DNA of 64,000 bases, taken from a bacterium (GTDB taxonomy: Bacteria; Patescibacteriota; Minisyncoccia; Phycocordibacterales; UBA1550). This document shows positions 1 to 64,000 of this stretch, one piece after another; the stretch's first letter is position 1; each line of letters opens with the position of its first letter. The notes beneath the pieces were generated by a model that was not told the origin of the DNA, did no database searches, and saw only the letters and a program-made list of their open reading frames with translations. The position numbers and the translations under genes are program-made. The stretch covers positions 4,130-68,129 of the forward strand of contig JAUSES010000029.1 of the NCBI GenBank assembly GCA_030649835.1. The letters are read 5' to 3'.

Positions 1-3000
1 CCTGTGCCGTTGGTAAAGCGTGCAACTACTCCGGTTGCGGTTTGTGAGACATGCAATCGTTGCTCTGGGGTGGTGGTGCCAATTCCCACATTCACTGCAA
101 ACGCTCCTGTCCCACCCAAAATGAGCGTATTTGAAGCGGTAGCTTGCGCCAAATAACCGATCGCGGCTGCATTGACGAGGTTGTTTGGAGTAGTCACGGT
201 GCCATCAGTGTATCCAGAGCTATATCCAATAAAAGTGTTCTGGTAGCCAACTGTGTTTGCGTTTCCTGATTGATATCCGATTGCCACAGATGAAGTGCCC
301 GTAGTATTGCTTGCTAGGGCTGAGTCTCCGATTGCAGTGTTTTGAATCCCACTTGAATTTGAAAACAATGCCGATTCCCCAATTGCAGTATTAGAATAAC
401 CTATTGTATTTAGATTAAGAGCTGAGTATCCAATTGCTACATTGAAAAAGCCTGTAGTATTTGAAAAAAGCGCTCTCCATCCTATTGCCGTGTTGAAGTC
501 AGAAGAAGTAGCGACATTAAGCGCCTGATATCCTATCGCAGTATTCTGTGAGCCGTCTGAAAGAAGCGCTGCTCCAGCACCTATCCCCGCTAGTGTTGAA
601 AAGTTTGTCGATGAAGCATACAAAATAGTATTTCCTGCCTGCTTGTAGCCGGAGTATTGGTCAGTGTTGATGAAGCCTGAAACGTCGAGTTTGTAGCCGG
701 GGATAGTCGTCCCTATTCCAACATTGTTTGATGAGTAATCATACACGAATCCGTTTGTTTCCACTGCGAATCCTCCAGCAAAGGTCGAGGTGGCGGTGGT
801 GCTTGTTGCCGTAAGGTAGTTGACCGTGGGACTTGTTGAGGAAGTGAGCGTCGTTCCATCAGAATGGAGCCACCCTTGTCCGAAGGATGTTTGACCCGTG
901 CCTCCCTTTGCGACTGTGAGGGTGCCGGAGATTGTGGCAAGAGTAGTCGTCGCCACCCATGCAGGCAAGCCGTTTGAAACACCGAGGACGTATCCACCGG
1001 TACCAATGCTGAGTTTGTTTAATACGTTTGCAGAGCCAGAATAGAGGAGATCACCTGCGGTATAGGTGGAGAAACCGGTACCACCGTAGAACTGGGAGAG
1101 CGTGGAGCTTGCAGAAACGAGACCACTAATTGCTTGGAGTGGGCCAGTCAATGTACCGAGTGAGAAGTTTGAAGTGAAAAGGTTGGTTGAGGATGCAGTG
1201 GTGGAGAAGGAATTTGTTGAGGTTGCGCTCGTTGTCGTTGCATTCGTAGAAACTAGACTCGGGAAGGTGTTGTTTGAAGTGGTAGTTGCGGTGAAGAATG
1301 CCCCCACAACTTCGCCCACGACGGAGAGTTTCGCGTAGGGGGTGGTGGTACCAATTCCCACATTCACGGCGTCCGCTCCAGTGCCACCGAGGACGATCGT
1401 GTTTGATGCACCGACGCGGGCATTTTTCCCGATGGCGGTAATGTTGGTAAGAACAGAGGTGCTTGCAACCGTTTCAGAACGTGAGGCTTGGTAACCAAGA
1501 AACGTTGCAAACGTGTCGATGACGGACCGCTGATCCTGAGTTGTCCCATCTCCATATCCTGCCTGATAACCAAGAGCAGTTCCTCCTTGCCCCGTGGTGT
1601 TTGAATAGAATGTACGAAATCCGTTCACTGTATTGCTTCCTCCTGAAATATTAGAAAAAAGCGAGTCCACGCCGCTAGCCGTGTTACTCCCTCCTGTTGT
1701 ATTAGAGGACATTGCAGACCTACCAATCGCCGTGTTGTTTCCTCCTGTAGTATTAGTTAGGAGTGCATTCATTCCCACACCTGTGTTATTGCCAGCAGTA
1801 GTGTTTGCAAAAAGCGAGCGATATCCAAGAGCCGTATTGCTATCCGACGATGTCGCCACATTAAGCGCCTGGTACCCTATCGCAGTATTCTGTATGCCAT
1901 CAAAAAGGAGTGCTGCTCCAGCGCCATTTCCCACGAGCGTTGAGAAGCTGGTGGATGATGCATATAAAATAGTATTTCCTGCTTGCTTGTAGCCGGAGTA
2001 TTGGTCAGTGTTGATGAAGCCTGAAACGTCGAGCTTGTAGCCGGGGATAGTCGTCCCTATTCCAACATTGTTTGATGAGTAATCATACACGAATCCGTTT
2101 GTTTCCACTGCGAATCCTCCCGCAAACGTGGAAGTGGCGGTGGTAGAAGTGGCATTTATGATATTTGAAGTGATCGTCCCTGCAACCGCAAGCATCGACA
2201 TCGGACTTGTCGTACCAATTCCCACATTCACGGCGTCCGCTCCAGTGCCACCGAGGACGATCGTGTTTGATGCACCGACGCGGGCGTTTTTCCCGATGGC
2301 GGTGCCGTTGGTGAGTGCTGTTGTGGATGCGACAGATGCATCACGTGAGGCTTGAAAACCAAAAAATGTCATAAATGTATCAATCACCGACTGCTGGTCT
2401 AGAGTGGTGCCGTCTCCTACTCCTGCTTGATACCCGATAGCAGTAGAAGAGGCGCCGGTGGTGTTGAACTGTAGGGCACCGTATCCATTTGCGGTGTTGG
2501 AAGAGCCGGTGGTGTTCTGGTTGAGTGAATAACTTCCCTCTGCGGTATTGTTCTCGCCCGTGGTATTAGCAGCTAGAGATACCACTCCGTTTGCTGTGTT
2601 TAAAGAGCCGGTAGTATTGTTAGCAAGCGACTGATAACCGCTTGAGGTATTAGAAGCCCCCGTAGTATTCAAAGTAAGAGCCCTATTTCCGTTTGCTGTA
2701 TTGAAAAGACCAGTGGTATTAGCACGGAGTGCAAAATAGCCATTTGCGGTATTGTAAGAGCCTGTTGTATTTCCCGAAAGAGCCTGCGCCCCTATCGCGC
2801 TATTCTGAATACCACTCGTGTTTGCGGTGAGCGCTATATATCCTACTGCTGTATTGTAGTCGGTAGATGTTGCTGTGTAGAGAGTTTGATAACCTATTGC
2901 CACATTCCCATCTCCCGATGTGTTAGAGTAAAGTGATTGATAACCATTACCAAGATTAAAAAAGCCCGTTGTATTTGAATAGCCTGCTTGATATCCAGTA

Positions 3001-4148
3001 GCAGAATTGCTAAATCCTGTTGTATTTGAACGAAGTGATTCATTCCCATTTGCGGTGTTTTGATAACCAGTGGTATTAGCGTATAGTGCCTTAAATCCAT
3101 TTGCTGTGTTTCTATATCCAGTTGTGTTGGAGAAAAGAGATTGATACCCCATTGAAGTAGATGACGCGCCTGTCGTATTAGAAAAAAGCGATTGATAGCC
3201 ATTTGTAGTATTTTCAGAGCCCGTAGTATTAGAGTAAAGGGACTGGTACCCCACAGCAGTTTGGTTACTGACAGTGGTATTTGAGTAGAGGGACTGATAG
3301 CCAAAAGCAGTATTGTTGGAGCCGGTGGTATTTGAAGCAAGAGATTGAGAGCCATTTGCAGTATTGTTAGAGCCGGTGTTGGTTAAAGCAGAGAGAGTGC
3401 CATACCCAATTGCGGTATTATTAGAGCCCGTAGTGGCAAAAACAAGGGCACCAGAACCGTTCGCGGTATTGTAGGATCCCGTAGTATTTAGAGAAAGGGA
3501 TTGGTCGCCATGTGCGGTGTTATCTGTTCCTGTAGTATTAAGGGTTAAGGCACCACGACCAGTTGCAGTGTTGGAAAATCCTGTAGTATTGGAACGAAGA
3601 GCCTGAACTCCAACCGCGGTATTATTATCCGACGATGTCGCCACATTAAGCGCCTGATACCCGATCGCAGTATTCTGTATGCCATCAAAAAGGAGCGCCG
3701 CTCCTGCGCCATTTCCCACGAGCGTTGAGAAGCTGGTGGATGATGCATATAAAATAGTATTTCCTGCCTGCTTGTAGCCGGAGTATTGGTCAGTGTTGAT
3801 GAAGCCTGAAACGTCGAGTTTGTAGCTAGGAATAGTCGTTCCAATCCCCACGTTGTTTGTAAAATAATCGTACACAAGTCCACTCGTTTCTGTGGCGAAC
3901 CCACCTGCAAAAGTAGAGGTTGCAGTGCTGCTGGTTGCTGTAAAATATCCAGCCGAAGCTGAGGCTCCGAGATTTGAGACCGAAACAGTACAGTCAGTTG
4001 TTGTTGGAGAACATGTTGGATCAAGTGTTTCACCCGGTGCGTATAATGGTGCCGCGAATACTGTACTCGAAAAAGCAAACAAGGAAAAAACAAACACGTA
4101 GTATGTTTTTTTAAATAATGCAAATCTGCGCGGGTAGATTATTCGCAT
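1..4148 (-). CDS. giant secreted repeat protein (partial; C-terminus lies beyond the window start). It has a signal peptide, then three near-identical modules, each with a tail-fibre-like 'NNVGIGTTxPxYKLDVSG...' segment followed by long runs of 15-16-aa Hep_Hag/YadA-head-like repeats (consensus SNTTGxxNTAxGxxAL)
   Basis: Manual translation of the minus strand from ATG at 4148..4146, with a TGA stop just upstream and GAGGT 7 nt upstream. Codon phase was checked at positions 4100-3981, 3368 and 2240 and stays open to position 1. Every ORF-track ORF in this span is in a different frame, i.e. a shadow ORF. The ORF is absent from the track, apparently because it is edge-truncated. The N-terminus reads MRIIYPRRFALFKKTYYVFVFSLFAFSSTVFAAPLYAPG... 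(signal peptide). Confidence 0.75.
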   Translation of the reverse strand, partial: MRIIYPRRFALFKKTYYVFVFSLFAFSSTVFAAPLYAPGETLDPTCSPTTTDCTVSVSNLGASASAGYFTATSSTATSTFAGGFATETSGLVYDYFTNNVGIGTTIPSYKLDVSGFINTDQYSGYKQAGNTILYASSTSFSTLVGNGAGAALLFDGIQNTAIGYQALNVATSSDNNTAVGVQALRSNTTGFSNTATGRGALTLNTTGTDNTAHGDQSLSLNTTGSYNTANGSGALVFATTGSNNTAIGYGTLSALTNTGSNNTANGSQSLASNTTGSNNTAFGYQSLYSNTTVSNQTAVGYQSLYSNTTGSENTTNGYQSLFSNTTGASSTSMGYQSLFSNTTGYRNTANGFKALYANTTGYQNTANGNESLRSNTTGFSNSATGYQAGYSNTTGFFNLGNGYQSLYSNTSGDGNVAIGYQTLYTATSTDYNTAVGYIALTANTSGIQNSAIGAQALSGNTTGSYNTANGYFALRANTTGLFNTANGNRALTLNTTGASNTSSGYQSLANNTTGSLNTANGVVSLAANTTGENNTAEGSYSLNQNTTGSSNTANGYGALQFNTTGASSTAIGYQAGVGDGTTLDQQSVIDTFMTFFGFQASRDASVASTTALTNGTAIGKNARVGASNTIVLGGTGADAVNVGIGTTSPMSMLAVAGTITSNIINATSTTATSTFAGGFAVETNGFVYDYSSNNVGIGTTIPGYKLDVSGFINTDQYSGYKQAGNTILYASSTSFSTLVGNGAGAALLFDGIQNTAIGYQALNVATSSDSNTALGYRSLFANTTAGNNTGVGMNALLTNTTGGNNTAIGRSAMSSNTTGGSNTASGVDSLFSNISGGSNTVNGFRTFYSNTTGQGGTALGYQAGYGDGTTQDQRSVIDTFATFLGYQASRSETVASTSVLTNITAIGKNARVGASNTIVLGGTGADAVNVGIGTTTPYAKLSVVGEVVGAFFTATTTSNNTFPSLVSTNATTTSATSTNSFSTTASSTNLFTSNFSLGTLTGPLQAISGLVSASSTLSQFYGGTGFSTYTAGDLLYSGSANVLNKLSIGTGGYVLGVSNGLPAWVATTTLATISGTLTVAKGGTGQTSFGQGWLHSDGTTLTSSTSPTVNYLTATSTTATSTFAGGFAVETNGFVYDYSSNNVGIGTTIPGYKLDVSGFINTDQYSGYKQAGNTILYASSTNFSTLAGIGAGAALLSDGSQNTAIGYQALNVATSSDFNTAIGWRALFSNTTGFFNVAIGYSALNLNTIGYSNTAIGESALFSNSSGIQNTAIGDSALASNTTGTSSVAIGYQSGNANTVGYQNTFIGYSSGYTDGTVTTPNNLVNAAAIGYLAQATASNTLILGGTGAFAVNVGIGTTTPEQRLHVSQTATGVVARFTNGT

Positions 4149-4196
4149 AATACCTCATTCATATTATACACTATCTTCGGTGCGTATGACGAGCAA

Positions 4197-4249
4197 AAAT
4201 CAATAGATGGGGAGGTTCGCTACGCGCACCTCCCCATCTATTGATTTTC
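4197..4249. terminator. perfect 21-bp-stem hairpin with a CGCTACGCG apex, between the ends of two convergent/minus-strand genes
   Basis: aaaatcaatagatggggaggt-tcgctacgcgc-acctccccatctattgatttt. Confidence 0.5.
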
Positions 4250-4266
4250 GCTTTCTGACACACAAA

Positions 4267-6183
4267 TTAAACCTCAAACTTCTTCTGAATAATTCCTCTC
4301 GGTGCCTCAACTTCTTGCGAGAAATCTGCCTGTGCGTAGGAGCCATCCTGTCCTTTTCTCATCACGCCCACATTGTATGTTCCCTTTGCCACCAACATAT
4401 AGTATCTGCCGAGTGCATCGGTAATACTTTTTCGCACCTCAACCTTACTATCCGGATGGGAAACTTTCACGACGCCAAAAGCAAGAGGGAGCCCCGTCTC
4501 TTTTTCAATGACTACCCCATGCGGTCTGTCCCCAGTTCCTACCTTGCGGAGAACCCAAACAAAAACATACAGTCCCCAAATTGCAAAATTATACGGCTGA
4601 GGATCAATAAAAATAATAAAAAGAGTTACAATAAAACCAACTATAAATAGGATGCGCGATAGTCGCTCAATAAAAATAATATTACGCGAATAAAACCCCA
4701 TAAGGTGCTGTGTGCGTTTTGCATATTCGTTCCAGTCAAACCCTTCGGGGTCCATGGGAATATCACGCGCAAGAAATGCCCCACCTTCAGTTAGTATAAG
4801 AGGTTCCCCAAAATATAGATTTCCGTAAAACTCATCCGCTGTTTTCCCCGCAAGCACCGTTGACGGAAATTTATAATTTGTTTTATTTACTACAATGCGA
4901 TAGATCCCCGGGGGCGCAAAAAACCCATACCGTCCATCAAGGTCAGTAAATGCCGTCGCAACTTCTTTCCCCTCAAGGGTTTGCAGTTCAACATACGCAG
5001 GATCAAGTGGTTGTTTTGTCACACTGTCATACACAGCGCCCCATGGGCGATGACGACGTTTGAGCCCAAACACGGTGAGCAGGAGTCCCCACAGCTGTGC
5101 GGGAAGTAGGAGCAACTCAGAAAATGAAAATGCCTGCGCAAACAGAAGCGAAAAGAGAGACGTGGTTCCTCCCATCACTACACCAGCAGTAGTTACCGTA
5201 TTACTTGTAATCGCCCCCTGAGGTGTATCTAAAACTATTTTTGCCCCTTGCCGAACATTATCAACTGACTTACGCGCCTGTACCGTACTTCTGTTTACTG
5301 ATTCTTTTGCATTTGAAAATGCGGTGCCTATGCTCGTGATAATATTACCGACTTGTTCTGAAACAGTGTTAACCACTGACGAAAAAGTACCTCCTCCTCC
5401 GCCACCCCCACCAGATGACCCACTATTATTTTGCCCTCCATTTTGCCCTCCATCGGGAGAAGGAATTGGGATTGGAGTAGGGGTTGGTTCTAATGTAGGA
5501 GTTGGAGTTGGGGTGGGCGCAGGTTCTGGTACGGGTGTAGGTTCGGGTATCGGCGTTGGAGGAGGTGTTGGTTCTGGGGTCGGTTCTGACGTTGGTGTAG
5601 GTGGCACAACCACTGGTCCCCCTCCCACAGGATCCGTTTCATTATTGTCACCTGTCCCTGTACACCCAGGATCTGTGGGATAATCTACTTTCCCATCACT
5701 GTCATCATCAATAACATTGCTACACTGTGGAGGTAACCAGTTTGTTTGTACTTTGTGTGAGAGCGTGCCACACGTGCTATCTGTCGCGCAGCTAAAAACA
5801 AGCCAGCCTTTTGTTTCACTCCACGCATAGCCATTAAAGTTTCCCGATGCATCGATGGTCACCCCGCCATTTGTGGGCTTAAAATTTATCCAGCCTGTGT
5901 TTTGCCCCCATGCATACCCGGTAAGGACGCCACTTCCGTTGTTTGTCACACCGCCATTTGTGGGTGCCAAATTGATCCAGCCAAAATTTGTACTCCATGC
6001 GTAACCAGTTATGTTTCCGCTATTCACCACCACGCCACCATTCGTACTACCAAAATTCACCAAAGAATTGTCATCCAAAAACCGCGCATACTTGTTTGTT
6101 GTATCAATGGTCCCCGCAGATGTAAGAAGAGGGACGGCGAAAAAGAAAAAAAGAGTGAGGGCGAGACGCTTCATTGACAACAT
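4267..6183 (-). CDS. modular membrane/surface protein: signal peptide, four Trp-rich beta-repeats (GYAWSxxxGWINF), a Pro/Thr-rich linker, a Gly-rich tract, TM helices and two carboxypeptidase-regulatory-like (CarboxypepD_reg-type) domains
   Basis: ORF-track translation shows a PTPEPTP linker, a GGGGGGGG run, hydrophobic helices, and motifs 'DLDGRYGFFAPPGIYRIVV' and 'DALGRYYMLVAKGTYNVGV'. The track starts at a TTG; the true start is probably MKRLAL at ~6174. Confidence 0.6.
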   Translation of the reverse strand: MLSMKRLALTLFFFFAVPLLTSAGTIDTTNKYARFLDDNSLVNFGSTNGGVVVNSGNITGYAWSTNFGWINLAPTNGGVTNNGSGVLTGYAWGQNTGWINFKPTNGGVTIDASGNFNGYAWSETKGWLVFSCATDSTCGTLSHKVQTNWLPPQCSNVIDDDSDGKVDYPTDPGCTGTGDNNETDPVGGGPVVVPPTPTSEPTPEPTPPPTPIPEPTPVPEPAPTPTPTPTLEPTPTPIPIPSPDGGQNGGQNNSGSSGGGGGGGGTFSSVVNTVSEQVGNIITSIGTAFSNAKESVNRSTVQARKSVDNVRQGAKIVLDTPQGAITSNTVTTAGVVMGGTTSLFSLLFAQAFSFSELLLLPAQLWGLLLTVFGLKRRHRPWGAVYDSVTKQPLDPAYVELQTLEGKEVATAFTDLDGRYGFFAPPGIYRIVVNKTNYKFPSTVLAGKTADEFYGNLYFGEPLILTEGGAFLARDIPMDPEGFDWNEYAKRTQHLMGFYSRNIIFIERLSRILFIVGFIVTLFIIFIDPQPYNFAIWGLYVFVWVLRKVGTGDRPHGVVIEKETGLPLAFGVVKVSHPDSKVEVRKSITDALGRYYMLVAKGTYNVGVMRKGQDGSYAQADFSQEVEAPRGIIQKKFEV

Positions 6184-6283
6184 TGTACAAAATTTGACAA
6201 CTTTCTACAATTTGATACACTACTTGAGTTAATGTCCGTCCCGAAAGCGGACTTTTTTGTTAATAATTAACTGAAAAATCACC

Positions 6284-7549
6284 ATGTTAGACTTAAAAAC
6301 ACTGGGTTCCGCGCTTGAACAGCTTGAAGTAGAGAGAGGGATTCCGCGCGCAAAAATCATTGAGGCTATTGAGCAGGCTCTTGCTGCTGCCTACAAAAAA
6401 GATTTTGGAAAGAAGGGGCAAATTGTCCGTGGGGTTTTTGATATAAACTCTGGCAAAGCAGAATTCATTCAAGTGAAAATTGTAGTTGATGAAAATGCCG
6501 TACGTATGCCGGACGACAGTGACGAGGAGGCGGAAGCAAAAGAAAAAGCGCTCAACGCTGATGTTCCCGAAGGTGAGGAAATCTCCCTCCGCCGTTTCAG
6601 CCCTGAGCACGACATTCTTCTCGCAGATGCGCGCCGTATCAAGCGCGACGCCGTTTCGGGCGACGAAGTTATTTTCCCTCTTGAGGCGCACGACGACTAC
6701 GGTCGCATCGCTGCGCAAACCGCAAAGCAGGTGATCATTCAGCGTATTCGCGAAGCAGAAAAAGTTTCTATCATTGGTGAATACGGCACAAAGACTGGCG
6801 ACATTGTGCAAGGCACCGTGCAGAGAATGGAGCGCGGAAACATTTTTGTTGACCTCGGCAAAACAACGGGTCTCCTTGCATACGAGGACCAGATCCCAAG
6901 CGAGCGCTACAAGCAAGGCGAGCGCATTAGCGCATTCTTATATAAAGTAGAGGAGACACCTCGTGGCATTGACGTACGTCTTTCTCGTGCGCATCCAAAA
7001 ATGATTGAGAAACTTTTTGCGCAAGAGGCTCCCGAGGTTGCCGCAGGCACCGTGCAAATCAAAGCAGTTGCTCGTGAAGCAGGCTCACGTGCAAAGGTTG
7101 CTGTGTCTTCCTCAGACGAACACATCGACCCCATCGGCTCCTGTGTGGGTCAGCGTGGTGTGCGTGTTTCTACCGTCATGAGTGAGCTCGGTGGTGAGAA
7201 AATTGACCTCATTATGTGGTCGGAGGATTCAAAAAAGTTTATCGAAGACTCTCTTTCTCCTGCACAAGTACAGTCTGTAGTTCTTGATGAAGAAAAACAC
7301 CAAGCCACGGTAACGGTTTCGGCAGACCAGCAGTCACTCGCAATCGGTCGCGGTGGACAAAATGTTCGCCTCGCCGCAAAGCTCACCGGCTGGAAGCTCG
7401 ACATCGTTGGTCTTGCAAGTGAAGTAGTAGCCGAAGCAACACCTGAAGGCGGAGTAAAAACAGAAGAGGCAACTGAGACCCTAGACCTAAAGGCTGCTGT
7501 AGCTGAAGCCACCTCTGAAACAACAGAAACTCCCGCAGTATCCGAATAA
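6284..7549 (+). CDS. nusA: transcription termination/antitermination factor NusA
   Basis: NusA N-terminal domain, S1 and KH regions in the translation (…GDIVQGTVQRMERGNIFVDLG…), with an acidic C-terminal tail. Confidence 0.9.
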   Translation: MLDLKTLGSALEQLEVERGIPRAKIIEAIEQALAAAYKKDFGKKGQIVRGVFDINSGKAEFIQVKIVVDENAVRMPDDSDEEAEAKEKALNADVPEGEEISLRRFSPEHDILLADARRIKRDAVSGDEVIFPLEAHDDYGRIAAQTAKQVIIQRIREAEKVSIIGEYGTKTGDIVQGTVQRMERGNIFVDLGKTTGLLAYEDQIPSERYKQGERISAFLYKVEETPRGIDVRLSRAHPKMIEKLFAQEAPEVAAGTVQIKAVAREAGSRAKVAVSSSDEHIDPIGSCVGQRGVRVSTVMSELGGEKIDLIMWSEDSKKFIEDSLSPAQVQSVVLDEEKHQATVTVSADQQSLAIGRGGQNVRLAAKLTGWKLDIVGLASEVVAEATPEGGVKTEEATETLDLKAAVAEATSETTETPAVSE

Positions 7550-7582
7550 TCCTATTAGCTAATAACCTAACACCTAAAACCT

Positions 7583-8119
7583 ATGTCTACAAATCTCTGG
7601 CATGATATTTCACTCGGCGACAATGCTCCTAAGGAAATCAACGTCATTGTTGAAATTCCAAAAGGCTCCAAAAATAAATACGAAATCGATAAAAAGACGG
7701 GGCTCATTGCGCTTGACCGCGCAATGCATAGCGCGCAGGATTACCCTTTTGACTACGGCTTTGTGCCACAAACACTGTGGGATGACGGCGATGCACTCGA
7801 CGTAGTGCTTCTCACTACCTATCCACTTGCTCCGGGGATTTTGGTAAGTGCTCGTCCAGTTGCTATTATGCACATGATTGATGGCGGTGAGGGCGACGAC
7901 AAAGTGATTGCAGTGCCTGTCGGCGATCCACGCTGGGCGGAAGTGCAGGATTTAAAAGACATCAACAAGCATACACTCAAAGAAATTGAGCATTTTTTCA
8001 CCACCTACAAAACAATTCAAAATAAAGTGGTGGAAGTGTCTGGGTTTGAAGGGAAGGATGCTGCCCATGCAGGGGTTTTAAAGAGTATTGAGCTCTATAA
8101 AAAAGAATTTGGGAAGTAG
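7583..8119 (+). CDS. ppa: inorganic pyrophosphatase (family I)
   Basis: Typical family-I PPase sequence (…VIVEIPKGSKNKYEIDKKTG…DGDALDVVLL…). Confidence 0.9.
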   Translation: MSTNLWHDISLGDNAPKEINVIVEIPKGSKNKYEIDKKTGLIALDRAMHSAQDYPFDYGFVPQTLWDDGDALDVVLLTTYPLAPGILVSARPVAIMHMIDGGEGDDKVIAVPVGDPRWAEVQDLKDINKHTLKEIEHFFTTYKTIQNKVVEVSGFEGKDAAHAGVLKSIELYKKEFGK

Positions 8120-8139
8120 CGGGGGGAACTAAAATACAC

Positions 8140-8290
8140 ACTCGGGACGGTGGGAACGGGAACCCACATGAGAAGGAAACGCACAGTCGCTACGCGACTG
8201 TGCGTTTCCTTGTTTTTATGTGTTCTTGCCATCCATATTCCTTCTGTCCCAAATGTTCCTACTGTCCCCTTTCTCTATCCCCTCTCTCCC
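8140..8290. repeat. intergenic palindromic element (family T copy 1) containing a rho-independent terminator hairpin (8173..8219) with a GCTACGCG apex
   Basis: ggaaacgcacagtcgctacgcgactgtgcgtttcc followed by a T-tract. It is flanked by gggacgg…gggaac on the left and gtcccaaatgttcc…ctgtccc on the right. Homologous copies lie at 44330..44445 and 50752..50900. Confidence 0.6.
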
Positions 8291-8389
8291 TTGTAGCCCA
8301 CACTCTTTCCTTATATACTACCTGTATGTGTGAGAAGAGGGGTCGTTGGGACTACAAAATTAATAGTTTTAAATAAACAAATAAAATAT

Positions 8390-9229
8390 ATGAGAAAAAA
8401 CATTATCGCCCTTGCTTTACTTATCGCCTTCGGCGGAGTTGGGATGGCGAGCGCAGAGACAGACGGAACAGGAAGCGCTGATGCATCCGTAACGACAAAC
8501 ACGAGCACGAGTGAGTCATCAACGGGAACCCTCGGGCTACCTCCGACAGTGCCAAAACTTCGCGCAGAAACACGTGAGCAAATGGAAATGAAGGCAAGAG
8601 TGCTTCGCGCGTCTACCACAGAGATGCGCAAGGACATGCGCGCCTCAACCACTGCAGCCATCAAAGTTATGCATGGAGAAATGAAGGGCGACATGAAAGA
8701 CGCACGACACGAAATGGAAGCGCGCGCAAAAGCACTTCGCGCATCAAGCACCATGGCGCGTGAAAACATGAAAGATGAACAGCACAAAAAGCGTCTTGAA
8801 CAAGCACGCAAGAAACTGGAGATGATTGACAAGCGTTTGGAAGCGGCAATTGAGCGCGTTCAAAAACTTTCTGACCGTGTTTCTGAAAGACTCAGCCAGC
8901 AACCAGCAGGCTCAACGACCGTTTCCCTATCTCATCTCGCAGAAGCTAAAGTAAAGCTCGATGAAGCGCGCACCAAATCTGCGTCCCTCAAGCTTTCTAT
9001 TGAAACAGCCCTCGCAAGCTCAGGCTCTGGAACCGCATCAAGCACCACACCAAAAGATGTACTCAAGGATGTGCGCGACGCAGTGAAAGATACTACCGAC
9101 TTGATAAAAGAAGCACACCGCCATGTTGTTCTTGCAATTTCTTCACTAAAGCCAGGACTTAAAAAAGATCGTCCTGCAACAACGACAGCACAAGTGGGCG
9201 CTACTACTAGTGCTACGGTAACTCAGTAA
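8390..9229 (+). CDS. secreted coiled-coil protein (signal peptide; K/E/R-rich helical repeats)
   Basis: The ORF-track ORF is 8330..9229. The likely true start is MRKNIIALALLIAFGGVGMASA at 8390, giving a signal peptide. Confidence 0.6.
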   Translation: MRKNIIALALLIAFGGVGMASAETDGTGSADASVTTNTSTSESSTGTLGLPPTVPKLRAETREQMEMKARVLRASTTEMRKDMRASTTAAIKVMHGEMKGDMKDARHEMEARAKALRASSTMARENMKDEQHKKRLEQARKKLEMIDKRLEAAIERVQKLSDRVSERLSQQPAGSTTVSLSHLAEAKVKLDEARTKSASLKLSIETALASSGSGTASSTTPKDVLKDVRDAVKDTTDLIKEAHRHVVLAISSLKPGLKKDRPATTTAQVGATTSATVTQ

Positions 9230-9341
9230 TCTTATTAGCGACGTAGGACGAGCGAAGCGAAAAGTAATCTTTTCATTTCCGAGCCGAGGAGCTAATATAA
9301 GGGTTGAATACCGCTTTTATTCGTATAATTCATTAACTATT

Positions 9342-9638
9342 ATGGACACCAACATGAACATGGGCACACAAATGCCTACAGAAAAAAAATCAACGGGTGC
9401 AACAATAAGCATTATTGTTATCGTACTCGTTCTTGCATTCGGCGCATACTACTTCCTAAAGCAGGTTCCTGCCGGAATGGACAATGGCGCCGTCACCGAA
9501 TCTGAACTCCAAAATGACCAAGTAGCAAACGCACTTTCTACTCAAGGGTCATCGACAGACATCGCTGATATCCAAAAAGACCTTGACGCAACCGACTTCT
9601 CCGGTATCGACGCAGGCCTAAGCGACGTAACAATCTAA
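9342..9638 (+). CDS. small single-pass membrane protein
   Basis: One hydrophobic helix (ISIIVIVLVLAFGAYYFL), followed by a terminator hairpin at 9664..9709. Confidence 0.5.
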   Translation: MDTNMNMGTQMPTEKKSTGATISIIVIVLVLAFGAYYFLKQVPAGMDNGAVTESELQNDQVANALSTQGSSTDIADIQKDLDATDFSGIDAGLSDVTI

Positions 9639-9663
9639 CAATCCTTTTCTCTCTCAAAAAATA

Positions 9664-9709
9664 AAGGACCGACCTTCTTGAATACTTAAGGTCGGTCCTT
9701 TATTTTTTG
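9664..9709 (+). terminator. rho-independent terminator
   Basis: aaaggaccgacc…ggtcggtccttt followed by attttttg. Confidence 0.6.
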
Positions 9710-9854
9710 TAAACTTTCCTGCCCCTACACCTATTCCCGCATTGTTTAGCTTTTAGAATATTCGGTTACGAGGCGACATTAATCCTTTTTATATTTTCCA
9801 TTCAGTGGTGGTTGTTTAGAAGAACAAAAGCGATACGGGGATAGGTGTAGGGGC

Positions 9855-10907
9855 TTGCAGAACTGTCTTCAAAAGTATATATTGGGGCTCATGATAAATA
9901 TCAAAACCACCCTAAAAAACATTTCTGAAAGCGAAGTAGAGATTCTTTGTGAGGTTCCCTCTGACACATTTGAGAAAGAACGCCCTATTGCACTCAAGAA
10001 AATTGGTGAGGAAGTAACACTTCCGGGTTTTCGCAAGGGGCACGTGCCGGAGTCAATGATTGTTCAAAAATTTGGTGAGGCACTCATCCTCGAAGAAATG
10101 GCAAACCTCGCCATGGACCGCGCCTACAGCGAGATTTTAAATCGCCACAAGGTGAATGCGATTGCAATGCCAAATGTACAGATAAAAAAGCTCGCTATGG
10201 GTAACCCTTTTGAGTTCACACTCACCTTTCAAGTGATGCCTGAAATAAAACTTCCTGATTATAAAAAAATTGCAAAGGAAGTGATGACTATTACAGAAAA
10301 AACTGATGTTACCGACGAGGAAGTGGCGCAAGCAGAAAAGGAGCTCAGCAAACAATTTGCAACCAAAGATCCCGAGGGAAAAGAAGTTCTCCCAGAAATA
10401 ACCGACGAACTTGCACAGAAGTTTGGACCATTTAAAGATGTGGCAGAGTTCCGCACAAAAATCCGTGAGTCAATCGCCCATGAAAAAACAACTCGCGCTC
10501 GCGAAAAGAAACGTATGCAGATTATGGAAAAGGTTGCAGACGGTATCACCACAAAGCTTCCACAAGTATTAATAGACGGTGAGCTTGAGAGAATGATCGG
10601 TCAGTTCAAACACGATGTGGAACAAATGGGGATGAAGTTTGAAGACTACCTCGCGACCACAAAGAAAACTATTGAGGAAATGCGCAAAGAATGGACTTCC
10701 GACGCAGAGAAGCGCGCGAAAGTGCAAATAGCCCTCAACGAAATTTCTCTTTTAGAAAAAATTGAGCCACTTGCAGACGACATCGAGCGCGAATCCAAAT
10801 TTTTCCTCGAAAAATACCCCGACACCGATCCCGCACGTGTCCGCCTCCACCTCTCCATGATGCTCACCAATGAAAAAGTCTTCCAGTTTTTGGAAGCTCA
10901 AAAATAA
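9855..10907 (+). CDS. tig: trigger factor (short form; the PPIase domain appears reduced or absent)
   Basis: N-terminal ribosome-binding domain with the GFRKGHVP signature. The start is possibly MINIKTT at 9891. Confidence 0.75.
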   Translation: MQNCLQKYILGLMINIKTTLKNISESEVEILCEVPSDTFEKERPIALKKIGEEVTLPGFRKGHVPESMIVQKFGEALILEEMANLAMDRAYSEILNRHKVNAIAMPNVQIKKLAMGNPFEFTLTFQVMPEIKLPDYKKIAKEVMTITEKTDVTDEEVAQAEKELSKQFATKDPEGKEVLPEITDELAQKFGPFKDVAEFRTKIRESIAHEKTTRAREKKRMQIMEKVADGITTKLPQVLIDGELERMIGQFKHDVEQMGMKFEDYLATTKKTIEEMRKEWTSDAEKRAKVQIALNEISLLEKIEPLADDIERESKFFLEKYPDTDPARVRLHLSMMLTNEKVFQFLEAQK

Positions 10908-10917
10908 TCTCAGAAAA

Positions 10918-10942
10918 GACCGGCATAATGCCGGTTTTTTCT
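10918..10942 (+). terminator. rho-independent terminator after tig
   Basis: gaccggcataatgccggtc followed by a T-tract. Confidence 0.55.
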
Positions 10943-11328
10943 TAGCTACAAATGATTTGATACTCCTCTTTAATAATCGCTTTCCACTCTGCTGTTTCGT
11001 TTTTGCTACTTAAATCAGTTTTTGTGTATACCAATAAAACTGAGACGGATTGTTTCTCCTTGTTTAACGCAACAATACATCTATTGCCCGAACTCTTTGC
11101 GGATTCTTTTGTTCCTGCTATCCTAAATTTCGTTTTTATAATTTGTACACCTTCTACATCACTAATAGTTTCGGCACGATCAGTCAGAAGTAGATTATCA
11201 ACACGCTCAAGCTCAGCAACAATCGCAAGTCGGGTAATGTCCCATTTCCCTTGGTACTTCTTTTGAAAACTTTTGATGAAATGCCGTTCGGCGAAATCTT
11301 CAATCATTACTGAAAAATTTCCTTGCAT
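10942..11328 (-). CDS. 128-aa protein encoded 12 nt downstream of the HTH-Panacea gene; candidate toxin partner (family not recognised)
   Basis: Operon position. The C-terminal beta-rich segment (NRCIVALNKEKQSVSVLLVYTKTD) is loosely RelE/YoeB-like. Confidence 0.35.
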   Translation of the reverse strand: MQGNFSVMIEDFAERHFIKSFQKKYQGKWDITRLAIVAELERVDNLLLTDRAETISDVEGVQIIKTKFRIAGTKESAKSSGNRCIVALNKEKQSVSVLLVYTKTDLSSKNETAEWKAIIKEEYQIICS

Positions 11329-11340
11329 AATTTTGAACGA

Positions 11341-12042
11341 CTAATACACCACCTCAGGGTCTTCCTGTGTAATGAGTTCGTATGGGATAAGTTCATTGTC
11401 GCGACACAAAAAATATGGAAGTTGATTGTGGGTAAAGTTTACAATTTCATTCGTGTTTTTATCCTTCCACTTTGTTGCAATTTTTTTCATAAGCGACATC
11501 TCCTCTACAGAAAGTGTTCGTATCTTTTCATTTTTATTGCTATCTGATTCGCTCACGAGAAGCATGCCTTTGCCATCAGTATTTTTGCGGTCTATCACAA
11601 TTTTGCCAGACTCCTCAAGCTCGTCGAGTGCGCGAAAAAAGGTATCTGGTACGGGACCATATGAAATCTTCCGATACTGCATGCCACTCATACTTTCAAG
11701 ATGTTCATAGAACCACGCGAAATCTGCAAGATAAAGCAACTTCGCAAGTTTTGTTTTAGTTACTTTGCCGTCATCTTTTTGCGTTAGACTCATGCGTAGA
11801 AAAGAAAGGATCATGTGTTTGTACTTTTCAATGTCGGGGATGGTGCCAGAGAGTAGAGTATCCACTCCGATACTAAAAAAACTTGCGAGCTTCTTTACTT
11901 CATCCACATCAAGCGGTTGTTTCCCTGCCTCTATCGCTGTATATGTTGAGCGAGAAACACCTATCGCTGTGGCGACCTGTTCCTGCGAAAGCCCTCGCCC
12001 TACCCGAAGACTCTTTATGAATTGTGCATATTTATTAGTCAT
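11341..12042 (-). CDS. XRE-family HTH protein fused to a Panacea (DUF4065, SocA/PanA-like antitoxin) domain
   Basis: N-terminus LSQEQVATAIGVSRSTYTAIEAGKQ is an HTH_3 motif. KLAKLLYLADFAWF…YRKISYGPVPDTFF matches the Panacea signature KLxKLLYxAxxW…YGPV. The likely start is MTNKYAQ at 12042; the track ORF extends to a TTG at 12078. Confidence 0.6.
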   Translation of the reverse strand: MTNKYAQFIKSLRVGRGLSQEQVATAIGVSRSTYTAIEAGKQPLDVDEVKKLASFFSIGVDTLLSGTIPDIEKYKHMILSFLRMSLTQKDDGKVTKTKLAKLLYLADFAWFYEHLESMSGMQYRKISYGPVPDTFFRALDELEESGKIVIDRKNTDGKGMLLVSESDSNKNEKIRTLSVEEMSLMKKIATKWKDKNTNEIVNFTHNQLPYFLCRDNELIPYELITQEDPEVVY

Positions 12043-12173
12043 ACACAGATTATACACTGTTTTATGCACAGAAAGCAAGCAATTTTGGTCAAGAATTCAC
12101 ACAAAGGGTGGTATAATGAATGTGCTGGCGTAGTCGAGCCAGCACCTAAATTACTAGAAAATTCGTAGAATTT

Positions 12174-12377
12174 ATGAAGTATTACGTAAACAAAAACCAG
12201 CAAACAAACGGCGACCATGAAGTGCACACAGCAAACTGTTCGCGATTACCGAACCTCGAGAATCGGTTATACCTTGGAGACTTTCTTTATTGCTCACAAG
12301 CAGTAAATGAAGCAAAGAGGTATTATCGGCAATCTAATGGCTGTTATTACTGTTCAAACCCTTGCCATACACAGTAG
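12174..12377 (+). CDS. small Cys/His-rich conserved hypothetical protein (possible Zn-binding)
   Basis: 67 aa with C22, C40, C57, C60, C64 and H65. An extended -10 (TGgTATAAT, 12109..12117) and a 5'-UTR hairpin (12122..12145) lie upstream. Confidence 0.45.
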   Translation: MKYYVNKNQQTNGDHEVHTANCSRLPNLENRLYLGDFLYCSQAVNEAKRYYRQSNGCYYCSNPCHTQ

Positions 12378-12518
12378 ACCAAAGAGGTAAATTGAGCAAA
12401 ATGTGACGGACTATTGAGAGCCAACGGAGAAGGAGGAACGATTTTATGGCCAATCACCTGCGGTGCTAGAAAGGCACACCTCGCTCATAACAAAACCCAC
12501 GAAAGTGGATTTTGTTAT

Positions 12519-12779
12519 TTATATAATTAGAATTATTTGAATTAAAAAACTAAAAGCAATAAGTAGTAGCCCAAAATAACTAAGTTTTTTATATCTTTCG
12601 TACTTTCTTTTTTCAGTTTCGTCAGTTTGTTCTAAAAGAAGACAACTGTCCCCCTCAGGATTAACCCGAGGAGGTAGCCCGAAGAAAAACAATATCATTG
12701 TTCCAACCAACCCAAAAAATGCGCTCCACAATTCAAGATTCATTAAATAGCCAATGAGAATTTCTAAATAATTCTCCAT
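12519..12779 (-). CDS. small two-TM membrane protein, immediately downstream of the restriction-modification gene
   Basis: Two hydrophobic helices. Start lies 3 nt after the stop of the upstream gene. Confidence 0.4.
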   Translation of the reverse strand: MENYLEILIGYLMNLELWSAFFGLVGTMILFFFGLPPRVNPEGDSCLLLEQTDETEKRKYERYKKLSYFGLLLIAFSFLIQIILII

Positions 12780-12781
12780 AT

Positions 12782-15487
12782 CTATTTACTCGTGTACTTC
12801 TTATATAGCTCAAATAAAAATTCAATGCGGGATTCTTTGGTGGGGAATTTTTTGTTGTAGCAGGCGTCGACGGCGCGGTCGAGGTCGGTGTGGGCTTTGA
12901 CGAGCTCGGGTGGCATGGTGTTGGGATCGTATAGATCAGCAAGTGAGCTATGTGGAAATTGCGCACGAGCATCAAGCACACCTTGTGCGGACTCCTCTAC
13001 TTTTTTCTTTTGTTCATCTAAAATATTTTCTGGCCAGGGGAAGTTGTTATAAACAATGTTGATTGAATAATTGTAGTCACTTTTTAATCTTCCACACACT
13101 CTATTAACCCATGTCATGTGCATCAAGGAACTAAGTATTCCAAAAATATATAATAAATTATCTGAAACAACTGATGCTCCTTTGTTGTTGATAACGACAT
13201 TTTTGTGCATAAATCCAATGGGGATTACATCCCTGCTTTCAGAAGAAATGAGTGGGAAAAATAAAAAATTTTCCTCTGGTTGTCTCCTCTCTGCAAAAAT
13301 GGCAGGTGTACTTGCTAATTTTTGAGTTGCTTCACGCGAACTTTCTAAGCGGTGATTTTTAGTCTTCTCAATTCTTTCTAAAACCATCGGCATCATTCTT
13401 AATTTTGAAGGCTCAACACCAACAAGCCACAAGCAATATCGTTTTCTGCTGTTAATTAGTTCCTCAGATCCAATATACTCTCTAAAATACTCTGCACTTT
13501 GTGGTTCAGAATTAACGAACTCGAGGTACTCTTCTTTTGTAAAAATAAGATTACCTCCGTCATTCGGCATACTTCCAAAATTCATTTCTGGGACATTACA
13601 AATGGGCTTTCTGCGACTTTCCAAAAAAATATCATTTCCTTCTGAAAGATACGAGTTGATCTTTTTAACTTCTTTTTCCTTTGGCTCGCTTTTTATTGTC
13701 TCGTATTCATAGAGATATTTTTTAGAAGTCTCCACTGTCGCAAAACCCACAATGACACAATACACAGCTGCAACTCCAGGCGCATCATTATTCCATTTGA
13801 ATGTCTGATGTGCGAAGTGAATTACAATGCCATATTTTTCTTTTAATCTCTTCCACAAAATTCCCACTTGCTCACCTTGGCAGATTGAGTTAGTAGAAAC
13901 GAACGCGGTTTTGATATTGGTACCAACCATATATCGTGATGCCTTTTCATACCATGCAGTTACAAAATCCAAATTGCCTGCACCTTTTGCATTATCAAAA
14001 ATACTCAAGAACACCTCTTTTTGCCCTTTGCTCATTATTCGAGCGCCCACAAAAGGCGGATTACCGAGGATGTACGAGAGTTTGTGCTTGGGTACAACTT
14101 CTTCCCATTTTCTAGTAAGCGCGTTATCATTTACAATTGTCGCTGGTTCACGAAGCGGTAAGCGCAGGTATGGAATGCCAAATTTTGCCGAGAGCTCGTT
14201 GTTCATCTGATGATCTACAAGATACATTGCCGTGCGCGCAATCAGCGCTGGCGACTCCTCTATTTCTATTCCATAAAACTGATTAACATTGAGGAGCGAG
14301 AGGTCTTCGGTGCCAAACATTCTCATCTGTCCTGTTTTATTTTTTATATCAAGGATTTCGAGCTCAAGCCTGCGAAGTTCGCGATACGTAACCACAAGGA
14401 AGTTGCCGCAGCCGCACGCTGGGTCGAGGAATGTGAGCTTTGCAAGCTTTTGATGAAATGCATCAAGTTTTTTTGGATCATACTTCGCTTGATCAAATTC
14501 AACATACAACTCATCAAGAAAAAGTGGTTGAATGACTTTTAAAATATTTTTTTCAGAAGTATAGTGGGCTCCGAGCTGACGTCGACTATCTTCGTTCATT
14601 ACCCCTTGGAACAGGGAGCCGAAAATAGATGCTGATATTTCTGACCAACCAAAACTGCAACACTTCACGAGCTTTAGGCGCGCTCCTGCATCCAAAGATA
14701 CTGGAGCGATACGTTCCGCAAAAACTCCGCCGTTGATGTGTGGGAATGCGTTTAACTGCTCATCGAGATTTGTTTGTCGCTTTTCTCGTGGAGTGTTGAG
14801 GACTTCAAAAATTTGGAGCAAGTGAATGCCTAAATCACTACCGTCTATATTTGTGCGGTCTTCTATATAGGTGCGAAACTGCCCTTGCTGAAATATTCCA
14901 GTGTCCTCGGCAAAGAGGCAGAACAATATACGTGCGAGAAAAACATCAAGGTCATGCCCGCTGTATCCCGTCTTTGCAATCTCGTTGTGAAAATCCGCCA
15001 TCAATTTTGCCGCCTTGATGCTTGCCTCTTCTTCTTTTTCATAATGACGAACAGTATACCCAGAAATGAACCCAAAAAGTTCTATGTTTTTATGTAAATC
15101 TTTAAGCAAAAATTCTTCGTGCTTATTTTCTTCCAAGTCATATACTCGTATTTTTTCAAAATCGGAAACAACAATATAGCGTGGTAGCTCTGCGTTTTTT
15201 AATCCCGGGATATAGTCCTTTGCTTGAGCATATGCTTTGTCGAGGTCTTTGCCTCGCGACTTGTGTTCCGCAAGCATCACCCCTTTCCAGAGAACGTCGA
15301 TAAACCCCTGCGCGCCATCCTGCTTTTTAACATTATATTCAAATGCTGCGACCCTGCGACGAGGAACGCCAAAAACCTCAAAAAATCCGTCCCAAAAACT
15401 TTTTGCTTCTGCGTCTTCGTTGCATTCTCGCTCCCATTCGTGGGCAAAAACGAGGGCGCGGTTTCGTATTTCGTTGAGACTTATCAT
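12782..15487 (-). CDS. Type IIG/IIL single-polypeptide restriction-modification enzyme, MmeI family (N-terminal PD-ExK nuclease, N6-adenine methyltransferase, TRD)
   Basis: FIDVLWKGVMLAEHKSRGKDL matches the MmeI nuclease D-x9-E-x-K motif. LDPACGCGNFLV is motif I. GNPPFVG is motif IV (N6-A methyltransferase). The C-terminal LADLYDP…AH.DLD..V tail is MmeI-like. Length is ~900 aa. Start ATG at 15487 with GGAGG upstream. Confidence 0.75.
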   Translation of the reverse strand: MISLNEIRNRALVFAHEWERECNEDAEAKSFWDGFFEVFGVPRRRVAAFEYNVKKQDGAQGFIDVLWKGVMLAEHKSRGKDLDKAYAQAKDYIPGLKNAELPRYIVVSDFEKIRVYDLEENKHEEFLLKDLHKNIELFGFISGYTVRHYEKEEEASIKAAKLMADFHNEIAKTGYSGHDLDVFLARILFCLFAEDTGIFQQGQFRTYIEDRTNIDGSDLGIHLLQIFEVLNTPREKRQTNLDEQLNAFPHINGGVFAERIAPVSLDAGARLKLVKCCSFGWSEISASIFGSLFQGVMNEDSRRQLGAHYTSEKNILKVIQPLFLDELYVEFDQAKYDPKKLDAFHQKLAKLTFLDPACGCGNFLVVTYRELRRLELEILDIKNKTGQMRMFGTEDLSLLNVNQFYGIEIEESPALIARTAMYLVDHQMNNELSAKFGIPYLRLPLREPATIVNDNALTRKWEEVVPKHKLSYILGNPPFVGARIMSKGQKEVFLSIFDNAKGAGNLDFVTAWYEKASRYMVGTNIKTAFVSTNSICQGEQVGILWKRLKEKYGIVIHFAHQTFKWNNDAPGVAAVYCVIVGFATVETSKKYLYEYETIKSEPKEKEVKKINSYLSEGNDIFLESRRKPICNVPEMNFGSMPNDGGNLIFTKEEYLEFVNSEPQSAEYFREYIGSEELINSRKRYCLWLVGVEPSKLRMMPMVLERIEKTKNHRLESSREATQKLASTPAIFAERRQPEENFLFFPLISSESRDVIPIGFMHKNVVINNKGASVVSDNLLYIFGILSSLMHMTWVNRVCGRLKSDYNYSINIVYNNFPWPENILDEQKKKVEESAQGVLDARAQFPHSSLADLYDPNTMPPELVKAHTDLDRAVDACYNKKFPTKESRIEFLFELYKKYTSK

Positions 15488-15541
15488 GTGTTTTACGTCC
15501 TCCAAGTATACGCCCAATTGTTTTTAATACAAAACGTGCGA

Positions 15542-16255
15542 CTATTTCACAAGTGCCAAGGTGAGTGCGACGATTGCTGCTGTTTCGGCGCGGAGGATTT
15601 GGGGGCCGGTGGTAACAATGGGGATTTTGTGTGAGTGTAAAAACGCTATTTCCTCATCTGTGAAACCTCCTTCGGGGCCGATGAACAGCGAAACGGGTGA
15701 GACTGTGTGCTTCGTGAAATACTCTCGCGCGGATGTTTCTCCACGTGGGTCAAACACGATAAAGTTTTTGTGGGGGATATCTTCCGTTTTTATAATTTCT
15801 AAAATCTCTGGCACCGTTGTGCGCCCAGACTGTTCTGATGCTTCACGCACTATCTTTTGCGCGCGTTCATAGTTCACTCCCTTCTTTTCACTTCGGTCTG
15901 CTTGCACGGGCACAATGCGCGAGGCACCAAGCTCGGTTGCTTTTTCCAACACCATTTCAAAATTATCCTTTTTAATAAGTGCTAGATACAAAGTAACTTC
16001 ACGAAGTGATGAAGGAATGTGTTTCTTTTCCAAAACTTTAAGTGTTGCGAGACTTTTAGACAGTGAAACAAATTCACACAAGGCCTCATCCCCTTTCCCA
16101 TCAAAAAGAACAGCCTTGTCGCACGCCTCCATGCGAAGCACATTCCGCCATTGATTAAGGAGACCCTTGTCCACTAGATTAAACTCAGCGCCCTCAGGCG
16201 GAAGCTCTTTCTTCGGAAAATCCTTATCGTCCACAAAAAATCTATGTAGTTTCAT
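15542..16255 (-). CDS. rsmE: 16S rRNA (uracil1498-N3)-methyltransferase RsmE
   Basis: The RsmE C-terminal motif FIGPEGGFTDEE is present. Confidence 0.8.
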   Translation of the reverse strand: MKLHRFFVDDKDFPKKELPPEGAEFNLVDKGLLNQWRNVLRMEACDKAVLFDGKGDEALCEFVSLSKSLATLKVLEKKHIPSSLREVTLYLALIKKDNFEMVLEKATELGASRIVPVQADRSEKKGVNYERAQKIVREASEQSGRTTVPEILEIIKTEDIPHKNFIVFDPRGETSAREYFTKHTVSPVSLFIGPEGGFTDEEIAFLHSHKIPIVTTGPQILRAETAAIVALTLALVK

Positions 16256-16381
16256 CCCGTTAGAAGTAGGAAATTATTAAAAATTTCCGTAGTTAACTAA
16301 TAAATTGTCAGCCTAAATACATTTATCATAAATTCCCCCTAAACGCCACCCCTGAACCATATGACTTCTAACGGGATTCAT
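16253..16381. repeat. family-1 TIR element copy A (CATCCCGTTAGAAGT … ACTTCTAACGGGATTCAT), with an internal ggaaat…atttcc hairpin
   Basis: The left terminus CAT is the rsmE start codon. Copies also lie at 29577..29703, ~38914..39043 and 55077..55254. Confidence 0.7.
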
Positions 16382-16391
16382 GTTGTTAAAA

Positions 16392-16670
16392 TTATTCAAA
16401 CAAAGAGGCGTGTGTGCCAATGTTTACCAAAAGCAATACTAACACGTCTTTTTCTTTGCGATACAGAAGTAAAATATCATTTTGAACATGACATTCTCGT
16501 ATTCCAACGAATTCACCTTTCAACTCATGATCTTTATATTGAGCAGGGATTTTTTCGCTTTTCTTAAGCAACAAAACTACTTCATCAAGCTTTTTAATAT
16601 GGAAATCCTTGTGCTGCTCAACACGCTTAAGTGACTTTCTGTATTGATTCGATGAAATAACGTGGTACAT
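16392..16670 (-). CDS. type II toxin, YafQ/RelE family
   Basis: YKDHELKGEFVGIRECHVQNDILLLYR matches YafQ-like toxins. Confidence 0.7.
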   Translation of the reverse strand: MYHVISSNQYRKSLKRVEQHKDFHIKKLDEVVLLLKKSEKIPAQYKDHELKGEFVGIRECHVQNDILLLYRKEKDVLVLLLVNIGTHASLFE

Positions 16671-16672
16671 AT

Positions 16673-16960
16673 TTATTTACCAAGAATTTCACGGTGCATC
16701 TGTTCAACATCGTCATACGCTTTAATCTTTCCACTTTTATAATCCCTAAGGGTTTTTTCTGCAATACGTACCAACTCTCGTTTCTTTTCCTCAGGCCAAT
16801 AGTCGGCACTCATTACCGGAAAAGGAATGGACTTTGTATTTACTACTTGTGCAAGAAAAAGCTTCATTCCTGTCGACATATCCAAACCCATAGACTTAAA
16901 GATTTTACTCGCATCACTTTTCATCTTCTTGTCCACCCTAAATTGTAGTGTTGTGGTCAT
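16673..16960 (-). CDS. type II antitoxin, RelB/DinJ family
   Basis: TTLQFRVDKKMKSDASKIFKSMGLDMSTGMKLFLAQVV is a DinJ-like RHH. It lies 3 nt upstream of the toxin. Confidence 0.7.
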   Translation of the reverse strand: MTTTLQFRVDKKMKSDASKIFKSMGLDMSTGMKLFLAQVVNTKSIPFPVMSADYWPEEKKRELVRIAEKTLRDYKSGKIKAYDDVEQMHREILGK

Positions 16961-17094
16961 AAATACAGTATACACCCGCAATCTTCCTTGTCAATACATT
17001 GTCACTACATCAAAATAGTCTATCAGGTCAGCGCAGAAAACAAAAACTCGGCCTGCCGTGAAGCAGACCGAGGTATTGAAAATGAATGCAAAAA

Positions 17095-17601
17095 TTAAAT
17101 AGTGCGACGAAAAAAAACGAAATTTGTATCTGCGCTCCATTCACCGTCATAATGATAATTATTGGGAAGATTCTTCCTTAAATCACTCCTTTTGTAATAC
17201 TCTTGAATTCGTTTATATTCGTTCAAGACAACATTCACCTCCTCTATTAAAGCAACTTCGAATCCACCTTTATCTGAGAGACTGCTACATTGTAAGAACA
17301 TTTGTAGTCCGCGACGACTTTGCGGAAATAGCTCATAGCCAAGCTCTGAAATACGAGCATATGTGTTTCTAAGTTTTGCGCCATTTCCAAAGCCAAGATT
17401 ACGATTAGACGCTATGACTAACTCAGCCCCCGTCTCCTTGCTGTACGTCCTTTCATAATGTCCAACATCCTTAATGGAAGTGGCGGCCTGACTCAAAGCA
17501 GTCAACACCATATTTCTGAGGCATTCTTTTCTGTCTTTTGCCAGCCTATGATTAACACCAGGGGTAATTGTACTAAATGTTGAAAAACGTGAATTGTTCA
17601 T
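17095..17601 (-). CDS. hypothetical protein (168 aa, no recognisable domain)
   Basis: ORF only. Confidence 0.35.
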   Translation of the reverse strand: MNNSRFSTFSTITPGVNHRLAKDRKECLRNMVLTALSQAATSIKDVGHYERTYSKETGAELVIASNRNLGFGNGAKLRNTYARISELGYELFPQSRRGLQMFLQCSSLSDKGGFEVALIEEVNVVLNEYKRIQEYYKRSDLRKNLPNNYHYDGEWSADTNFVFFRRTI

Positions 17602-17740
17602 CGTGCTTCTCCCAAAGTTGATAAAACGGTTAAATTTTGCCCCTCAATCCTCAAAGGACTACTGAAACAAATATAGCAAGTATTTAGGCTTTTGTCAAGT
17701 CAAAATTTGCAACAATTTAGAATTGTGGTACGATACCCAC

Positions 17741-18337
17741 ATGTCCTACTTAATCCCAACTGTTATTGAAAAGTCGCCACAAGGCGAACGTGCGTATGAT
17801 ATTTACTCGCGCCTACTCAAGGAGCGCATCATTTTCCTTTCGGGCGCTATTGATGATGACACGGCAAACATCACCATCGCTCAGCTTCTTTTTCTTGAAT
17901 CTGAAGATCCAAAAAAAGATATTTCTTTATACATCAACTCCCCCGGTGGCTCCGTGACTGCAGGAATGGCGCTCTACGACACCATGCAACACGTGAAGCC
18001 AGATGTTTCTACTATTTGTGTTGGAATGGCAGCATCAATGGGTGCAGTGCTTCTCTCTGCGGGCGCAAAGGGTAAGCGTTTCATACTTCCCAATGCTGAG
18101 GTAATGATTCACCAGCCACTCGGGGGCACCGAGGGGCAGGCGTCCGACATCGCCATCACTGCAAAACATATTTTGAAAATAAAGGAGAATTTGAATAAAA
18201 TACTTTCAAAAAACACCGGCAAGCCTCTCGCACAAATAGAAAAAGACACCGACCGCGACTTTTTCATGTCCGCCGAAGAGGCTAAAAAGTATGGCATCAT
18301 CGACGAGATTTACAAACCCAAGAATCCGCGAAGCTAG
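17741..18337 (+). CDS. clpP: ATP-dependent Clp protease proteolytic subunit
   Basis: [11 protein letters not shown] (Ser), MIHQP (His) and the Asp of the catalytic triad are present. Confidence 0.9.
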
Positions 18338-18403
18338 CCTGCAAAAAAACATCCCCCGCCTTTTTGAAAAAGGCGGGGGATGTTTTTTTGCAGGCTAGCT
18401 TCG
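18331..18403. terminator. long perfect palindrome acting as a bidirectional terminator between clpP (+) and the AAA ATPase gene (-)
   Basis: gaagctagcctgcaaaaaaacatcccccgcc tttttgaaaaa ggcgggggatgtttttttgcaggctagcttc. Confidence 0.6.
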
Positions 18404-18414
18404 GCCAAATATCA

Positions 18415-19566
18415 CTAAAGCAGGTACTCCGGCCATGTATCTTTATTGATCACTTTAATACCTAAATTCTTAAATCTCTTTGCAAAAGCTTCTCTAGTTA
18501 ATGCATTAACCTTACTATCTTGCCATTTGCATTCAAAAGCATTGATATATTCACTTTTTCTTTCAACTATATCCACCTCACTCCCGCTATAGGTGCGCCA
18601 AAAACACATATCGACTGATTCATTTTCATGACGATATTTCTTGAGTCGTTCAATAAATACAAAATTTTCCCACAGTTGTCCGATGTCAGTGCGATTTTCA
18701 ATTTGTGCAAAGTTACTTACCACTGCATTACGAATACCGAGATCAACAAAATAGTATCGTTTATTTTTCCCAATTTCGTTTCTTTCGTTCTCAGTATTTA
18801 CGCTTGTTGAAGATGCAATAATGAATGATTTTTCTAAAATACCAATATATTTTTCTACTGTAGTTCGCGACAGCTGTACCCTTGTTGCAATCTCGTTAAT
18901 AGACACATCGTGCCCAATTTGGAGTGCCAACATTTTAAGCACACTTCTAATTCCTTCATGATTTCTTACCCCCTCAAATTCAAGAATGTCTTTATACAAA
19001 TACGCTTGCGTGATATCACGCATCATTATTTCTTTTAGCTTCGTATCATTTTCTTTGCGTATTGCTGGATAATTACCGTATACCAAAACATCGTGAACGA
19101 CCGAAAGCGTCATCACTCGCCCCAAAGTGAGGTCTATCTCGTGCATATCAAGAGGATAGAGATTGAGATAGCTTGCCCTTCCCGTGAGTGGCTCCGTGGT
19201 ATGGTGCGCGAGTCCGAAAGCAGAAGAACCTGTCACTATAAAAATGGCATCCTTATATGTATCCACCAAGAACTTTAAGGTAAGTCCCGGCTCTTCCAAA
19301 TACTGAGCCTCATCTATGATCACCAATTTTGCATTATTGAGGATCGGCGACACTCTCCCTATTGTTCGTGAGGAAAGCTCCTTTGCTGCAATCCGGTCAT
19401 CCCCCTGTAGCCAAACCTTTTTGCCAGAATAGGCGTCAAAATAATCTCGCAGTAGTGTTGTTTTTCCTGCCTGACGCGGTCCATAGACAACAAGGACTTT
19501 TCCTTCTCGCGCAAATTTTTCAATGTTCTTAGATTGTCTGCGAATGAATTTCATTACTGAAAGCAT
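18415..19566 (-). CDS. AAA+ ATPase with a C-terminal DUF4143-like domain (ATP-binding protein)
   Basis: Walker A VVYGPRQAGKTTLL, Walker B VIIDEAQ; the architecture is typical of AAA_14/DUF4143 proteins. Confidence 0.65.
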   Translation of the reverse strand: MLSVMKFIRRQSKNIEKFAREGKVLVVYGPRQAGKTTLLRDYFDAYSGKKVWLQGDDRIAAKELSSRTIGRVSPILNNAKLVIIDEAQYLEEPGLTLKFLVDTYKDAIFIVTGSSAFGLAHHTTEPLTGRASYLNLYPLDMHEIDLTLGRVMTLSVVHDVLVYGNYPAIRKENDTKLKEIMMRDITQAYLYKDILEFEGVRNHEGIRSVLKMLALQIGHDVSINEIATRVQLSRTTVEKYIGILEKSFIIASSTSVNTENERNEIGKNKRYYFVDLGIRNAVVSNFAQIENRTDIGQLWENFVFIERLKKYRHENESVDMCFWRTYSGSEVDIVERKSEYINAFECKWQDSKVNALTREAFAKRFKNLGIKVINKDTWPEYLL

Positions 19567-19818
19567 AGCATACTAGCAATTTTAAAGCAAATATCGCAAA
19601 CATAGTTACATAATTAAAGCAAATATCGCTTTTTTTGAGTGTCTTCACCTCCTGCCCACAGTCTCAAACACTTGCTTGTGCTCAGCACAAGCGGTATTAT
19701 AAAAATGTACCCAATTTTGTAATTTATATTGACACTTTTATTAAGGGGCGATAACCACCCGCAGATTTGGAGAAAACCGCATAAACATTAAGGATTTCGA
19801 GAACTGGCGGGATTATAT

Positions 19819-21351
19819 ATGGACATTAACATTGCACTCACGCTGGGCGGCGTGATGGCAATTTTGGTCGGAGCGATACTAGGCTATGTTTTGCGGTGGT
19901 TTATTTCAATCAGCAAACGGGGATCTGTTGAAATAGAAATAAAGCAGGTGCTCCTTTCTGCAAAGGAAGAGGCACAAAAAATAATAGAAGATGCCGACCG
20001 AAAAGCCGAAGTGTACGGACGCGAGCTTCACGAGGAAGAACGCGAACAAAGTGAACGATTCAAAAAAATAGAAGAGCGACTTATAAAAAAAGAAGAGTTT
20101 CTCGACAAACGACAGCTTGATGTAGATGGCGAAGCAAATCAGATAAAAGAAAAGGAGGAGGAGCTCCGTATGCTCCGTGAAAAAACAAAAAAAGAAACGG
20201 AGCTTGCGCGTCATGAGCTTGAGCGTGTTGCACATCTCGACACAGAGAGCGCAAAAGAGGAATTACTAAAGCGCGTGGAAATGCAGAGTGAGGAAGACAT
20301 CCTCGTACGTATCAAAAAAATAGAGACCGATGGAGAAGCTCGCCTTGCATTAAAAGCACGCGATATCCTTGCGACATCCATTCAGCGTCTCGCTACTTCC
20401 ACCGTCGCAGAAATGATGGCAACTTCGGTTCCTATTGCATCAGATGAAATCAAGGGGAAGATTATTGGGAAGGAAGGCCGTAATATCCGCGCATTTGAGC
20501 GCGCAGCGGGTGTTGAGGTTATTATTGATGACACCCCAGGCTCTATCCTCATTTCATCTTTTGACCCCGTTCGTCGGCAAATCGCTCGTGTAGCACTCGA
20601 GCAACTCATAGAAGACGGGCGTATCCAGCCTGCAAAAATAGAAGAGGCTGTGGAAAAAGCAAAAGAAGAAGTAAATAAAATAACGAGAGAGAAAGGCGAG
20701 CAGGCTGCATATGAGTGTGGTGTGTTCAACCTTGACCCGCGCATCATTGCCATCCTTGGGCGCCTTCATTTCCGTACAAGCTTCGGACAAAATGTTTTGC
20801 AACACTCAATAGAAATGGCGCACATAGGCGGAATGATAGCAGAGGAAATAGGCGGAGATGTCGCCGTCACAAAAGCAGGAGCGCTCCTTCACGACCTCGG
20901 CAAGGCGGTAGACCACGAAGTGCAAGGGACCCATGTGGAAATTGGAAGAAAGATTCTGCAAAAGTTTGGCGTGGATGTGCGGATCATCCAAGCAATGCAG
21001 TCCCACCACGAGGAATACCCCTACGAGACACTAGAGTCAATTATTGTCCAGACTGCAGACTCCATTTCTGGTGGGCGCCCCGGTGCGCGACGTGACTCTG
21101 CAGAAAACTACATAAAGCGCCTTGAAGACCTTGAGGGTATTGCAAAATCCTTCCCCGCTGTGGAAAAAACCTATGCAATACAAGCCGGAAGAGAGCTTCG
21201 CGTGTTTGTACGCCCAGAGGAAATCAGCGACCTCGAAGCAAAGAAGCTTGCGCGCGACATCGCAATACGCGTAGAAAAGGAGCTCAAGTACCCAGGTGAA
21301 ATAAAAGTAGCAGTGATTCGTGAATCACGAGCGATAGAGTACGCGAGGTAG
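19819..21351 (+). CDS. rny: ribonuclease Y
   Basis: N-terminal TM, coiled coil, KH (IIGKEGRNIRAFE) and HD (LLHDLGKAVDHE) domains. Confidence 0.9.
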   Translation: MDINIALTLGGVMAILVGAILGYVLRWFISISKRGSVEIEIKQVLLSAKEEAQKIIEDADRKAEVYGRELHEEEREQSERFKKIEERLIKKEEFLDKRQLDVDGEANQIKEKEEELRMLREKTKKETELARHELERVAHLDTESAKEELLKRVEMQSEEDILVRIKKIETDGEARLALKARDILATSIQRLATSTVAEMMATSVPIASDEIKGKIIGKEGRNIRAFERAAGVEVIIDDTPGSILISSFDPVRRQIARVALEQLIEDGRIQPAKIEEAVEKAKEEVNKITREKGEQAAYECGVFNLDPRIIAILGRLHFRTSFGQNVLQHSIEMAHIGGMIAEEIGGDVAVTKAGALLHDLGKAVDHEVQGTHVEIGRKILQKFGVDVRIIQAMQSHHEEYPYETLESIIVQTADSISGGRPGARRDSAENYIKRLEDLEGIAKSFPAVEKTYAIQAGRELRVFVRPEEISDLEAKKLARDIAIRVEKELKYPGEIKVAVIRESRAIEYAR

Positions 21352-21373
21352 GACAGAAATAAAATTGTGTATT

Positions 21374-21414
21374 AGTAAGCCCCTGATTTTGCTTCGCAAA
21401 ATCAGGGGCTTACT
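21374..21414 (+). terminator. rho-independent terminator after rny
   Basis: agtaagcccctgattttgc ttcg caaaatcaggggcttact. Confidence 0.6.
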
Positions 21415-21461
21415 AAATTAATAGTTCAAAAAATAAACCCCCAAAAGTCCAAGTCCCCAAT

Positions 21462-21497
21462 TTCGCAATAAACAGCTATAGCTGTTTATTGCGCGAA
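21462..21497. promoter_or_regulatory. ~35-bp palindrome P1 (ttcgcaataaacagctatagctgtttattgcgcgaa) just upstream of the PaaX-like gene
   Basis: Perfect dyad. A near-identical palindrome P2 lies at 22141..22190, just downstream of the same gene. Confidence 0.6.
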
Positions 21498-21505
21498 TCA
21501 ATTAA

Positions 21506-22111
21506 GTGGTATATACTATCAAAATGTCCGCAAGTAAACTCCAAAGGCATGCGCGCCAAAAGCCCCGTCGTAGTGCCTTGCAGCAAAAAATTCTTCTTCT
21601 CTTGTCCGCTGGCCTCGCGCTCGGGCTTACCCGTAACCCAAATCAATACTTTCGCATTGTACGAGAGGCAGGAAAAGAGTTGGACAAAATAAACCGCGGC
21701 TCTCTTAATCGCGCGATCCGCTCTCTGTATGAATCAAAGCTTGTTTCCACAAAAGACAACCATGATGGCACACTGACACTAGTGTTGTCTAAAGAAGGGA
21801 AGCAGCTTGCGTTGACGTACAACATTAATAACATGGAGATAAAAAAGCCGACACAATGGGACGGAAAGTGGCGGATTGTGATGTTTGATGTGCCAGAGCC
21901 ACTCAAAAAAGTGCGCGACTCGCTTCGTATGCATTTTAAAAATATGGGATTTTATGAATTTCAGAAATCTGTGTTTGTGCATCCGTATCCGTGCGCAAAG
22001 GAGATAGAGTATATTGTGGAGTTTTATGAGGCGCAAAAATATATTCGATTTATTGTTGCGACAGATATTGATAACGCACTGGAGCTGAAGAAGAATTTCC
22101 ATCTTCTTTGA
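21506..22111 (+). CDS. PaaX-like transcriptional regulator domain protein (wHTH plus PaaX-C-like domain)
   Basis: WDGKWRIVMFDVPEPLKKVRDSLRMHFKNMGFYEFQKSVFVHP resembles the PaaX C-terminal domain (Cas2/VapD-like fold). Confidence 0.45.
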   Translation: MVYTIKMSASKLQRHARQKPRRSALQQKILLLLSAGLALGLTRNPNQYFRIVREAGKELDKINRGSLNRAIRSLYESKLVSTKDNHDGTLTLVLSKEGKQLALTYNINNMEIKKPTQWDGKWRIVMFDVPEPLKKVRDSLRMHFKNMGFYEFQKSVFVHPYPCAKEIEYIVEFYEAQKYIRFIVATDIDNALELKKNFHLL

Positions 22112-22140
22112 ACGCTCAGTGTCACCGCCCCCGCCGCCAC

Positions 22141-22190
22141 TCTCTCCCGCGCAATAAACAGCTATCGCTGTTTATTGCGCGGGAGAGAGC
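22141..22190. repeat. 45-bp palindrome P2 (ctctcccgcgcaataaacagcta tcg ctgtttattgcgcgggagag)
   Basis: It shares its core with P1 and sits between convergent genes, so it is likely also a terminator. Confidence 0.6.
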
Positions 22191-22317
22191 TAGTGGGAAA
22201 CATTAGTGTTATTTCCGTACGTGTCTTTAGTAAGGGGTTTTATGGTTTTGCAGAAAAAAGCCCACTGCGCCTTGGGAGACGAGCGGGCTGAATTAGAACC
22301 AAAATATTGTATAGAGG

Positions 22318-23049
22318 TTAAGAAACTGCTGAACGGAGACCGCACCGCGCGCCCGAACTGCCGGGGCCGTCCCAATGCACGCGCACCCTGTCGTCGTCCA
22401 GGCCCACGCTCGGCACATAGCCATCGGCACGGCGAGAACCGGTGCAGAGTGTCCACCCAATGATGTCCAAGTGTTCCCCCGTTTCATCGAAATAAGAAAT
22501 CTCGAGAAACATCCTCTCAAGAAGCGTCATTCCGATTTTCATGTCAGGATCCGCTTGGTAGGTCGACTTGCCCAAATACTTCTCATCAGGTTCTACCCCT
22601 ACACGTACCCAAATGGCATACGTTTCCTTGGTGTCGCGCGCATTTTTTGTAACACTCTCATCAAGGTTATCAGAATATTTCCAACACTTGAATGCTTTGC
22701 TCATTCGGTCATACACTTGATTCAGTGTCAGTCCACGCGCGATGATAAGCAAACGCCAATCGCCTTCTGTTGGCACATCAGGGATATGCACGTCAGCTAC
22801 ATTGAGGTCAAGCGAAAAATACTTCTGGTAGAATTTCCGCCAGGCTTCGCGCTTCTCAACATACAAGTCGGTTTGATTGAACATCTCCCGTAATTGCTTG
22901 CGGATTGATTCCTTCTTGCCGATATAATACTGTAGTTGGGAATCAGTCATTTGACTGAAAATTGCTATTAGTATCTCAGTGATAAACCCGATGAGAATGC
23001 CGATTTTCGTAAAGAATTTCGGGCTTTTGGGGGTCTGTTCCATTTTCAT
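22318..23049 (-). CDS. hypothetical membrane-anchored protein (N-terminal TM). The 3' ~130 nt are anomalously GC-rich.
   Basis: ORF. The N-terminal helix is IGILIGFITEILIAIF. Confidence 0.4.
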   Translation of the reverse strand: MKMEQTPKSPKFFTKIGILIGFITEILIAIFSQMTDSQLQYYIGKKESIRKQLREMFNQTDLYVEKREAWRKFYQKYFSLDLNVADVHIPDVPTEGDWRLLIIARGLTLNQVYDRMSKAFKCWKYSDNLDESVTKNARDTKETYAIWVRVGVEPDEKYLGKSTYQADPDMKIGMTLLERMFLEISYFDETGEHLDIIGWTLCTGSRRADGYVPSVGLDDDRVRVHWDGPGSSGARCGLRSAVS

Positions 23050-23279
23050 GGTCTTTTCCTTTGTAAAAGTGCTACGACTTCCAGATCTGCTGGACCAGTA
23101 ACTAGCTTCAAGAATAGCACGATTGGATAGAACTTGTCAAGTAGCATAAAAATCCTTGTATCTATTGCGTAAAAAAACAGACGGGGGTATACTATTTGAT
23201 AAGGGGGCTCGGGGAGCCGTTGCGCCCGAGAAACTCGGTTTTAGTATTAAAAGTTTAATAGTTAATTACATAATATATT

Positions 23280-23552
23280 ATGAACAAAGCAGCTATCGCA
23301 GAAATCATCCACGAGAAAATGGGTGGTACAAAAGTTTCAGCAGAGCAGACACTTGAGGCAATCCTCGAGGCAATGGTAAAGACCCTTAAGGGTGGTGGGG
23401 AGGTTTCAATCGCAGGACTTGGTATCTTTTCAACAAAGGCACGCGCAGCTCGCACCGCACGTAACCCAAAGACTGGTGAAGCTATTCAGGTGAAAGCAAC
23501 AACCGTTCCAAAGTTCCGCGCCGCAAAGGCTCTCAAGGACGCAGTAAAGTAG
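23280..23552 (+). CDS. hup: DNA-binding protein HU
   Basis: IHF/HU fold sequence (…GEVSIAGLGIFSTKARAARTARNPKTGEAIQV…). Confidence 0.9.
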   Translation: MNKAAIAEIIHEKMGGTKVSAEQTLEAILEAMVKTLKGGGEVSIAGLGIFSTKARAARTARNPKTGEAIQVKATTVPKFRAAKALKDAVK

Positions 23553-23612
23553 GTTCAAAAAAAAGAAAACTCAGGCTTTTAAAAAGCCTGAGTTTTCTTT
23601 TTTTTTGAACCT
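23553..23612. terminator. bidirectional palindromic terminator between hup (+) and the methyltransferase gene (-)
   Basis: gttcaaaaaaaagaaaactcaggcttttt aa aaagcctgagttttctttttttttgaac. Confidence 0.6.
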
Positions 23613-23627
23613 ACAAGTACAGTCCAT

Positions 23628-24236
23628 TTAGATTTTATAAATAAACCATGCGCCAACAATCCCACCCAACAACGGCACAAAAGATATTTTCTTAGATTTG
23701 ATGACCTCAAATATTTTTGGGTCTGTAATTCGTCCATGTCGAGCGCGAGCCCCCAATCGTAGTGCATTGATTCCTTTTTCTTTTGACCGAGTACGAAGTG
23801 TGTCACTTACTGCCACTTGCGTCATTTTGTCAGTTGGTTCAATAACGAGCAAGACACCGCCATGTTTTACCGCACTAAAAAGCGAGATTAGGGCGGCAGA
23901 CTTATCTTCAAGTGTCGCAAGTAAAGAAGACGCGGAAACAACATCCGCACTTTCTTTCTTGAGATGCAATGCATCTCCAACCTCAAAAACCGCATTTGAC
24001 CTTTCATTGTGAGCAATTCTCCTTGCCTCACGAATCATAAAAGGATCTGTGTCTATTCCTGTTGCGTCGTATCCATTTTCTACGGCAAGACGGGTCATGA
24101 GCCCTGGCCCACAGCCAACATCAAGCCACTTCCCGTTTTCAATCCTTGGAAGAATGTTCACCGCTTCAGAGTGTAGGTTTTTGTAAAAAACTGCTCCTTG
24201 TAACCAAACAAATAATTTTGCACTTAGATAGCTCAT
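23628..24236 (-). CDS. class I SAM-dependent methyltransferase
   Basis: LDVGCGPGLMT is motif I. Confidence 0.7.
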   Translation of the reverse strand: MSYLSAKLFVWLQGAVFYKNLHSEAVNILPRIENGKWLDVGCGPGLMTRLAVENGYDATGIDTDPFMIREARRIAHNERSNAVFEVGDALHLKKESADVVSASSLLATLEDKSAALISLFSAVKHGGVLLVIEPTDKMTQVAVSDTLRTRSKEKGINALRLGARARHGRITDPKIFEVIKSKKISFVPLLGGIVGAWFIYKI

Positions 24237-24620
24237 TTATTGGTCGTTAGACTTTTTCGGCATCCAAAACAAGAGAAGAGCCACAAAAGCCGTCGCATTT
24301 ACCATCGGGAATAATGACACCGACAAAGCGAGTGTACCATTTATCGTATAGAATATTCCCACCGCAAGATCGACAATCTGGATAAATAACATGTTTTTTA
24401 TCCAAAATACATTCTTTTCTGGATTTTTGGCGATAGCAAACATCCCTACCCCGTATGCGAGAAACCGTGCGGCCAGCATTCCAAGCAAATAAGCGCCGTC
24501 AGTGGGAATGACGGAGAGCCCCATCCATCCAACAAGATTAAGTGGCACAAAAAGAAGCCCAGCCCCTAAAATGAGTTGCACAACACCAATTAATCTTAAT
24601 AGAATCTTCAATTTTTTCAT
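24237..24620 (-). CDS. four-TM membrane protein, directly abutting the downstream methyltransferase gene
   Basis: Hydropathy; operon adjacency. Confidence 0.45.
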   Translation of the reverse strand: MKKLKILLRLIGVVQLILGAGLLFVPLNLVGWMGLSVIPTDGAYLLGMLAARFLAYGVGMFAIAKNPEKNVFWIKNMLFIQIVDLAVGIFYTINGTLALSVSLFPMVNATAFVALLLFWMPKKSNDQ

Positions 24621-24705
24621 AATATTTTTTAAAAATTAATAAACTTGCACCTCAAAAGAATAGCAAGTATACTATCTAATGTAAAGTAGTTACCTTTTAG
24701 AAACC

Positions 24706-25044
24706 ATGAAAAACACAAAACTTATCAAAGATGTCCCGTCTCTCTGTAGTCCAGACTGTCCTGTGAAAAAGACTGCCGATATTATTGATGGGAAATGGGT
24801 TACCCTTATTGTTCGTGACCTTTTATCAGGCAAAAAAAGATATTCGGAATTATTAAAGTCCCTTGTGGGCGTTAGTCCCAAAATCCTTGCAGCACGACTA
24901 AAATATCTTGAGGAAAAGGGAATCCTCACGAGAAAGCCTTATCCTACGGTCCCTCCAAAAACAGAATATGAATTAACAAAATTAGGACTAAAATTAAAGG
25001 ACGTTGTACTTGCAATGGAGGTGTTTGGAGAACATCTTTCATAA
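24706..25044 (+). CDS. HxlR-family winged-helix transcriptional regulator
   Basis: CPV…IIDGKWVTLIVRDLLSGKKRYSELLKSL…YPTVPPKTEYELT is HxlR-type. Confidence 0.75.
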   Translation: MKNTKLIKDVPSLCSPDCPVKKTADIIDGKWVTLIVRDLLSGKKRYSELLKSLVGVSPKILAARLKYLEEKGILTRKPYPTVPPKTEYELTKLGLKLKDVVLAMEVFGEHLS

Positions 25045-25133
25045 AATATGACATCTCTCATACTACCTTCCTATTGCATTTTTTAGTAAACTGGTTTACT
25101 ATATCTTAACCCTGCTAATGGGGCAAATAAAAA

Positions 25134-25553
25134 ATGTGGATTAAAACTTATAGCAAAAAAGTAACGGGAGTGAATATAAATAAAATCTGGAGCGTTTGGA
25201 CTGATGTAAATAATTGGCATACATGGCAAGATGATATTGATTATGCAAAAATAGAAGGAGTATTTGAAGTTGGTAATACTTTTCTGCTCAAGCCAAAGGG
25301 TGGCCCTAAAGTGAAGATTGAAATTATTAGAGTTGAAGAAACTGTAAATTTTACTGATCTAACTAAATTTCCTCTTGCGAAAATGATTGGATCTCACGAT
25401 TTTATTATAGATGGGAACGAATTAGAAATTCGAACAACAATGTCCATAAAGGGGCCATTGTCTTTCCTATGGAGAAAAATAGTTGCAGAAGGTGTTGCAA
25501 ATGGAATGGAGGAGCAAACTAATAAACTTATTGAGCGTGCAAGAAATGTCTAG
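25134..25553 (+). CDS. SRPBCC (polyketide cyclase/AHSA1-like) family protein
   Basis: Typical partner of HxlR regulators; beta-rich 139-aa protein. Confidence 0.5.
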   Translation: MWIKTYSKKVTGVNINKIWSVWTDVNNWHTWQDDIDYAKIEGVFEVGNTFLLKPKGGPKVKIEIIRVEETVNFTDLTKFPLAKMIGSHDFIIDGNELEIRTTMSIKGPLSFLWRKIVAEGVANGMEEQTNKLIERARNV

Positions 25554-26016
25554 ACAATCTACTTTTAAACATGAGGAAGCTGACGACAGCGCAGGGTTCT
25601 TGCTTTGGAAAATAACAGTTCTGTGGCAAAAAAAGCTGTCAACAGTACTTGATCGCTTTAAGATTACTCAAACACAATATGCAATACTTGCTTCTTTAAG
25701 GTGGTTTGAAGAAAGAAATGAGCCACTGAAACAATCTCACCTAGCAGAACATACAAAAATAGACAAAATGACCCTCTCTAAAGCTATTCGGATGCTCGAG
25801 AAAAATGGATTAGTACTTCGGAAGAAATCAGTGCGTGATAGCCGAGCTACGGATGTTTTCTTTACTCCCCAAGGAAAAAAAATTACTGAGAAAGCTATCG
25901 TTGCTATTGAAAAAGCTGATGATGAGTTTTTTGCATGCCTCACCATAAAAACCCTTATTGAGTATAAAACCTTTACTAAGGTAATTATCTCGACAAATGA
26001 CTCCGCCTCGAATTAA
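25546..26016 (+). CDS. MarR-family transcriptional regulator
   Basis: wHTH (QYAILASLRWFEE…LAEHTKIDKMTLSKAIRMLEKNGLV). Its start overlaps the upstream stop as ATGTCTAG. Confidence 0.7.
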   Translation: MSRQSTFKHEEADDSAGFLLWKITVLWQKKLSTVLDRFKITQTQYAILASLRWFEERNEPLKQSHLAEHTKIDKMTLSKAIRMLEKNGLVLRKKSVRDSRATDVFFTPQGKKITEKAIVAIEKADDEFFACLTIKTLIEYKTFTKVIISTNDSASN

Positions 26017-26336
26017 AAAACTAAAACCTTATCAGATTGTTCGATCATCTTGAGGAGGTCATTCATTGTGGAGGTCGGAGCAATTTCTATTTTCTCTTTA
26101 CCGCGGATCTTTAGACAACTTCCACAAGCATAAATTTGGCCATTTAGTTTTTGAAACTCCAAAACCTTTACTGATATATCAAAATCGGTACTATCGGAAA
26201 TGGTATCAATCTCAGAGCCTTCATTCATTAGAAAAATTTCTACCTGATGCCCTGCTTTCATAGCGGTTAGACCAAGACGAAATGTATTATAGACACTTTC
26301 TATTTTATTCGTCTGTAGGATGATGCCAAGTTTCAT
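26013..26336 (-). CDS. DsrE/DsrF/TusD-like sulfur-relay family protein
   Basis: 107 aa with a DsrE-like fold and a conserved Cys (YACGSC). Confidence 0.55.
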   Translation of the reverse strand: MKLGIILQTNKIESVYNTFRLGLTAMKAGHQVEIFLMNEGSEIDTISDSTDFDISVKVLEFQKLNGQIYACGSCLKIRGKEKIEIAPTSTMNDLLKMIEQSDKVLVF

Positions 26337-26354
26337 GATTTATTTATCTTTAAA

Positions 26355-26372
26355 AAGTTTTCTGTGTGGGAT
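26355..26372. repeat. direct repeat of the 3' end of tRNA-Gly(TCC) (gtgtgggataggggaa vs gtgcgggataggggaa), ~210 bp distal to the tRNA
   Basis: 16/17 nt match with tRNA positions 26565..26580. Confidence 0.55.
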
Positions 26373-26565
26373 AGGGGAACCGGGGTCAAGTTTCTAAGCT
26401 CGTAAACTTGCTAAGAACTTTCTCCCCCGGGAGTCCAAGACACAAATCTGCTGATTCGTCTGCGCCCTTTCGCAAGCTCAAGGTGCCCGCCTCCGCCTTT
26501 CGATTCTCCGTACCCGCTACAAAATGCAACAACGCAGAAACTTTCGTTTCAGCGTTGGCATTTTG

Positions 26566-26636
26566 TGCGGGATAGGGGAATCGAACTCCTGATTTCAGTT
26601 TGGAAAACTGAAGTTATACCATTTAACTAATCCCGC
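26566..26636 (-). tRNA. tRNA-Gly (anticodon TCC)
   Basis: Cloverleaf: acceptor GCGGGAT/ATCCCGC, anticodon loop TTTCCAA, T-loop TTCGATT. Confidence 0.85.
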
Positions 26637-26727
26637 AATTTCTTAGAGAATATCAGAAACGACCGAGTTTCGCAACTGCGAAACTCGGTCGTTTCTAACA
26701 CCTACCAACTAAAACCTATCAACTGTT

Positions 26728-27594
26728 TTAGCCCACAATTGACCTCACTTTTGTCACAATCTCATCCAGTGTAAAGTTTGCCTTTACCATAAAATCTTTT
26801 GCTCCGAGTGTCATTGCCTTGTCAAAATCTTCCTTCTGTCCAAGGTTACTCAATATAACAACAGGGATATCAGCTGTCTTTGGTTCATTCTTAATGCGCT
26901 TTAGTATTTCAAAACCATCCACTCCTGGCAAAATAAGGTCACACAAAATTATTTTTGGCTTCCGTTCTGACAAAATGGTAAATGCTGCCTGTGCATCTAT
27001 CGCATTTTGCACATCAAAACCTTCACCTGATAGTTTTCTGACAAGGAGTTCGCGTAAAAATTTATCATCCTCAATAACTAGTATAAATATTTTTTCGCCC
27101 GTAGAAGGGGCGGGTGTTTCGCTTATTTTTTTTTCATCGTTCATAATTTCTTTAGTTACTCCTGTGCTTTTTATATTTTGTGCCCTAATTCCCCATTCTC
27201 CAGGTGGCGCCATCCCTCCACCTGAGAGCACGTGTTCAACTTTTTCTAAAACTTCATTTGGATCAAATACCGCCTTAATTAAAAATTCTCGCGCACCAAG
27301 CTCCTGCGCACGCTTTATTTCTAGTGGCTGGCCAGAGTTTGAAATAATTATAACAGGAATCGTTCTAAGCTCTGCGTCGGCAAAAAGGTCCTCAAGAACC
27401 TCAATCCCCCCTTTGCGAGGCATTAAAATATCCAAAAGAACACAGTCTGGTCGTTTAGCACGGATCTTTTCCATTGCGATAACCCCATCCTCGGCCTTAT
27501 CCACTATGTAGCCATTTTTTTCAAGCTTCTCCGAGAGTACATCTCGCAAGATAGCATCGTCCTCAACAATTATTATTCTTTTTTTCTCAGGCAT
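26728..27594 (-). CDS. response regulator with two receiver (REC) domains and no output domain
   Basis: Two copies of the D-D-K receiver pattern (IIVEDD…LLDILMP… and ILVIEDD…LCDLILP…). Confidence 0.8.
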   Translation of the reverse strand: MPEKKRIIIVEDDAILRDVLSEKLEKNGYIVDKAEDGVIAMEKIRAKRPDCVLLDILMPRKGGIEVLEDLFADAELRTIPVIIISNSGQPLEIKRAQELGAREFLIKAVFDPNEVLEKVEHVLSGGGMAPPGEWGIRAQNIKSTGVTKEIMNDEKKISETPAPSTGEKIFILVIEDDKFLRELLVRKLSGEGFDVQNAIDAQAAFTILSERKPKIILCDLILPGVDGFEILKRIKNEPKTADIPVVILSNLGQKEDFDKAMTLGAKDFMVKANFTLDEIVTKVRSIVG

Positions 27595-27611
27595 AATATT
27601 TATATATTATA

Positions 27612-29579
27612 TTATGAAATCGTCTTGTTTGCCAGCGAAACATCATTGTGTCCACTTCCGGCCCCAACGATGTTCACAGATTCTCCATTATTTGATACAT
27701 CCTCTTTTGGTATTAGCTCTGTAATGGTTGGTATCAATACGGTAAAAGCTGTTCCCTTGCCTTCAACAGTATCAACCCATATCTGCCCGCCGTGGCGCAC
27801 TACAATACTCTTTACAATAAAGAGTCCTAGTCCTGAACCATCTGTCTGCAAATGAATCACATTTGCAGCACGGAAAAACTTAGAAAATAGTTTTGGAAGG
27901 TCTGTTTTAGGAATACCTACACCCGTATCACTAATTTTTATCTCTATATAATCACCATGTTTACTAACTGAGATGGTGACCCTCCCCCTTGGGAACGTGT
28001 ACTTCATAGCATTATCAACAATGTTCTGGAGCGCTATGAGAAGTTTTTCTGGATCAAAAACAAAGTCAGGAATTGTGCCAGCATGATTTTCAAGCCGTAC
28101 CTCAATATTTCGTTCTTTTGAAGGAAGGACGGTGCTTTCCATAAGCATACTAAGAAGTCTCATAAAGTCATTTTTCCCAAAATCATACCCAAACTTACTA
28201 TTCTCTATACGTGAAACATTAAGTAAGTCATTAACGAGCTGGATCATTTTCTCGTTCGTTTCATACCCACGCCTTAACATACCTTTTTGGGTCTCAGAGA
28301 CTTCACCAAGATCTCCATCAAGTAACAGCTTAAGTACCCATTTCACTCCCGAAAGCGGTGTGCGTAGCTGATGTGCAGCCACAGAGATAAAATCTGATTT
28401 CAGTTTATCAAATTCTCTTAGGCTACCTACCATGGAGTTAAAAACATCTCCGAATTGCCCAATCTCATCGTTAGATGTATGCTCTACAGTTTGATTAAAA
28501 TCACCCCCCGCTATTTTTTTAGCAACCAAAGAGTATTTACGTATAGGACCAACGACCTCCGTTTCCAAAATAACAGCGAGTACAACAACGAGAATTACCG
28601 TAAACACTAAACCAATCCACAACATGCGAAGTTTAAGTTGGTTCACCCGAACCTTATAGACATCTTTAAATACCTGAATTTCGGTTAGTCCTGCTATTTG
28701 TTTTTTCCCGTCTGTTCCAACAAAAAATACTGGATTTAATCGCACAATAACATCTACGGTTTTCCCGTTTGGCGTTATGTATGTACGATCAATTTCAAAC
28801 GGGGCCTTTAGTTCGCCACTCATTACACCAAGACGAGCTTTTTTATACTCAGGAGGATCGTCCTTAGTTTCGTTTGGGTTGTTTTGAGTACTTGCTATAA
28901 TATTTAATTTTTCATCAAAAATGATAAAGTTATTAAAAAAATAGAAGTCTTTTACGCTATTTACAATTCGCTGAAGTACGTCAACACTAATTTTTCTAGT
29001 AACAATAAGTGAGCGCATATTTTGGTCAACAAATCTCGTAACAACCTGAAGAACCTTTTTCGCTTCTTCAATATCTGACAAATTTTTTGAGCGCGACGAG
29101 ACAGAAATATCAATAACATTTACCATTTCTGATGAAGTATCGTCGCCTTTAAAAAACACAGGAACATGTCTCTCAAATTCGTAAAAAGTCCCCCTGTCTT
29201 TTTCTGCACTTATTCCCACTCTTTCAACTTCTATCTTTTTCAAGATTTCCCTGTCCTCAAAACTAATCTCCTTTCCTATCAGCTCGTGGTCTTTTGCAGC
29301 AACATAGTATCCGCGCGCATCATTAACATTAATATATTTCAGCTCAGAGCCTGCTCCAATTTTATCTATTGTTGTTTGTAGAGTATCTTGCTGTATATAA
29401 TTTTGAATAAAGGTACGTTCTATCTGATCCCCCAAAATATTTATCACCCCTTGTGAGTCTTCTAAAACTTGCTGTCGTAGGTTTACCGAAACCATATCTA
29501 CGATAACCCAAAAAACTATCGCGAGAATAAACGTAGTTACCGTAACCAAAACAAGATTTACTTTTGTGCCAAGCTTCAT
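27612..29579 (-). CDS. sensor histidine kinase (N-terminal TM, extracytoplasmic domain, HAMP, HisKA, HATPase_c)
   Basis: H-box SVAAHQLRTPL and G-boxes DTGVGIP / GSGLGL. Confidence 0.85.
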   Translation of the reverse strand: MKLGTKVNLVLVTVTTFILAIVFWVIVDMVSVNLRQQVLEDSQGVINILGDQIERTFIQNYIQQDTLQTTIDKIGAGSELKYINVNDARGYYVAAKDHELIGKEISFEDREILKKIEVERVGISAEKDRGTFYEFERHVPVFFKGDDTSSEMVNVIDISVSSRSKNLSDIEEAKKVLQVVTRFVDQNMRSLIVTRKISVDVLQRIVNSVKDFYFFNNFIIFDEKLNIIASTQNNPNETKDDPPEYKKARLGVMSGELKAPFEIDRTYITPNGKTVDVIVRLNPVFFVGTDGKKQIAGLTEIQVFKDVYKVRVNQLKLRMLWIGLVFTVILVVVLAVILETEVVGPIRKYSLVAKKIAGGDFNQTVEHTSNDEIGQFGDVFNSMVGSLREFDKLKSDFISVAAHQLRTPLSGVKWVLKLLLDGDLGEVSETQKGMLRRGYETNEKMIQLVNDLLNVSRIENSKFGYDFGKNDFMRLLSMLMESTVLPSKERNIEVRLENHAGTIPDFVFDPEKLLIALQNIVDNAMKYTFPRGRVTISVSKHGDYIEIKISDTGVGIPKTDLPKLFSKFFRAANVIHLQTDGSGLGLFIVKSIVVRHGGQIWVDTVEGKGTAFTVLIPTITELIPKEDVSNNGESVNIVGAGSGHNDVSLANKTIS

Positions 29580-29703
29580 CCCGTTAGAGGTAGGAAACGC
29601 TGTGCGTTTCCGTAGTTATTTAATAAATAGTAATACATCAATGTTTTATTATTATAATCCCGCTCTCTCATTATACAAACCTGATGACCTCTAACGGGAT
29701 TCA
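29577..29703. repeat. family-1 TIR element copy B (CATCCCGTTAGAGGT … ACCTCTAACGGGATTCAT)
   Basis: The left terminus CAT is the histidine-kinase start codon. Internal hairpin ggaaacgctgtgcgtttcc. Confidence 0.7.
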
Positions 29704-29824
29704 TTTCAATATAGTATAGCAGAATTTTTTTATTAAAAGTGAAGCGTGGGTGTGTATAAATGGAAGAATGGAAAAACAATTGGGCGCCCGCAAGCGGACG
29801 CCCAATAGATCAATTCATTGTCTT

Positions 29825-30349
29825 TCACTCCTTTGGGGAAAAAATCCCTATTGCGTCAAAAAGAAGCTTGTCGAAATCAGAGCCTAAAGGATTCTCCTTT
29901 AAAAGCTCGTCAACACGCATGACTATTTCACTATATCCAAAGGTATATCTAAAAACTGTCAGTTCATCTTCTCTATCCCCAAAAACACGAAAAAAGAACG
30001 GCCCGTCAACCAAAGCAATATCCTTGTCACGATTTCCCCATTGCGCATATTTGGTTGCAGGAATTACAACTGTCTGCATTTTTTCGGATCCCTTGTAAAG
30101 ATCCACATCTGGATTTTCAACCAAACCAAAAATACGGTACCTAACTTGCTCGTGTCCAACGAGCTCTGGGAAGTAGCCTTTGTAAACCTCTCTCAGACAT
30201 ACTCCCTCAACCAAAAATGGTACACCTGCATTCCATCTTACTTCCAAGTTAATCTTATCTCTCATTGCGAGGATTCCACCTAGGTCAACAAATCCATCGG
30301 TATTACCAAGCCCCTCCTCGGGTAAAGGAAAGCCACTATTTCTCTTCAT
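29825..30349 (-). CDS. hypothetical protein (174 aa)
   Basis: ORF only. Confidence 0.35.
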   Translation of the reverse strand: MKRNSGFPLPEEGLGNTDGFVDLGGILAMRDKINLEVRWNAGVPFLVEGVCLREVYKGYFPELVGHEQVRYRIFGLVENPDVDLYKGSEKMQTVVIPATKYAQWGNRDKDIALVDGPFFFRVFGDREDELTVFRYTFGYSEIVMRVDELLKENPLGSDFDKLLFDAIGIFSPKE

Positions 30350-30686
30350 TTGCTACCTCCATTTAAATAATGCACTTCGAAAAAAATAAAAGTTTTATTT
30401 ACACCTACCCTCCCTTACCCTACGCTTGTAGTTGCAAAAGTCAATGTGCCAAAACAGCTTCTTTCTGTGGGTACTGTGGTCACGGATCACTAAGTCTCCT
30501 CATTTGCTCTGCAAATTACGGGGACTAAGTATCCGCTACCCCACCTCGCGGTTTTTGAAAAAATCGGAAAGAAAACTTTTTTTAAAAACATCGCTGCGGT
30601 CGGCACAGCAGTACGGAAGCAAAGCTGTTTGCTTCTTAATTCAAACAGTTACGCAAGCTTATGAGTAACTGTTTGAATTACTGTTG

Positions 30687-30758
30687 TGCCCTCAATAGGA
30701 ATCGAACCTATATTGCAAGCTTCGGAAGCTTGAATCCTATCCATTGAATGATGAGGGC
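30687..30758 (-). tRNA. tRNA-Arg (anticodon CCG)
   Basis: Acceptor GCCCTCA/TGAGGGC, anticodon loop TTCCGAA, T-loop TTCGATT. Confidence 0.8.
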
Positions 30759-30889
30759 TTATAGATAAAACTGTCCTTACTCCGCGCTGAGTTAAATTCC
30801 GTGGAACTCTTTATAGACTAAGCATAACAATGATGTGGGCTTTTTGGTACTGGGGTCCGTTGTACTACGGACGCAAATCCTGTACAGAG

Positions 30890-31963
30890 TTAATTAATCT
30901 CAATATCAATATGTCTCACCGCGGGGATTTCTTTTTTAATTCTTTCTTCTATTTTATCAATACGTTTCCCAATAACCCGTGGCACGCGATCAGTATAGTC
31001 CACGACATACTTGAGAAAATCCTGATAATCCCCTCTTATGGTTTCATAATCTTCCTTAAGCATTCCGCCGTTTGAAAGTTCGCGGAAAAGCGCTGTGCCA
31101 TTCACCTCCACTTCACACTTTGCGCGATATTTCCCAAGCTCTACCACAGATGATTTGAAATCATGTACGCGCTCAATCATGGGGTCCGCAACAAGTATTT
31201 CGATAATTCGCTCCTGCACTTCCTCGGGGATAGACTTTTCCACAAGGAAGCGCTTGTTTTTCATAATCAAAACAACCGCAACCCATGCCAAGAGGACACC
31301 GATGATAATGGAACCACCGGCATCCCACATTGGATTACCCGTAATGTATGAAAGCCAAATAGAAACCATTGCGACAGAAACACCAAAGACTGCGACTCCA
31401 TCTTCATACACCACGGCAAGCACTGTCGGATCACCATCCTGAAATGTCTCCGAAAACGTTGCGTCCTCCCCTCTCGCTTTCCACAACTCACGAAAAGCAA
31501 CAGAGAAAGTAATCATCTCCACCACAAAAGAAACTCCTAATATTATAAATATTTCGGGCTTGAAAAAAATTTCCTCTGGATGAAGCAGTGTGCTGATGCC
31601 GTGATAGACAGTAACTCCAGCACCAACAAAAAATACTCCACAGGCGGAAATTAACGCCCAAAAGAAACGCTCGAGCCCATATCCATATGAAGAATCTTCG
31701 TCGGGTGCGCGGCGACTTTTCACAATTCCCACAAGCAAAAGAGTTTGGTTTGCAGTGTCAGCGAGGCTGTGCACTGCCTCAGAAAAAAGTGAACTTGAAC
31801 CAGAAACAGCAAACCCGATAGCCTTCAAAATAGTAATAACAAAATTACCTAGCAATGCAAATATTACAGAAATAAATCCGTGCTCTTGCATGTAAGGACG
31901 AGCACCTCTATTTAGTTTTTCATTAATATTCATAGTTTTTACCAAAATCTGGTAAAACATCAA
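30890..31963 (-). CDS. cation diffusion facilitator (CDF) family metal efflux transporter
   Basis: Six TM helices plus a C-terminal cytoplasmic domain, with the typical HSLADT motif. The start may be at 31933. Confidence 0.75.
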   Translation of the reverse strand: MMFYQILVKTMNINEKLNRGARPYMQEHGFISVIFALLGNFVITILKAIGFAVSGSSSLFSEAVHSLADTANQTLLLVGIVKSRRAPDEDSSYGYGLERFFWALISACGVFFVGAGVTVYHGISTLLHPEEIFFKPEIFIILGVSFVVEMITFSVAFRELWKARGEDATFSETFQDGDPTVLAVVYEDGVAVFGVSVAMVSIWLSYITGNPMWDAGGSIIIGVLLAWVAVVLIMKNKRFLVEKSIPEEVQERIIEILVADPMIERVHDFKSSVVELGKYRAKCEVEVNGTALFRELSNGGMLKEDYETIRGDYQDFLKYVVDYTDRVPRVIGKRIDKIEERIKKEIPAVRHIDIEIN

Positions 31964-31974
31964 TACAAAATTCT

Positions 31975-32320
31975 AGTCGGGGTGCCGTGCCCAAGGCATG
32001 AATCAGCTGATTCAGAATCGAACTCGGCCTAATCTAAATTTCTTATGGAAATTTCCGCGGAAGTGTTTGGACACTTCCGGTTAAAGCTTTAGTCGGGGTG
32101 CCGAGGAATCCCCGCCTGCCATCGCCTGACTGATCCTTACGAAGCGATTGGCAGTGGCGGGCAGGGAACTCGGCCTATATTCTAGTGAGTGAGCGAAAAG
32201 TAAATACCAATTTACTTTTCCGAGCGAACGACGAATATATTGTACCCAGTTATATCTAAATTTCTAAAGGAAATTTCCGCGAAAGCATCTATATGCTTTC
32301 GGTTAAAGAATGTGTCGGGG
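31975..32320. repeat. two degenerate tRNA-Pro 3'-fragment copies (gtcggggtgccg…aactcggcc), each interrupted by an insertion of ~27 or ~60 nt and followed by a conserved ~60-nt hairpin segment
   Basis: Compared against the intact tRNA at 32315..32385; shared downstream block atctaaatttctNaNggaaatttccgcg…ttNcggttaaag. Confidence 0.55.
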
Positions 32321-32385
32321 TGCCGAGAATCGAACTCGGCCTATCTGCTCCCAAAGCAGACGTACTACCGATATACTACACCCCG
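32315..32385 (-). tRNA. tRNA-Pro (anticodon GGG)
   Basis: C1:G72 and A73 as in bacterial tRNA-Pro, anticodon loop TTGGGAG, T-loop TTCGATT. Confidence 0.75.
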
Positions 32386-32399
32386 ACACATTCTTCAAC

Positions 32400-32495
32400 C
32401 CCACGCAGACGTACTACCGATATACTACACCCCGACTAAAGCTTCAACCCCAAAGCAGACGTACTACCGATATATAACTGCATACAATATATCCT
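32400..32495. repeat. two additional partial copies of the tRNA-Pro 5' half (gcagacgtactaccgatata…) in tandem upstream of the tRNA
   Basis: Period ~45-49 bp with three copies including the tRNA itself. Confidence 0.55.
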
Positions 32496-32647
32496 GCGTT
32501 CGCTCGAAAATACAAACTCCATGTTTGTATTTTACTCACTCACTTGGATATACTACACCCCGTTACACGTGAAACGTAGGAGAATATTAGCACACAAGAG
32601 GCAAATTACGAAATTTGAACACTTGGAACCAGAACATGGGGTAGGTT

Positions 32648-33070
32648 TTACAAAACAAAATTTTCCAAAAACTTTACTTTCGCTGTGCGATTTTTGACAT
32701 CTATCTGCACAGTTATCGCATCAAATACCCACTCAATCTGGTCTTCTGGTCGTCTTTCATACAAATAAACCTGTGTCGTTCGCCTTAAACGCTTTAATTT
32801 ATAAGGGTGCAGATTGTCTTCTGCCCTATATTTATCCGTCCTACTGGAAATACATAGGTCCGACCTATGTGAAGTAGGTATGTTTTCACGTGTAACGCTT
32901 TTTACCTCAATAAAATGCAAAATTTTGCCTTTTTTAGCAATAATATCTATTTCCCCGCATTTTCTGAGAAAATTCTGCTCAATTATTGAAAAACCCTTAT
33001 TTTCTAAGTATTTTTGAGCAATATCCTCTCCTAAACGCCCAATTTTCTGCTTTTCCGTCTTTTCAGCCAT
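32648..33070 (-). CDS. YraN-family (UPF0102) endonuclease
   Basis: GEIDIIAKKGKILHFIEVKS is the YraN signature. Confidence 0.7.
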   Translation of the reverse strand: MAEKTEKQKIGRLGEDIAQKYLENKGFSIIEQNFLRKCGEIDIIAKKGKILHFIEVKSVTRENIPTSHRSDLCISSRTDKYRAEDNLHPYKLKRLRRTTQVYLYERRPEDQIEWVFDAITVQIDVKNRTAKVKFLENFVL

Positions 33071-33453
33071 TAAATATAGTGTAGCATCTTGAGCGTTTCC
33101 CGTGAAGCACGCATTTTACGCTTTTTTGATCCGCCAAGCCCCGTCCTTGGCAAGATTGCCAGGGACGGGGCTTGGCGGATTGCTGGCGTTTCCCGTGAAA
33201 CATCCAATTTTAGGACAATTTTAGAGATCAAAATAGACTATTTCACATGAAACCTATATTTATCAAGGTTTTATGGAAAAATATGGGTATTTTAGCACGT
33301 TTTAGGATCTAAAAAGACCGATTTTAATGTCCTTTATCAACAGTATCCACATGGTTATCCACAGTTTTGGGTCATTTTCCCCATATTTTCCGCCTCAAAC
33401 CGTTGACATGGTGTGTCGGCGTGGTGATTTTGAGAGCAAATGTCCTTTAAAAA

Positions 33454-34191
33454 ATGTGCGAATTTGTATTAAATTGTACTCCTGTGTTATACTTTATACG
33501 TATGCGTACAGACAAAGAGAAGGCGACACAGCTTCGTAGGTTTGGTAAAAGCTATCAGGAAATCGCAGGCGAGCTAGGAATCCCTAAAAGCACTTTATCA
33601 GCGTGGTTTGGCGCCTCTTTGTGGTCACAGAAAATAAAAGATGATCTGAATGTTGTTACACATAGAAAGCACACGATCCGCATAGAAGAGCTCAACAAGG
33701 TGCGTGGGGAACATCTTAGGAATCTTTATATTCAAGCACGACATGAGGCACTTGAGGATTTTGAAATTCTAAAATACCATCCAGCTTTTATTTCAGGTGT
33801 TATGCTCTATTGGGGCGAAGGGGACAAGGCTTCCCTTCACCGCGTATCGCTAACCAACACCGATCCAGCAATGATAAGAATATTCATGGGGTTCCTTAAA
33901 GATGTGTGTGGAGTTGAGGAAAAGAGAATTAAGGCCTGGCTCCTTTTATATCCAGATCTTCAAGAATCTGAGTGCAAAAAATATTGGAAAGAGGAGGCAC
34001 ATTTACAAAATGTAATCTTCAATAAAAGCATGGTAATAGACGGGAGGCATAAAACAAAACGTCTAGGGCATGGTGTTTGCACTGTTGGTGTTTCTAGTAG
34101 ATATTTTAAAGAAAAAATGTTATTGTGGATTTCGTTGTTCCCTGATATGCTTGCAAACAGGGAACTATATGGGAAAGATGCGGATATATGA
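33454..34191 (+). CDS. HTH-domain protein with a possible LAGLIDADG-like nuclease domain
   Basis: N-terminal HTH SYQEIAGELGIPKSTLSAWF. LYWGEGDKAS loosely resembles the LAGLIDGDG motif. The true start may be 33502. Confidence 0.4.
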   Translation: MCEFVLNCTPVLYFIRMRTDKEKATQLRRFGKSYQEIAGELGIPKSTLSAWFGASLWSQKIKDDLNVVTHRKHTIRIEELNKVRGEHLRNLYIQARHEALEDFEILKYHPAFISGVMLYWGEGDKASLHRVSLTNTDPAMIRIFMGFLKDVCGVEEKRIKAWLLLYPDLQESECKKYWKEEAHLQNVIFNKSMVIDGRHKTKRLGHGVCTVGVSSRYFKEKMLLWISLFPDMLANRELYGKDADI

Positions 34192-34256
34192 GTACATATA
34201 TCCGCGACATTCGTGAAAAGTGAATATTATGGGTATACTCACTTTGTCACTCATTT

Positions 34257-34327
34257 GCGGATATAATTTAGTGGTAGAATTCCTCGTTGCCAACGAGAGA
34301 GTGGGAGTTCGATTCTCCCTATCCGCA
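34257..34327 (+). tRNA. tRNA-Gly (anticodon GCC)
   Basis: Acceptor GCGGATA/TATCCGC, anticodon loop TTGCCAA, T-loop TTCGATT; terminator hairpin gccccgaaaggggc+T5 at 34337..34362. Confidence 0.85.
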
Positions 34328-34511
34328 CAATTAAAATTGCCCCGAAAGGGGCTTTTTAATTGTGCGGATAGAGCAAGCCTCCTGCTTGGCTTGCGTGGAG
34401 AATCGAAAGCCGGAATATATTTTTGTAATCAAAAATAATGAGGTGGGGTCGAGGGTACTTAGATTTTTGTGAGTAATGCGATACAAAAAGCTTAGTAACC
34501 CGTGACCGAAA

Positions 34512-34527
34512 GCCCTATCCGCACAAT
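34512..34527. repeat. direct repeat of the tRNA-Gly(GCC) 3' end (ccctatccgcacaat), ~195 bp distal to the tRNA
   Basis: Exact 15-nt repeat of 34318..34332. The intervening segment starts with tgcggatagag (tRNA 5'-like) and contains ggagaatcgaaagccgg, shared with the element next to tRNA-Gly(TCC). Confidence 0.55.
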
Positions 34528-34579
34528 AAATATAAAATAGTCAGCCTCTCTTGAGAGGCTGACTATTTTATATTTATTG

Positions 34580-34651
34580 TGCCCACGCCAGGATTCGAAC
34601 CTGGAATAACGGTTTCGAAGACCGTTGTGATATCCATTTCACTACGAGGGC
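34580..34651 (-). tRNA. tRNA-Arg (anticodon TCG)
   Basis: Acceptor with one T·T mismatch, anticodon loop CTTCGAA, T-loop TTCGAAT. Bidirectional terminator hairpin at 34541..34566. Confidence 0.7.
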
Positions 34652-34720
34652 GTACGAAGACTGTACCGCAAAAGTAGTCAAAAGGCAAAAAAAACGGTAT
34701 GCTTTCAATACTTATTAAAT

Positions 34721-36190
34721 ATGGAAATCAACTATCCAATTCCAAAAGAAGTTTCACGTGTAACAGAAACATTGCGAAACGCAGGTTTTGAGGCGTATTT
34801 GGTGGGTGGATGTGTGCGTGACATATTGCAGGGGATTAAGCCAAAGGATTGGGATGCCACAACAAACGCAACTCCCGAGCAAATCCAGGCACTTTTTGAG
34901 AATTCTTTTTATGAAAATGACTATGGCACAGTTGGAATTGTGAATGAAACAGAGGATGAAACACTGAATGTGGTGGAAGTTACTCCTTACCGCACAGAAG
35001 GTGCCTATACCGACAAACGCCGTCCAGACAGCGTTTCGTTTCACGGGAAACTAGATGATGATCTCACAAGACGGGACTTTACTATCAACGCCATTGCATT
35101 TGATGATTCTAAAGGACATCTAAAGGACATTAGCAACGGACTAAAGGACATTAAGGACAAAGTCTTAAGGACAGTGGGAAACCCTGAGGAACGTTTCAAT
35201 GAAGACGCTCTCCGCGTACTTCGTGCAGTACGTCTTGCCACAGATCTTGGTTTCACGATTGAGTCAGAAACACAAAATGCCATTGTTAAGAAAGCGGGGG
35301 ATTTGAAGCATATTTCTATGGAGCGTATTCGTGATGAATTTTCCAAGATGATTATGACAAAGAATCCTATGGTCGGCATTGTGATATGCCAGAAGCTTGG
35401 GCTACTCAAATACATTGCGCCTGATCTTGAGCGGGGGATTGGGGTAGAACAAAACGGCGACCATATTTACACCGTGTGGGAGCACAACCTTCGCGCCCTT
35501 CAGCATGCAGCCGACCGCGACTGGCCACTTCACGTGCGCCTCGGTGCGCTCTTTCATGATGTTTCAAAACCAGAGACTCGCAGATGGTCAGATGAAAAAA
35601 ATAACTGGACATTTTATGGACACGATGTGGTGGGTGGGCGTGTTACAGAAAAAGCTCTTGAGCGTTTGAAATATCCTAAAAAAATTGTGGAGGTAGTTAC
35701 ACTCCTCGTAAGGCACCATTTGTTTTTCTCCGACATAGAAAAGATTACGCTTTCTGCCGCACGTCGCATTGTAAAAAATGTTGGCCCCGACAACGTATGG
35801 GACTTGATGAAGGTGCGCGCCTGCGACCGTATCGGCATGGGTCGCCCAAAAGAAGCGCCGTATCGTTTGCGTAAGTATGAATCAATGATTGAAGAGGCGA
35901 TGCGCGCTCCGGTATCTGTAGGAATGCTCAAGATTGACGGTGTAAAAATTATGGAAGTTACTCGTGAAACACCTGGACCAAAACTTGGATTCATCCTCCA
36001 CGCACTCCTCGAGGAAGTTCTCGACGACCCAGAGCGCAACACTGAAGAGTACCTCGTGAAACGCACTCTCGACCTCGCAAAGCTCCCCATTGATGAACTA
36101 AAAAAACTCGGCGAAGAAGGGAAGGGGAAAAAGGATGAGGCCGAACAAGGAGAACTCGCGGTAATCCGAAAGCGACACGGGGTAAATTAA
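34721..36190 (+). CDS. cca: CCA-adding tRNA nucleotidyltransferase with HD domain
   Basis: Pol-beta nucleotidyltransferase motif (GGCVRD…WDATT), RRDFTINAIA, and HD motif (HNLRALQH…LFHDVSKP). Confidence 0.8.
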   Translation: MEINYPIPKEVSRVTETLRNAGFEAYLVGGCVRDILQGIKPKDWDATTNATPEQIQALFENSFYENDYGTVGIVNETEDETLNVVEVTPYRTEGAYTDKRRPDSVSFHGKLDDDLTRRDFTINAIAFDDSKGHLKDISNGLKDIKDKVLRTVGNPEERFNEDALRVLRAVRLATDLGFTIESETQNAIVKKAGDLKHISMERIRDEFSKMIMTKNPMVGIVICQKLGLLKYIAPDLERGIGVEQNGDHIYTVWEHNLRALQHAADRDWPLHVRLGALFHDVSKPETRRWSDEKNNWTFYGHDVVGGRVTEKALERLKYPKKIVEVVTLLVRHHLFFSDIEKITLSAARRIVKNVGPDNVWDLMKVRACDRIGMGRPKEAPYRLRKYESMIEEAMRAPVSVGMLKIDGVKIMEVTRETPGPKLGFILHALLEEVLDDPERNTEEYLVKRTLDLAKLPIDELKKLGEEGKGKKDEAEQGELAVIRKRHGVN

Positions 36191-36226
36191 AAAATCCAAG
36201 GATGAACCTTGGATTTTAAATTTTGA

Positions 36227-36556
36227 TTACTCCGACACCATCTTTTTAGGTTCATATTTCACAACGGGCAAATGCGCGTTTTCAGGTCGTCTAAAAAACT
36301 CTGGAAAGCGTTCGTCTTTAAATCCGTGAACGGCAAAATACCGATTGGTTCCTGTCATCCACACTAGGTGAATATAATGTTTAGGTGTTGCATTTTCACT
36401 ACCATAGAAAGGGTCAGGGCCAGTCTCACAATTTCCTAAGGTTTGATAAGAACCAAGCGGCAAGTCCCATGAGCGAAGCTCCTTTCGCTCCTTAAAGCCA
36501 ACATCCCTTTCTCTATTCATCTTTTCTGCTTGTTCTTTTCCCGTCAACAAAATCAT
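36227..36556 (-). CDS. hypothetical protein (109 aa)
   Basis: ORF. It is preceded by the shared leader motif (family 3). Confidence 0.4.
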   Translation of the reverse strand: MILLTGKEQAEKMNRERDVGFKERKELRSWDLPLGSYQTLGNCETGPDPFYGSENATPKHYIHLVWMTGTNRYFAVHGFKDERFPEFFRRPENAHLPVVKYEPKKMVSE

Positions 36557-36620
36557 TATAATCTCCTTCTCGATACCGTCGAGAATGTCGGTTGGGCGGT
36601 TGCCCGCTTCAATGAACGGC

Positions 36621-37004
36621 CTAATGTCCCCGGAAGAACATTACTGCTAGTTTTTCGTATTCCGGATCTTCGGGGTAAATTACTTTAATCGAATAAGCTC
36701 CGGGAGAACTGGTAACTGAACCATAAGCATCATCGGAAGCGGAATGCATTCTTACGGAGTGACCATCTCGCTCGGCCACAACCGTGTAAACTCGCCCGCC
36801 CGCTTCTGTGAGACAAGTGTAACCCCTCCCTACAGTTTTGCATTTCTTTACTATCAGCTTGAACGATTCTGGGGCCGCCATCGCTTCTGAACGATTTTTT
36901 TGAGAGATCGACTCGCTCGCTGCCGAAATTATCACAAAAAATAAGAGGAACAAGAGAATAAGCACGAACACCACTCCAACGGATCCTTTTTGTTTACTAA
37001 TCAT
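36621..37004 (-). CDS. membrane-anchored hypothetical protein
   Basis: Start MISKQKG. N-terminal TM helix, preceded by the family-3 leader. Confidence 0.45.
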   Translation of the reverse strand: MISKQKGSVGVVFVLILLFLLFFVIISAASESISQKNRSEAMAAPESFKLIVKKCKTVGRGYTCLTEAGGRVYTVVAERDGHSVRMHSASDDAYGSVTSSPGAYSIKVIYPEDPEYEKLAVMFFRGH

Positions 37005-37059
37005 TTTGACACTCCTCAACCCAGGAACACGCCTGGAATCGTTGGGCGACTACCCGTTG

Positions 37060-37650
37060 TTACTGTTTGCACGCACAACCTTCATATTCTTGACGAATTC
37101 TCGTTACTAAGAAACAACAAGGGAGAAAAATTACGAGCCATATCAAGCCAACAATTATTCCTCTCTCGTGGGATCCTGGATTGCTATCACTTGGCAGAAA
37201 CATGGAAAGAAAAATTGCCATAGCGAATGTAAGTACGACCAGGATTACTCTTGTCATTTTTCTACTCGAAAAATAATACTGATCAACAATCTTACTTGGG
37301 TATTTATCCCTTTTTTTCACTTCGTCTTCACTGTTTGCTGGCACCATCCACCCAGAGTGAAATCCTTCAGTAGTACTACCGCTAGGCGTATCCGCTCTAA
37401 CGACTACATGTTGTCCGAGCCCAAGCGGGTCTACTCTTTCTCTATTCCACAGATCTCCTGGATTAACGTCGAATGTTTTTATTACTTCAATGCGTGCTGA
37501 ACCAAATTTCAATAAATTCTCATTTTGATTCATATACTTCTTTGAGCCGCTCCATTTCCGAAAAACAACTATGTCCCCTTTATTGAATTGATAACCAATT
37601 AGGAGCTTGTCGCAAAAAAGCAACATAAACCAACGCATCAACTGTTCCAT
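37060..37650 (-). CDS. hypothetical protein with C-terminal TM helices
   Basis: Start MEQLMRWF with GAGGAG 7 nt upstream, preceded by the family-3 leader. Confidence 0.45.
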   Translation of the reverse strand: MEQLMRWFMLLFCDKLLIGYQFNKGDIVVFRKWSGSKKYMNQNENLLKFGSARIEVIKTFDVNPGDLWNRERVDPLGLGQHVVVRADTPSGSTTEGFHSGWMVPANSEDEVKKRDKYPSKIVDQYYFSSRKMTRVILVVLTFAMAIFLSMFLPSDSNPGSHERGIIVGLIWLVIFLPCCFLVTRIRQEYEGCACKQ

Positions 37651-37879
37651 TTTATTCTCCTCAATCCAGGAACGCGCCTGGAATCGTTGGGCGACTGCCC
37701 GTTTCAATGAACTTCCTATTAGGAGTATAGACTATTGCCATAAATAATGTTGAAATAATAATATTTTTGACGAATTGTCCGTACTTAATGCTACTAAACC
37801 TTATAAAATAAGAATATTATAATTGTTCTTTAACAATGAAACAATTGACATAAATGTTGTCATTTTGTATTATTTAAAC

Positions 37880-38641
37880 ATGAAAACACTTACACACAAG
37901 CTTGAGCGACTCGGGCTATCAGAAAAAGAATCAGCAACCTATTTAACGCTCTTGGAGGCGGCCTTTGGCTTGTCTATCGCCATAATTTCTAAAAAAACCT
38001 CTATAAAAAGAAGTACGGTATATCTCACCCTAGAGTCCCTCAAAAAACGTGGTCTCGTCAGCATGACAAAAAATCGTAACCGTCATGTGTATGTAGCCGA
38101 AGACCCAAGAATCTTTGACCAAAAAATAAAAGAGCAGGGGGTATACCTTCAAGAAATTCTCCCTGAACTTCTTTCTATAACGAATGTCCTTGCGAGAAAA
38201 CCACAAATTAGATTTTTTGAAGGTATTGAAGGTATCAAGGAAGTCTATAGAGATACGCTGCAACAACCAAAGGGGAGCGAGATACTCGCGTGGGCAACGG
38301 ATGACTTTGACGAGAAGTTTGACCCATTGTGGTTGACAGAGAAATATGTACCGTCACGAGTCGGCGCAAAAATACATTCTCGCGTCTTGGCGCCAAATAC
38401 GTCATATCTTAAAGACTTAGCGGGAGATAATGTTGCCGCACTTCGCAAAATTAGATTACTGCCACCTGAAGAAGCTACCTTTACAGTGGAAGTAAATCTA
38501 TACAATAAAAGGAAGGTCGCACTGGTTGCACCCAGCGAACAATTCGGTATCATCATTGAAAGCCAATCGGTATTTGAAACACTGAAAGCGATATTTGAAA
38601 ATGCGTGGAAAAATTCAAGTGACTCAAAGATTTTAAACTAG
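37880..38641 (+). CDS. TrmB-family transcriptional regulator
   Basis: N-terminal wHTH LGLSEKESATYLTLLEA…IAIISKKTSIKRSTVYLTLESLKKRGLV. Confidence 0.65.
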   Translation: MKTLTHKLERLGLSEKESATYLTLLEAAFGLSIAIISKKTSIKRSTVYLTLESLKKRGLVSMTKNRNRHVYVAEDPRIFDQKIKEQGVYLQEILPELLSITNVLARKPQIRFFEGIEGIKEVYRDTLQQPKGSEILAWATDDFDEKFDPLWLTEKYVPSRVGAKIHSRVLAPNTSYLKDLAGDNVAALRKIRLLPPEEATFTVEVNLYNKRKVALVAPSEQFGIIIESQSVFETLKAIFENAWKNSSDSKILN

Positions 38642-38660
38642 CACATTCAACTAATACTAC

Positions 38661-38790
38661 TTAATCTCTAGCGTGATCGGGCAGTGGTCCGAACCATAGA
38701 AATCGCTCATGATTGATGCCTGTTTCACGCGGGGGAGGAGGTCGGGGGAAATGAAAAAGTAGTCAATGCGCCAGCCGATAATATCTACTT
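38661..38790 (-). pseudogene. truncated duplicate of the 3' end of xth (~42 codons, ~85% identical to 40164..40290)
   Basis: Minus-strand translation is …IIGWRIDYFFISPDLLPRVKQASIMSDFYGSDHCPITLEIK*, compared with the Xth C-terminus …VGWRIDYFFISPDLLPHVKQATIMTDFLGSDHCPITLVM*. Confidence 0.75.
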
Positions 38791-38795
38791 TTTTT

Positions 38796-38847
38796 CCTAA
38801 CTATCTACTTATAAAATACTATCGTATTTTATAAGTAGATAGTTAGG
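38796..38847. repeat. 52-bp near-perfect palindrome (cctaactatctacttataaaatac tatcg tattttataagtagatagttagg) at the junction of the xth fragment and the toxin-antitoxin cassette
   Basis: Seen directly in the sequence. Confidence 0.7.
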
Positions 38848-38913
38848 GAGCATAACAATTACTTCGAAAAACTCGCTTGCAAACAAGTTAATCTTAAGAT
38901 AAACTTACGGTAT

Positions 38914-39043
38914 ATGAATCCCGTTAGAGGTCGCTCAGTTTATTAAACAGCACCTGCGGGACTTTATGATAAAAGGTTAGATTTATTTACTATGCGATAA
39001 TTAACTACGGAAATGCATGGCATTTCCTACCTCTAACGGGATG
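38914..39043. repeat. family-1 TIR element copy C in inverse orientation (ATGAATCCCGTTAGAGGT … TTTCCTACCTCTAACGGGATG)
   Basis: The right terminus ATG is the start codon of the Phd-like antitoxin. Coordinates are ±2 nt. Confidence 0.65.
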
Positions 39044-39292
39044 AAAACAGCTACCAAAAACATTGTGGGGCTCAAGGAATTGCGAGAAAATATGGACTCG
39101 TATATTTCTGGTGTTCAAAAAGGTAAGTCTTTTATTGTGGTTCGACGTTCAGAGCCAATTTTTCGCCTTTCTCCTGTTGATATTTGGGGAGACGAGGGCG
39201 TGTGGGAAACTGCTGTCGATTTCACCAAAATAAAAAAGGGAGGTGTGCCACTTGCTGATGTAATTGCTTCACTTAAGCGCCGCAATGCATAA
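39041..39292 (+). CDS. type II antitoxin, Phd/YefM-like
   Basis: IVGLKELRENMDSYISGVQKGKSFIVVRRSEPIFRL. Overlaps the toxin start as ATGCATAA. Confidence 0.6.
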   Translation: MKTATKNIVGLKELRENMDSYISGVQKGKSFIVVRRSEPIFRLSPVDIWGDEGVWETAVDFTKIKKGGVPLADVIASLKRRNA

Positions 39293-39527
39293 GATAGACA
39301 AGTTCCTTGCAAAACTGGATGCAGAGCGGCGGGAAAAGGTCCTTGCCATTCTTTTGCGAATACAATCCGAGAATTTTGAAAATCTCGATATCAAAAAACT
39401 AAAAGGGTTCACCCAAATCTATCGCGTGCGTGTTGGTCAATGCCGTATCAAATTTGAAACAGTGCAGAGTAGCATCAACATTATTAATATTGAATTTAAA
39501 GGGGATAATACTTACAAAAACAGCTGA
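39285..39527 (+). CDS. type II toxin, RelE/ParE family
   Basis: LKGFTQIYRVRVGQCRIKFE…INIINIEFKGDNTY. Confidence 0.6.
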   Translation: MHKIDKFLAKLDAERREKVLAILLRIQSENFENLDIKKLKGFTQIYRVRVGQCRIKFETVQSSINIINIEFKGDNTYKNS

Positions 39528-39778
39528 TAAACCTTATGGTCTCCTACTGCCAAAAGCGCCACTTCATTTTCAGACATGTATTCAAAAACGATACGATTTT
39601 TGTAGTCAACAGAAAAACCATAAAACTTTTTCAGTCTTCCCTTTAACTTGTGTACTTCTAACCGCTGATGATTATTTACATCTTTAAACAAGTCAATCTT
39701 TTCAATTACATCATCCTGTAAACCCACTGGCAACTTCTTAAAGAGTCTCAAGAATCTAGGCGTGTATGCAACTTTCAT
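39512..39778 (-). CDS. type II toxin, RelE/ParE family
   Basis: HKLKGRLKKFYGFSVDYKNRIVFEY…ALLAVGDHKVY. Confidence 0.65.
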   Translation of the reverse strand: MKVAYTPRFLRLFKKLPVGLQDDVIEKIDLFKDVNNHQRLEVHKLKGRLKKFYGFSVDYKNRIVFEYMSENEVALLAVGDHKVYQLFL

Positions 39779-39780
39779 AA

Positions 39781-39999
39781 TTAGATTCTTTTCGCAAGTT
39801 CGCGCAAATCCCCACGCAATATTTTGCCATCTCTTACTTCTTGCGATGCCTCAAGGACAGCTCGCACTGCCTCATCTTCAGAAAAACGAGTGAGGGCGCG
39901 ACGAACGACATCTGCCTTGTTGGCTGCGTTACCGCTTTTTACTTGGTTGTTTATGAATTTCTCCAGTTCAGGAGATAGTGGGACGGATAGTGTGGACAT
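39781..39999 (-). CDS. type II antitoxin, ParD/CopG (RHH) family
   Basis: LSVPLSPELEKFINNQVKSGNAANKADVVRRAL. AT-rich inverted repeats tgatat/atatca upstream (40000..40050) are a candidate operator. Confidence 0.65.
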   Translation of the reverse strand: MSTLSVPLSPELEKFINNQVKSGNAANKADVVRRALTRFSEDEAVRAVLEASQEVRDGKILRGDLRELAKRI

Positions 40000-40068
40000 A
40001 TGATATATATTTAATGATATGATATTATCATACTAAATTATCATATAATTTTCAAGTCTTCTTCGAGC

Positions 40069-40118
40069 CTCACCCACCATACATTCCAAGTCATGACTTG
40101 GAATGTATGGTGGGTGGG
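40069..40118. repeat. 48-bp perfect palindrome (cacccaccatacattccaagtcatgacttggaatgtatggtgggtg) between the ParD promoter region and the xth stop
   Basis: Seen directly in the sequence. Confidence 0.7.
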
Positions 40119-40163
40119 TGACTTTAACTCCTATCTCAATTCAAACACAATAGGGCAGTGGCC

Positions 40164-40928
40164 CTACATCACTAGCGTGATTGGGCAGTGGTCGGAGCCG
40201 AGGAAGTCGGTCATGATGGTGGCTTGTTTCACGTGGGGGAGGAGGTCGGGGGAGATGAAGAAATAGTCAATGCGCCAGCCGACGTTGCGCGCGCGGGCGC
40301 CGGTTTTCATATCCCAGTACGTGTATGCATCTTTTTTGTTTGGATTGAGGTGCCGATAAATATCTACATAGCCATGGTAAATGAGCTCATCTATCCATGC
40401 GCGCTCCTCGGGGAGGAAGCCGGTGTTCTTTTCATTTTCTTTTGGGCGGGCGAGGTCCACTGCCTCATGCGCGGTATTCACATCTCCGCAAATAATAATC
40501 TTGTGCCCTTTTTTGCGGAGGCTCTCGGTAAATTCCAAAAAATGATCGTAAAAATCGAGTTTATATTTAAGTCGCACGGGTCCACCACCACCATTGGGGA
40601 AGTAACAATTCAAAAGGACAAAGTCTTGAAAGTAAAGGACAAGGAGTCTCCCTTCTTGATCCATGTCCCTTATCCCCATTCCTTCTTCTACTTTTTCTGG
40701 CTTCACTTTTGTATACACCGCGACCCCGCTGTAGCCCTTGCGCATCTTTGAATGTGAAAAATATGAAAAATAGCCTTTTGGATTGCGCACTTCTTCGGGA
40801 AGTTGCTCTGCCTCTACTTTTGTTTCCTGTAGACACAAAATATCCGCATCCCTTTTTATAATATCGGCAAAATTCCCCTTCTTGTGTATCGCGCGCAATC
40901 CATTTACGTTCCAGGATATAAGTTTCAT
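40164..40928 (-). CDS. xth: exodeoxyribonuclease III
   Basis: AP-endonuclease family sequence (…SWNVNGLRA…LCLQETK…DHCPITL). Confidence 0.9.
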   Translation of the reverse strand: MKLISWNVNGLRAIHKKGNFADIIKRDADILCLQETKVEAEQLPEEVRNPKGYFSYFSHSKMRKGYSGVAVYTKVKPEKVEEGMGIRDMDQEGRLLVLYFQDFVLLNCYFPNGGGGPVRLKYKLDFYDHFLEFTESLRKKGHKIIICGDVNTAHEAVDLARPKENEKNTGFLPEERAWIDELIYHGYVDIYRHLNPNKKDAYTYWDMKTGARARNVGWRIDYFFISPDLLPHVKQATIMTDFLGSDHCPITLVM

Positions 40929-41019
40929 ATTGAATCAATAATAACACATCCGACCATTGTACATTTTATGAATAGGTACTAAGCTTATGTTGTATCAGTT
41001 TACAGAGAGGAGGTGTTTC

Positions 41020-41301
41020 ATGAGTACATTCACTACCAACAAAGAGGATCAAGAATATCGAATAGTTAGACAAGAGATCCAAGCACTGCAGGAAAGTATT
41101 GTGCGTCAACGGGCAGAAATTATTGCACTAATCACAAAACTTGAACTTATTCGCACCAGAAAAGTATTTTCATTGAAAGAACAAGTCGAGAAAAGTGAGC
41201 AAGCGAAGTTAGCCGAGCGGCAACTCAATGAATCACGTCGCTCCCTCAATCGCTCCGAAGCACGAGTCTTGGAACTGGCACAATTGATTGGCATCGATTA
41301 G
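41020..41301 (+). CDS. small coiled-coil protein
   Basis: ORF 40987..41301, probable start MSTFTTNKED. Confidence 0.4.
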   Translation: MSTFTTNKEDQEYRIVRQEIQALQESIVRQRAEIIALITKLELIRTRKVFSLKEQVEKSEQAKLAERQLNESRRSLNRSEARVLELAQLIGID

Positions 41302-41331
41302 CGCGTCATGAAACATTTCGTGGCGCGTTTT

Positions 41332-42261
41332 TTATTTATTGTGAAATTTTTTGTGCACATCTCTCAACTGGTTGTCGGTGATGTGGGTGTAGATTTGGGT
41401 GGTGGAAATGTTGGCGTGGCCGAGCATCATTTGGACAGAGCGAATGTCTGCGCCATTTTGGAGAAGGTCGGTGGCGAAGCTATGGCGCAAAATGTGCGGA
41501 GTAACTTTATCCATTATTCCCGCCTTGGTAGCATAAAACTTTACCATGCGCTCAATGGAGCGGGGAGTGAGGCGCGTGGAGCCATCTTCGCGGGTGCGTT
41601 TTGTTTCACTAACAAAAAGCGCATCGTCCATGTCAGTTCTTTTTTTCAAATATGCGGTGATGGCTTTTTTTGCATCATCGGAAATAAATACCACACGTAC
41701 TTTTTCACCTTTTCCTCGTACAGATATTTCGTCACGCGTGAGGTCGATGTCGCGCTGTAGTGCACACAATTCTGAAAGGCGAAGCCCTGTGGAGAAAAAT
41801 AATTCCAAAATCGCTTTGTCACGGAGCTCCTTGATACTTTCGCCGCTGGGCGCATCAAGAAGGCGACGCAGGTCAACCGGTTTCAAAAGGTCAATCGTGC
41901 GCTCGGCTACTTTTGCAAGTTCAATTTTTTCTGGCGCGTACGACTCCACACCGCGCTTTCGCAAATACTTTAAAAAACTCCGCAAAGCAATGAGATAATA
42001 ATTTTGCGTTTTCTTTTTGAGTGTTTCCGCGCGCCCCTCGTGTACTCCGGCGCTTTGGCGGTTGAGCCACAAGCGAAACGTACGCATCATCTCGTCGGTG
42101 ATGTCGCTTGGCACTGAAGCACCACTTGCTACCAAAAATCGGGTGAGGTAACGCTCGTAATTTTCAATTGTATTCAAACTTCTCCCACGTTCTATTTCCA
42201 AATACTCTAAATATTGACGGGCATATTTACCAAGCGGGGTTTGGGGGATATTGTGCGACAT
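41332..42261 (-). CDS. tyrosine site-specific recombinase, XerC/XerD family
   Basis: RHSFATDLL, LGHANISTTQIYTH and the catalytic Tyr. The probable start is MSHNIP at 42261; the ORF-track N-terminal extension to 42516 runs through a repeat element. Confidence 0.8.
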   Translation of the reverse strand: MSHNIPQTPLGKYARQYLEYLEIERGRSLNTIENYERYLTRFLVASGASVPSDITDEMMRTFRLWLNRQSAGVHEGRAETLKKKTQNYYLIALRSFLKYLRKRGVESYAPEKIELAKVAERTIDLLKPVDLRRLLDAPSGESIKELRDKAILELFFSTGLRLSELCALQRDIDLTRDEISVRGKGEKVRVVFISDDAKKAITAYLKKRTDMDDALFVSETKRTREDGSTRLTPRSIERMVKFYATKAGIMDKVTPHILRHSFATDLLQNGADIRSVQMMLGHANISTTQIYTHITDNQLRDVHKKFHNK

Positions 42262-42414
42262 GAGTACAGTATACAACTGACGACTCACAACTACCAACCA
42301 ACTGACTGACTGGCGCATTTGGCCTTCGGCCAAATGCGCTTTAACGTGCGTTTTTGTAGACCACACACCCCCAGTATCTAGCCAGGAAATTGCATCCTTC
42401 GAATCGTCTTTTGA

Positions 42415-42520
42415 ATTAGCAAATTCACGTCTTGGACGCAGACTCTCAGTAGACACTCCTGGGAAGCAATCCAGTGAGTTGGTACTTAATCCTGGATTGC
42501 TTCGCCTTGCTCGCAAAGAC
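42415..42520. repeat. family-2 element (partial copy): …attcacgtcttggacgca…cctggattgcttcg…ctcgcaaagac
   Basis: Homologous to 57650..57765 and 60225..60330. Confidence 0.6.
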
Positions 42521-42636
42521 GGAGTTTGAAGTTATATAAGGTGTGAGGTGTTACGCGTTTTTTAGTTGTTAGTTGTAAATTGTATCTCGTTAGTTGTATC
42601 TTGTCAGTTGAGAGTAGTTAGTGGTATTATTTCCCC

Positions 42637-42891
42637 ATGAGCTCGTCAAGCAAATATATTGTCATTACCGAATCCCACGACCTGGACGACGGCCCGATGG
42701 ACTCTGCTACAAAAGCTCATGAGGAGGCTGACGAGGCGTCCCTTCTTGCTCTTGAAAAACAAGGCATTTCTATTCTTAGTGAAGAAAGCAGTCCTGCAAG
42801 CGATGAACATCGCGACAATTTTGTTGAAGAATTAATGAATAACAGTGGTATTGAGATAGTTTCTAGTGTTGATAATGAAGAGGAGTTTTAA
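42637..42891 (+). CDS. small acidic hypothetical protein
   Basis: ORF; D/E-rich. Confidence 0.4.
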   Translation: MSSSSKYIVITESHDLDDGPMDSATKAHEEADEASLLALEKQGISILSEESSPASDEHRDNFVEELMNNSGIEIVSSVDNEEEF

Positions 42892-42902
42892 TATAAAATA
42901 AT

Positions 42903-44315
42903 ATGGTAGCAACATTTGTTCTTGTCTATATGCTGATGATGATACCAATAGGTATCTATGCATCAAAGCGGGTCAAGTCTTCTCAGGATTTTGCACTCGC
43001 GGGCAGGCATTTGCCTTTTTCTATGGCAATGGCGACCGTGTTTGCCACATGGTTTGGTTCAGAGACATTTATGGGCGCGGGGTCACGCATGGCAGAGGGG
43101 GGCTTTCTTTCTGTTATTGAAGATCCGTTCGGCGCAGGGCTTTGTCTCATACTCATTGGTTTCTTTTTTGCAAAAAAACTCTACGCGCGTCACAACCTCA
43201 CTATCGGTGACTATTTTCACGAGCGCTACAACAAAGTTGTCGCGACAATGCTTTCCGTTGCAATCATTCTCACCTATTTTGGTTGGGTGGCTGCGCAGTT
43301 TGTCGCGCTCGGCATCATCCTCAATCTGCTCCTCGGTATCCCAGCAATAACCGGAATGCTCATTGCGGCAATTATCATCGTAATCTACACCTACATCGGC
43401 GGTATGTGGGCGGTGTCTATTACTGACACCGTGCAAATGGCGGTAATAGTCATTGGTCTTATTGTTATTTTAGTTGAGGTGCTTTCTCAAAACGGTGGTG
43501 TTTCGTCTATTATTGCAAACACTCCTTCTGACTTTTTTAGAGTAACCCCAAGCGATGCCACCACAAAAGACTGGCTTGCATGGGTCGCCGCATGGATGAC
43601 CATCGGGCTTGGGTCTATTCCCCAACAAGATGTGTATCAGCGTGTCATGTCTGCAAAGTCTGCAGTAATCGCAAAGTGGGCATCGGTCTCTGCGGGGGTT
43701 CTTTACTTCACTATTGCGCTTATTCCACTTACGCTTGGGCTCATCGCTCGCATAAAATATCCCGAGCTCGTGATAAGCGACCCGCAACAACTCCTCCCTA
43801 CACTTATTTTGGACAATACAAACATGATCACGCAAATATTTTTCTTTGGTGCACTTCTCTCTGCCATTATGAGCACCGCGTCCGGCGCGCTCCTCGCTCC
43901 CGCAACACTCCTTGGAGAAAATGTGATTAAGCCATTTTACAACAATATTTCTGACAAAACTCGTCTCTCTATTATTCGTTTCTCTATTATTGTTGTTGCT
44001 TTGGGAGCACTTGCCCTTGCTTCATCTCAAGGGAGTATTTATGAGCTAGTTAGTGGCGCGTATTCAATAACTCTTGTTTCAGCATTTATTCCGCTGGTGT
44101 TTGGGCTCTACACACACAAAGCAAATAGTCTGGGGGCCCTCTTTGCGATTATTCTTGGTGCGGGGGGTTGGCAATTTACCGAGCTCTACGTTACAGACCC
44201 GATGGTTCCCGCAACACTTGTTGGTTTAGGCCTTAGTTTCTCGGGAATGCTGCTTGGGATTTTACTTGAGAAACATATTCACAAGGTAACTCATCACTTT
44301 AGGAAAACAACTTGA
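42903..44315 (+). CDS. sodium:solute symporter (SSS) family transporter
   Basis: ~13 TM helices; PutP/PanF-like N-terminal region with GRxL and GSETFMG motifs. Confidence 0.75.
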   Translation: MVATFVLVYMLMMIPIGIYASKRVKSSQDFALAGRHLPFSMAMATVFATWFGSETFMGAGSRMAEGGFLSVIEDPFGAGLCLILIGFFFAKKLYARHNLTIGDYFHERYNKVVATMLSVAIILTYFGWVAAQFVALGIILNLLLGIPAITGMLIAAIIIVIYTYIGGMWAVSITDTVQMAVIVIGLIVILVEVLSQNGGVSSIIANTPSDFFRVTPSDATTKDWLAWVAAWMTIGLGSIPQQDVYQRVMSAKSAVIAKWASVSAGVLYFTIALIPLTLGLIARIKYPELVISDPQQLLPTLILDNTNMITQIFFFGALLSAIMSTASGALLAPATLLGENVIKPFYNNISDKTRLSIIRFSIIVVALGALALASSQGSIYELVSGAYSITLVSAFIPLVFGLYTHKANSLGALFAIILGAGGWQFTELYVTDPMVPATLVGLGLSFSGMLLGILLEKHIHKVTHHFRKTT

Positions 44316-44329
44316 AAACAAAAGGAACA

Positions 44330-44445
44330 TTTGGGACAGGAAGAACCGAGAGACAAGTGAACGCCCAATCGCTACGCGATTGGGCGTTCACTTGTCTCTA
44401 TTCCTTGTTCCCACCCGTCCCAAACGTTCCCCCTGTCCACGCGTA
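44330..44445. repeat. family-T palindromic element copy 2 (gggacagg…agagacaagtgaacgcccaatcgctacgcgattgggcgttcacttgtctct…gtcccaaacgttcc…cctgtcc)
   Basis: Hairpin with a GCTACGCG apex; likely terminator of the transporter gene. Confidence 0.6.
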
Positions 44446-44481
44446 TTGCATTTTTAGGCAAGATATGCTACAGTACTGTCA

Positions 44482-44745
44482 ATGATTACGACAAAGCAGA
44501 AACAAACTATTATCAAGAAAGCGCAGGTTCATGCGACAGATACTGGCTCACCAGAGGCTCAGGTTGCTATTCTTTCAAAGAGTATTGACCTTCTCGCTCT
44601 TCATTTGAAGAAAAACCACAAGGACAACCATTCAAGACGTGGCCTCCTTCAGATGGTTGCAGATCGTCGCACACACTTGAACTACTTGAAGCGAAAGAGT
44701 AAAAATCGCTATGAGGTGCTCGTCAAGAAGATCGGCCTCAAGTAA
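44482..44745 (+). CDS. rpsO: 30S ribosomal protein S15
   Basis: 87 aa (…GSPEAQVAILSKSIDLLALHLKKNHKDNHSRRGLLQMV…). Terminator hairpin at 44878..44908. Confidence 0.9.
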   Translation: MITTKQKQTIIKKAQVHATDTGSPEAQVAILSKSIDLLALHLKKNHKDNHSRRGLLQMVADRRTHLNYLKRKSKNRYEVLVKKIGLK

Positions 44746-45024
44746 CGAATTCCCCATTTTTGCGTATTTCTTTGTTGCTCGTTTTGTTTGCTCTCGCGAA
44801 GTACTGTTCGTACATCTTGGTCGCAAACATCACTCGCGCCTCGAACTACACTAAAAATGAGAAATTCTGGCCATAAGAAACTCCGCTTCGCGGAGTTTCT
44901 TATTTTCTCGCTTCATGCGATACTATTTGTGGGTACAACTAATCATTTTTAATAAACGAGTCACTGGCATTTTTTGTATTTTCTAATGGCTAGTGGCCAA
45001 CAACTAACAACTATTTTATATATG

Positions 45025-45615
45025 GCAATTATCAAACAAAAAGAACAGCGCGTTGCAATGTTCATTGACGCACAAAACCTTTATCATAGCGCTCGCAATC
45101 TATACGGAGCAAGAGTTAATTTCGGCGCAGTGCTTAAAGAAGCAGTGGCAGGCAGGCACCTCGTGCGCGCTATCGCATACGTCATCACCACAGAAGGTGA
45201 AGACGAGAAAAACTTTTTTGAAGCATTAAACTCCCTCGGTATTGAAACGAAAACCAAAGACCTTCAAATCTTTTTTGGTGGAGCAAAAAAAGCCGACTGG
45301 GACGTGGGTCTTGCGGTGGATGCTATTCGTCTCGGCTCAAAAGTGGATGCGGTGGTGCTCGCATCGGGCGATGGTGACTTTGTTCCGCTCGTAGAATATT
45401 TAAAATTTATGGGAACACAGGTTGAAGTCATCACCTTTGGACGCTCAGCATCAGGCAAGCTCCGTGAGGTTGCCGATGACTTTATCGATATGTGCGATGA
45501 CCAGCGCAAATATCTCCTCGGCTCTCGTGGAGGAAACTCAAACGGTGGAAACACTCGTCGCCCTGCTCGCAAGCAAGCACCTCGCGGAAGGAAAGAACCT
45601 CCAAAGACAGAGTAG
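45025..45615 (+). CDS. NYN/LabA-like domain protein (PIN-like nuclease fold)
   Basis: VAMFIDAQNLYHSAR … VVLASGDGDFVPLVEYLK. Terminator at 45633..45658. Confidence 0.65.
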   Translation, partial: AIIKQKEQRVAMFIDAQNLYHSARNLYGARVNFGAVLKEAVAGRHLVRAIAYVITTEGEDEKNFFEALNSLGIETKTKDLQIFFGGAKKADWDVGLAVDAIRLGSKVDAVVLASGDGDFVPLVEYLKFMGTQVEVITFGRSASGKLREVADDFIDMCDDQRKYLLGSRGGNSNGGNTRRPARKQAPRGRKEPPKTE

Positions 45616-45672
45616 AAAATTCAAAAAATAAGCCCGACACTTGCGTGTCGGGTTTTTTGATTGCTTTCGCAA

Positions 45673-45873
45673 TCAAATTATTTCAGTTCTTGAAATGTCG
45701 TTGTGAATTGGTCTTTTGTCTTGTTTTTGGGCAAGTGCGGCAAATTCTTCCCTCCTCTTTTTTTGATCTATCTCATGTGCCATCATGCGTTGTGCAAATT
45801 TCCCAGCACCCGGTGACCCCGTGTGTGGATGTGTTTGTTGTGTGGCCCCTTGTTTCACTATCTGATTGCTCAT
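45673..45873 (-). CDS. small hypothetical protein (66 aa)
   Basis: GGAGAAGAT immediately upstream of the ATG. Confidence 0.4.
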   Translation of the reverse strand: MSNQIVKQGATQQTHPHTGSPGAGKFAQRMMAHEIDQKKRREEFAALAQKQDKRPIHNDISRTEII

Positions 45874-46003
45874 ATCTTCTCCAATTTTGGAACAAAAAAA
45901 TCAACAGATTGCTCTGTTGAACCAGCCCACACCCTAACACACTAGACATAAAGTTGCAAGTCCGCGCTTTGATAGCGCGCCTGAACAGGCTATAATACAT
46001 GCA

Positions 46004-46993
46004 ATGGAACGAATGATCCCCCACAAAAAATTATTGCCGGGTGTGTACCAAGGAACACCTGAGCAGTTTGACCAAAAGAAAGATGCTGGTCCGCGTCTCT
46101 TTCGTACTATGAAAATGGACGTTGCCGATGCAGTAAAAAACCAAAATGAAACGGCTGTTTCCATAGCGATAGCTGAGGAAAAGAAGAAGGCAGTCGCGCG
46201 GGCAAAAGAGGCAGAGCAGAAACCGACAGTGGCCTCTGCGCCTCCTGCGCCGAAGCCTATTGGGCGCATCATTGTTGTGATTATCGTTTTGCTCGTGATC
46301 GCGCTTACGGGGCTTGCCTCCGTGTATCTTTTGCCAAAAATTAAACAAATAAACCTTCCCACGATTTCTTTTCCTTCGTTTAGTAAAGCAGAAAAAGAAA
46401 GTGCTGTGGTTATACCGATCGTGCCCACACTACTTCCTGCACTCATTCCTGTTCAATACGAAAAGCGTTTTGATATGAGCATGGAGTCAAGAGAGGGTAT
46501 TCTTTCTGGGGTCGCAGGAGCACTGACGGAGGAGCTTCCCTTGGGGGCGATGAAGAACATCTACTTTAGCGAAAAGGCGGGTAGTGCCATTTCATCCTCT
46601 CGTTTTTTTAGTTTTTTTGGAGTTCAAACTCCCGATATTCTCAACCGCTCACTTGAAAAACCTTTTATGGTAGGGCTCGTGGGCGACACCACGGGAAAGC
46701 CTGCGCCATTTCTCATATTAAAAGTTTCCTCATATGAAGCTGGTCTTGCGGGGATGCTTGAGTGGGAGGCGGGGCTACCTGCTTTTTTCAGCACAGTGTT
46801 TGGGTCAAACATCACACAGACAGCAACTCCCACAGCAAAGTTCCGCGATATTGTTATCCTAGAAAAGGATGCACGATTATTCACTCCCGCATTTGGAGAG
46901 CCCATTGCCTATGCATTTGCAAATCCAAATACTATTGTGATTGCTGGAAGTCGTACTGCGCTTGAAACACTTCTTCCGCTAAAAAATAATTGA
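46004..46993 (+). CDS. membrane-anchored hypothetical protein (single TM)
   Basis: Helix IIVVIIVLLVIALTGLASVYLL. Confidence 0.45.
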   Translation: MERMIPHKKLLPGVYQGTPEQFDQKKDAGPRLFRTMKMDVADAVKNQNETAVSIAIAEEKKKAVARAKEAEQKPTVASAPPAPKPIGRIIVVIIVLLVIALTGLASVYLLPKIKQINLPTISFPSFSKAEKESAVVIPIVPTLLPALIPVQYEKRFDMSMESREGILSGVAGALTEELPLGAMKNIYFSEKAGSAISSSRFFSFFGVQTPDILNRSLEKPFMVGLVGDTTGKPAPFLILKVSSYEAGLAGMLEWEAGLPAFFSTVFGSNITQTATPTAKFRDIVILEKDARLFTPAFGEPIAYAFANPNTIVIAGSRTALETLLPLKNN

Positions 46994-47091
46994 CATCCCT
47001 ATCCATATACCATAGTATCTTAATCAGAATACCTGTTCAAAAAACTAGTCACCATCAACCCACTTTCTACATTTTATCGAGGAGAAGTTAT

Positions 47092-47940
47092 ATGCAAGCT
47101 AAAATAATAAATGGTCATGAAATCGCAGAGAAAATACGTGCCTCATTAAAAAGTCAGCTTGAAGGGATTCAATTAAAACTCGGAATCCTCTGTTCAGATA
47201 CATCGCCTGCTTCAATCTCGTACCAAGAAACCCTCATAAAAATTGCTCGCTCGCTTGATATACAGGTGGAAATTGTTCGTTTCCAAAAGGGTACTCCCCA
47301 GGAGGCTTTTAAGACAAAAATCTCTGAGTGGAATGAGGACACTGAAATACATGGAATCTTTCTGCTGCAACCACTTTTTGAGGGTATTAATGTAAGCGAA
47401 CTTAGAGTGCTTATTCACCCCCTGAAAGATATTGAGTGTGTTCACCCATATAATTCGAGCCTTAAACACTTCTCGGAAGATCACGTTGGGTCGTGCACCG
47501 CAAAGGCAATAATGGAGATCTTAGAATCCACTGGTGTCCAGTTAGAGGGTGCGGAGATTGTGGTTGTGGGGCACAGTAACATTGTTGGACAGCCGGTAAG
47601 CAAGCTGCTTATTGAAAGAAATGCGACTGTCACAACCTGCAACAAAGCAACATCAAACAGGGGGCTTCTTCGTAATCACGTAGAGCGTGCCGAAGTGCTT
47701 GTAGTTGCCGTCGGTAAAGCAAACTGCATTCCAGGAGATTGGATAAGGGTGGGCTCTGTGGTTATTGATGTTGGGTTTAATGATGTTGGCAATGGAAAAG
47801 TTGCTGGGGACGTCGAATTTGCTGTTGCGCAAAAACGGGCCAGTTACATCACTCCTATGGTTGGTGGTGTGGGCCCAGTCACTGCAATTATTGCAATGAG
47901 GCAATTGCTAATTGCTTACAAATTGCAACAAAAAAAGTAG
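47092..47940 (+). CDS. folD: bifunctional methylenetetrahydrofolate dehydrogenase/methenyl-THF cyclohydrolase
   Basis: Start MQAKIING with GGAGAAG upstream. GHSNIVGQPVS…VGGVGPVT are FolD motifs. Confidence 0.8.
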   Translation: MQAKIINGHEIAEKIRASLKSQLEGIQLKLGILCSDTSPASISYQETLIKIARSLDIQVEIVRFQKGTPQEAFKTKISEWNEDTEIHGIFLLQPLFEGINVSELRVLIHPLKDIECVHPYNSSLKHFSEDHVGSCTAKAIMEILESTGVQLEGAEIVVVGHSNIVGQPVSKLLIERNATVTTCNKATSNRGLLRNHVERAEVLVVAVGKANCIPGDWIRVGSVVIDVGFNDVGNGKVAGDVEFAVAQKRASYITPMVGGVGPVTAIIAMRQLLIAYKLQQKK

Positions 47941-48034
47941 TTTATGAGACAGCTCGTTTACTCAAGCCATTTTGGCAGAAGTAGACGAGCTGTTTTTATT
48001 AAAATTTAAGAATACGAGAGATGCTCGCTCCTTT

Positions 48035-48643
48035 TTATATAAACGAATTTACTCCTGATGCCGCACGAATTTGCTGTAATGCCCCCAGTATGTAGTCGCG
48101 CTTTTCTTTGCAAAACCCAACATCCGTAATACCATCCAAGTTCACCACCACGTTGACCTTAGAACCAAGTAGACATGCGAGCAATAAATATCGACCTACT
48201 TCAACATCGCTTATCACTGACGGATTACAAATTTTTCCCAACCTCTCCGCCACAAGAAGAACCTTCAAACATATTTTAAATACTGCGAACGGAACTTCTG
48301 ATGAAGCCTTCAATGCTTCCTGTATGGCTTTTGCTCGTATTTCAGTTTCAATAGAATTTTCTTTGGGCAACCTGCGTGCCACTATGACCGCTTTGAAACT
48401 AGCGGCATCCTGTTCTGCAAGATTAAGAAGATTACGTCGGTTTGTTTCTAAATTTACAAGAATTAATCGAATCTCTTCATCGACCTTAGTAAATTTTTGT
48501 TTACCAAGAGTAAGATTACAGACCATTGCCAATAAGGCAACCCCTTGAGCCCCTGTTATTGCTGTTACGACTCCCCCACCAGGCGTAGGGTTAGCGCTAG
48601 CAAGATCATCAAAATACTCCGCTATTGTCTGTTTACTAAACAT
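48035..48643 (-). CDS. formiminotransferase-cyclodeaminase C-terminal-like (methenyl-THF cyclohydrolase FchA-like) protein
   Basis: GGGVVTAITGAQGVALLAMVCNLTLGK. Confidence 0.65.
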   Translation of the reverse strand: MFSKQTIAEYFDDLASANPTPGGGVVTAITGAQGVALLAMVCNLTLGKQKFTKVDEEIRLILVNLETNRRNLLNLAEQDAASFKAVIVARRLPKENSIETEIRAKAIQEALKASSEVPFAVFKICLKVLLVAERLGKICNPSVISDVEVGRYLLLACLLGSKVNVVVNLDGITDVGFCKEKRDYILGALQQIRAASGVNSFI

Positions 48644-48737
48644 GATTGATTATCATCTTACCGTAACTATCACAAAGTATCTACATGGTCCTCCCTAAAT
48701 ATTGCATTTCATACTTCATATGATAAACTGTTCTCAT

Positions 48738-49097
48738 ATGATAAATACCGACGATCTCAAAAATACTCTTCTGGAAGAAAAGGCACGGCTCATGCTCGAG
48801 CTTTCTGGTGTTGGACATGAAAATCCTGAGATAGAGGGCGACTGGCAACCATCTGCGCCAGACTTAAATATCCCCACCGCAGACATCAATGATACCGCAG
48901 ACAGCATGGAAGCTTTTGAAGAAGCTGCTGCCATAGAAGTGGAGCTTGAAGCGCGACTTCTTGAAGTAGACTCTGCGCTCTCACGCATTGAAGCCGGCAC
49001 ATACGGCATTTGTCGCATCTGCGGAAGCGCCATCGAAGATGCGCGTTTGCATGCAAACCCCGCAGCACCAACCTGCATCGCGCACCGAGAAGGATAA
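48738..49097 (+). CDS. DksA/TraR-family C4 zinc-finger protein
   Basis: C-terminal CRICGSAIEDARLHANPAAPTCIAH, a four-Cys finger. A hairpin at 49082..49124 overlaps the stop. Confidence 0.65.
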   Translation: MINTDDLKNTLLEEKARLMLELSGVGHENPEIEGDWQPSAPDLNIPTADINDTADSMEAFEEAAAIEVELEARLLEVDSALSRIEAGTYGICRICGSAIEDARLHANPAAPTCIAHREG

Positions 49098-49201
49098 GTT
49101 GCTCCGCAACTTATCCTTCTCGGTGCGCACAATTGACCTGTGACAATTAACATGTGACGAATGCACCCTCTGTCAATTGTCAAATGTTAATTGTTAAACG
49201 T

Positions 49202-49218
49202 CCCCCCCCCTTTTTTTT
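49202..49218 (+). promoter_or_regulatory. C9T8 homopolymeric tract directly abutting the comM start codon
   Basis: cgtccccccccc tttttttt ATG. No Shine-Dalgarno sequence. Confidence 0.5.
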
Positions 49219-50751
49219 ATGCAATTTTCAAAACTATTTTCTGCGCAAATAGTTGGTCTTGTCCCCCATATTGTTGAAGTTGATCTCTCCAAGGGGCTCA
49301 ACAATTTTTCTCTAGTGGGGCTTCCGAGTGCGTCGGTAGATGAGTCCCGCGACCGCGTGAGCGCTGCAGTCAAAAACTCTGGCTACGAATCACCAAAACA
49401 AAAAAATCAAAAAACAGTAATCTCCCTCGCGCCTGCCGAGCTCAAAAAAGAGGGCTCGCATTACGACCTCGCCATCGCACTCGCGTATCTTTTTGCATCC
49501 GGTGAAACAAACTTTGACCCCAAAGGGAAACTTTTTCTCGGCGAGCTCGCGCTGGACGGCACCCTTCGCCCCATTCACGGTGCTCTTCTCATTACCAACG
49601 CCGCAAAACAAGCCGGCTTCACAGAAATATTTTTACCAAAAGTGAATGCCGAGGAAGCCGCACTCGTAGAGGGGATAGTTGTGTATGGTGTGCGCAATCT
49701 CATTGAAGCACTGCACCACCTTGATAAAAAGATGAAATTTAATTTGACCGCGTTTGAGCGAACTGAAAAAACTCCACAGACAAATACAACAAACAAAACA
49801 AACGTTGATCTCTCGCACATCAAGGGACAAGAGTTTGCAAAACGCGCACTTGAAATAGCCGCCGCAGGCAATCACAACCTTGCTTTGTGGGGGCCACCAG
49901 GAACAGGGAAGACAATGCTCGCGCAGGCGTTTCCGCACTTGCTCCCCGATTTACAAAATGAACATTCGCTGGAGGTGACTGGTATTCACTCGGTCGCAGG
50001 AACACTCCGTGAAAACATTATGACGCGCCCGCCTCTTCGCGCGCCACATCACACTGCCTCGTACCCTGCGGTTATTGGCGGAGGAACCACACCAAAGCCG
50101 GGGGAGATTACACTCGCGCATCGCGGTGTGCTTTTTTTAGATGAATTTCCTGAGTTTGATAGGCGTGTCATTGAGTCACTTCGTGAGCCACTTGAAGAGG
50201 GGCACATTCGCATCACGCGTTCAAAAGGTCATGACACATTTCCTGCACGATTCATTTTGCTCGCCGCAATGAACCCATGCCCGTGTGGAAAATATGGAAG
50301 CGAAGAACGCTGTACCTGTATGCCCGGCACGCTCGCTTCATACACGCGGAAAATTTCTGGCCCCATTGTAGACCGCATTGAGCTTTGGGTAAAAGTTTCC
50401 CACATGAGCCACGATAAACTCTCACAAAAAAGTGCGAGTGAAAACACGGAGAGAGTTCGTGCGCGGATTGAATCTGCGCGCAAAGTACAACAAGCACGCT
50501 TCGCAAACCATTCGCGTAAGATTACGACCAATAGCGAAATGCGCGCAGATGATATTGAAACTTTTATACAACTCTCACCAAAACTTCGCACTCTTTTCAA
50601 TGCTTCCGCTGAACGCCTCAGGCTTTCCCCACGCGCACATCACAAAACCATCAAGGTCGCCCGCACCATTGCAGACCTCGACCAGTCTCCCGATATCCAA
50701 GAAAAACATCTCCTCGAAGCCTTTGCATATAGACCAACGGAGCTGAGGTAG
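49219..50751 (+). CDS. comM: YifB/ComM-family Mg-chelatase-like AAA+ ATPase
   Basis: ChlI-type ATPase with Walker A GPPGTGKTMLA and an N-terminal Lon-protease-like domain. Confidence 0.85.
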   Translation: MQFSKLFSAQIVGLVPHIVEVDLSKGLNNFSLVGLPSASVDESRDRVSAAVKNSGYESPKQKNQKTVISLAPAELKKEGSHYDLAIALAYLFASGETNFDPKGKLFLGELALDGTLRPIHGALLITNAAKQAGFTEIFLPKVNAEEAALVEGIVVYGVRNLIEALHHLDKKMKFNLTAFERTEKTPQTNTTNKTNVDLSHIKGQEFAKRALEIAAAGNHNLALWGPPGTGKTMLAQAFPHLLPDLQNEHSLEVTGIHSVAGTLRENIMTRPPLRAPHHTASYPAVIGGGTTPKPGEITLAHRGVLFLDEFPEFDRRVIESLREPLEEGHIRITRSKGHDTFPARFILLAAMNPCPCGKYGSEERCTCMPGTLASYTRKISGPIVDRIELWVKVSHMSHDKLSQKSASENTERVRARIESARKVQQARFANHSRKITTNSEMRADDIETFIQLSPKLRTLFNASAERLRLSPRAHHKTIKVARTIADLDQSPDIQEKHLLEAFAYRPTELR

Positions 50752-50900
50752 GGGAACGAGGGGGACACACGGGACAGGAAGAACGAAAAATATACGAAAC
50801 AACGCGCTGTCGCGTAGCGACTGCGCGCTTCTTCCCCGTGTGGGGTTCCCCTTGTGTGCCCCTGTTCTTCTTGTCCCAAATGTTTCCCCCCCCCCGCCCC
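50752..50900. repeat. family-T palindromic element copy 3 (gggacaggaagaac…cgcgctgtcgcgtagcgactgcgcg…gttcttcttgtcccaaatgtttccccccccc)
   Basis: Outer IR gggacaggaagaac/gttcttcttgtccc, a GCGTAGCG apex hairpin, and a terminal C9GC5 tract. Confidence 0.6.
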
Positions 50901-51974
50901 CTAAAACGGATTCTTCGCTCCACGCACTTCAAAGTGCAAATGTGAACCACTAGATTTTCCTGTATTCCCCACCTCGCCAATAAATTGCCCCTTGTCCACG
51001 CGTCCACCCACTGCGGTAAATACAGTGCTCAAATGTCCATACAAAGTTTGTGTACCGTTTGGATGTTCAATCACAATATAGTTGCCATAGCCACCCCCAC
51101 ACGTTCGTCCACAAGCGCCTGTTTTAAACTTGCTTACAATCACAATACCTTCCGCCGAGGCATACACTGGAGTCCCCCTCGGTGCGCCATAGTCCACACC
51201 ATTGTATCCATGAATCCCCTGTGTCTTGTGTCCCAAAGGAACTGGGTGAGCATAGTATCCATTATATGCAGGATATGAAGCAATAGTACGAGAGCGACTT
51301 CCACTTGTGGTGCTTCCTGATGTTGTTGGCACTACTACCTCAGCTCCATTTGGCACAATGACAATATCTCCCACAGAAAGTTTTTCTGTCGCAGTCATGT
51401 CGTTAAATTCAAGAATTTCTGCCATATCTCCTTTGTATTTCTTTGCAATACTCTGAAGTGTGTCTCCTTTTTGTACCGTGTGCTGAACGCCGTCAATTGG
51501 TAAAACAACAAGGTGCTGACCGTCACGAAGCGTAGCCCCTCGAGAAAGGTCGTTTGCCCAAAGAATAGTGTTGACTGACACCCCAAACATTTTCGCCACC
51601 TGAGCTATCGTGTCCCCAGAACGAACAACGTAGAGACTTACTTTACCCTGATGATCTCCTTGCTCCACGTCAGCGAGGGTTCCGGATGGTCCTGTTTCTG
51701 AAAGGAGGGCGCTGTCGTCCACAACAGTAATATCGCCACCTCCTTTTGCGGGATTTGGGTCAAAATTAACCGCCCCTTCCAAAAGGCTAATTGTCTGCGA
51801 ATTCTGCGCCTCAGAACGCACCGCCAAAACAGCTGTATTATTTGACTTCTTTTCAGATAAATAGAAAAAACCCCTAGCCTCTACTACGGCAAGGGGGGCG
51901 AGGAGCCCAAAAATAACAGACAAAAGAAAAACTAAGGTGCTCAAAAACCCGCCGAAAGTCGCGCCCTTTTGCAT
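50901..51974 (-). CDS. M23-family peptidoglycan endopeptidase with two LysM domains
   Basis: LysM copies (YVVRSGDTIAQVA…, HTVQKGDTLQSIA…) and the M23 HxH motif (GSHLHFEV). Confidence 0.8.
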   Translation of the reverse strand: MQKGATFGGFLSTLVFLLSVIFGLLAPLAVVEARGFFYLSEKKSNNTAVLAVRSEAQNSQTISLLEGAVNFDPNPAKGGGDITVVDDSALLSETGPSGTLADVEQGDHQGKVSLYVVRSGDTIAQVAKMFGVSVNTILWANDLSRGATLRDGQHLVVLPIDGVQHTVQKGDTLQSIAKKYKGDMAEILEFNDMTATEKLSVGDIVIVPNGAEVVVPTTSGSTTSGSRSRTIASYPAYNGYYAHPVPLGHKTQGIHGYNGVDYGAPRGTPVYASAEGIVIVSKFKTGACGRTCGGGYGNYIVIEHPNGTQTLYGHLSTVFTAVGGRVDKGQFIGEVGNTGKSSGSHLHFEVRGAKNPF

Positions 51975-52217
51975 GGTTACCTCTGCTTTTATTCCAGCTT
52001 TCCTCGAGATGGAAAGACCAAAAATAGTCCACCACGACTTTTTTCGGGTAAACCTTGAAAAATATGAGTATTTCGCCCGGACTGCTTTCTTTTGCCCTCG
52101 TCCGAGGTCCTGTAATTTTGTAGAAATAGGTCTATATAATAGGTGCCGTTCGGTCGTACGGTCAGGTCGGGAAAAGTCGTGTTTTCTGTGAACCTGGGGC
52201 CAATCCCCATGGTTAAG

Positions 52218-52403
52218 GGTCGGTCCAAGATTTAATGTCTAGCAAAAACTTTAAAATTTACTGCGAAAATCATGAATCTCGAGGAGGCATATATCATATG
52301 CTGACAAGAGATTGATGATTTGCAGCGGAAATTTTAGGGTTTTGGCAGACAAACAAGCGCAAGCTGTATCTTTATGCCCTGTGTTTAAATCTTGGACCGA
52401 CCC
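52218..52403. repeat. long-range inverted repeat (gggtcggtccaagatttaa … ttaaatcttggaccgaccc) enclosing ~145 nt within a 580-bp intergenic region
   Basis: 18-19-bp perfect arms. Confidence 0.6.
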
Positions 52404-52484
52404 TGTTTAACGATAGCATAAATCATTACTGAAAAGGAGGGCTCTGGGGATATGTTGTGGACAACTTTTGGGTCGAAAATCCCT

Positions 52485-52512
52485 TGACTTTTCTATATAT
52501 TCTTGGCATAAT
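52485..52512 (+). promoter_or_regulatory. sigma-70-type promoter (TTGACT, 16-nt spacer, CATAAT) upstream of the 836-aa gene
   Basis: Consensus-like hexamers ~40 nt upstream of ATG 52554. Confidence 0.5.
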
Positions 52513-52553
52513 TCTATGTACATAAACACAAGCTTGTGTAATAATTCAAACTA

Positions 52554-55064
52554 ATGAACAACTCAAAAGAAACATTTGAATTTAAACCTCATCTGCAAGA
52601 AATTTCTGATGTAGAAGTCATCGGCACCCCTTCAACATTGGACTCAACAAACCCAAATAAGCCTGCGGAAGCAGCGAGCTACGGCATGGGTGCCCACTTT
52701 GAAAAGGCAGGAATCACAGCAGCAAGCTTTCCTGCTGAAAAACCAGAGGCGCCTGTCGCCTCTGCGGCAAACGAGACTTTTGAAAAAGGCACGGCCGGGA
52801 CAGTGAACGAGAATAAGGCTCCTCGCGGTGGAAGAGGGACAAAAGGGGCGCCAGATGAAATCAAAGAAGCTATTGAGGAGGCACAGAAAATAGAAGTCAA
52901 AATTGACCACGATTTTGCAAAACTAAAGAAGCACAAGGATGATCTCGTTCGTACGCTCGCCAAACTTCACCTTCAAGAAACTGAGGCCCTGAGGCGTGGG
53001 GTTTCTCTTGATCTTCAAAAAAAACTACGAGGCAAGGTAGATAGAGCTCAAGCAAGCCTTGATAAAATAAATGGCATTCTTCCAAAGACAACAGAAAATG
53101 GTGCGCCGAGCGAACATCAGGCTATTTTAAAAATAGTTGAAGATTATAGAAAAAATAAAGATGTCCTTAAAAAACTTTATTCAAAAATAGGAAAGGCAGA
53201 AAACGACCTTAAGAAAAAGCCGGGGGACGGCAGGATACAAGGAGAGGAAAATCGCGCTCAAGCAGAAAAGGCAATCGTGGAAACAAACCTTGCAAAAATT
53301 GCAGCCGATGCTGAGCAACTACTTGCAAAAACAGAGGCTCCATCGCTTTCAGAAGAGGCGGGGCTTTCATACACACACGCACAAGCTGTTGCCGACCGCA
53401 AGGAATGGGAAGAGCGTCACAAAAATGCGCAGGCAGATGCCGTGCTTGAATCAGTGCCAGCAGAGAATGAAATTGAGTTTGAGTCACAAGCAGTAGAAAA
53501 ATCAGCACAAGAAAACTACGCGGAGGGGTGGGAGCGTATTTGGGGTAAAAAAGAAACAGAAAAAAACAATTCAGAAATTCCCACCCTTACCGAGGTGGTT
53601 GAGGAGCCAATTGCAAAATTTGAATTGTCCGAAAGAGCGCGAAGTGGTCTCAACCCTGAACAACTAGAACTTTTTGAGAAGGTGCAGGAAGGAATTTCTA
53701 ATGCGGAAAAATCCGCCACAGAGCAAGTAAAAAAAGCAGGGATGCCAGAAAAAATGTTGGGTCTTTTACGCAAAGGTGGGGAGTCATATTCAAAGTTGCC
53801 ACTAAAAACAAAACTTCTTGTTTCTATAGCACTCTTTGGAGTAGCGTGGGCAGCAGGCGGAACCATTGCGAGCGTAGCAATAGGAGGTTCTGCTATCCAG
53901 CGCGCCCTCGGTGGTATGGCAACATTTGTCGCAGCAGAAGGGGCATTGAAAGCAAGTGCGGAAAAGGGTGGGGGTGGGCGTGGAAAATTTGAAAAATCTC
54001 GACACACCGCGGAAGCTCTGCTTGCCGGGTTCCTCGTTGGAGGTGGGGCACTCGGTCTTGCTATCAATAATGCTTTGGCTGAAGGACTCCCTTCTCATGA
54101 AACAGCAACCGCGCCTGTGGAAACTGATGCTGAAAAAATTGAAAAGTTGCGATCAGAAATAATGCCTAAAGCAAATCTTGCAGCGCTTGATACTGCACCA
54201 AATACTGACTACACTGCTGTCGCAGAGGCAGGGGATTCTCGTTGGACTCTCGTGGGCGAGGCCCTTGCCAAGGGCCCTTACGAAAAGGAGTTCAGTCTTC
54301 TTCCTCAAGGTCAGCAGGAATACGTCATTGATGCAATCAAGGATAAACTTACTGCGGGAATGACCGCGGAACAAGCGAATATGCTGAACGTAGGAGATGA
54401 AATTGATTTCAAAGAAATTTTTGCAGACAAGGATTTCATAGAGAAAACGTTTGCTGATGCGCAAAACCTCAGCACGCCGGAGCTCGAAAATATTGCGAAT
54501 TACAATCCTGATGAAGTTGCAGATGCGCCCACGGTTAAGGAAATTTTTGAACCTAAAGTAATGGATTTTTCTCCCCACGGTGCGCTTGAGGGGTCATCTT
54601 CTCCAGTACCAACAATTCCATCAGAAATTCTTCCGGGAGATCCTCCAAAAATTATAGAAAACTTCTCTCTTGAAAACCTTTCTACTCCAGATGCTCCCAC
54701 GCTAACTGAAAATCTAGCTTCAATATCTCCTATTTTTACGCCGAGCGATCCACAGATTCTTATTTACGCAAAAGAGGTAACAGACAATAATATACAATCA
54801 GTTTTTGGTAAGGTGGGTGGGTTTCTTGGATTTGGTTCTTCAGACGGGCAAGAAATATTTAAAAACTTTGCCGACAAGCCGGTTGACCAATTTATTGGAA
54901 CGAAGGCTCCGTCAGTACTTACTGTGGATGAAGGAAAAATGAAAGAACTAATTGAAAAATCAGTTGAGCAGACGCATGTCAAATCAATGCCTGGAGAAAA
55001 GGTTGTGGATTATTTAAACCGCTCTGCAGCAATCAACATTGAAAGGTTCACAAAAAACGGTTAA
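52554..55064 (+). CDS. large coiled-coil protein (836 aa) with central Gly/Ala-rich TM segments
   Basis: ORF. The N-terminal ~400 aa are K/E-rich helical. TM-like segments LLVSIALFGVAWAAGG… and LLAGFLVGGGALGLAI. Confidence 0.5.
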   Translation: MNNSKETFEFKPHLQEISDVEVIGTPSTLDSTNPNKPAEAASYGMGAHFEKAGITAASFPAEKPEAPVASAANETFEKGTAGTVNENKAPRGGRGTKGAPDEIKEAIEEAQKIEVKIDHDFAKLKKHKDDLVRTLAKLHLQETEALRRGVSLDLQKKLRGKVDRAQASLDKINGILPKTTENGAPSEHQAILKIVEDYRKNKDVLKKLYSKIGKAENDLKKKPGDGRIQGEENRAQAEKAIVETNLAKIAADAEQLLAKTEAPSLSEEAGLSYTHAQAVADRKEWEERHKNAQADAVLESVPAENEIEFESQAVEKSAQENYAEGWERIWGKKETEKNNSEIPTLTEVVEEPIAKFELSERARSGLNPEQLELFEKVQEGISNAEKSATEQVKKAGMPEKMLGLLRKGGESYSKLPLKTKLLVSIALFGVAWAAGGTIASVAIGGSAIQRALGGMATFVAAEGALKASAEKGGGGRGKFEKSRHTAEALLAGFLVGGGALGLAINNALAEGLPSHETATAPVETDAEKIEKLRSEIMPKANLAALDTAPNTDYTAVAEAGDSRWTLVGEALAKGPYEKEFSLLPQGQQEYVIDAIKDKLTAGMTAEQANMLNVGDEIDFKEIFADKDFIEKTFADAQNLSTPELENIANYNPDEVADAPTVKEIFEPKVMDFSPHGALEGSSSPVPTIPSEILPGDPPKIIENFSLENLSTPDAPTLTENLASISPIFTPSDPQILIYAKEVTDNNIQSVFGKVGGFLGFGSSDGQEIFKNFADKPVDQFIGTKAPSVLTVDEGKMKELIEKSVEQTHVKSMPGEKVVDYLNRSAAINIERFTKNG

Positions 55065-55076
55065 TATTACACAAAC

Positions 55077-55254
55077 ATGAATCCCGTTAGAGATGAAAGC
55101 GTTATGTTTTTGTCACCAATAGGATATACTGAAGCTATTACTATTAACAGATTGATATAATAAGGATACGGAAACTTGTCCCGTTAGAAGCCGCGAGAGA
55201 ATCGCAACGCTGAGTTGCTTCTAACGGGATAAATTTCCTATCTCTAACGGGATG
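55077..55254. repeat. family-1 TIR element copy D (ATGAATCCCGTTAGAGAT … TTTCCTATCTCTAACGGGATG) with a nested inner copy of the arms (cccgttagaag…cttctaacggg)
   Basis: The right terminus ATG (55252) is the start codon of the downstream gene. Confidence 0.7.
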
Positions 55255-55584
55255 AATAACACAGAACTCAGAGAAATTTTAATAAAAGAACTTGGCATTG
55301 AGGGACTGCCCGAGGAAGCGCAGGATGAAATCGTGGGCAAGCTTGGGGAGATTATTTTGAAGTCGCTTACGGTTGCGATTTTTGACAAGCTTTCTGGCGA
55401 GGCGCGAGAGGAATTTGAGCGCATTAGTGAAGCGGGGGATTCTGATTTGATTCAGGAATTTCTTGAAAAAAGTGTTCCAGACTTACATCTTCTTATGGAA
55501 GAGGAGGTCAAAAAAACGCTAAATAACTTTGCAGACAAGGGTGCGAGCGGAGAGGAGAGACCAAAAGAAAGGGGAGAGATATAG
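55252..55584 (+). CDS. small acidic hypothetical protein (110 aa)
   Basis: ORF. Followed by a 62-bp perfect palindromic terminator at 55591..55652. Confidence 0.45.
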   Translation: MNNTELREILIKELGIEGLPEEAQDEIVGKLGEIILKSLTVAIFDKLSGEAREEFERISEAGDSDLIQEFLEKSVPDLHLLMEEEVKKTLNNFADKGASGEERPKERGEI

Positions 55585-55666
55585 AGTCAGCACAAAAAAG
55601 AAACAGATGCCTCGCCAAAACTTTGGCGAGGCATCTGTTTCTTTTTTGTGCTAAAGTAGCTACACC

Positions 55667-57610
55667 ATGGAACACCTCGCTCATCTAAATGAAAAACAAA
55701 AAGAGGCGGCGATGCACAAAAATGGCCCTCTTCTCATCATTGCAGGTGCGGGAACTGGCAAGACGAGCACACTCACGCACCGTATTTTAAATCTCGTAAA
55801 GGAAGGTATTGCGCCGAGCGAAATACTCGCCATCACCTTTACCAACAAAGCCGCAAAAGAAATGGGCGACCGCGTAAGTGAGCTTTTTTTGAAACACGGT
55901 TTTGATGCCGGCGTACGCTACGGCGACGCGCGTCCCTTCATTGGCACGTTTCACTCTCTTGGCGTGCACATTCTCCGTGCGCATGCGCAGGTGTTTGGGC
56001 TCACAAAACATTTCACTATTGTAGACAAAAATAGCGCAAGCTCGCTTATCAAGGAGGCGATGAAGGAGCAGGGGCTGGATTCAAAACAGTTTCCTCCGGA
56101 CCGCATTGCGGGCGTCATCTCTCGGCAAAAGGGCGCGCTTGTTACGCTTGCTCAATATAAAAGCGATGTGGGAAATGCGTACTTCCCGATGATTGTTTCC
56201 GCTGTATGGGAGCGCTATGAGCGTCTCCTCGCACGCGAAAGCGCGCTTGATTTTGATGATCTTATTTTAAAAACAGTAATCCTTCTTCGTGACCACGCTG
56301 AAATCCGCCGTGCATATCAATCACGCTGGAAGTACGTTCATATCGATGAATACCAAGACACCAACGCAGTGCAGTATGAAATGGCGCGCTTGCTCGCGGG
56401 TGAAACAATGAACATTTGCGCGGTGGGGGACGGCGACCAAAACATTTACAGCTGGCGTGGCGCAAACCTTCAAAACATTTTGAATTTTGAAAATGACTAC
56501 AAGGGCGCACAGACAATTCTTCTCGAGGAAAATTATCGCTCTACACAAACCATTCTCGCTGCTGCAAACGACATTATCAAAAAAAACACGGTACGTAAAG
56601 AAAAAAATCTTTTTACCAGAAATGCAGAGGGCGACAAAATTTCTCTCATTGAAAGCTACGATGAAGGGGGCGAGGCGCGCACCGTAGGAGAAAAAATAAA
56701 ACACCTAATAGACAGTGGCACCGACCCAGAAGCTATTGCCGTGCTCTACCGTGCAAACTTTCAATCCCGCGCACTTGAAGAAGCGTTTCTTATGATGGAG
56801 ATACCGTACCAAGTCCTTGGTGTTCGTTTTTTTGAACGTAAAGAAGTGAAGGATGTTTTATCTTTCATTCGCGCGGCTCTCAACCCCGAAAGTCTGTCGG
56901 ATATCAAGCGCATTATTGATTCACCTCCGCGCGGTATCGGAAAAGCGACCCTCATGAAAATGTTTGCAAAAGACGAAGCGAGCCTCACGCCCGCTGCCCA
57001 AAAGCGCGTGAAGGAATTTTGGGCACTTCTAGAGTCAATCAAGGAATTCGCTCTTGTAGAAAAAACCTCCAATCTTATTAAATTTGTTTCTGAAAAATCA
57101 GGACTTGAGACATCTCTCAAGACAGGGACCGACGAGGACAATGACCGTCTTGAAAATATTCACGAGCTCGTAACGCTCGCCACAAAGTACGACTTTCTCC
57201 CACCAGAAGAGGCAGTGGAAAAACTTTTGGGAGATGCAGCTCTCGCAAGCGACCAAGACTCAATGATGAAAAGCTCCCGTGCAGTCAAAATGATGACGGT
57301 GCACGCTGCAAAAGGCCTTGAATTCCCTTACGTATTTGTGACAGGGTTGGAGCAAGATTTGTTTCCGCACAAACGCATGGGGCCAGGAACTGGCTCAAAA
57401 GAAGACAGCGAGGAGGAGCGCCGGCTTTTTTATGTGGCTATCACGCGCGCAAAGAAAAAACTTTATCTTTCGTACGCATCCGTACGCACTATTTTCGGAC
57501 AGCGCCAGGTAAATGCTCCGTCAGAATTCCTATCCGACATCGACGACGCTCACACCGAGCACGAAGTTGGCAACACCGACAACGAGCCGGTGATTAATAT
57601 CAGCTGGTAA
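55667..57610 (+). CDS. pcrA: ATP-dependent DNA helicase, UvrD/PcrA/Rep family
   Basis: Motif I AGAGTGKT, motif II DEYQDTN, motif VI VAITRAKK. Confidence 0.85.
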   Translation: MEHLAHLNEKQKEAAMHKNGPLLIIAGAGTGKTSTLTHRILNLVKEGIAPSEILAITFTNKAAKEMGDRVSELFLKHGFDAGVRYGDARPFIGTFHSLGVHILRAHAQVFGLTKHFTIVDKNSASSLIKEAMKEQGLDSKQFPPDRIAGVISRQKGALVTLAQYKSDVGNAYFPMIVSAVWERYERLLARESALDFDDLILKTVILLRDHAEIRRAYQSRWKYVHIDEYQDTNAVQYEMARLLAGETMNICAVGDGDQNIYSWRGANLQNILNFENDYKGAQTILLEENYRSTQTILAAANDIIKKNTVRKEKNLFTRNAEGDKISLIESYDEGGEARTVGEKIKHLIDSGTDPEAIAVLYRANFQSRALEEAFLMMEIPYQVLGVRFFERKEVKDVLSFIRAALNPESLSDIKRIIDSPPRGIGKATLMKMFAKDEASLTPAAQKRVKEFWALLESIKEFALVEKTSNLIKFVSEKSGLETSLKTGTDEDNDRLENIHELVTLATKYDFLPPEEAVEKLLGDAALASDQDSMMKSSRAVKMMTVHAAKGLEFPYVFVTGLEQDLFPHKRMGPGTGSKEDSEEERRLFYVAITRAKKKLYLSYASVRTIFGQRQVNAPSEFLSDIDDAHTEHEVGNTDNEPVINISW

Positions 57611-57649
57611 ATAATAGACCTCCTTCAAAAGTCGTAATCTTACCACCGA

Positions 57650-57765
57650 GTGTCTTTATCTGTCTTTGCGAGAAGGTACCCCGACGTGGCAATCTACAGG
57701 TTATTCCTGGATGCTTCTGAATCAGCAGATTCACGTCTTGGACGCAAGCCTCGCAAAGACACGAG
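57650..57765. repeat. family-2 element copy (gtctttgcgag … gattcacgtcttggacgca … ctcgcaaagac)
   Basis: Terminal IR GTCTTTGCGAG/CTCGCAAAGAC. Confidence 0.6.
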
Positions 57766-57929
57766 GAAGGACTTTTGAAAGAGGTCTAATATTTACAATT
57801 TTGTGCTTCCTCTACCATGTCTTCGCACATACATCCCAGCAATAGAACGCTATAGCGTTCTATTGCGCGGAGGAGATTTTTATAAAATATTGTGGTTTTT
57901 GAAGGGTGGTTGGTATACTCATAACATCT

Positions 57930-58799
57930 ATGGTTTATGCGAAAAAATCACTGGGGCAGAATTTTTTAAATTCGAAAACTGTTGCACGTGACATTGTGCG
58001 GGCAGGGGAACTTTTGCCTACCGACACCGTACTTGAGATCGGCCCAGGGAAGGGGTTTCTTACAGTCGAGCTTCTTGCGACGGGGGCCCGTGTGGTTGCA
58101 GTAGAAAAAGACGACAGAATGATACCAATACTTCAGGAAAAGTTTGCAAATGAGATCAAAAAAGGCCAACTTTCGCTCATTAATGCTGATATCATGGATG
58201 TTTTTCAAAATAAAGGACCGTCCTTTATTTTTGGGGCAAAGAAGGAGAAAATAAAGGACGGTCCTTTATTTGAATACAAACTTGTGGCTAATATTCCATA
58301 CTATTTAACAGGACAAATTATTCGCACATTTTTAGAAGCGGGAAAAAAGCCCGAGCGAATGATCTTGATGCTCCAAAAAGAAGTAGCAACACGCATCGTT
58401 GCACGCGACAAAAAAGAAAGCATCCTTTCCATCGCGGTAAAAGCCTATGGCACACCAAAGCTTATAAAAAAGGTCCCTGCGCGCTACTTTACTCCCTCAC
58501 CAAAGGTTGACTCTGCTATTCTTGCTATTTTAAATATTTCAGGAAAACATTTTCTCGACAAAAAATCGGAGGAACATTTTTTTGAAATTGTTCGCGCTGG
58601 CTTTGCTCACAAAAGAAAATTCCTTGCAGGAAATTTAAAGGAATTTTTTAAAGAAAAAACGGCAGATATTCTCAAAGGTGCAAATATTTCAGAAACTGCG
58701 CGAGCAGAAAACCTCACTCTGGAAAATTGGCTCGCTATTGCGAAACGAAGTCCACGGGCACACCAGTGTCTGAAGACAAGGATGTCCCCGCGGTCATAA
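57930..58799 (+). CDS. rsmA: 16S rRNA (adenine1518/1519-N6)-dimethyltransferase RsmA/KsgA
   Basis: MVYAKKSLGQNFL…LEIGPGKGFLT…NIPY. The 3' end may be shorter than the ORF. Confidence 0.8.
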   Translation: MVYAKKSLGQNFLNSKTVARDIVRAGELLPTDTVLEIGPGKGFLTVELLATGARVVAVEKDDRMIPILQEKFANEIKKGQLSLINADIMDVFQNKGPSFIFGAKKEKIKDGPLFEYKLVANIPYYLTGQIIRTFLEAGKKPERMILMLQKEVATRIVARDKKESILSIAVKAYGTPKLIKKVPARYFTPSPKVDSAILAILNISGKHFLDKKSEEHFFEIVRAGFAHKRKFLAGNLKEFFKEKTADILKGANISETARAENLTLENWLAIAKRSPRAHQCLKTRMSPRS

Positions 58800-59223
58800 T
58801 TGAGCCTATTGCAGGAGGTAGAGTGAAGCATCCATCCGGCACTGTCACCAAGCATAATGGTGCTGCGCCCTTGGTATACGACCCTAAAATCCAATTACCT
58901 GGAGGTTCTGTTGAAAGCCATGTATACCCTGCCCACATCCCAACAGGGCTATAAACTGTATGGGTATAATCGTACATAAAAGTTTCTGCTGTTTGTATAA
59001 ATTCTCCCCCCGCAGGCGGTCCTACAACCACATAGGCAAGGGCTGCTCCCTCTGAGCATGTACACGGAGTTGTAGACAAAATCTGCCCGCCAAAACCTAA
59101 AAGTGCTCCTGCTTTTTGTGTTTTTGCGCTAAACGAAACTCCAACAACCAAAATAGCAATCGCAAAACTAAGCAAAACTGTTTGCGCTCGGGTTTTTTTG
59201 AAAATTTTAAATAGAAATTTCAT
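58735..59223 (-). CDS. secreted/membrane-anchored hypothetical protein
   Basis: N-terminal hydrophobic helix; Cys-containing motif TTPCTCSEGA. Confidence 0.4.
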   Translation of the reverse strand: MKFLFKIFKKTRAQTVLLSFAIAILVVGVSFSAKTQKAGALLGFGGQILSTTPCTCSEGAALAYVVVGPPAGGEFIQTAETFMYDYTHTVYSPVGMWAGYTWLSTEPPGNWILGSYTKGAAPLCLVTVPDGCFTLPPAIGSIMTAGTSLSSDTGVPVDFVSQ

Positions 59224-59224
59224 A

Positions 59225-60175
59225 TTACAGAAGTTTCAACGAAAAAGGTTTTGCATTGCTTACACCATTTTCATTCATTATATATACCGACACAGGAATT
59301 GAGAAATTTTTTATTTTTGGCGTACTGGTCGCATTGTTGAAAAGATTTTTCGGGATTACAAAACTCATGGTAGCACCATCTATAGATGAAACATTTTTAA
59401 AAGCACCGATGCCTGCGACCATCATTGTGTTGCCCGTGCTCAAAAATCCACTACCGATAACTACTACAGTATCTCCCGTTGAGACAGCCGTAGGCAAAAC
59501 ACTCTCTATTTTTGGCCCCGCTGTCACACCGTCTGTCACAATAAAAAATGCATCTTTATTGCTTTCTCCGCGCGCATTTTTTACAAAAAGAGGATACACG
59601 CCTTTTGGAATTTCTGGAACTTTTAAAGAAATAGACTGTCCGTTCCACGAGGTCGCCCATGAGACAGCGTGGTCAGCGCCAAAATACACCGTGTTGTCCT
59701 TTGGCGTAAAACCAGCGCCTGAAATTGAAATCGTGGTCCCCGGCTTTGCAGAATACTGCGAAGGGAACATCACGACTACTTTTCCTTTTTCAACTGCAAG
59801 TGTAGGAAGTTCTTTCAAAGGAATGTTTGTCGCTGGTGCTCCTATAGTGAGTGCCTTTATTTTTTCTCTTGTTTTGGGGCCAAAAATTCCAGTGCCGAAG
59901 GGAAGCCCATTAGGAGTGAGTATTTCCGCGCGATATTTCTCTTGGAATTTTACCAACCCGCGTTTTGTCCCAGCGCCAAAATAACTGGTTTCATTACCCA
60001 CCGACCCCACACCGCTTTCCGCCACACGCGTATCGCTATCCGTATTCAAAAAAACTTGAAGCGCACGCACGTCATCCCCCCGCATTCCCAAAGAAAGTGT
60101 GCGGGTGAATGTTGCCCCAAAAACGACATTAGGAAAAACGAGAACGGCTACAAAAAATATCCCTAAAAACTTCAT
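59225..60175 (-). CDS. secreted protein with a peptidoglycan-binding (PG_binding_1-like) domain and IPT/TIG-like beta domains
   Basis: LSLGMRGDDVRALQVFLN…GYFGAGTKRGLVKFQEKY. Start MKFLGIFF. Confidence 0.55.
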   Translation of the reverse strand: MKFLGIFFVAVLVFPNVVFGATFTRTLSLGMRGDDVRALQVFLNTDSDTRVAESGVGSVGNETSYFGAGTKRGLVKFQEKYRAEILTPNGLPFGTGIFGPKTREKIKALTIGAPATNIPLKELPTLAVEKGKVVVMFPSQYSAKPGTTISISGAGFTPKDNTVYFGADHAVSWATSWNGQSISLKVPEIPKGVYPLFVKNARGESNKDAFFIVTDGVTAGPKIESVLPTAVSTGDTVVVIGSGFLSTGNTMMVAGIGAFKNVSSIDGATMSFVIPKNLFNNATSTPKIKNFSIPVSVYIMNENGVSNAKPFSLKLL

Positions 60176-60224
60176 TTCTAAATGATACCATATTATTTTT
60201 GGAACCATTCACCTCACTACGTAA

Positions 60225-60330
60225 ATTTAGTTTCAGTCTTTGCGAGCGAAGCAATCTAGGGTCCTGGATAGCGCCCGAGACGTGAATCTGGTGATTCAGC
60301 CACGCACTACGTGCTCGCAAAGACAGGGAT
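60225..60330. repeat. family-2 element copy in inverse orientation
   Basis: gtctttgcgagcgaagcaatc…cgagacgtgaatctg…ctcgcaaagac. Confidence 0.6.
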
Positions 60331-60386
60331 GAAGGAAGTCTCTCTTTTTTGCTGTACAAAAAATACCTGCACGGTATACTAATATC

Positions 60387-62042
60387 ATGAACATACAAGA
60401 AGTCCTTCACGGTGAAAATAGGAAAAAGATTATTATTGGCATTGTGGTAGTTATTGTAATTATTCTTTTGCTTAGCATTACCGTTAGTGTTGGCAAAAAA
60501 AATACCTCCGAAGCAGATTTGGCGAAGCAAACCGAAACTCAAATTCTTGCAGACCTTGCTCAGCTTTCCCCACCCGGAGAAGGGGAGAATGGCGTCCTCT
60601 CACACAGCGAACGCGTGCGTCTTGAAATGCCCCTTATTACGCTCTCAGCAGACACCACCACCGTTGCCCCAGGGCAACCTGCAGTGATTACGTGGGCTTC
60701 AAAAAATGCAACAGATTGTGCCGACGGTATTGGTAACCAAATTCGCCTTGAGGGAAGCTACTCTATTACTCCAAAAGAAGACTATACTCTAGATATTTTG
60801 TGTACCGGCCCAAAAGGCGCGGCGGCACAGTCTCTCACGATATCTGTCATTACAGCTCCGCTCATAAATTTGTCTGCATATCCTACCGAGGTTGCGCCCG
60901 GGCAACAATCATTTATTACATGGAATACTTCCAATGCAACAAGCTGTCTTGATGGTAGTGGAAAAACACTTCGGCTAAATGACACACTCGCCATTACTCC
61001 TCTGCGAGCCTACACTTTTGAAATAAAATGCACCGGCGAAAAAGGAACAGCCAAAAAGTCCCTCGCAATAGCAGTTAATCCCCGAGCTCAATATGCCACT
61101 ACAAAAACAGGAACTACCGGCACTGTTGGTACGGTAAAAACGGGGACACCACCAACTGATTCAAAAACACCGATAAAAGTAGCGCCTATTATCGTTTCTG
61201 CTCCCGGAGAACGAACGGTGACAAGTGTGGGCCCCGGGCCAAAAATCACACTCACTTTTAATCCTGACACACTTCTAAAGGATACTGATTCATCCACTTT
61301 TTCGTGGACAGTAGAAAACGCTACTTCCTGTACTCACTCTGCCCCCACGGGAATAGTTGTTCCCAGTGCAACAAACAGTTCTGCTACGCGCCTGCTTACG
61401 GGAGCAGCCGTAGACGAAGCAGGTCTTTTTAGTGAAATGACTGGCTCAAAACAAATTTGGCTCCCAAGTGGAAAAACGAGCGCAAAAATTACTTTTAACT
61501 GCGTAAGCGTCGACGGTAGATCCACCGCATCAAATACACTTTCGCTGGACAATGCGCTTGCTTCCATTACTGCTAAGCCAACAATTGAACTTTTTGCAAA
61601 TCCCGGCACGGTATCAGCCGGTGGCACATCCGAAGTCTCGTGGGAAACCACAAACACAATCCCTGGCGGACAATGTTTTGCAAGAGTTACCGCAGAAGCA
61701 CATGTTTATAATCCAGTTACAGATACCTATGGGAGTTCCTTATACAGCTCAAAAGCAGGTGTGCCGGTAAACGGAAAAATGAAGGTTACTCCCGGACTTT
61801 CAAACAGCCCTATTCCAGGGGGTGGCACTAGTTTTAATGAAATAAACGCAGGAGCAGTAACTGGTCTTGGGCCCGGGCTTACAAGCCTCCTGGGTGGTGG
61901 CGATGATACCTCTTGGTACACCCCCGCGAACGTTACTCTCTATTGTGGAAACAGGTTTGGAACAACAGAGAAATCAATTACGGTGCAGGTTCCTCCACCA
62001 CCCGACTGTGGTGGATGGCTTTCGTGTACTTTTCGTTTCTAA
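60387..62042 (+). CDS. membrane-anchored surface protein with ~5 tandem Ig-like repeat domains
   Basis: Repeats of the form TxVAPGQxxxITWxxxNATxCxDG…C(T)GxKG. Confidence 0.5.
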   Translation: MNIQEVLHGENRKKIIIGIVVVIVIILLLSITVSVGKKNTSEADLAKQTETQILADLAQLSPPGEGENGVLSHSERVRLEMPLITLSADTTTVAPGQPAVITWASKNATDCADGIGNQIRLEGSYSITPKEDYTLDILCTGPKGAAAQSLTISVITAPLINLSAYPTEVAPGQQSFITWNTSNATSCLDGSGKTLRLNDTLAITPLRAYTFEIKCTGEKGTAKKSLAIAVNPRAQYATTKTGTTGTVGTVKTGTPPTDSKTPIKVAPIIVSAPGERTVTSVGPGPKITLTFNPDTLLKDTDSSTFSWTVENATSCTHSAPTGIVVPSATNSSATRLLTGAAVDEAGLFSEMTGSKQIWLPSGKTSAKITFNCVSVDGRSTASNTLSLDNALASITAKPTIELFANPGTVSAGGTSEVSWETTNTIPGGQCFARVTAEAHVYNPVTDTYGSSLYSSKAGVPVNGKMKVTPGLSNSPIPGGGTSFNEINAGAVTGLGPGLTSLLGGGDDTSWYTPANVTLYCGNRFGTTEKSITVQVPPPPDCGGWLSCTFRF

Positions 62043-62180
62043 TTGTTTCGTGGGCAAAATAACCGGGACCATTTGGCTTCGCCAAATGGTCCCGGTTATT
62101 TTTGAACCTCCCAATATTTGTCAATTATCTCTACCTCTTCTCTTTTCTCTCTGCTATACTATGTGTGAGAAGTGTAGAAT

Positions 62181-62963
62181 ATGGGACAACATTCAAAAAA
62201 AATTTTTTCTGTCCTTTTCGCACTTCTCATTGGTGCGGGTATTATTTTCTTTGCGTGGAAAGGGGGTGGGGTAACGTACCTAAAAGATTCATCAACGACC
62301 ACGAATGAAGAATGGAAAGACACCCTAAGCGTCATCCCCGAAATCTCTCCGTTAAAAACTCTTGGGTTTTCTGGAGGGGTTGCAACAGGGAAAAACGATG
62401 CTACCACCACCACGAGCGCCCTTGCGCGTGACCTTTTGGTGGAGTATGCGCTCACACAGACAAGCGCAGCTTCTACAACCTTAAGCGATGCAGAAGTGGG
62501 TGGAATAGCGCAAACACTTGCTGAACGCGCGCGCGCAAATTCCACGATAAAAACCTACACCGAAAAAGATTTGCATATCGTTCCCGCGAGCACTTCGTCT
62601 TTAGCAATCTATCAAAAAGAAGTTTCTCAAGCACTCGCTCTTTTTCAAAAAGAAAATACTGTAAACGAGCTCCGTGTCGTCTATGAAGCAACCCAAACAA
62701 AAGACGCATCCTCGCTAACGGTGCTTGCCACCTCAGTGAACGCCTACCAAAAGCTTATCAAAACCCTGCTTGCGTTAAATATCCCAAAATCCGTCGTCCC
62801 GTTTCATCTTCTCCTTTTAAAATCACAAGCAACTCTTGTTTCCGGAATACAAGATATGGCACAAATGCTCGCTGACCCCGTGCGCGGAATGAACGGCCTC
62901 GCAACATACCAAAAGGGAACCCAACTTGTAGCCCAAATAAATAAAATTCTCAGTCCAAAGTAA
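62181..62963 (+). CDS. membrane-anchored hypothetical protein
   Basis: ORF with an N-terminal TM helix. Confidence 0.45.
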   Translation: MGQHSKKIFSVLFALLIGAGIIFFAWKGGGVTYLKDSSTTTNEEWKDTLSVIPEISPLKTLGFSGGVATGKNDATTTTSALARDLLVEYALTQTSAASTTLSDAEVGGIAQTLAERARANSTIKTYTEKDLHIVPASTSSLAIYQKEVSQALALFQKENTVNELRVVYEATQTKDASSLTVLATSVNAYQKLIKTLLALNIPKSVVPFHLLLLKSQATLVSGIQDMAQMLADPVRGMNGLATYQKGTQLVAQINKILSPK

Positions 62964-62968
62964 TTTTT

Positions 62969-64000
62969 ATGAAACATATTTCTCGCGCAATTTTAAGAAC
63001 TCTCGCCATCATCGTTTTTTCAAGTGGCACTCTTTTTTCACCAAACATCGTACGAGCAATAAACATAGGTGACGCAACACAACAGGTGAGTGGCGACTGT
63101 GTGTTGGTTGGGGTAGAAACATGGGCGGCAGCAAAAACTGAATCCTTGGTGAGTGGGGCTGTTAGTATTGCGAATAACGTAACCTCTGTTCCAATTTCAA
63201 ACATTCTTATAGAAAACTCGACAGCAACGAGCGACGCATACGCAGGAAAAATAGAGCCTTGGTACACTTGTATTGGCTACAGTATTGGACAACTTGTGCT
63301 CAAGGAACTTACTGATCAAACAATTGCGTGGATTCGTGGTGGCTTCAACGGGAGCCCCTCGTATTCAATAGACACGCACAAGCTTTTTACTGACCTTGCG
63401 GATATGGTGGCTAGCACACTTGCGCGGGATATTCGCAACTATAATATGTGTGACTTTAGGGTTGGTTACAAAAACGACCTTGCAAATTGGGTTGAAACAT
63501 CAGGAAATGATCGAGCAAAGCTTCCTGAAAGATATGCTTGTCCTTTTCAGGATGAGTTCAACTTCACTGCATCAGAGCTCTATGGAAACTTCCAAAAGGG
63601 TGGGTGGAAATTTTTTGAAAAAACCCTCAATGATAACGGAAATCCCTTTGGGGTTGCGGTGATGACTGCAGGCGAGCTCACGAGAGCCCAGGAGCAGGAG
63701 GTGCGGATTCAGGAACAGCGCTTAAGCTGGGGGGCAGGGTTCCTTGAAATTATAGATGAGGACAAATGTATATACCCCGAAGGAATCACCAAGGAAATGG
63801 TTGATGAGATGGCTACAAGTGGAAACTCTGCAGCTGCGGTTTCGTATAAAAAATCCTACTGCGGCGTGACCACACCGGGAAAGGCGATTGAATCAGCAAT
63901 GACGGAATACTCTAAAGTAAGTTGGGATAGACTTAAGCTTGCTGATAACCTTAGCAAGATTACTGCAGCACTCATTAATAGACTCAGTGATGATGCGATA
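62969..64000 (+). CDS. secreted hypothetical protein (partial; continues beyond the window end)
   Basis: Manual translation from ATG 62969 (MKHISRAILRTLAIIVFSSGTLFSPNIVRA…) stays open to 64000. Absent from the ORF track, probably because it is edge-truncated. Confidence 0.6.
   Translation, partial: MKHISRAILRTLAIIVFSSGTLFSPNIVRAINIGDATQQVSGDCVLVGVETWAAAKTESLVSGAVSIANNVTSVPISNILIENSTATSDAYAGKIEPWYTCIGYSIGQLVLKELTDQTIAWIRGGFNGSPSYSIDTHKLFTDLADMVASTLARDIRNYNMCDFRVGYKNDLANWVETSGNDRAKLPERYACPFQDEFNFTASELYGNFQKGGWKFFEKTLNDNGNPFGVAVMTAGELTRAQEQEVRIQEQRLSWGAGFLEIIDEDKCIYPEGITKEMVDEMATSGNSAAAVSYKKSYCGVTTPGKAIESAMTEYSKVSWDRLKLADNLSKITAALINRLSDDAI

Follow-up and report, generated by a model that had tools for sequence, protein, structure and literature searches.

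A candidate S74-matured surface fibre encoded among housekeeping genes of a Patescibacterium of the Candidatus Yonathbacteria lineage

The DNA analysed here (the window) is a stretch of 64,000 nucleotides from a bacterial contig (GCA_030649835.1 JAUSES010000029.1:4130-68129), which opens with a large gene on the minus strand. The frame runs from an ATG at 4148-4146 to the window edge, giving 1382 codons and no stops, and the remaining frames over the same stretch contain 42–97 stops each. A sequence-only reading had reported an uninterrupted frame of more than 1380 residues with no entry in the ORF track; both points hold, with the strand, which it left unstated, being the minus strand, and the gene is missing from the ORF list because the listing tool omits ORFs running off an end. 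The full ORF sought in that reading is present in NCBI as a 1608-residue protein (P0001), already named ‘tail fiber domain-containing protein’. All features described below are on the minus strand.

A GAGG ribosome-binding site, read from the sequence, lies 4 nt before the ATG (4153-4156), preceded by a sigma-70-like promoter (TCGTCA-18-TATAAT, 4163..4192) identified by consensus match in a promoter scan, in which 10 of 12 positions agree, although about one match is expected by chance in the short region scanned. Adjacent to this, a hairpin and U-run at 4192..4252 likely form the intrinsic terminator of the upstream 638-aa gene, with a folding energy of -47 kcal/mol (z = -12.2) that none of 200 shuffled sequences equalled. 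This hairpin was missed by a pattern scanner, probably by exceeding its loop and stem limits, and was read from the sequence directly; it likely insulates the fibre gene. The flank encodes NusA, pyrophosphatase, trigger factor, RNase Y and UvrD, and no phage gene was found among the 60 kb of housekeeping genes on the upstream (visible) side, nor any DNA similarity to phage records. The context of the fibre gene is chromosomal and non-phage. Retrieval by way of the neighbouring gene gave a 4.4-kb Logan contig, which ends inside the fibre gene.

The signal peptide previously proposed is recognisable by inspection of the translation (aa 1–33, 4050..4148, including the start codon) as MRIIYPRRFALFKK, a 17-residue hydrophobic stretch and the predicted Sec cleavage site VFA/A, the leader having five basic residues and small residues at -3 and -1. 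Equivalent leaders occur in relatives, each ending just ahead of the same mature N-terminal Cys-loop motif, here APLYAPGETLDPTCSPTTTDCTV (aa 34–56, 3981..4049), which is common to Patescibacterial relatives and directly follows the leader in P0036, P0037, L047, L058 (three tandem genes), L061 and P0265. Only aa 34–66 (∼33 residues) are specific to the N-terminus.

The rest of the windowed protein consists of three modules, as had been claimed, with heads that open with ATSTFAGGFA at aa 76, 671 and 1119 and correspond to DNA repeats 3583-3882, 1798-2097 and 454-753. The module 1 head (aa 67–158, 3675..3950), a copy of the three-member DNA repeat family D1, comprises a TATSSTATSTFAGGF junction, the capping-loop motif NVGIGTTIPSYKLDV and a conserved FINTDQYSGYKQAGNTILYASST block. 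It is followed by a shaft of 25 tandem 17-residue repeats (aa 159–584, 2397..3674), delimited by register and consensus, whose 51-nt periodicity is DNA repeat family D2, and by a cap (SVIDTFMTFFGFQASRD...TAIGKNARVGASNTIVLGGTGADAVNVGIGTTSPMSMLAVAG, aa 585–657, 2178..2396, DNA repeat families D3 and D4) that is conserved in Bacteroidota and Patescibacteria relatives. Module 2 contains a head (aa 658–753, 1890..2177) placed by repeat and alignment comparison, a shaft of 7 tandem 17-residue repeats modelled as a left-handed β-roll (aa 754–872, 1533..1889) and a cap ending in NVGIGTTTPYAKLSVVG (aa 873–945, 1314..1532), delimited by DNA repeats and register, with a pLDDT of 58–84 in the structure model. 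A Ser/Thr-rich linker with two ‘GGTG’ units (aa 946–1105, 834..1313) leads to module 3, in which the head (aa 1106–1201, 546..833; repeat and alignment comparison) and a shaft of 6 tandem 17-residue repeats (aa 1202–1303, 240..545; register and consensus) precede a cap and predicted fibre tip (aa 1304–1382, 3..239), cut by the window edge and followed on full-length P0001. In this last cap, NVGIGTTTPEQRLHVSQTATGVVARF can be aligned to the Bdellovibrio Bd3182 capping loop, and the capping-loop motif NVGIGTTxPxxxL occurs in six copies, at module boundaries.

Dozens of short SNTTGxxNTAxGxxAL repeats had been described with a length of 15–16 residues; the repeats are there, but the period is 17 residues (51 nt), with 38 in-register copies (25+7+6) of consensus NTA[IN]GYQ[AS]Lx[SA]NTTGxx, in which Gly5 is invariant. 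The structure model, a monomer, has a mean pLDDT of 69, with heads and linker poorly modelled, and a Foldseek search of it against the PDB returned nothing significant. A separate AlphaFold monomer model of the linker (aa 945–1125) was unusable (mean pLDDT 50, pTM 0.21), and only 32 relatives of the linker were found in databases, mostly gene fragments from Patescibacteria-like contigs.

At the DNA level the module heads share exact runs of 62–86 nt at most, and the identity blocks of more than 100 bp reported earlier are near-identical only (90–94 %), though the module 2 head does match that of module 3 over 173 nt and that of module 1 over 155 nt at ≥97 % identity, a third such stretch being 88 nt long. 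Away from the identical patches, regular differences at third codon positions separate the copies, so the ‘recent intragenic duplication’ suggested from these blocks is too simple, and the pattern points to old duplicates with gene-conversion patches. The near-identical patches allow in-frame recombination, which could homogenise the modules or alter their number. The same stretches (88–173 nt at ≥97 % identity, common to the three heads) raise the question of whether the three-module arrangement, as opposed to the gene itself, is partly an artefact of short-read assembly and the true module number different. In an independent Logan assembly (SRR13727527) the contig breaks off 351 nt inside the gene, exactly at the start of the repeated head, and the ORF would stay open if joins fell within identical in-frame blocks. 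Exact repeats of no more than 86 nt are, however, below usual reads and k-mers, each module has unique flanks and its own repeat count, the identical 1608-aa protein in NCBI derives from a 92-kb contig, and multi-module relatives occur on megabase contigs, a 993-kb chromosome carrying a two-module relative and Draconibacterium a five-module one. We therefore consider an assembly artefact improbable.

The likeness of the shafts to Hep_Hag/YadA heads, also proposed from the sequence, fares less well. Pfam models for Hep_Hag, YadA_head, HIM and YadA_stalk gave no match even at E≤1, while the same scan does find PF05658 in the relative P0117, within a distinct region of 14-residue repeats; alignment of the 17-mers to these 14-mers with hhalign gave a probability of 0.4 %, a crude value from short ungapped profiles. 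Pfam and NCBIfam scans of the window fragment returned no adhesin family. Their single match there, RodZ_C, was marginal, scoring at its cut-off in the fragment and under it in the full protein, and was deemed spurious. The repeats differ in period (17 against 14 residues) from the heads of trimeric autotransporter adhesins such as YadA, UspA1, BpaC, BoaA, EibD and CbpF, while the modelled monomer has a similar left-handed parallel β-roll fold. The protein also lacks the neck, stalk and C-terminal β-barrel anchor of these adhesins: no Pfam match to YadA_anchor was found on P0001, which instead ends in S74, coiled coil, a small domain and a Pro/Thr-rich tail. Patescibacteria are described as a monoderm phylum (PMC11665869), so an outer membrane to take a barrel would be lacking, and trimerisation would presumably come from S74 rather than type Vc secretion.

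Beyond the window, P0001 continues through Ser1398, the S74 domain (1398–1452), a coiled coil, a small Cys-containing domain and a Pro/Thr/Glu-rich tail to aa 1608. Peptidase_S74 (PF13884) matches full-length P0001 at aa 1398–1452 with an E value of 2.3e-17 (63.4 bits against a cut-off of 22), and has no match in the window-only fragment, the domain lying outside it. A Ser1398/Lys1403 dyad is formed by SDATLK at 1398–1403, which fits the SDxxxK cleavage-site motif (PMC10769870), aligns with SDRRIK of 6f45 and SDERLK of 8jov, and has Thr where the common SDxRxK variant has a conserved Arg. Sequence matches in the PDB comprise the chaperone region of phage S16 gp37 (6f45, 2e-6), the tail fibre 8jov (3e-6), MyRF (7dc3, 0.007) and 8ojn. 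From the known behaviour of S74 domains, the C-terminus of P0001 would be a self-cleaving folding domain of the phage tail-fibre type, with autocleavage predicted. An assignment of the alternative C-terminal domain found in relatives P0062, P0044, P0097 and P0118 to Peptidase_G2 was unsupported by Pfam or PDB sequences.

As to the resemblance to phage tail fibres noted from the sequence, Peptidase_S74 and PHROG families 23837, 6002 and 4636 all match the protein, the strong tail-spike and virion-structural matches mapping onto the module 1 shaft. A tblastn search with the full protein returned 583 phage records, including Pelagibacter phage tail fibres (module 2 alone gave no phage match, probably through low-complexity masking), and among 77 BFVD matches at E≤1e-3 it is S74 proteins of Caudovirales that give the best viral structural matches. 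Fibres and tailspikes of phages that end in an intramolecular chaperone (K1F endosialidase, T5 pb1, S16 gp37, the tail fibre of Pelagibacter phage HTVC111P/112P, the fibre of Prochlorococcus phage P-SSM2 and SPO1 gp2.52) have the S74 domain in common with this protein; the repeat-plus-S74 layout also recurs among them, with 31–42 % identity over the aligned parts, and predicted structures agree. Taken with the NCBI name and a gene neighbourhood seen on the upstream side only, these matches could be read as pointing to a tail fibre of a phage or prophage, or to a fibre from a tailocin or another particle derived from phages, lying by chance at the window edge. Unlike phage fibres, however, the protein has no virion-attachment N-terminal domain and begins with a signal-peptide-like leader, which is kept in relatives and would be out of place on a virion protein. 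The gene is preceded by a promoter-like site of its own, behind the likely terminator, and by 60 kb of phage-free housekeeping genes, and the relatives in Kaiserbacteria and MAG ELA743 have cellular genes (cell-division, glycolysis, tRNA-synthetase) on both flanks. The Kaiserbacteria relative sits between MraW/FtsI/Mur ligase and RmuC; in L058, pyruvate kinase and HisRS enclose the three tandem paralogues. A phage origin of this kind is, in our view, very improbable.

Cell-encoded S74 fibres used to handle other bacteria have an experimental precedent in the mosaic adhesive trimer (MAT) fibres of Bdellovibrio bacteriovorus (Caulton et al. 2024, PMC10769870). Like Bd3182 (PDB 8OJN, S74 subgroup), the protein described here is cell-encoded, carries a predicted N-terminal signal peptide, is a fibre of ∼1000 residues or more and ends in an S74 chaperone-protease with SDxxxK. 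A VG.G..xP...L capping-loop motif, aligning residue for residue, is common to both, with NVGIGTTTPEQRLHV...VARF aligning ungapped with RVGVGTTAPTSALHV...VARF of Bd3182 (8ojn), though only at E 0.35, and similarity is weak outside S74 and the capping loop. Both systems have several paralogues per genome, and both belong to an organism that has to attach to other bacteria. The differences lie at the N-terminus and in the shaft. MAT fibres have a conserved β-rich domain of ∼130 residues immediately behind the signal peptide, where here, comparing by description, there is a 23-residue Cys-loop motif, and what follows aa 34–66 is the head (aa 67–158) that recurs at aa 658 and 1106. MAT shafts are intertwined trimeric β-helices, in contrast to the mostly 17-residue repeats modelled here as YadA-head-like β-rolls. 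Bdellovibrio is moreover a diderm predator and the present organism a monoderm Patescibacterium, a group not included in the list of MAT-bearing taxa (PMC10769870). Our literature searches found no paper on S74 fibres in Patescibacteria. For these ultrasmall bacteria the known means of finding and holding a host are mainly type IV pili, with a few adhesins from Saccharibacteria in culture (PMC11665869, PMC10633639); the adhesins reported as essential in Southlakia belong to other types (VCBS, dockerin, FN3).

We suggest, with a probability of about 0.6, that the product of this gene is exported by Sec and forms a subunit of a homotrimeric fibre on the surface of a Patescibacterium of the Candidatus Yonathbacteria lineage. 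As in K1F endosialidase, T5 pb1 and Bd3182, the S74 intramolecular chaperone would bring three chains into register and fold them from the C-terminus, and would then cut itself off at Ser1398 to leave a mature fibre of ∼1364 residues per chain with its tip exposed. From the model, the repeat runs may form YadA-head-like left-handed β-rolls of 25, 7 and 6 turns, totalling ∼18 nm if the rise per turn is ∼4.8 Å, and the connectors between them are probably trimeric segments with swapped strands. If the protein behaves as Bdellovibrio MAT and phage tail fibres do, its N-terminus would stay at the cell; an uncleaved leader could hold it there, as could the conserved Cys-loop motif or a partner, for example the adjacent membrane protein. 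The C-terminal tip or roll surfaces may bind a ligand on another cell or surface, leading to attachment. If no cleavage takes place, it may instead be the Pro/Thr-rich C-terminal tail that lies next to the wall.

A role in attachment is plausible but putative. An exported, S74-matured fibre could alternatively serve as a structural coat or spacer, act as a fibre of a biofilm matrix or bind to abiotic or ice-like surfaces, its flat β-roll faces lined with Thr, Asn and Ser acting generically without a specific receptor. This we regard as unlikely: the characterised proteins with an S74 end (phage and MAT fibres), and those sharing the roll fold with trimeric autotransporter heads, are all binding devices, and the diversified paralogues, several to a small genome, look like recognition repertoires.

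The fibre module is present in ∼38,000 protein clusters, and with the protein itself already deposited the gene is much less unusual than it had been made to appear; it belongs to a large, already annotated family rather than a new kind of system. Its practical value is accordingly modest, the family being enormous and auto-annotated, and lies mainly in a sound annotation and in giving antibodies or host pull-downs a target rather than in a new mechanism. The attachment-fibre reading nonetheless provides a concrete, testable host-attachment candidate in the uncultured Yonathbacteria lineage, with the predicted S74 self-cleavage at Ser1398 as a biochemical handle, and would extend to a monoderm phylum the MAT-fibre idea of a cell borrowing phage fibre architecture to grip bacteria. 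More tentatively, and on balance doubtfully, non-Saccharibacteria Patescibacteria may recognise hosts by repertoires of S74-matured trimeric fibres in which a lineage-specific Cys-loop anchor replaces the MAT N-terminal domain and in-frame recombination of the heads varies fibre length and composition; if so, recombination between heads would tune which hosts can be reached. In a scan of genome contigs the best relatives were 46–64 % identical, with three fibre loci on one 993-kb Kaiserbacteria chromosome and four in one Wolfebacteria MAG.

Translation of all six frames over bases 1–4400 of the window leaves a single open one, on the minus strand, which runs from an ATG at 4148–4146 to the window edge as 1382 stop-free codons, while the remaining five carry 42–97 stops each. 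The large edge-truncated gene proposed in the sequence-only reading is therefore real and lies where it was placed, on a strand left unstated then and now assigned as minus, and with neither stop nor frameshift in 1–4148. It is absent from the ORF list because the ORF tool leaves out ORFs running off an end. A database search recovered the complete, 100% identical protein (P0001, 1608 aa) from a 91,997-bp NCBI MAG contig, so the window misses the final 226 residues. In NCBI P0001 is already named ‘tail fiber domain-containing protein [bacterium]’; the protein itself, deposited, automatically named and one of a vast family, is unsurprising to a specialist.

The architecture that emerges, to which we give a probability of roughly 0.85, begins with a leader (aa 1–33) judged Sec-like by inspection, with five basic residues, a 17-residue hydrophobic core and the sequence VFA/A. 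Directly after it lies a Cys-loop motif (aa 34–56, APLYAPGETLDPTCSPTTTDCTV), found in the same position in the related proteins P0036, P0037 and P0265, at the related loci L047 and L061 and in three tandem genes of locus L058. Three modules follow, as had been proposed, their heads beginning at residues 67, 658 and 1106. Every head contains a TATSTTATSTFAGGF junction, an NVGIGTTIPxYKLDV motif and the block FINTDQYSGYKQAGNTILYASST, the last identical across all three, and is succeeded by tandem repeats (25, 7 and 6 copies in modules 1, 2 and 3) of consensus NTA[IN]GYQ[AS]Lx[SA]NTTGxx, in which Gly5 is invariant (38/38). The dozens of short repeats seen earlier are thus present, but their period is 17 residues rather than 15–16, consistent with a 51-nt spacing in the DNA. 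Each run is closed by a cap (…SVIDTF.TF.G.QASR…TAIGKNARVGASNTIVLGGTGADAVNVGIGTT.P…L.V), corresponding to DNA repeat families D3 and D4. Beyond the window lie a Peptidase_S74 domain (aa 1398–1452; Pfam score 63.4 bits, cut-off 22, E 2.3e-17) with its SDxxxK dyad, S1398…K1403, then a coiled-coil segment and a small domain with two Cys residues, before the chain ends in a tail rich in Pro, Thr and Glu. Thr makes up 16% of the protein, Ser 11% and Asn 9%, and every repeat holds an N-T-T sequon, often with N-T-A/S too; from these motifs, the roll surface could conceivably be heavily glycosylated, as some autotransporter adhesins are.

Between modules 2 and 3 runs a linker rich in Ser and Thr (aa 946–1105; window 834–1313) that contains two ‘GGTG’ units, has only 32 relatives in the database and gives an unusable monomer model (pLDDT 50). 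Its unit, ‘GGTG…GQGWL.SDG…STSPTVNY.TATSTTATSTF’, recurs in many short ENA gene calls (P0265, P0241–P0252) that resemble frameshifted fragments of giant genes. A Taylorbacteria fragment joins the unit directly to the Cys-loop N-terminus, which suggests cassette-like shuffling of heads, GGTG units and N-termini.

Profile searches of Pfam and NCBIfam matched Peptidase_S74 and returned no adhesin family, with no match to Hep_Hag/YadA_head, HIM, stalk or anchor. Among PHROGs, virion-structural and tail-spike families matched strongly (E 1e-79 to 1e-106). Module 2 was modelled with AlphaFold on an alignment of 25 sequences; the model has a mean pLDDT of 69 (76–91 across the repeats) and predicts a β-roll with two short strands per 17 residues. 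Against predicted viral structures it gave 77 matches at E≤1e-3, led by proteins from tailed phages and giant viruses labelled ‘intramolecular chaperone auto-processing domain’ and ‘Peptidase S74’. One relative, P0117, does have genuine Hep_Hag repeats of 14 residues in another part of its chain, and in a crude profile comparison these bear no similarity to the 17-mers of the fibre protein. The Hep_Hag/YadA-head resemblance first noted from sequence consequently survives as a predicted roll but not as a family: on the model, the 17-residue repeats are YadA-head-like in fold, yet form a separate sequence family with a period of their own. A true trimeric autotransporter is excluded: anchor, neck and stalk are all missing, and the organism’s phylum is described as monoderm (PMC11665869).

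The motif NVGIGTTxPxxxL occurs six times, at module boundaries, and its last copy aligns without gaps, albeit weakly (E 0.35), to the ‘capping loop’ of Bd3182 (PDB 8ojn), one of the mosaic adhesive trimer (MAT) fibres of Bdellovibrio bacteriovorus. The capping loop is an S74-associated feature also present in MyRF (Caulton et al., PMC10769870), which both bears out and refines the earlier suggestion of a motif typical of tail-fibre C-termini. In the relatives P0062, P0044, P0097 and P0118, the first 64% identical to the fibre protein across the module-3 head, S74 is replaced by another conserved C-terminal domain with motifs A[DE]xY…GD[LV]V…G[IV]VS[TK]xPG… and long Pro/Thr tails behind it; neither Pfam nor the PDB sequences gave a match to this domain. 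Judged from these sequences, the alternative C-terminus probably represents tip or chaperone swapping among close relatives.

At the DNA level the three heads are 79–87% identical over 300 nt. The blocks of more than 100 bp described as shared between modules are near-identical (90–94%) but not exactly so, with longest exact runs of 62–86 nt; the longest stretches of ≥97% identity span 173 nt (modules 3 and 2), 155 nt (2 and 1) and 88 nt (3 and 1). Beyond such patches, head copies differ regularly at third codon positions with the protein unchanged. A simple recent intragenic duplication does not fit this third-position divergence, conserved protein and patchy homogenisation; it is consistent with old duplicates that purifying selection has maintained and gene conversion has homogenised in patches. 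As the patches are in frame, recombination between them could alter module number, which does vary in relatives: one in P0036 (65% identity over the C-terminal 365 residues), two in P0037 and five in Draconibacterium proteins. An independent Logan assembly stops 351 nt inside the fibre gene, at the start of the first repeated head, and there is a small chance that the module count is partly a misassembly.

In a set of 1.84 billion, module 2 on its own retrieves 38,255 cluster representatives at E≤1e-3, a number that falls to 3,080 at E≤1e-30. A genome scan gave 77 loci, about 30 in Patescibacteria (spanning Kaiser-, Wolfe-, Adler-, Falkow-, Levyi- and Saccharibacteria) and about 27 in Bacteroidota, with others including Ignavibacteria, Acidobacteriota, Verrucomicrobiota and Bdellovibrionota, and often several per genome. 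Relatives are also encoded in 583 phage records, including Pelagibacter phage tail fibres at 41–42% identity, indicating a building block common to viral and cellular fibres.

A prophage or tailocin fibre is a rival reading. The window is otherwise housekeeping (NusA, pyrophosphatase, trigger factor, RsmE, RNase Y, CCA-adding enzyme, UvrD), with a two-component system, five tRNAs and an MmeI-type restriction enzyme, and its DNA has no match to phage records; NusA shares 92% identity with Candidatus Yonathbacteria proteins, and all its named top matches are Patescibacteria. In a 993-kb Kaiserbacteria chromosome the neighbours of a two-module relative are MraW/FtsI/Mur ligase on one side and RmuC on the other. 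On the 580-kb contig of MAG ELA743 (L058, 7789–17347, plus strand), three tandem paralogues of 1024, 1010 and 1120 aa, with near-identical leaders and Cys-loop N-termini and an S74 end in each, are flanked by pyruvate kinase/IMPDH and HisRS; by analogy they look to be a MAT-like repertoire in a small genome. Although the context of the fibre gene itself was read on the upstream side, its downstream flank lying beyond the window, these cellular contexts and the leader make a prophage or tailocin origin distinctly unlikely.

The fibre gene is preceded by a hairpin of very high stability and a U-run (−47 kcal/mol, z −12), then by a promoter-like TCGTCA-18-TATAAT and a GAGG site, and it probably has its own promoter. 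The product of the adjacent upstream gene on the same strand (4267–6183, minus) is an envelope protein of 638 aa, which combines a leader, three GYAWSxxxGWINFxPTNGGVT repeats and a long Pro/Thr linker with ~3–4 membrane segments and CarboxypepD_reg domains. In L047 (Paceibacterota) a homologue with 50% identity likewise precedes the fibre gene, and in L001 a weak match to its repeat adjoins the fibre gene; this membrane protein could be a partner or anchor of the fibre.

The closest characterised system is the S74 subgroup of the Bdellovibrio MAT family, likewise cell-encoded, signal-peptide-bearing (here by prediction), S74-terminated, furnished with capping loops and multi-copy. The fibre protein differs in lacking the ~130-aa MAT N-terminal domain and in its shaft of predicted 17-residue rolls, and Patescibacteria are absent from the table of MAT-bearing taxa in PMC10769870. 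Our literature search found no description of S74 fibres in Patescibacteria; in Southlakia, a cultured Saccharibacterium, the essential adhesins belong to other types. By comparison with the S74 domains of K1F endosialidase, T5 pb1 and Bd3182, three chains would, after Sec export, be aligned in register and folded from the C-terminus, whereupon the S74 chaperone would release itself by cleavage at Ser1398 and expose the tip. In the model, the 38 turns would give ~18 nm of roll if the rise is ~4.8 Å per turn, interrupted by connectors that are probably strand-swapped, which would explain the poor monomer models of heads and linker. As in MAT and phage fibres, the N-terminus would be cell-proximal, with an uncleaved leader, the Cys-loop motif and the neighbouring membrane protein as candidate anchors, and the C-terminal tip distal and ligand-binding. 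A role in attachment, argued by analogy, is tentative, at somewhat under even odds. A non-adhesive coat or matrix fibre is a more doubtful reading, to which the lack of a detected receptor domain, an ice-binding roll among the top structural matches and the many homologues in free-living phyla all lend weight. The attachment reading provides a well-defined candidate fibre for an uncultured lineage.

Elsewhere in the window, an 836-aa ORF (52554–55064, plus) has a hydrophilic N-terminus, no leader and no Pfam family at E≤1e-5. The trigger factor (9855–10907, plus) is only 350 aa long, with Trigger_N (17–161) and Trigger_C (196–330) ~35 residues apart, and appears to lack the central PPIase domain. 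An HTH and SocA/Panacea antitoxin-like gene (11341–12078, minus) adjoins that for the MmeI-type restriction-modification enzyme (12782–15517, minus), which is complete with all five MmeI domains and is followed by a DUF4143 AAA ATPase (18415–19566); lying in a lower-GC stretch (0.38–0.41), these genes together resemble a small patch of defence or mobile genes.

Follow-up and report, generated by a model that had tools for sequence, protein, structure and literature searches.

The window analysed here is a 64-kb stretch of DNA from a Patescibacteria MAG that is Parcubacteria/Yonathbacteria-like, and over most of its length the plus strand has a negative GC skew. The gene ends of this host bear many perfect palindromes of 20–37 bp, often with TNC or GNA triloops closed by a C-G pair. 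The sequence CGCTACGCG occurs exactly four times in the window (4218, 8188, and 44370 on the plus strand and 50811 on the minus strand) versus 0.17 expected from shuffles, and a count of four was reached in 0 of 100 shuffles. Each occurrence sits at the tip of a long hairpin, where a CGC/GCG clamp closes a TAC (or GTA) triloop, in agreement with an earlier note on this DNA, which had reported the same apex in four intergenic hairpins. One of the four hairpins is H1; the other three form the centers of larger elements, E2, E3, and E4. The gene identities confirm the placement given in that note directly after ppa, the SSS-transporter gene, and comM: the upstream genes encode an inorganic pyrophosphatase (ppa), a sodium:solute symporter, and a YifB/ComM-type Mg-chelatase-like ATPase, and E2, E3, and E4 begin 5, 8, and 1 nt past the respective stop codons. 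E4 ends 13 nt before the stop codon of a convergent M23 peptidase gene. The features are as follows.

4192..4252, no strand assigned: H1, a long hairpin with A...T flanks, located downstream of 4267-6183 (a gene on the minus strand), with arms of 29 nt that are 93% complementary; its overlap with the family is TCGCTACGCG only
8120..8270, no strand assigned: whole nested-palindrome element E2, lying after the ppa stop codon (8117-8119) and before the gene that follows; nhmmer 125.9 bits
8125..8157, plus strand: E2 left arm with GGRAC units, namely GGAAC at 8125 and GGGACGGTGGGAAC at 8144-8157
8173..8211, no strand assigned: E2 central hairpin with 18 perfect pairs below a CGC-TAC-GCG apex and with GTTTTTATGT after it; terminator-like in the scan; covariance model 71.3 bits
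8237..8268, minus strand: E2 right arm, in which the GGRAC units are inverted; it contains the GTCCCAAATGTTCC box (8246-8259)
44316..44440, no strand assigned: whole element E3, filling the gap from the symporter stop codon (44313-44315) to the rpsO promoter region; nhmmer 111.5 bits
44324..44346, plus strand: E3 left arm, GGAACATTTGGGACAGGAAGAAC
44349..44399, no strand assigned: E3 central hairpin, 24 perfect pairs, apex CGC-TAC-GCG; covariance model 72.7 bits
44404..44439, minus strand: E3 right arm, including GTCCCAAACGTTCCCC (44417-44432)
50752..50898, no strand assigned: whole element E4, nearly the whole gap between the convergent comM-like gene (stop 50749-50751) and M23 peptidase gene (stop 50901-50903); nhmmer 114.6 bits
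50753..50784, plus strand: E4 left arm, four 9-nt units (GGAACgagg GGGACacac GGGACagga AGAAC)
about 50800..50830, no strand assigned: E4 central hairpin with a CGC-GTA-GCG apex, imperfect owing to a T.T mismatch and an additional base in one of its arms; covariance model 59.2 bits
50843..50887, minus strand: E4 right arm, inverted units including GTTCTTCTTGTCCCAAATGTTTCC

E2, E3, and E4 are homologous copies of one nested palindrome of 125–150 bases, in which inverted arms of 9-nt-periodic GGRAC units surround a central hairpin. The nhmmer E-values range from 1e-33 to 1e-37 for the three copies in the window and reach 6e-26 for a copy in the related MAG L018. Terminal inverted repeats in the form of GGAACATTTGGGACAGGAAGAAC / GTTCTTCTTGTCCCAAATGTTTCC-type arms are present in all three elements, the box GTCCCAAAYGTTYCC matches at four sites (8246, 44323 on the minus strand, 44417, and 50873), and the exact 14-mer GGGACAGGAAGAAC is found at 44333 in E3 and at 50771 in E4 with inverted partners; the outer inverted repeats and shared box described previously are therefore real. 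The pattern GGRAC-N4-GGRAC occurs 12 times in 66.6 kb versus 0.2 expected, always within E2, E3, E4, or one coding linker, and has no matches in 165 kb of the relatives' loci.

The central hairpins follow the consensus AACGCnCnnT-CGCTACGCG-AnnGnGCGTT with compensated changes in the stem. Seven of the 21 pairs of the central helix carry changes on both sides (10 cells), a result matched in 0–1 of 500 shuffles, and slid registers yield at most 4. The statement that the stems all differ consequently applies to the hairpin at 4197-4249 (H1) but not to the three composites, which can be aligned (AACGC.C..T / A..G.GCGTT). Covariance modeling, as the earlier note had suggested, separated the elements (59–73 bits) from unrelated long hairpins (13–29 bits). 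H1 scored 25.7 bits, inside the range of the unrelated hairpins, and cannot be demonstrated to belong to the family; it has no nhmmer match at E<=10 and is not present at the orthologous site in L128 or L129.

These scores bear on the possibility that independent terminators converged on a hyperstable apex, such that there is no family but only a genome-wide taste for C-G-clamped TNC/GNA triloops. Of the window's 23 long perfect hairpins, 9 carry a GC-TNC-GC-type apex, as do the imperfect H1 and E4; CGC-TTC-GCG is also the apex of the unrelated rpsO terminator at 44873 and TCGC-TTC-GCGA that of an unrelated hairpin at L128:6521, and GAA/TTC triloops are frequent among the hairpins of relatives. 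With this apex class, (T)CGC-TNC-GCG(A), present on unrelated hairpins, the proposed four-member 'Family T' defined by its apex is not supported. Convergence does account for H1, a separate hairpin that may have converged on or borrowed the same stable apex. It is nevertheless refuted for E2–E4 by the homology of the arms: these elements and the L018 copy have about 100 nt of arms and stem in common beyond the apex, the GGRAC arrays far exceed expectation (12 versus 0.2), and convergence cannot yield an exact common 14-mer located 25 nt from the apex. As a general account we regard it as very improbable.

Comparison with related genomes identified at least one further copy, among the matches listed, at a different locus in L018 (GCA_964642305.1). 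This copy likewise lies 1–8 nt behind a stop codon, that of an unrelated 434-aa ORF, and the comM-like protein of L018 is 87% identical. E2 was not found downstream of ppa in L124 and L128, and E3 was not found in L121 and L118, where the orthologous intergenic gap is just 37–70 nt; the comM or NusA homologue of the relatives lacking E2 or E3 at orthologous sites is 84–92% identical. A tyrosine recombinase encoded near E3 is also found in relatives without E3. The orthologous gene ends in relatives carry unrelated perfect palindromes of 15–31 bp, and orthologous hairpins of L121 and L122 differ at three stem positions, all of them compensated. The site of E4 in L122 holds a different nested palindrome with ATTTGGGAT arms (16.9 bits in the covariance model) and, because of this palindrome at the same site, E4 may have been inherited in place rather than inserted. 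A metagenome scan revealed no additional copy and viral scans revealed no copy; the copies seen are three in 64 kb plus at least one elsewhere.

For the three composites, the nhmmer E-values, the L018 copy, and the absences of E2 and E3 uphold the suggestion of a REP/MITE-like family rather than independent terminators. We lean toward the view that E2, E3, E4, and the L018 copy constitute a low-copy, non-autonomous interspersed palindromic repeat of 125–150 bp that supplies 3'-end hairpins. Each copy forms a single long imperfect hairpin composed of a C-G-clamped triloop apex (TCGC-TAC-GCGA), an inner stem, and two inverted arms, with the sequence of the inner stem drifting while pairing persists. 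The copies sit directly behind stop codons, a position that in this lineage is always held by some long perfect palindrome, and the element could act as a portable 3'-end hairpin for bidirectional termination and/or protection of the mRNA 3' end. Spread would be non-autonomous, with the repeat either mobilized in trans or copied via recombination between hairpins, and the inner stems may stay perfect either because folding on both strands is selected for or because template switching corrects the palindromes.

The elements resemble intrinsic terminators in having a G+C-clamped stem-loop a few bases past stop codons, with E4 lying between convergent genes and E2 followed by a T tract. Their stems are much longer, however, with 18–24 perfect pairs within a hairpin of about 55 pairs, and E2 alone has a proper T tract (GTTTTTATGT). 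The E3 hairpin is followed by only TCTATTCCTT, and on the plus strand no T tract follows the central hairpin of E4, in which only a 5-pair substem (50815-50802, minus strand) was called. Because E3 and E4 have no canonical U tract, intrinsic termination is not evident for them.

Folding energies were low for all three elements: −71 kcal/mol on either strand for E2 (z about −8), −70 (plus) and −89 (minus) kcal/mol for E3 (z about −13), and −70 kcal/mol for E4 (z −5 to −6). In the arms of E3, the minus strand can accommodate all eight transition mismatches as G.U pairs and the plus strand none of them, and the ratio summed over E2, E3, and the L018 copy is 20:5. Together with the compensated changes in the central helix, this asymmetry is what would be expected of a structured RNA (an sRNA gene or a 3'-UTR element acting in cis) with the long hairpin on the GUA-loop strand. 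The inner stems, on the other hand, consist of Watson-Crick pairs and contain no G.U pair at all, an indication that the constraint acts on both strands or on DNA. E4 shows no asymmetry (3:3), strand-biased C-to-T mutation pressure could produce the same pattern given the negative plus-strand GC skew, and the element is missing from close relatives. A search of Rfam 15 found only tRNAs at or above the gathering score in the window; around E2 and E3 it returned only miRNA-precursor-type hairpin noise, far under threshold (12–32 bits versus gathering scores of 45–100). A structured RNA is accordingly an unlikely explanation.

The asymmetry also fits the folding of a single DNA strand, as in a REP/RAYT-like or IS200/IS605-like system, where a single-stranded DNA hairpin would be the substrate of a Y1/HUH transposase encoded elsewhere and the invariant apex its recognition site. 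The 11-nt apex TCGCTACGCGA does not change among the four homologous copies, in contrast to the 12 stem pairs next to it, of which 5 vary; the copies are dispersed and extragenic, and in E4 the loop is oriented opposite to the other copies (GTA on the plus strand). Like REPs and REPINs, the elements are palindromes that lie outside and behind genes and fold as a whole into a longer hairpin, with an apex more conserved than the stem and one copy flipped. REPs, in contrast, are 20–40 nt long with a conserved 5' GTAG/GGAG at the foot, whereas the present elements, at 125–150 nt, are 3–5 times that length and contain GTAG only inside the apex (CGCGTAGCG). REPs also occur in tens to hundreds of copies per genome and come with a RAYT gene that has REPs on either side; here three copies were seen in 64 kb, a low density, and no transposase or Y1/RAYT gene (Y1 transposase, PF01797) was detected in any sizeable ORF of the window. 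The apex class is shared with unrelated hairpins as well, and we judge this mechanism unlikely.

The preferred reading, a low-copy interspersed repeat, makes the element a new but rather unexceptional case of a small intergenic repeat, of which other bacteria have known examples. ERIC, Correia (CREE), and RUP elements are likewise imperfect palindromes of about 100–150 bp without coding capacity that are intergenic, dispersed, near gene ends, and co-transcribable with flanking genes; their sites are occupied in one genome and empty in relatives, and they can supply hairpins that affect termination or mRNA stability. They have no sequence similarity to E2–E4, their terminal inverted repeat is unique whereas the arms of E2–E4 are 9-nt-periodic GGRAC arrays, and the copy number of E2–E4 so far is very low by comparison, in a host that is a Patescibacteria MAG. 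Correia elements duplicate TA, whereas E2–E4 have no target-site duplication and no recognizable IS partner in the window; none of the three elements has a direct repeat of >=3 nt adjoining its two ends, a weak negative as the exact ends are uncertain. The terminal inverted repeats, the presence/absence differences (E2 and E3 absent in relatives) and the L018 copy at a non-orthologous locus are shared with MITEs, the E4 site being ambiguous in this respect. In the literature, we found no report of such repeats in Patescibacteria.

The arm motif GTCCCAAAYGTTCC also codes for VPNVP, in frame, in the proline-rich linker of one protein family. This occurs at L131:8568-8640 (twice), L132:756, and L133:6446, with CCAAATGTTCCTCCT in L134, such that four genomes carry the in-frame motif in this linker, which is poorly conserved. 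Rickettsia palindromic elements (RPE) and Coxiella MITEs are similar in that a repeat sequence lies in frame inside a protein gene, in a variable, tolerant segment, but here only the pyrimidine-rich arm motif and no whole palindrome is within the gene. For the Coxiella MITEs, the in-frame location inside protein genes is described in one report (PMC5896051). Since all four genomes have the arm motif in the same protein family, the linker gene may be a source rather than a target. The in-frame motif is left unexplained by a simple mobile-element picture.

It fits a scenario that involves no transposition, in which palindromes at gene ends grew locally by template switching, similar ones homogenized each other through gene conversion, and the GGRAC/GTYCC arms came from (V-P-x)n-coding linker DNA. 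The arm units follow the exact 5+4 pattern of GTN-CCN-NNN codons, the codon choice seen for VPNVP has a chance of about 0.015 per site, ATATTCC...TGTCCCAAATGTTCCT.CTG is common to the right arm of E2 and the linker in L132, and the E4 site of L122 already holds a nested palindrome. The low covariance score of that L122 hairpin speaks against this origin, as do the short E3 gap in relatives, where no precursor is visible, the unrelated locus of the L018 copy, and the nhmmer result for the coding segment, which is not significant (E = 0.077). We consider the scenario quite unlikely.

Uptake sequences are spread over a whole genome at a density of about one per kb, inside and outside genes and on either strand. 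Neisseria DUS and Haemophilus USS pairs resemble the arms in that a repeated motif is arranged as inverted pairs around a terminator, and GGAAC-RTTT-GGGAC could in principle be such a DNA-uptake signal, tolerated in variable linkers; its inverted pairs lie behind genes, it is in frame in the linker of several genomes, and a ComM-like protein is encoded in the window. The density of GGAAC-RTTT-GGGAC is far lower, though, with about six copies in 66 kb, all within the three elements or one gene, and none in 165 kb of the relatives' loci except that linker gene. Counts outside the elements are already near chance level in the DNA examined, and an uptake signal is hardly credible.

A bolder proposal, to which we likewise assign a low probability, would make the element a Patescibacteria-specific module acting as a folded single strand: the apex TCGC-TAC-GCGA would be a recognition or nicking site, the GGRAC arrays a platform for a putative protein (a recombinase, a transposase, or an RNA- or DNA-binding factor), and the module would have been exapted as (V-P-x)n linker coding sequence. 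If true, no mobile or repeat system of this kind would have been defined earlier in the candidate phyla radiation. Integron attC sites also act as folded single strands and are imperfect palindromes of 57–141 bp directly after stop codons, with conserved ends and a variable middle. Their conservation pattern is the opposite of that in E2–E4, where the apex is also conserved. An attC identity was rejected, as the RYYYAAC/GTTRRRY core sites are absent and the ends are GGAACATTTGGGAC / GTCCCAAAYGTTCC, with GTTCCCC rather than GTTRRRY. E2–E4 differ further from attC sites in being flanked by housekeeping genes in conserved synteny.

The apex sequence CGCTACGCG was found four times in the window (at 4218, 8188, and 44370 on the plus strand and at 50811 on the minus strand) against 0.17 copies expected, and none of 100 dinucleotide-preserving shuffles of the window contained four copies. 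As the earlier note had described, every copy forms the top of a hairpin. A three-pair CGC/GCG clamp there encloses a TAC triloop (GTA on the opposite strand).

Hairpins topped by the common apex (H1, E2, and E3 from inverted-repeat lists)
4192-4252, H1 hairpin, 29-nt arms, 93% complementary
8173-8211, E2 hairpin, 18 perfect pairs
44349-44399, E3 hairpin, 24 perfect pairs
~50800-50830, E4 hairpin, imperfect

The last three of these hairpins are the centres of nested-palindrome elements of 125-150 bp, E2 (8120-8270), E3 (44316-44440), and E4 (50752-50898). The outer inverted repeats and common box that the note ascribed to them are present: the box GTCCCAAAYGTTYCC matches at 8246, 44323 (minus strand), 44417, and 50873, and GGGACAGGAAGAAC occurs exactly in E3 (44333) and E4 (50771), with inverted partners at 44426 and 50864. 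The genes upstream were identified as those for an inorganic pyrophosphatase, a sodium:solute symporter, and a YifB/ComM-type ATPase, in agreement with the reported positions behind ppa, an SSS-transporter gene, and comM. The elements start 5 nt (E2), 8 nt (E3), and 1 nt (E4) after the respective stop codons, and E4 ends 13 nt short of the stop codon of a convergent M23 peptidase gene. No direct repeat of 3 nt or more was found at both ends of E2, E3, or E4, a weak negative given the uncertainty of the exact ends. A C-rich, homopolymer-like run, CCCCCCCCCCGCCCCC, lies between the right end of E4 and the M23 stop codon (50887-50900) and could favour slippage.

E2, E3, and E4 can be aligned along their entire length. 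A profile built from them matched the three elements themselves and one locus in a relative, L018:6683-6790, with E-values of 1e-26 to 1e-37; neither the rest of the window nor ~120 kb from related genomes yielded a further copy. With a covariance model for the 57-nt centre, these four copies scored 59-73 bits and unrelated long hairpins of the window 13-29 bits. The L018 copy follows an unrelated ORF of 434 aa, starting 7 nt past its stop codon. The assembly that carries it (GCA_964642305.1) is labelled 'Saccharibacteria', but it also has a ComM protein (L119) 87% identical to that of the window, and the organism is therefore related to the window's despite the label. The REP/MITE-like family is thus real, comprising E2, E3, and E4 in the window and a fourth member in the relative. 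The four-member family proposed in the note holds for E2, E3, and E4 and gains the L018 copy, but it loses H1, which has no arms, scores 25.7 bits, within the background range, and shares only TCGCTACGCG with the others; H1 is therefore not a demonstrable member. The family is defined by the whole nested palindrome, the apex alone being insufficient.

In this group, gene ends normally carry long perfect palindromes: the window contains 23 palindromes with at least 11 perfect pairs, the longest with 37 pairs, and each relative examined (L118, L121, L122, L124, and L128) has its own set. Those at gene ends (e.g., 18329-18403, 55589-55652, 34521-34582, and 23557-23605) span 20-37 bp, with loops of 0-4 nt and no G.T pairs, and their sequences are unrelated at orthologous sites of related genomes. 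Frequent tops are C-G-closed TNC triloops (GNA on the other strand), with TTC (four times), TCC, and TAC in the window and GAA and TTC in relatives. The rpsO terminator at 44873 is topped by CGC-TTC-GCG, and L128:6521, which the covariance model scores at 40 bits, by TCGC-TTC-GCGA. Minihairpins of the type d(GCGNAGC) with GNA triloops are exceptionally stable. A common preference for stable tops would explain an identical apex on H1 without kinship; the rough chance of the exact apex on one of ~20 unrelated hairpins is ~0.01 with random apices and up to ~0.3 given the observed apex preference.

The pattern AACGCNNNNTCGCTACGCGA (16 fixed bases) proved too loose across genome contigs, matching at least 115 loci; almost all of the matches listed were chance matches in G+C-rich genomes, and among them only L018 had a paired 3' arm (9/9). 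A 21-base two-armed pattern gave one match in metagenome contigs, G+C-rich with unpaired inner positions and attributed to chance, and none in viral contigs, where the arm pattern gave 120 chance matches, none with an inverted partner. The 17-mer CAATCGCTACGCGATTG had eight chance-like matches in viral contigs, and CAGTCGCTACGCGACTG had 23, all in unrelated contigs of ~50% G+C and without arms. ACAGTCGCTACGCGACTGG occurs in 23 IMG/VR viral contigs (L143-L165, e.g., L144:5964-6018; ~50% G+C) in at least six distinct flanking contexts and is sometimes present twice, 38 nt apart. At L154:3428-3444, between convergent genes, it overlaps the stop codon of an ORF of 767 aa; a nearby ORF resembles, by eye, a ubiquitin hydrolase. 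This viral sequence, E2's 17-mer without the arms, probably represents an unrelated hairpin motif used at 3' ends in a virus group.

Each element forms one long imperfect hairpin of ~55 pairs per arm, with folding energies of -70 to -89 kcal/mol and z-scores of -5 to -13. The centre has the consensus AACGCnCnnT-CGC-TAC-GCG-AnnGnGCGTT; the 11-nt apex is identical in all four copies, and five of the next 12 pairs are variable. Within the 21-pair central helix, nine pairs are invariant and seven are changed on both sides (10 cells), values matched by 0-1 of 500 shuffles, and slid registers give at most four such pairs. Perfect pairing has been kept through compensated change. In the arms, 9-nt units with a GGRAC core are strung into arrays, and the opposite side mirrors them as GTYCC units; one arm of E4, for example, reads GGAACgagg-GGGACacac-GGGACagga-AGAAC. 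In the searchable DNA of this genome (66.6 kb, the window plus 2.6 kb from same-sample Logan contigs), GGRAC-N4-GGRAC occurs 12 times versus 0.2 expected, and it is absent from 165 kb of relatives' loci. The E4 loop reads GTA on the plus strand, which, as the palindrome is identical on both strands, just means that E4 is oppositely oriented. Orientation is defined by the loop alone because the palindrome is G-rich-first on either strand, and a description of the G-rich arm as facing the upstream gene is meaningless. A UNCG tetraloop in CGCUACGCG was ruled out, as C(UACG)C has no closing pair.

Synteny is kept around both regions in genomes with ComM or NusA proteins 84-92% identical to those of the window, and the elements vary in presence and absence between these relatives. 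At the E3 site, L121 and L118 have a symporter-rpsO gap of 37-70 nt that holds no element. Behind the pyrophosphatase gene (the E2 site), an unrelated perfect palindrome of 24 bp is present in L124, and L128 offers nothing comparable; the H1 hairpin is missing from its site in L128/L129. At the E4 site of L122 (11543-11658), whose ComM protein is 84% identical to the window's, a nested palindrome likewise makes up the convergent comM-M23 gap. It folds at -53 kcal/mol (z = -10), its arms are of the ATTTGGGAT type, and its inner hairpin reads GAAATACGCACGAGACC-TTT-GGTC...; TCCCAAAT lies at a similar distance from the M23 stop codon in L122 and E4. This palindrome is possibly an older homologue of E4, that is, an ancestral element at the site. 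Homology of the L122 hairpins to the central hairpin was rejected: their covariance-model scores lie within background (16.9 bits at 11587 and 26.2 bits at 16108), and the points in its favour are limited to architecture, position, and an 8-mer (ATTTGGGA / TCCCAAAT). L121 and L122 have orthologous inner hairpins that are both perfect; three stem positions differ between them, each with a compensating change.

The family is therefore a homologous, dispersed, structured repeat located directly behind genes. Its terminator function and mobility are inferred. The element would be a long 3'-end hairpin of the kind this lineage sets behind genes, where it would terminate transcription on either strand and/or block 3'-exonucleases, and it may have spread to new gene ends through a mechanism in trans or by recombination. 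A T tract proper is present in E2 and absent from E3 and E4, making classical intrinsic termination doubtful for the latter two. The inner stems are strictly Watson-Crick, with no G.T pair in helices of 18-37 bp, which points to a constraint on both strands or on the DNA itself and argues that selection on one RNA alone would not produce them. Template switching that corrects quasipalindromes is one candidate source of perfect stems. Transition mismatches in the arms favour the GTA-loop strand (8:0 in E3; 20:5 over E2, E3, and the L018 copy), and one strand could thus be the one that folds; the plus-strand GC skew, negative over most of the window, leaves room for a purely mutational origin of this asymmetry.

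The nearest ComM-like and NusA homologues are named Candidatus Yonathbacteria, Paceibacterota, Nomurabacteria, Parcubacteria, etc., which places the host (~44% G+C in the window) in the Patescibacteria (CPR). The ORFs scanned encode housekeeping proteins, a two-component system, an MmeI-family restriction-modification enzyme, a Xer-like tyrosine recombinase, and hypothetical proteins, with no transposase among them. The closest known kinds are palindromic MITE-like repeats (ERIC, Correia, and RUP) and REP/REPIN sequences. Like MITEs, the elements have terminal inverted repeats and presence/absence polymorphism, but no target duplication was found; unlike REPs, they match neither the size nor the foot tetranucleotide, and no RAYT gene was seen in the window. 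Integron attC (core sites absent), dif/Xer, uptake-sequence (motif density far lower here), and CRISPR readings were ruled out, and no Rfam family matched. In well-studied bacteria, REP, ERIC, Correia, and RPE sequences influence transcription ends, mRNA stability, and genome rearrangement. Patescibacteria/CPR genomes are small, compact, and believed to be poor in mobile DNA, and no account of such repeats in them was found in the literature. The family belongs to an under-studied phylum, and its observed copy number is low. The defined family and its covariance model can aid gene-end annotation in these MAGs, may account for assembly breaks, and offer an entry point to how the lineage makes and maintains very long perfect palindromes. 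The sole public short-read contig of the region, Logan contig L001 (SRR13727527), stops inside the E2 hairpin (L001:4409, window 8205), and breaks at such palindromes may fragment these genomes.

The arm motif also occurs twice in tandem within a gene 2.3 kb past the window end. This gene lies on a Logan contig that matches the window without a difference across 6,263 nt. There, GTCCCAAACGTTCCC codes for VPNVP in the linker SVPNVPSVPSVPNVPLVPPTPHP of a hypothetical protein (NCBI Q7K40_01750).

Arm motif GTCCCAAAYGTTCC with adjacent 9-nt GTYCC units, in frame in a proline-rich linker
L131:8568-8640 (~66305-66377), Logan contig past the window end
L132:756, orthologue, GTCCCAAATGTTCCT
L133:6428-6460, orthologue, GTCCCAAACGTTCCCCC, placed elsewhere in the protein
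L134:7931, orthologue, CCAAATGTTCCTCCT

These orthologues have the same DNA at just 33-44% identity. With the codon usage of the window, the chance of encoding VPNVP by that codon choice is ~0.015 per site; adjacent linker units (GTTCCCCTT and ATTCCnnnn) also match the arms of E2, E3, and E4, and the arm units, with their 5+4 pattern, fit GTN-CCN-NNN exactly. By nhmmer alone, the coding segment was not a significant match (E = 0.077). Judged from codon choice, adjacent units, and the 5+4 pattern, arms and linker would have either DNA ancestry or a constraint in common, a small concrete case of a repeat and a coding sequence sharing DNA.

Several other features of the window were recorded. On the minus strand, 12782-15517 encodes a complete restriction-modification enzyme of the MmeI family (type IIL), in which all five MmeI domains are present; MmeI-family enzymes recognise short asymmetric sites, and nothing supports a tie to the elements. 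A palindrome family, CGCAATAAACAGCTATAGCTGTTTATTGCGCG, brackets a PaaX-like regulator gene (21506-22111) at 21464-21495 and 22150-22181, with a variant upstream of the rRNA adenine dimethylase gene both here (57838-57869) and in a relative (L118:19956-19975), and looks like an operator site. A second, paired family, AAAATAAAGGACCGTCCTTTATTT (core GGACCGNCC), is found at 9658-9705, 58207-58271, and 52216-52235 / 52385-52404, one pair being upstream of a trigger-factor gene and another inside the range of the dimethylase ORF. Positions 1-3900 (minus strand), within which L001 begins, carry long arrays of 51-nt (17-codon) periodic repeats and 300-nt repeats of 79-86% identity and look like a gene or gene set for large repetitive surface-type proteins. 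Finally, direct repeats of 49 and 74 nt at 32032-32500 surround a tRNA gene (32315-32385), the 3' part of which is repeated, and resemble an integration scar.

Follow-up and report, generated by a model that had tools for sequence, protein, structure and literature searches.

An MmeI-family restriction-modification gene and a small two-helix membrane protein gene at a defence-rich locus of an uncultured CPR bacterium

Gene content of the locus

The DNA analysed here, referred to below as the window, is a stretch of 64,000 nucleotides (GenBank assembly GCA_030649835.1, contig JAUSES010000029.1, positions 4,130 to 68,129 of the forward strand) from the chromosome of an uncultured bacterium of the Patescibacteria/CPR type; all coordinates are given relative to its first letter. 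Three genes are the subject of this report. The largest is an MmeI-family Type IIL/IIG restriction-modification (R-M) gene of 901 aa on the minus strand (12782-15487), recognised by Pfam, PADLOC and alignment with PDB 5HR4. It is followed on the same strand by a gene for an 86-aa protein with two transmembrane helices, here called tm86 (12519-12779; gene calls, homologues and AlphaFold2), while a gene for a 67-aa Cys/His-rich protein of the phrog_4298 family, cys67, runs convergently with the MmeI gene on the plus strand (12174-12377; PHROG match, homologues and structure prediction). The MmeI ORF starts at an ATG preceded by GGAGG, which gives the length of 901 aa; an alternative TTG start at 15517 would give an ORF of 911 aa.

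The flanking genes for which coordinates are given below lie on the minus strand. The housekeeping gene rsmE, encoding a 16S rRNA methyltransferase (15542-16255; Pfam Methyltrans_RNA and PUA_4), is located 54 nt upstream of the MmeI gene. Further upstream are a YafQ toxin gene (16392-16670; gene calls and Pfam PF15738, E 4e-27), a RelB/DinJ antitoxin gene directly upstream of it at a distance of 2 nt (16673-16924; gene calls and Pfam PF04221, E 6e-12), and a gene for an ATPase with AAA_14 and DUF4143 domains (18415-19566; Pfam), which is the PADLOC candidate PDC-S01 (E 1e-121). Beyond cys67 lies an antitoxin gene combining an Xre-type HTH with a Panacea domain (11341-12042; gene calls, Pfam HTH_3 and SocA_Panacea), and downstream of it a putative toxin gene of 121 or 128 aa (10942-11307 or 10942-11328; gene calls), which matches no known toxin family in Pfam, PADLOC, NCBIfam or PHROGs and whose sole family match is a weak one to phrog_5869. 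An initial annotation of this DNA had listed Panacea, DinJ/YafQ, DUF4143 ATPase, rsmE and clpP genes around the MmeI gene, and Pfam backs every one of these assignments (HTH-Panacea, YafQ, RelB, DUF4143/AAA_14, RsmE and ClpP). With the toxin-antitoxin and ATPase genes confirmed by Pfam and PADLOC, its description of the region as a defence island holds. All genes between 9.3 and 21.3 kb could be identified, and they include neither a second DNA methyltransferase nor an HsdS-like or other specificity gene, rsmE being an rRNA methyltransferase.

A single-chain enzyme of the MmeI family

The 901-aa protein consists of a nuclease domain, a helical spacer, a gamma-class N6-adenine methyltransferase, a target recognition domain (TRD) and a C-terminal domain. 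Pfam recognises these, in this order, as MmeI_N, MmeI_hel, MmeI_Mtase, MmeI_TRD and MmeI_C (PF20464, PF20465, PF20473, PF20466 and PF20467; E 1.8e-23 to 5e-86), each far over the cut-off. MmeI itself, from Methylophilus methylotrophus (PDB 5HR4, 919 aa), has the same five domains in the same order and aligns with the window enzyme end to end (residues 3-904, 51% identity, 997 bits, E 5e-299). The catalytic motifs are all intact: the PD-(D/E)XK nuclease motif DVLWKGVMLAEHK, D64-X9-E74-X-K76, at 15260-15298, methyltransferase motif I (DPACGCG) at 14405-14425 and motif IV (NPPF) at 14051-14062, all on the minus strand and located by residue mapping and translation. D64, E74 and K76 align with D70, E80 and K82 of MmeI, and the two enzymes are identical in the nuclease D-X9-E-X-K, in motif I (DPACGCGNF) and in motif IV (NPPF). 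Every catalytic residue that we checked is conserved, and the order of nuclease motif, methyltransferase motifs, TRD and MmeI-like C-terminal part is the one proposed in the initial annotation, whose claim of a complete single-chain Type IIG/IIL enzyme agrees with the full-length homology to MmeI.

Type IIG derivatives with a methyltransferase function only do exist, and the position of the MmeI gene 54 nt behind rsmE, with no terminator detected between the two, would also suit an enzyme whose nuclease domain is dead and which acts as an orphan or epigenetic methyltransferase. We consider this improbable, however, given that the N-terminal domain is present over its full length (MmeI_N, E 7e-43) and 50% identical to that of MmeI, and that an inspection for inactivating substitutions found D, E and K all in place within a near-identical local context (GFIDVLWKGVMLAEHKSRGKDLDKAY versus GFVDLFWPGILLIEMKSRGKDLDKAY). 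Weaker PADLOC matches to mad2 (147 bits), DrmMI (105 bits) and PglX (about 15 bits), together with sub-threshold NCBIfam matches to PglX and MAD2, could instead suggest the methyltransferase part of a multi-gene system, i.e. BREX PglX, DISARM DrmMI or MADS mad2. This is very unlikely: REase_MTase_IIG is by far the best PADLOC model, scoring 1179 bits over the full length where no other model exceeds 314 bits, the protein has the N-terminal, TRD and C-terminal domains specific to MmeI, and within about 6 kb on each side, where all neighbours are accounted for, there are no PglZ/BrxC, DrmA-C or mad partner genes. From sequence comparison, the 901-aa protein is thus very probably a single-chain R-M enzyme of the MmeI family and, as such, an ordinary one, being another member of a well-known family.

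We infer its enzymatic activity, cut distance and recognition sequence by analogy with MmeI. The TRD would bind an asymmetric 6-bp site, and the adenine at position 5 would be flipped out and N6-methylated on one strand only, which would protect the host. On unmodified DNA, the N-terminal PD-(D/E)XK domain would cut about 20/18 nt downstream of the site.

Predicted recognition site

The residues of the TRD that contact bases differ from those of MmeI, for which reason a different site is predicted. Among 12 positions compared, 11 are changed (Y642F, K645M, A723R, F737A, Y738E, E751L, T752I, A774K, E806K, R808D and R810N, in MmeI numbering) and N773 alone is kept; L805, the residue packed against the thymine that lies opposite the target adenine, is retained as in MmeI. 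Interpreted by the published rules (PMC4833311, PMC2731914), Arg at the position of A723 with Glu at Y738 specifies C at position 1, Phe at Y642 with Met at K645 specifies A at position 2, Lys at A774 without an Arg at R810 specifies C at position 4, and Lys at E806 with Asp at R808 specifies G at position 6. Leu at E751 with Asn at N773 would specify Y at position 3, as the pair resembles the V+N pair of the sole Y-recognising enzyme, the rule being extrapolated from that one enzyme only. The contact residues hence predict a CAYCAG-like site, in place of the TCCRAC of MmeI, and we give this prediction about an even chance. Contact residues by themselves are an imperfect guide to the site, since position 1 specificity resisted re-engineering even in MmeI (PMC4833311).

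Several characterised enzymes share parts of the predicted pattern. The Phe and Met at the position-2 contacts also occur in SdeAI and CstMI, and the Lys-Asp pair at position 6 with Lys at the A774 position in C4/G6 enzymes and in the engineered MmeI(4C6G); SdeAI, CstMI and NlaCI are characterised members of the MmeI family (PMC4833311). The comparison is based on published contact residues. Further characterised members are PlaDI, which recognises CATCAG, and PspPRI, which recognises CCYCAG. The window shows no depletion of CAYCAG (57 sites observed versus 47.7 +/- 6.8 expected), which speaks neither for nor against the predicted site, since methylation would protect the host. The window enzyme thus extends the MmeI family by one member, whose predicted CAYCAG-type specificity may be a new one.

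Mosaic structure of the MmeI unit

Comparison with a homologous MmeI locus, L004, reveals a mosaic. Nucleotide identity is about 81% over codons 1-605, falls to 47-61% over codons 606-810 and returns to 79-91% in the C-terminal part; it is 70-79% in tm86 and 84% in the terminator block, and there is no homology past about 12420. The low-identity segment corresponds to the TRD (aa 606-812; 13052-13672, minus strand; delimited by Pfam and the L004 comparison), whose GC content is 0.349 as opposed to 0.43-0.46 in its flanks. Since the proteins are 92% identical both before and after the TRD and 47% identical within it, we conclude from the alignments that a cassette exchange separates the recognition domain of the window enzyme from that of the L004 homologue, on a near-identical scaffold. 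The TRD of L004 is predicted to read a site ending in R-A-C. Such natural exchange of TRD cassettes is relevant to the engineering of restriction enzymes and methyltransferases of chosen specificity.

The limits of the unit can be traced in other loci. In the comparison with L033, the start codon of MmeI is precisely where homology sets in, the upstream genes being different. At the opposite end, a terminator hairpin (12487-12518; fold and covariation) stands in a bidirectional position between the convergent genes and closes the MmeI-tm86 unit; three of its base pairs show compensatory changes across the window, L004 and L048. It adjoins a conserved non-coding block (12382-12486), whose identity to the corresponding blocks of L004 and L048 is about 80-84% and which forms the distal end of the unit and contains GGAGAAGGAGG on the plus strand. 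The block has no match in Rfam and no copies in viral contigs, and it carries a conserved reading frame but no conserved start codon. A long outer stem, predicted when the block of the window was folded alone, is not conserved in L004. In L048, the terminator block is found again behind other cargo, and a remnant copy of the 3' end of MmeI is present there too. The unit would accordingly begin with the MmeI ORF, whose stop codon is immediately followed by a slot for variable cargo, and end with a terminator and the conserved block; the slot would here be occupied by the 86-aa two-helix membrane protein.

A family of small membrane proteins linked to R-M and defence genes

The tm86 gene (GC 0.314) starts 3 nt past the final base of the TAG that ends MmeI, so that the spacer is 2 nt long, and this arrangement suggests that it is probably translationally coupled to MmeI. 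A two-transmembrane mini-protein had been placed at exactly this position in the initial annotation, correctly as it turns out, and its homologues are conserved: the family counts 434 homologous cluster representatives (E<=1e-3) with conserved Gly, Pro and Gln positions, which stands against the idea that tm86, with its low GC content, is a spurious or decaying ORF. AlphaFold2 predicts a two-helix hairpin (pLDDT 85). There is no match to tm86 in Pfam, NCBIfam, PADLOC or PHROGs; a PDB profile search returned only glycophorin-like TM-helix noise, and Foldseek only generic helical hairpins. Where members of the family are fused to other sequences, the fused parts have no match in Pfam. No member was found in IMG/VR with a narrow pattern (FFFG[LF]PP) or in GenBank phages, and a single Legionella plasmid is the only plasmid with one. 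A full-text literature search on R-M loci that contain small genes for membrane proteins yielded nothing relevant.

An R-M or defence gene lies within two genes in at least 17 of the 37 non-redundant tm86-family loci. Family members either lie within restriction operons of Types I, IIG, IIL and III or follow them immediately, and they are also found beside Old, Shedu, DUF3800, DUF4238 and PDC-S54 genes; most of them are less than 50 nt behind an upstream defence gene on the same strand. The L004 homologue overlaps the MmeI gene by 4 nt, and in L108 the small gene sits between hsdM and hsdS with 4-nt overlaps at both sides, the same hsdM-hsdS junction being occupied in L079-81 and in L072 (there together with an Old nuclease). 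The family, even in copies of 90% identity or more, is found behind unrelated proteins: PDC-S54 in one case and an Old nuclease in another, two different Type III Res proteins, Shedu, DUF3800 and DUF4238. Some members adjoin housekeeping genes (L062, L074), and one stands alone with its own promoter-like sequence. Judged by genomic linkage, which is the sole evidence, the family is a generalist, accompanying R-M and defence genes of various kinds. Its members appear to be inserted at the 3' end of Type IIL/IIG/III enzymes or, in Type I systems, at the junction of hsdM and hsdS, and to be co-translated with these genes.

The junction between hsdM and hsdS is also where prrC, a restriction-linked gene in a Type I locus, is inserted in EcoprrI, and tm86-family genes fill the same place with overlapping start and stop codons. 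The model for PrrC and EcoprrI is that of a latent toxin which the R-M protein holds in check until the enzyme is attacked and the toxin freed. In contrast to PrrC, tm86 is a two-helix membrane protein of the 80-aa class without nuclease or ATPase domain, and its relatives also accompany enzymes of Type IIG/IIL and Type III as well as defence genes other than R-M. One may ask whether tm86 is nevertheless a functional partner of the R-M enzyme that precedes it, either as a membrane tether at the site of DNA entry or as a latent membrane toxin silenced by the R-M protein. The tight linkage (the 2-nt spacer here, the 4-nt overlaps in L004 and L108, the short distances in most of the family) and the retention of the MmeI-tm86 pair in two loci despite a differing TRD are compatible with such a partnership. 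It is unlikely nonetheless, as the family, at times even in closely similar copies, follows proteins as different as PDC-S54 and Old, Type III Res, Shedu, DUF3800 and DUF4238, and specific binding to all of these is not to be expected. The solitary homologue with its promoter-like sequence points in the same direction, as do the MmeI loci themselves: 52 of the 54 that were fetched from genomes have no recognisable tm86 homologue (tblastn, E<=1e-3).

That tm86 is a conserved partner of MmeI in particular is rejected from its rarity at MmeI loci, as it directly follows MmeI in only 2 of 56, and from the strong variation of the ORFs downstream of MmeI between loci. Of the two small genes that the initial annotation had tied to MmeI by location, both are real and neither is a dedicated MmeI accessory. 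The likeliest role for tm86 would be an autonomous one at the membrane, as an accessory of the exclusion or abortive-infection type and not as a subunit of MmeI, and we advance it with somewhat less than even confidence. Across the family, such proteins could add a second, membrane-level layer of defence, either by keeping DNA out or by abortive infection, or they could serve to stabilise the cassette. Our tentative overall reading is that tm86 may represent an undescribed and widespread family of two-transmembrane proteins of about 80 aa, a portable add-on to R-M and defence genes, for which the MmeI gene offers a defined cargo slot. We regard this linkage as the most interesting lead of the locus. 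If the family really is a defence accessory co-translated with R-M enzymes of four types, bacterial immunity would have a further recurring component, new and overlooked by present tools for annotation and defence finding, and tm86 would offer a simple test case for how R-M systems gain second functions.

The convergent 67-aa gene

The cys67 gene lies beyond the conserved MmeI unit. It has no recognisable Shine-Dalgarno sequence and was skipped by one gene caller, so that it too might be thought a spurious or functionless ORF; yet it matches phrog_4298, a phage protein family of unknown function, over its full length (E 5.6e-24), has 86 homologues of 54-81% identity in several phyla with invariant Cys residues, and is predicted to fold with a pLDDT of 96.7. 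That both small ORFs are spurious or decaying is, with the conservation of tm86 described above, largely refuted, and we judge it highly improbable. The product of cys67 is a probable small zinc-binding protein. Members of phrog_4298 occur as lone accessory genes in prophages, inoviruses and conjugative elements, and by this distribution cys67 is an independent mobile-element accessory gene, unrelated to MmeI.

Upstream of cys67, where the initial annotation had noted a promoter and a 5'-UTR hairpin, we located a putative extended -10 element (TGGTATAAT, 12109-12117, plus strand), seen in the sequence, and an inverted repeat (GTGCTGGC-N8-GCCAGCAC, 12122-12145, plus strand) with an 8-bp stem, seen in the sequence and in a hairpin listing. 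Both lie inside a divergent promoter region that cys67 shares with the Panacea antitoxin gene, and the inverted repeat could equally be an operator in this Xre-HTH/Panacea promoter region.

Identity and predicted specificity of the MmeI-family enzyme

A protein of 901 aa is encoded on the minus strand between an ATG at 15487, which a GGAGG precedes by about 11 nt, and a TAG at 12782-12784. It carries, in this order, the Pfam domains MmeI_N, MmeI_hel, MmeI_Mtase, MmeI_TRD and MmeI_C (E 1.8e-23 to 5e-86), and is matched over its whole length by the PADLOC model REase_MTase_IIG (1179 bits). Among solved structures it matches MmeI alone (5HR4; E 5e-299, residues 3-904 aligned), with 51% identity in the mapped alignment. 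The nuclease triad D64/E74/K76, corresponding to D70/E80/K82 of MmeI, is conserved, and motifs I (DPACGCG) and IV (NPPF) are kept as in MmeI. The initial annotation would have been contradicted by a broken triad or by a lack of MmeI homology; since the triad is conserved and the homology is present, neither objection applies, and the protein is an intact MmeI-family enzyme, correctly identified at first reading. As a further member of an already known family, it is of modest interest.

Residue-to-base rules for this family, taken from structural and engineering papers (PMC4833311, PMC2731914), were applied to the window residues through the MmeI alignment. Arg at MmeI A723 with Glu at Y738 predicts C at position 1; Phe at Y642 and Met at K645, as in SdeAI and CstMI, predict A at position 2; Leu at E751 and Asn at N773, resembling the V+N pair of the one Y-recognising enzyme, predict Y at position 3; and Lys at A774, with no Arg at R810, predicts C at position 4. 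Position 5 is the target adenine, and Lys at E806 with Asp at R808 ("exclusively G:C") predicts G at position 6. From these residues we infer a CAYCAG-like site, with the least certainty at positions 1 and 3. The window shows no avoidance of such sites (57 found, 47.7 +/- 6.8 expected), as one would expect of a methylation-protected host.

TRD exchange and the limits of the MmeI unit

Comparison with a metagenomic relative, L004 (L-numbers denote loci from other genomes or metagenomes), gave nucleotide identities of about 81% over MmeI codons 1-605, 47-61% across codons 606-810 in the target recognition domain (TRD) and 79-91% in the C-terminal domain, and protein identities of 92, 47 and 92% before, within and after the TRD. 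At the contacts for positions 4 and 6, L004 retains the E-S-R-Y-R of MmeI itself, and therefore the two scaffolds carry different specificities. Homology extends through tm86, the small gene directly 3' of MmeI (70-79% nucleotide identity), and through the terminator to about 85 nt past it (84%), and stops near window position 12420. TRD and tm86 are compositionally distinct from the remaining MmeI gene, with GC contents of 0.349 and 0.314 against 0.43-0.46.

At the other end, homology with L033 (86% nucleotide identity) starts exactly at the MmeI start codon, which in L033 is preceded by unrelated housekeeping genes. In L048 the terminator block is as in the window and lies 1.4 kb after MmeI; the interval holds a 258-aa gene, about 60 nt left over as a copy of the original 3' end of MmeI, and a gene of 184 aa. 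Together, the three comparisons define a unit in which the MmeI ORF is followed by a cargo slot and then by the terminator block. The TRD cassette swap and the slot are instructive, yet fit the known behaviour of the MmeI family. The 258-aa gene (L048 6765-7590) appears inserted into the 3' end of the MmeI homologue, whose protein has a changed C-terminal tail. L017 and L056 carry a conserved small ORF of another kind ("...HxDGSxEPRxxxxVGGVxFGPGVRF..."), which overlaps the stop codon of MmeI, and after it the gene for a 1-TM protein of about 100 aa; this looks like another recurrent cargo of the same slot.

The terminator hairpin (12487-12518) is backed by three compensatory pairs. Just past it, about 105 nt of non-coding sequence (12382-12486) form a conserved block, found at three MmeI loci with different cargo (also L004 2776-2864 and L048 8205-8310). 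The block has no match in Rfam, and a search for covariation outside the hairpin gave none that was convincing. It contains an SD-like GGAGAAGGAGG and then a frame conserved in all three loci ("YGARKAHL..KTH"), for which no start codon is conserved among them.

The tm86 family

The tm86 gene (12519-12779, minus strand) encodes an 86-aa protein modelled by AlphaFold2 as a helical hairpin (H2-33 and H54-85, pLDDT 85). Because it starts after a spacer of only 2 nt from MmeI, translational coupling is likely. A word-indexed search found only two homologues, one that follows MmeI of L004 directly, overlapping it by ATGA, and one standing alone. No tm86 homologue was recognised in the 54 MmeI loci taken from genomes. 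The family came to 434 cluster representatives in an exhaustive profile search at E<=1e-3, 75 of them reaching E<=1e-10; most have 75-95 aa, and in some the family region is joined to a membrane or coiled-coil protein that is uncharacterised.

Gene contexts were read from 43 metagenomic loci and three annotated contigs. Family members lie between hsdM and hsdS of Type I systems (L068, L079-81, L108), in L070/72 together with an Old nuclease; 5' of HsdS and a HerA-like gene (L077); 3' of Type III Mod-Res (L078, L086); and 3' of a methyltransferase-containing protein of about 990 aa (L082, L089/90, L097-99), a probable Type IIG enzyme with only weak MTS/Eco57I and MTase_II/mad2 matches. Others are near Shedu (L093), PDC-S54 (L061), DUF3800 (L066), DUF4238 (L100), or a deaminase/Schlafen region of a Legionella conjugative plasmid (L104). 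Clustering at 90% identity reduces the loci to 37 clusters, at least 17 of which have an identified restriction-modification or defence gene within two genes; the remainder are mostly short contigs or have neighbours without an identified family. It is this recurring link that is worth following up.

Copies of tm86 at least 90% identical sit behind different, unrelated upstream genes; tm86 therefore moves about without its neighbour. The association, as read from gene order at these loci, speaks for a portable add-on and against a dedicated subunit. Among such copies, the upstream gene is PDC-S54 in L061 and an Old nuclease inside a Type I locus in L070/L072, and L078 and L086 have two different Type III res genes. 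An unusual fusion occurs two genes from the family member in L063, where a single 463-aa ORF (3058-4449, minus strand) joins a LexA DNA-binding domain, an S24 peptidase and an N6_N4 DNA methyltransferase.

The convergent gene cys67

The 67-aa Cys/His-rich protein cys67 (12174-12377, plus strand) is matched over its full length by phrog_4298. Its 86 homologues (54-81% identity) occur in Proteobacteria, Firmicutes and CPR; C22, C57 and C60 are invariant, and H15, H18 and H65 nearly so. The predicted structure is very confident (pLDDT 96.7); the model weakly resembles the zinc domain of N-Ada. Members of phrog_4298 are found in Streptococcus Javan prophages, as a lone gene, often in opposite orientation, in early/lysogeny regions; in Vibrio inoviruses; in a conjugative element, adjoining IS110 and a Type I system; and adjoining HigBA. 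This small protein, which many mobile elements carry, may bind DNA in a zinc-dependent way. The gene lies outside the region common to the window and L004. One other MmeI locus, L005, has a homologue (45% identical) in the same convergent position, and the linkage to MmeI that this indicates is weak.

The extended -10 promoter (TGGTATAAT) and inverted repeat proposed upstream of cys67 were both found. The repeat may be an operator, not a 5'-UTR hairpin, because it sits inside the divergent promoter region that cys67 has in common with the Xre-HTH antitoxin gene. For this Panacea antitoxin gene (ATG at 12042, minus strand), TGTATAAT, in 12043-12060, lies only 5 nt upstream of the start codon, a spacing that suggests a leaderless or near-leaderless mRNA.

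A variable region around clpP

Pfam, PADLOC and gene calls bore out the neighbouring genes as they had been listed: trigger factor (tig); the Xre-HTH/Panacea antitoxin, then a 121/128-aa ORF; cys67 and rsmE on either side of tm86-MmeI; YafQ and RelB; a 168-aa orphan ORF; clpP; a DUF4143/AAA_14 ATPase (PADLOC candidate PDC-S01, E 1e-121); and RNase Y (rny). The orphan (17095-17601, minus strand, between RelB and clpP) has no match in Pfam, NCBIfam, PADLOC or PHROGs, and among the fetched loci it occurs only in the source contig.

A MmeI homologue is present in the tig-clpP-rny neighbourhood of two other CPR genomes. In L023 the order is rny, MmeI with two genes, then clpP and tig, which are adjacent; in L005 it is rny, then MmeI, the cys67 homologue, an S24 repressor, Bro-N and Fic, then clpP. 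MmeI thus lies between clpP and rny in both, whereas in the window it lies between tig and clpP, in 6.8 kb that also hold the toxin-antitoxin genes, and the DUF4143 ATPase lies between clpP and rny. The comparison supports a variable defence hotspot around clpP, although L023 and L005 are only distant relatives (tig 42%, clpP 77% identical). Over window positions 9855-19566, the conserved backbone consists of tig, clpP and rny, and the gaps hold different defence cargo in each CPR genome. Elsewhere the window has the content of an ordinary chromosome (NusA, a two-component system, UvrD, five tRNAs). The host is an uncultured bacterium, and the nearest relatives are Paceibacterota and Patescibacteria.
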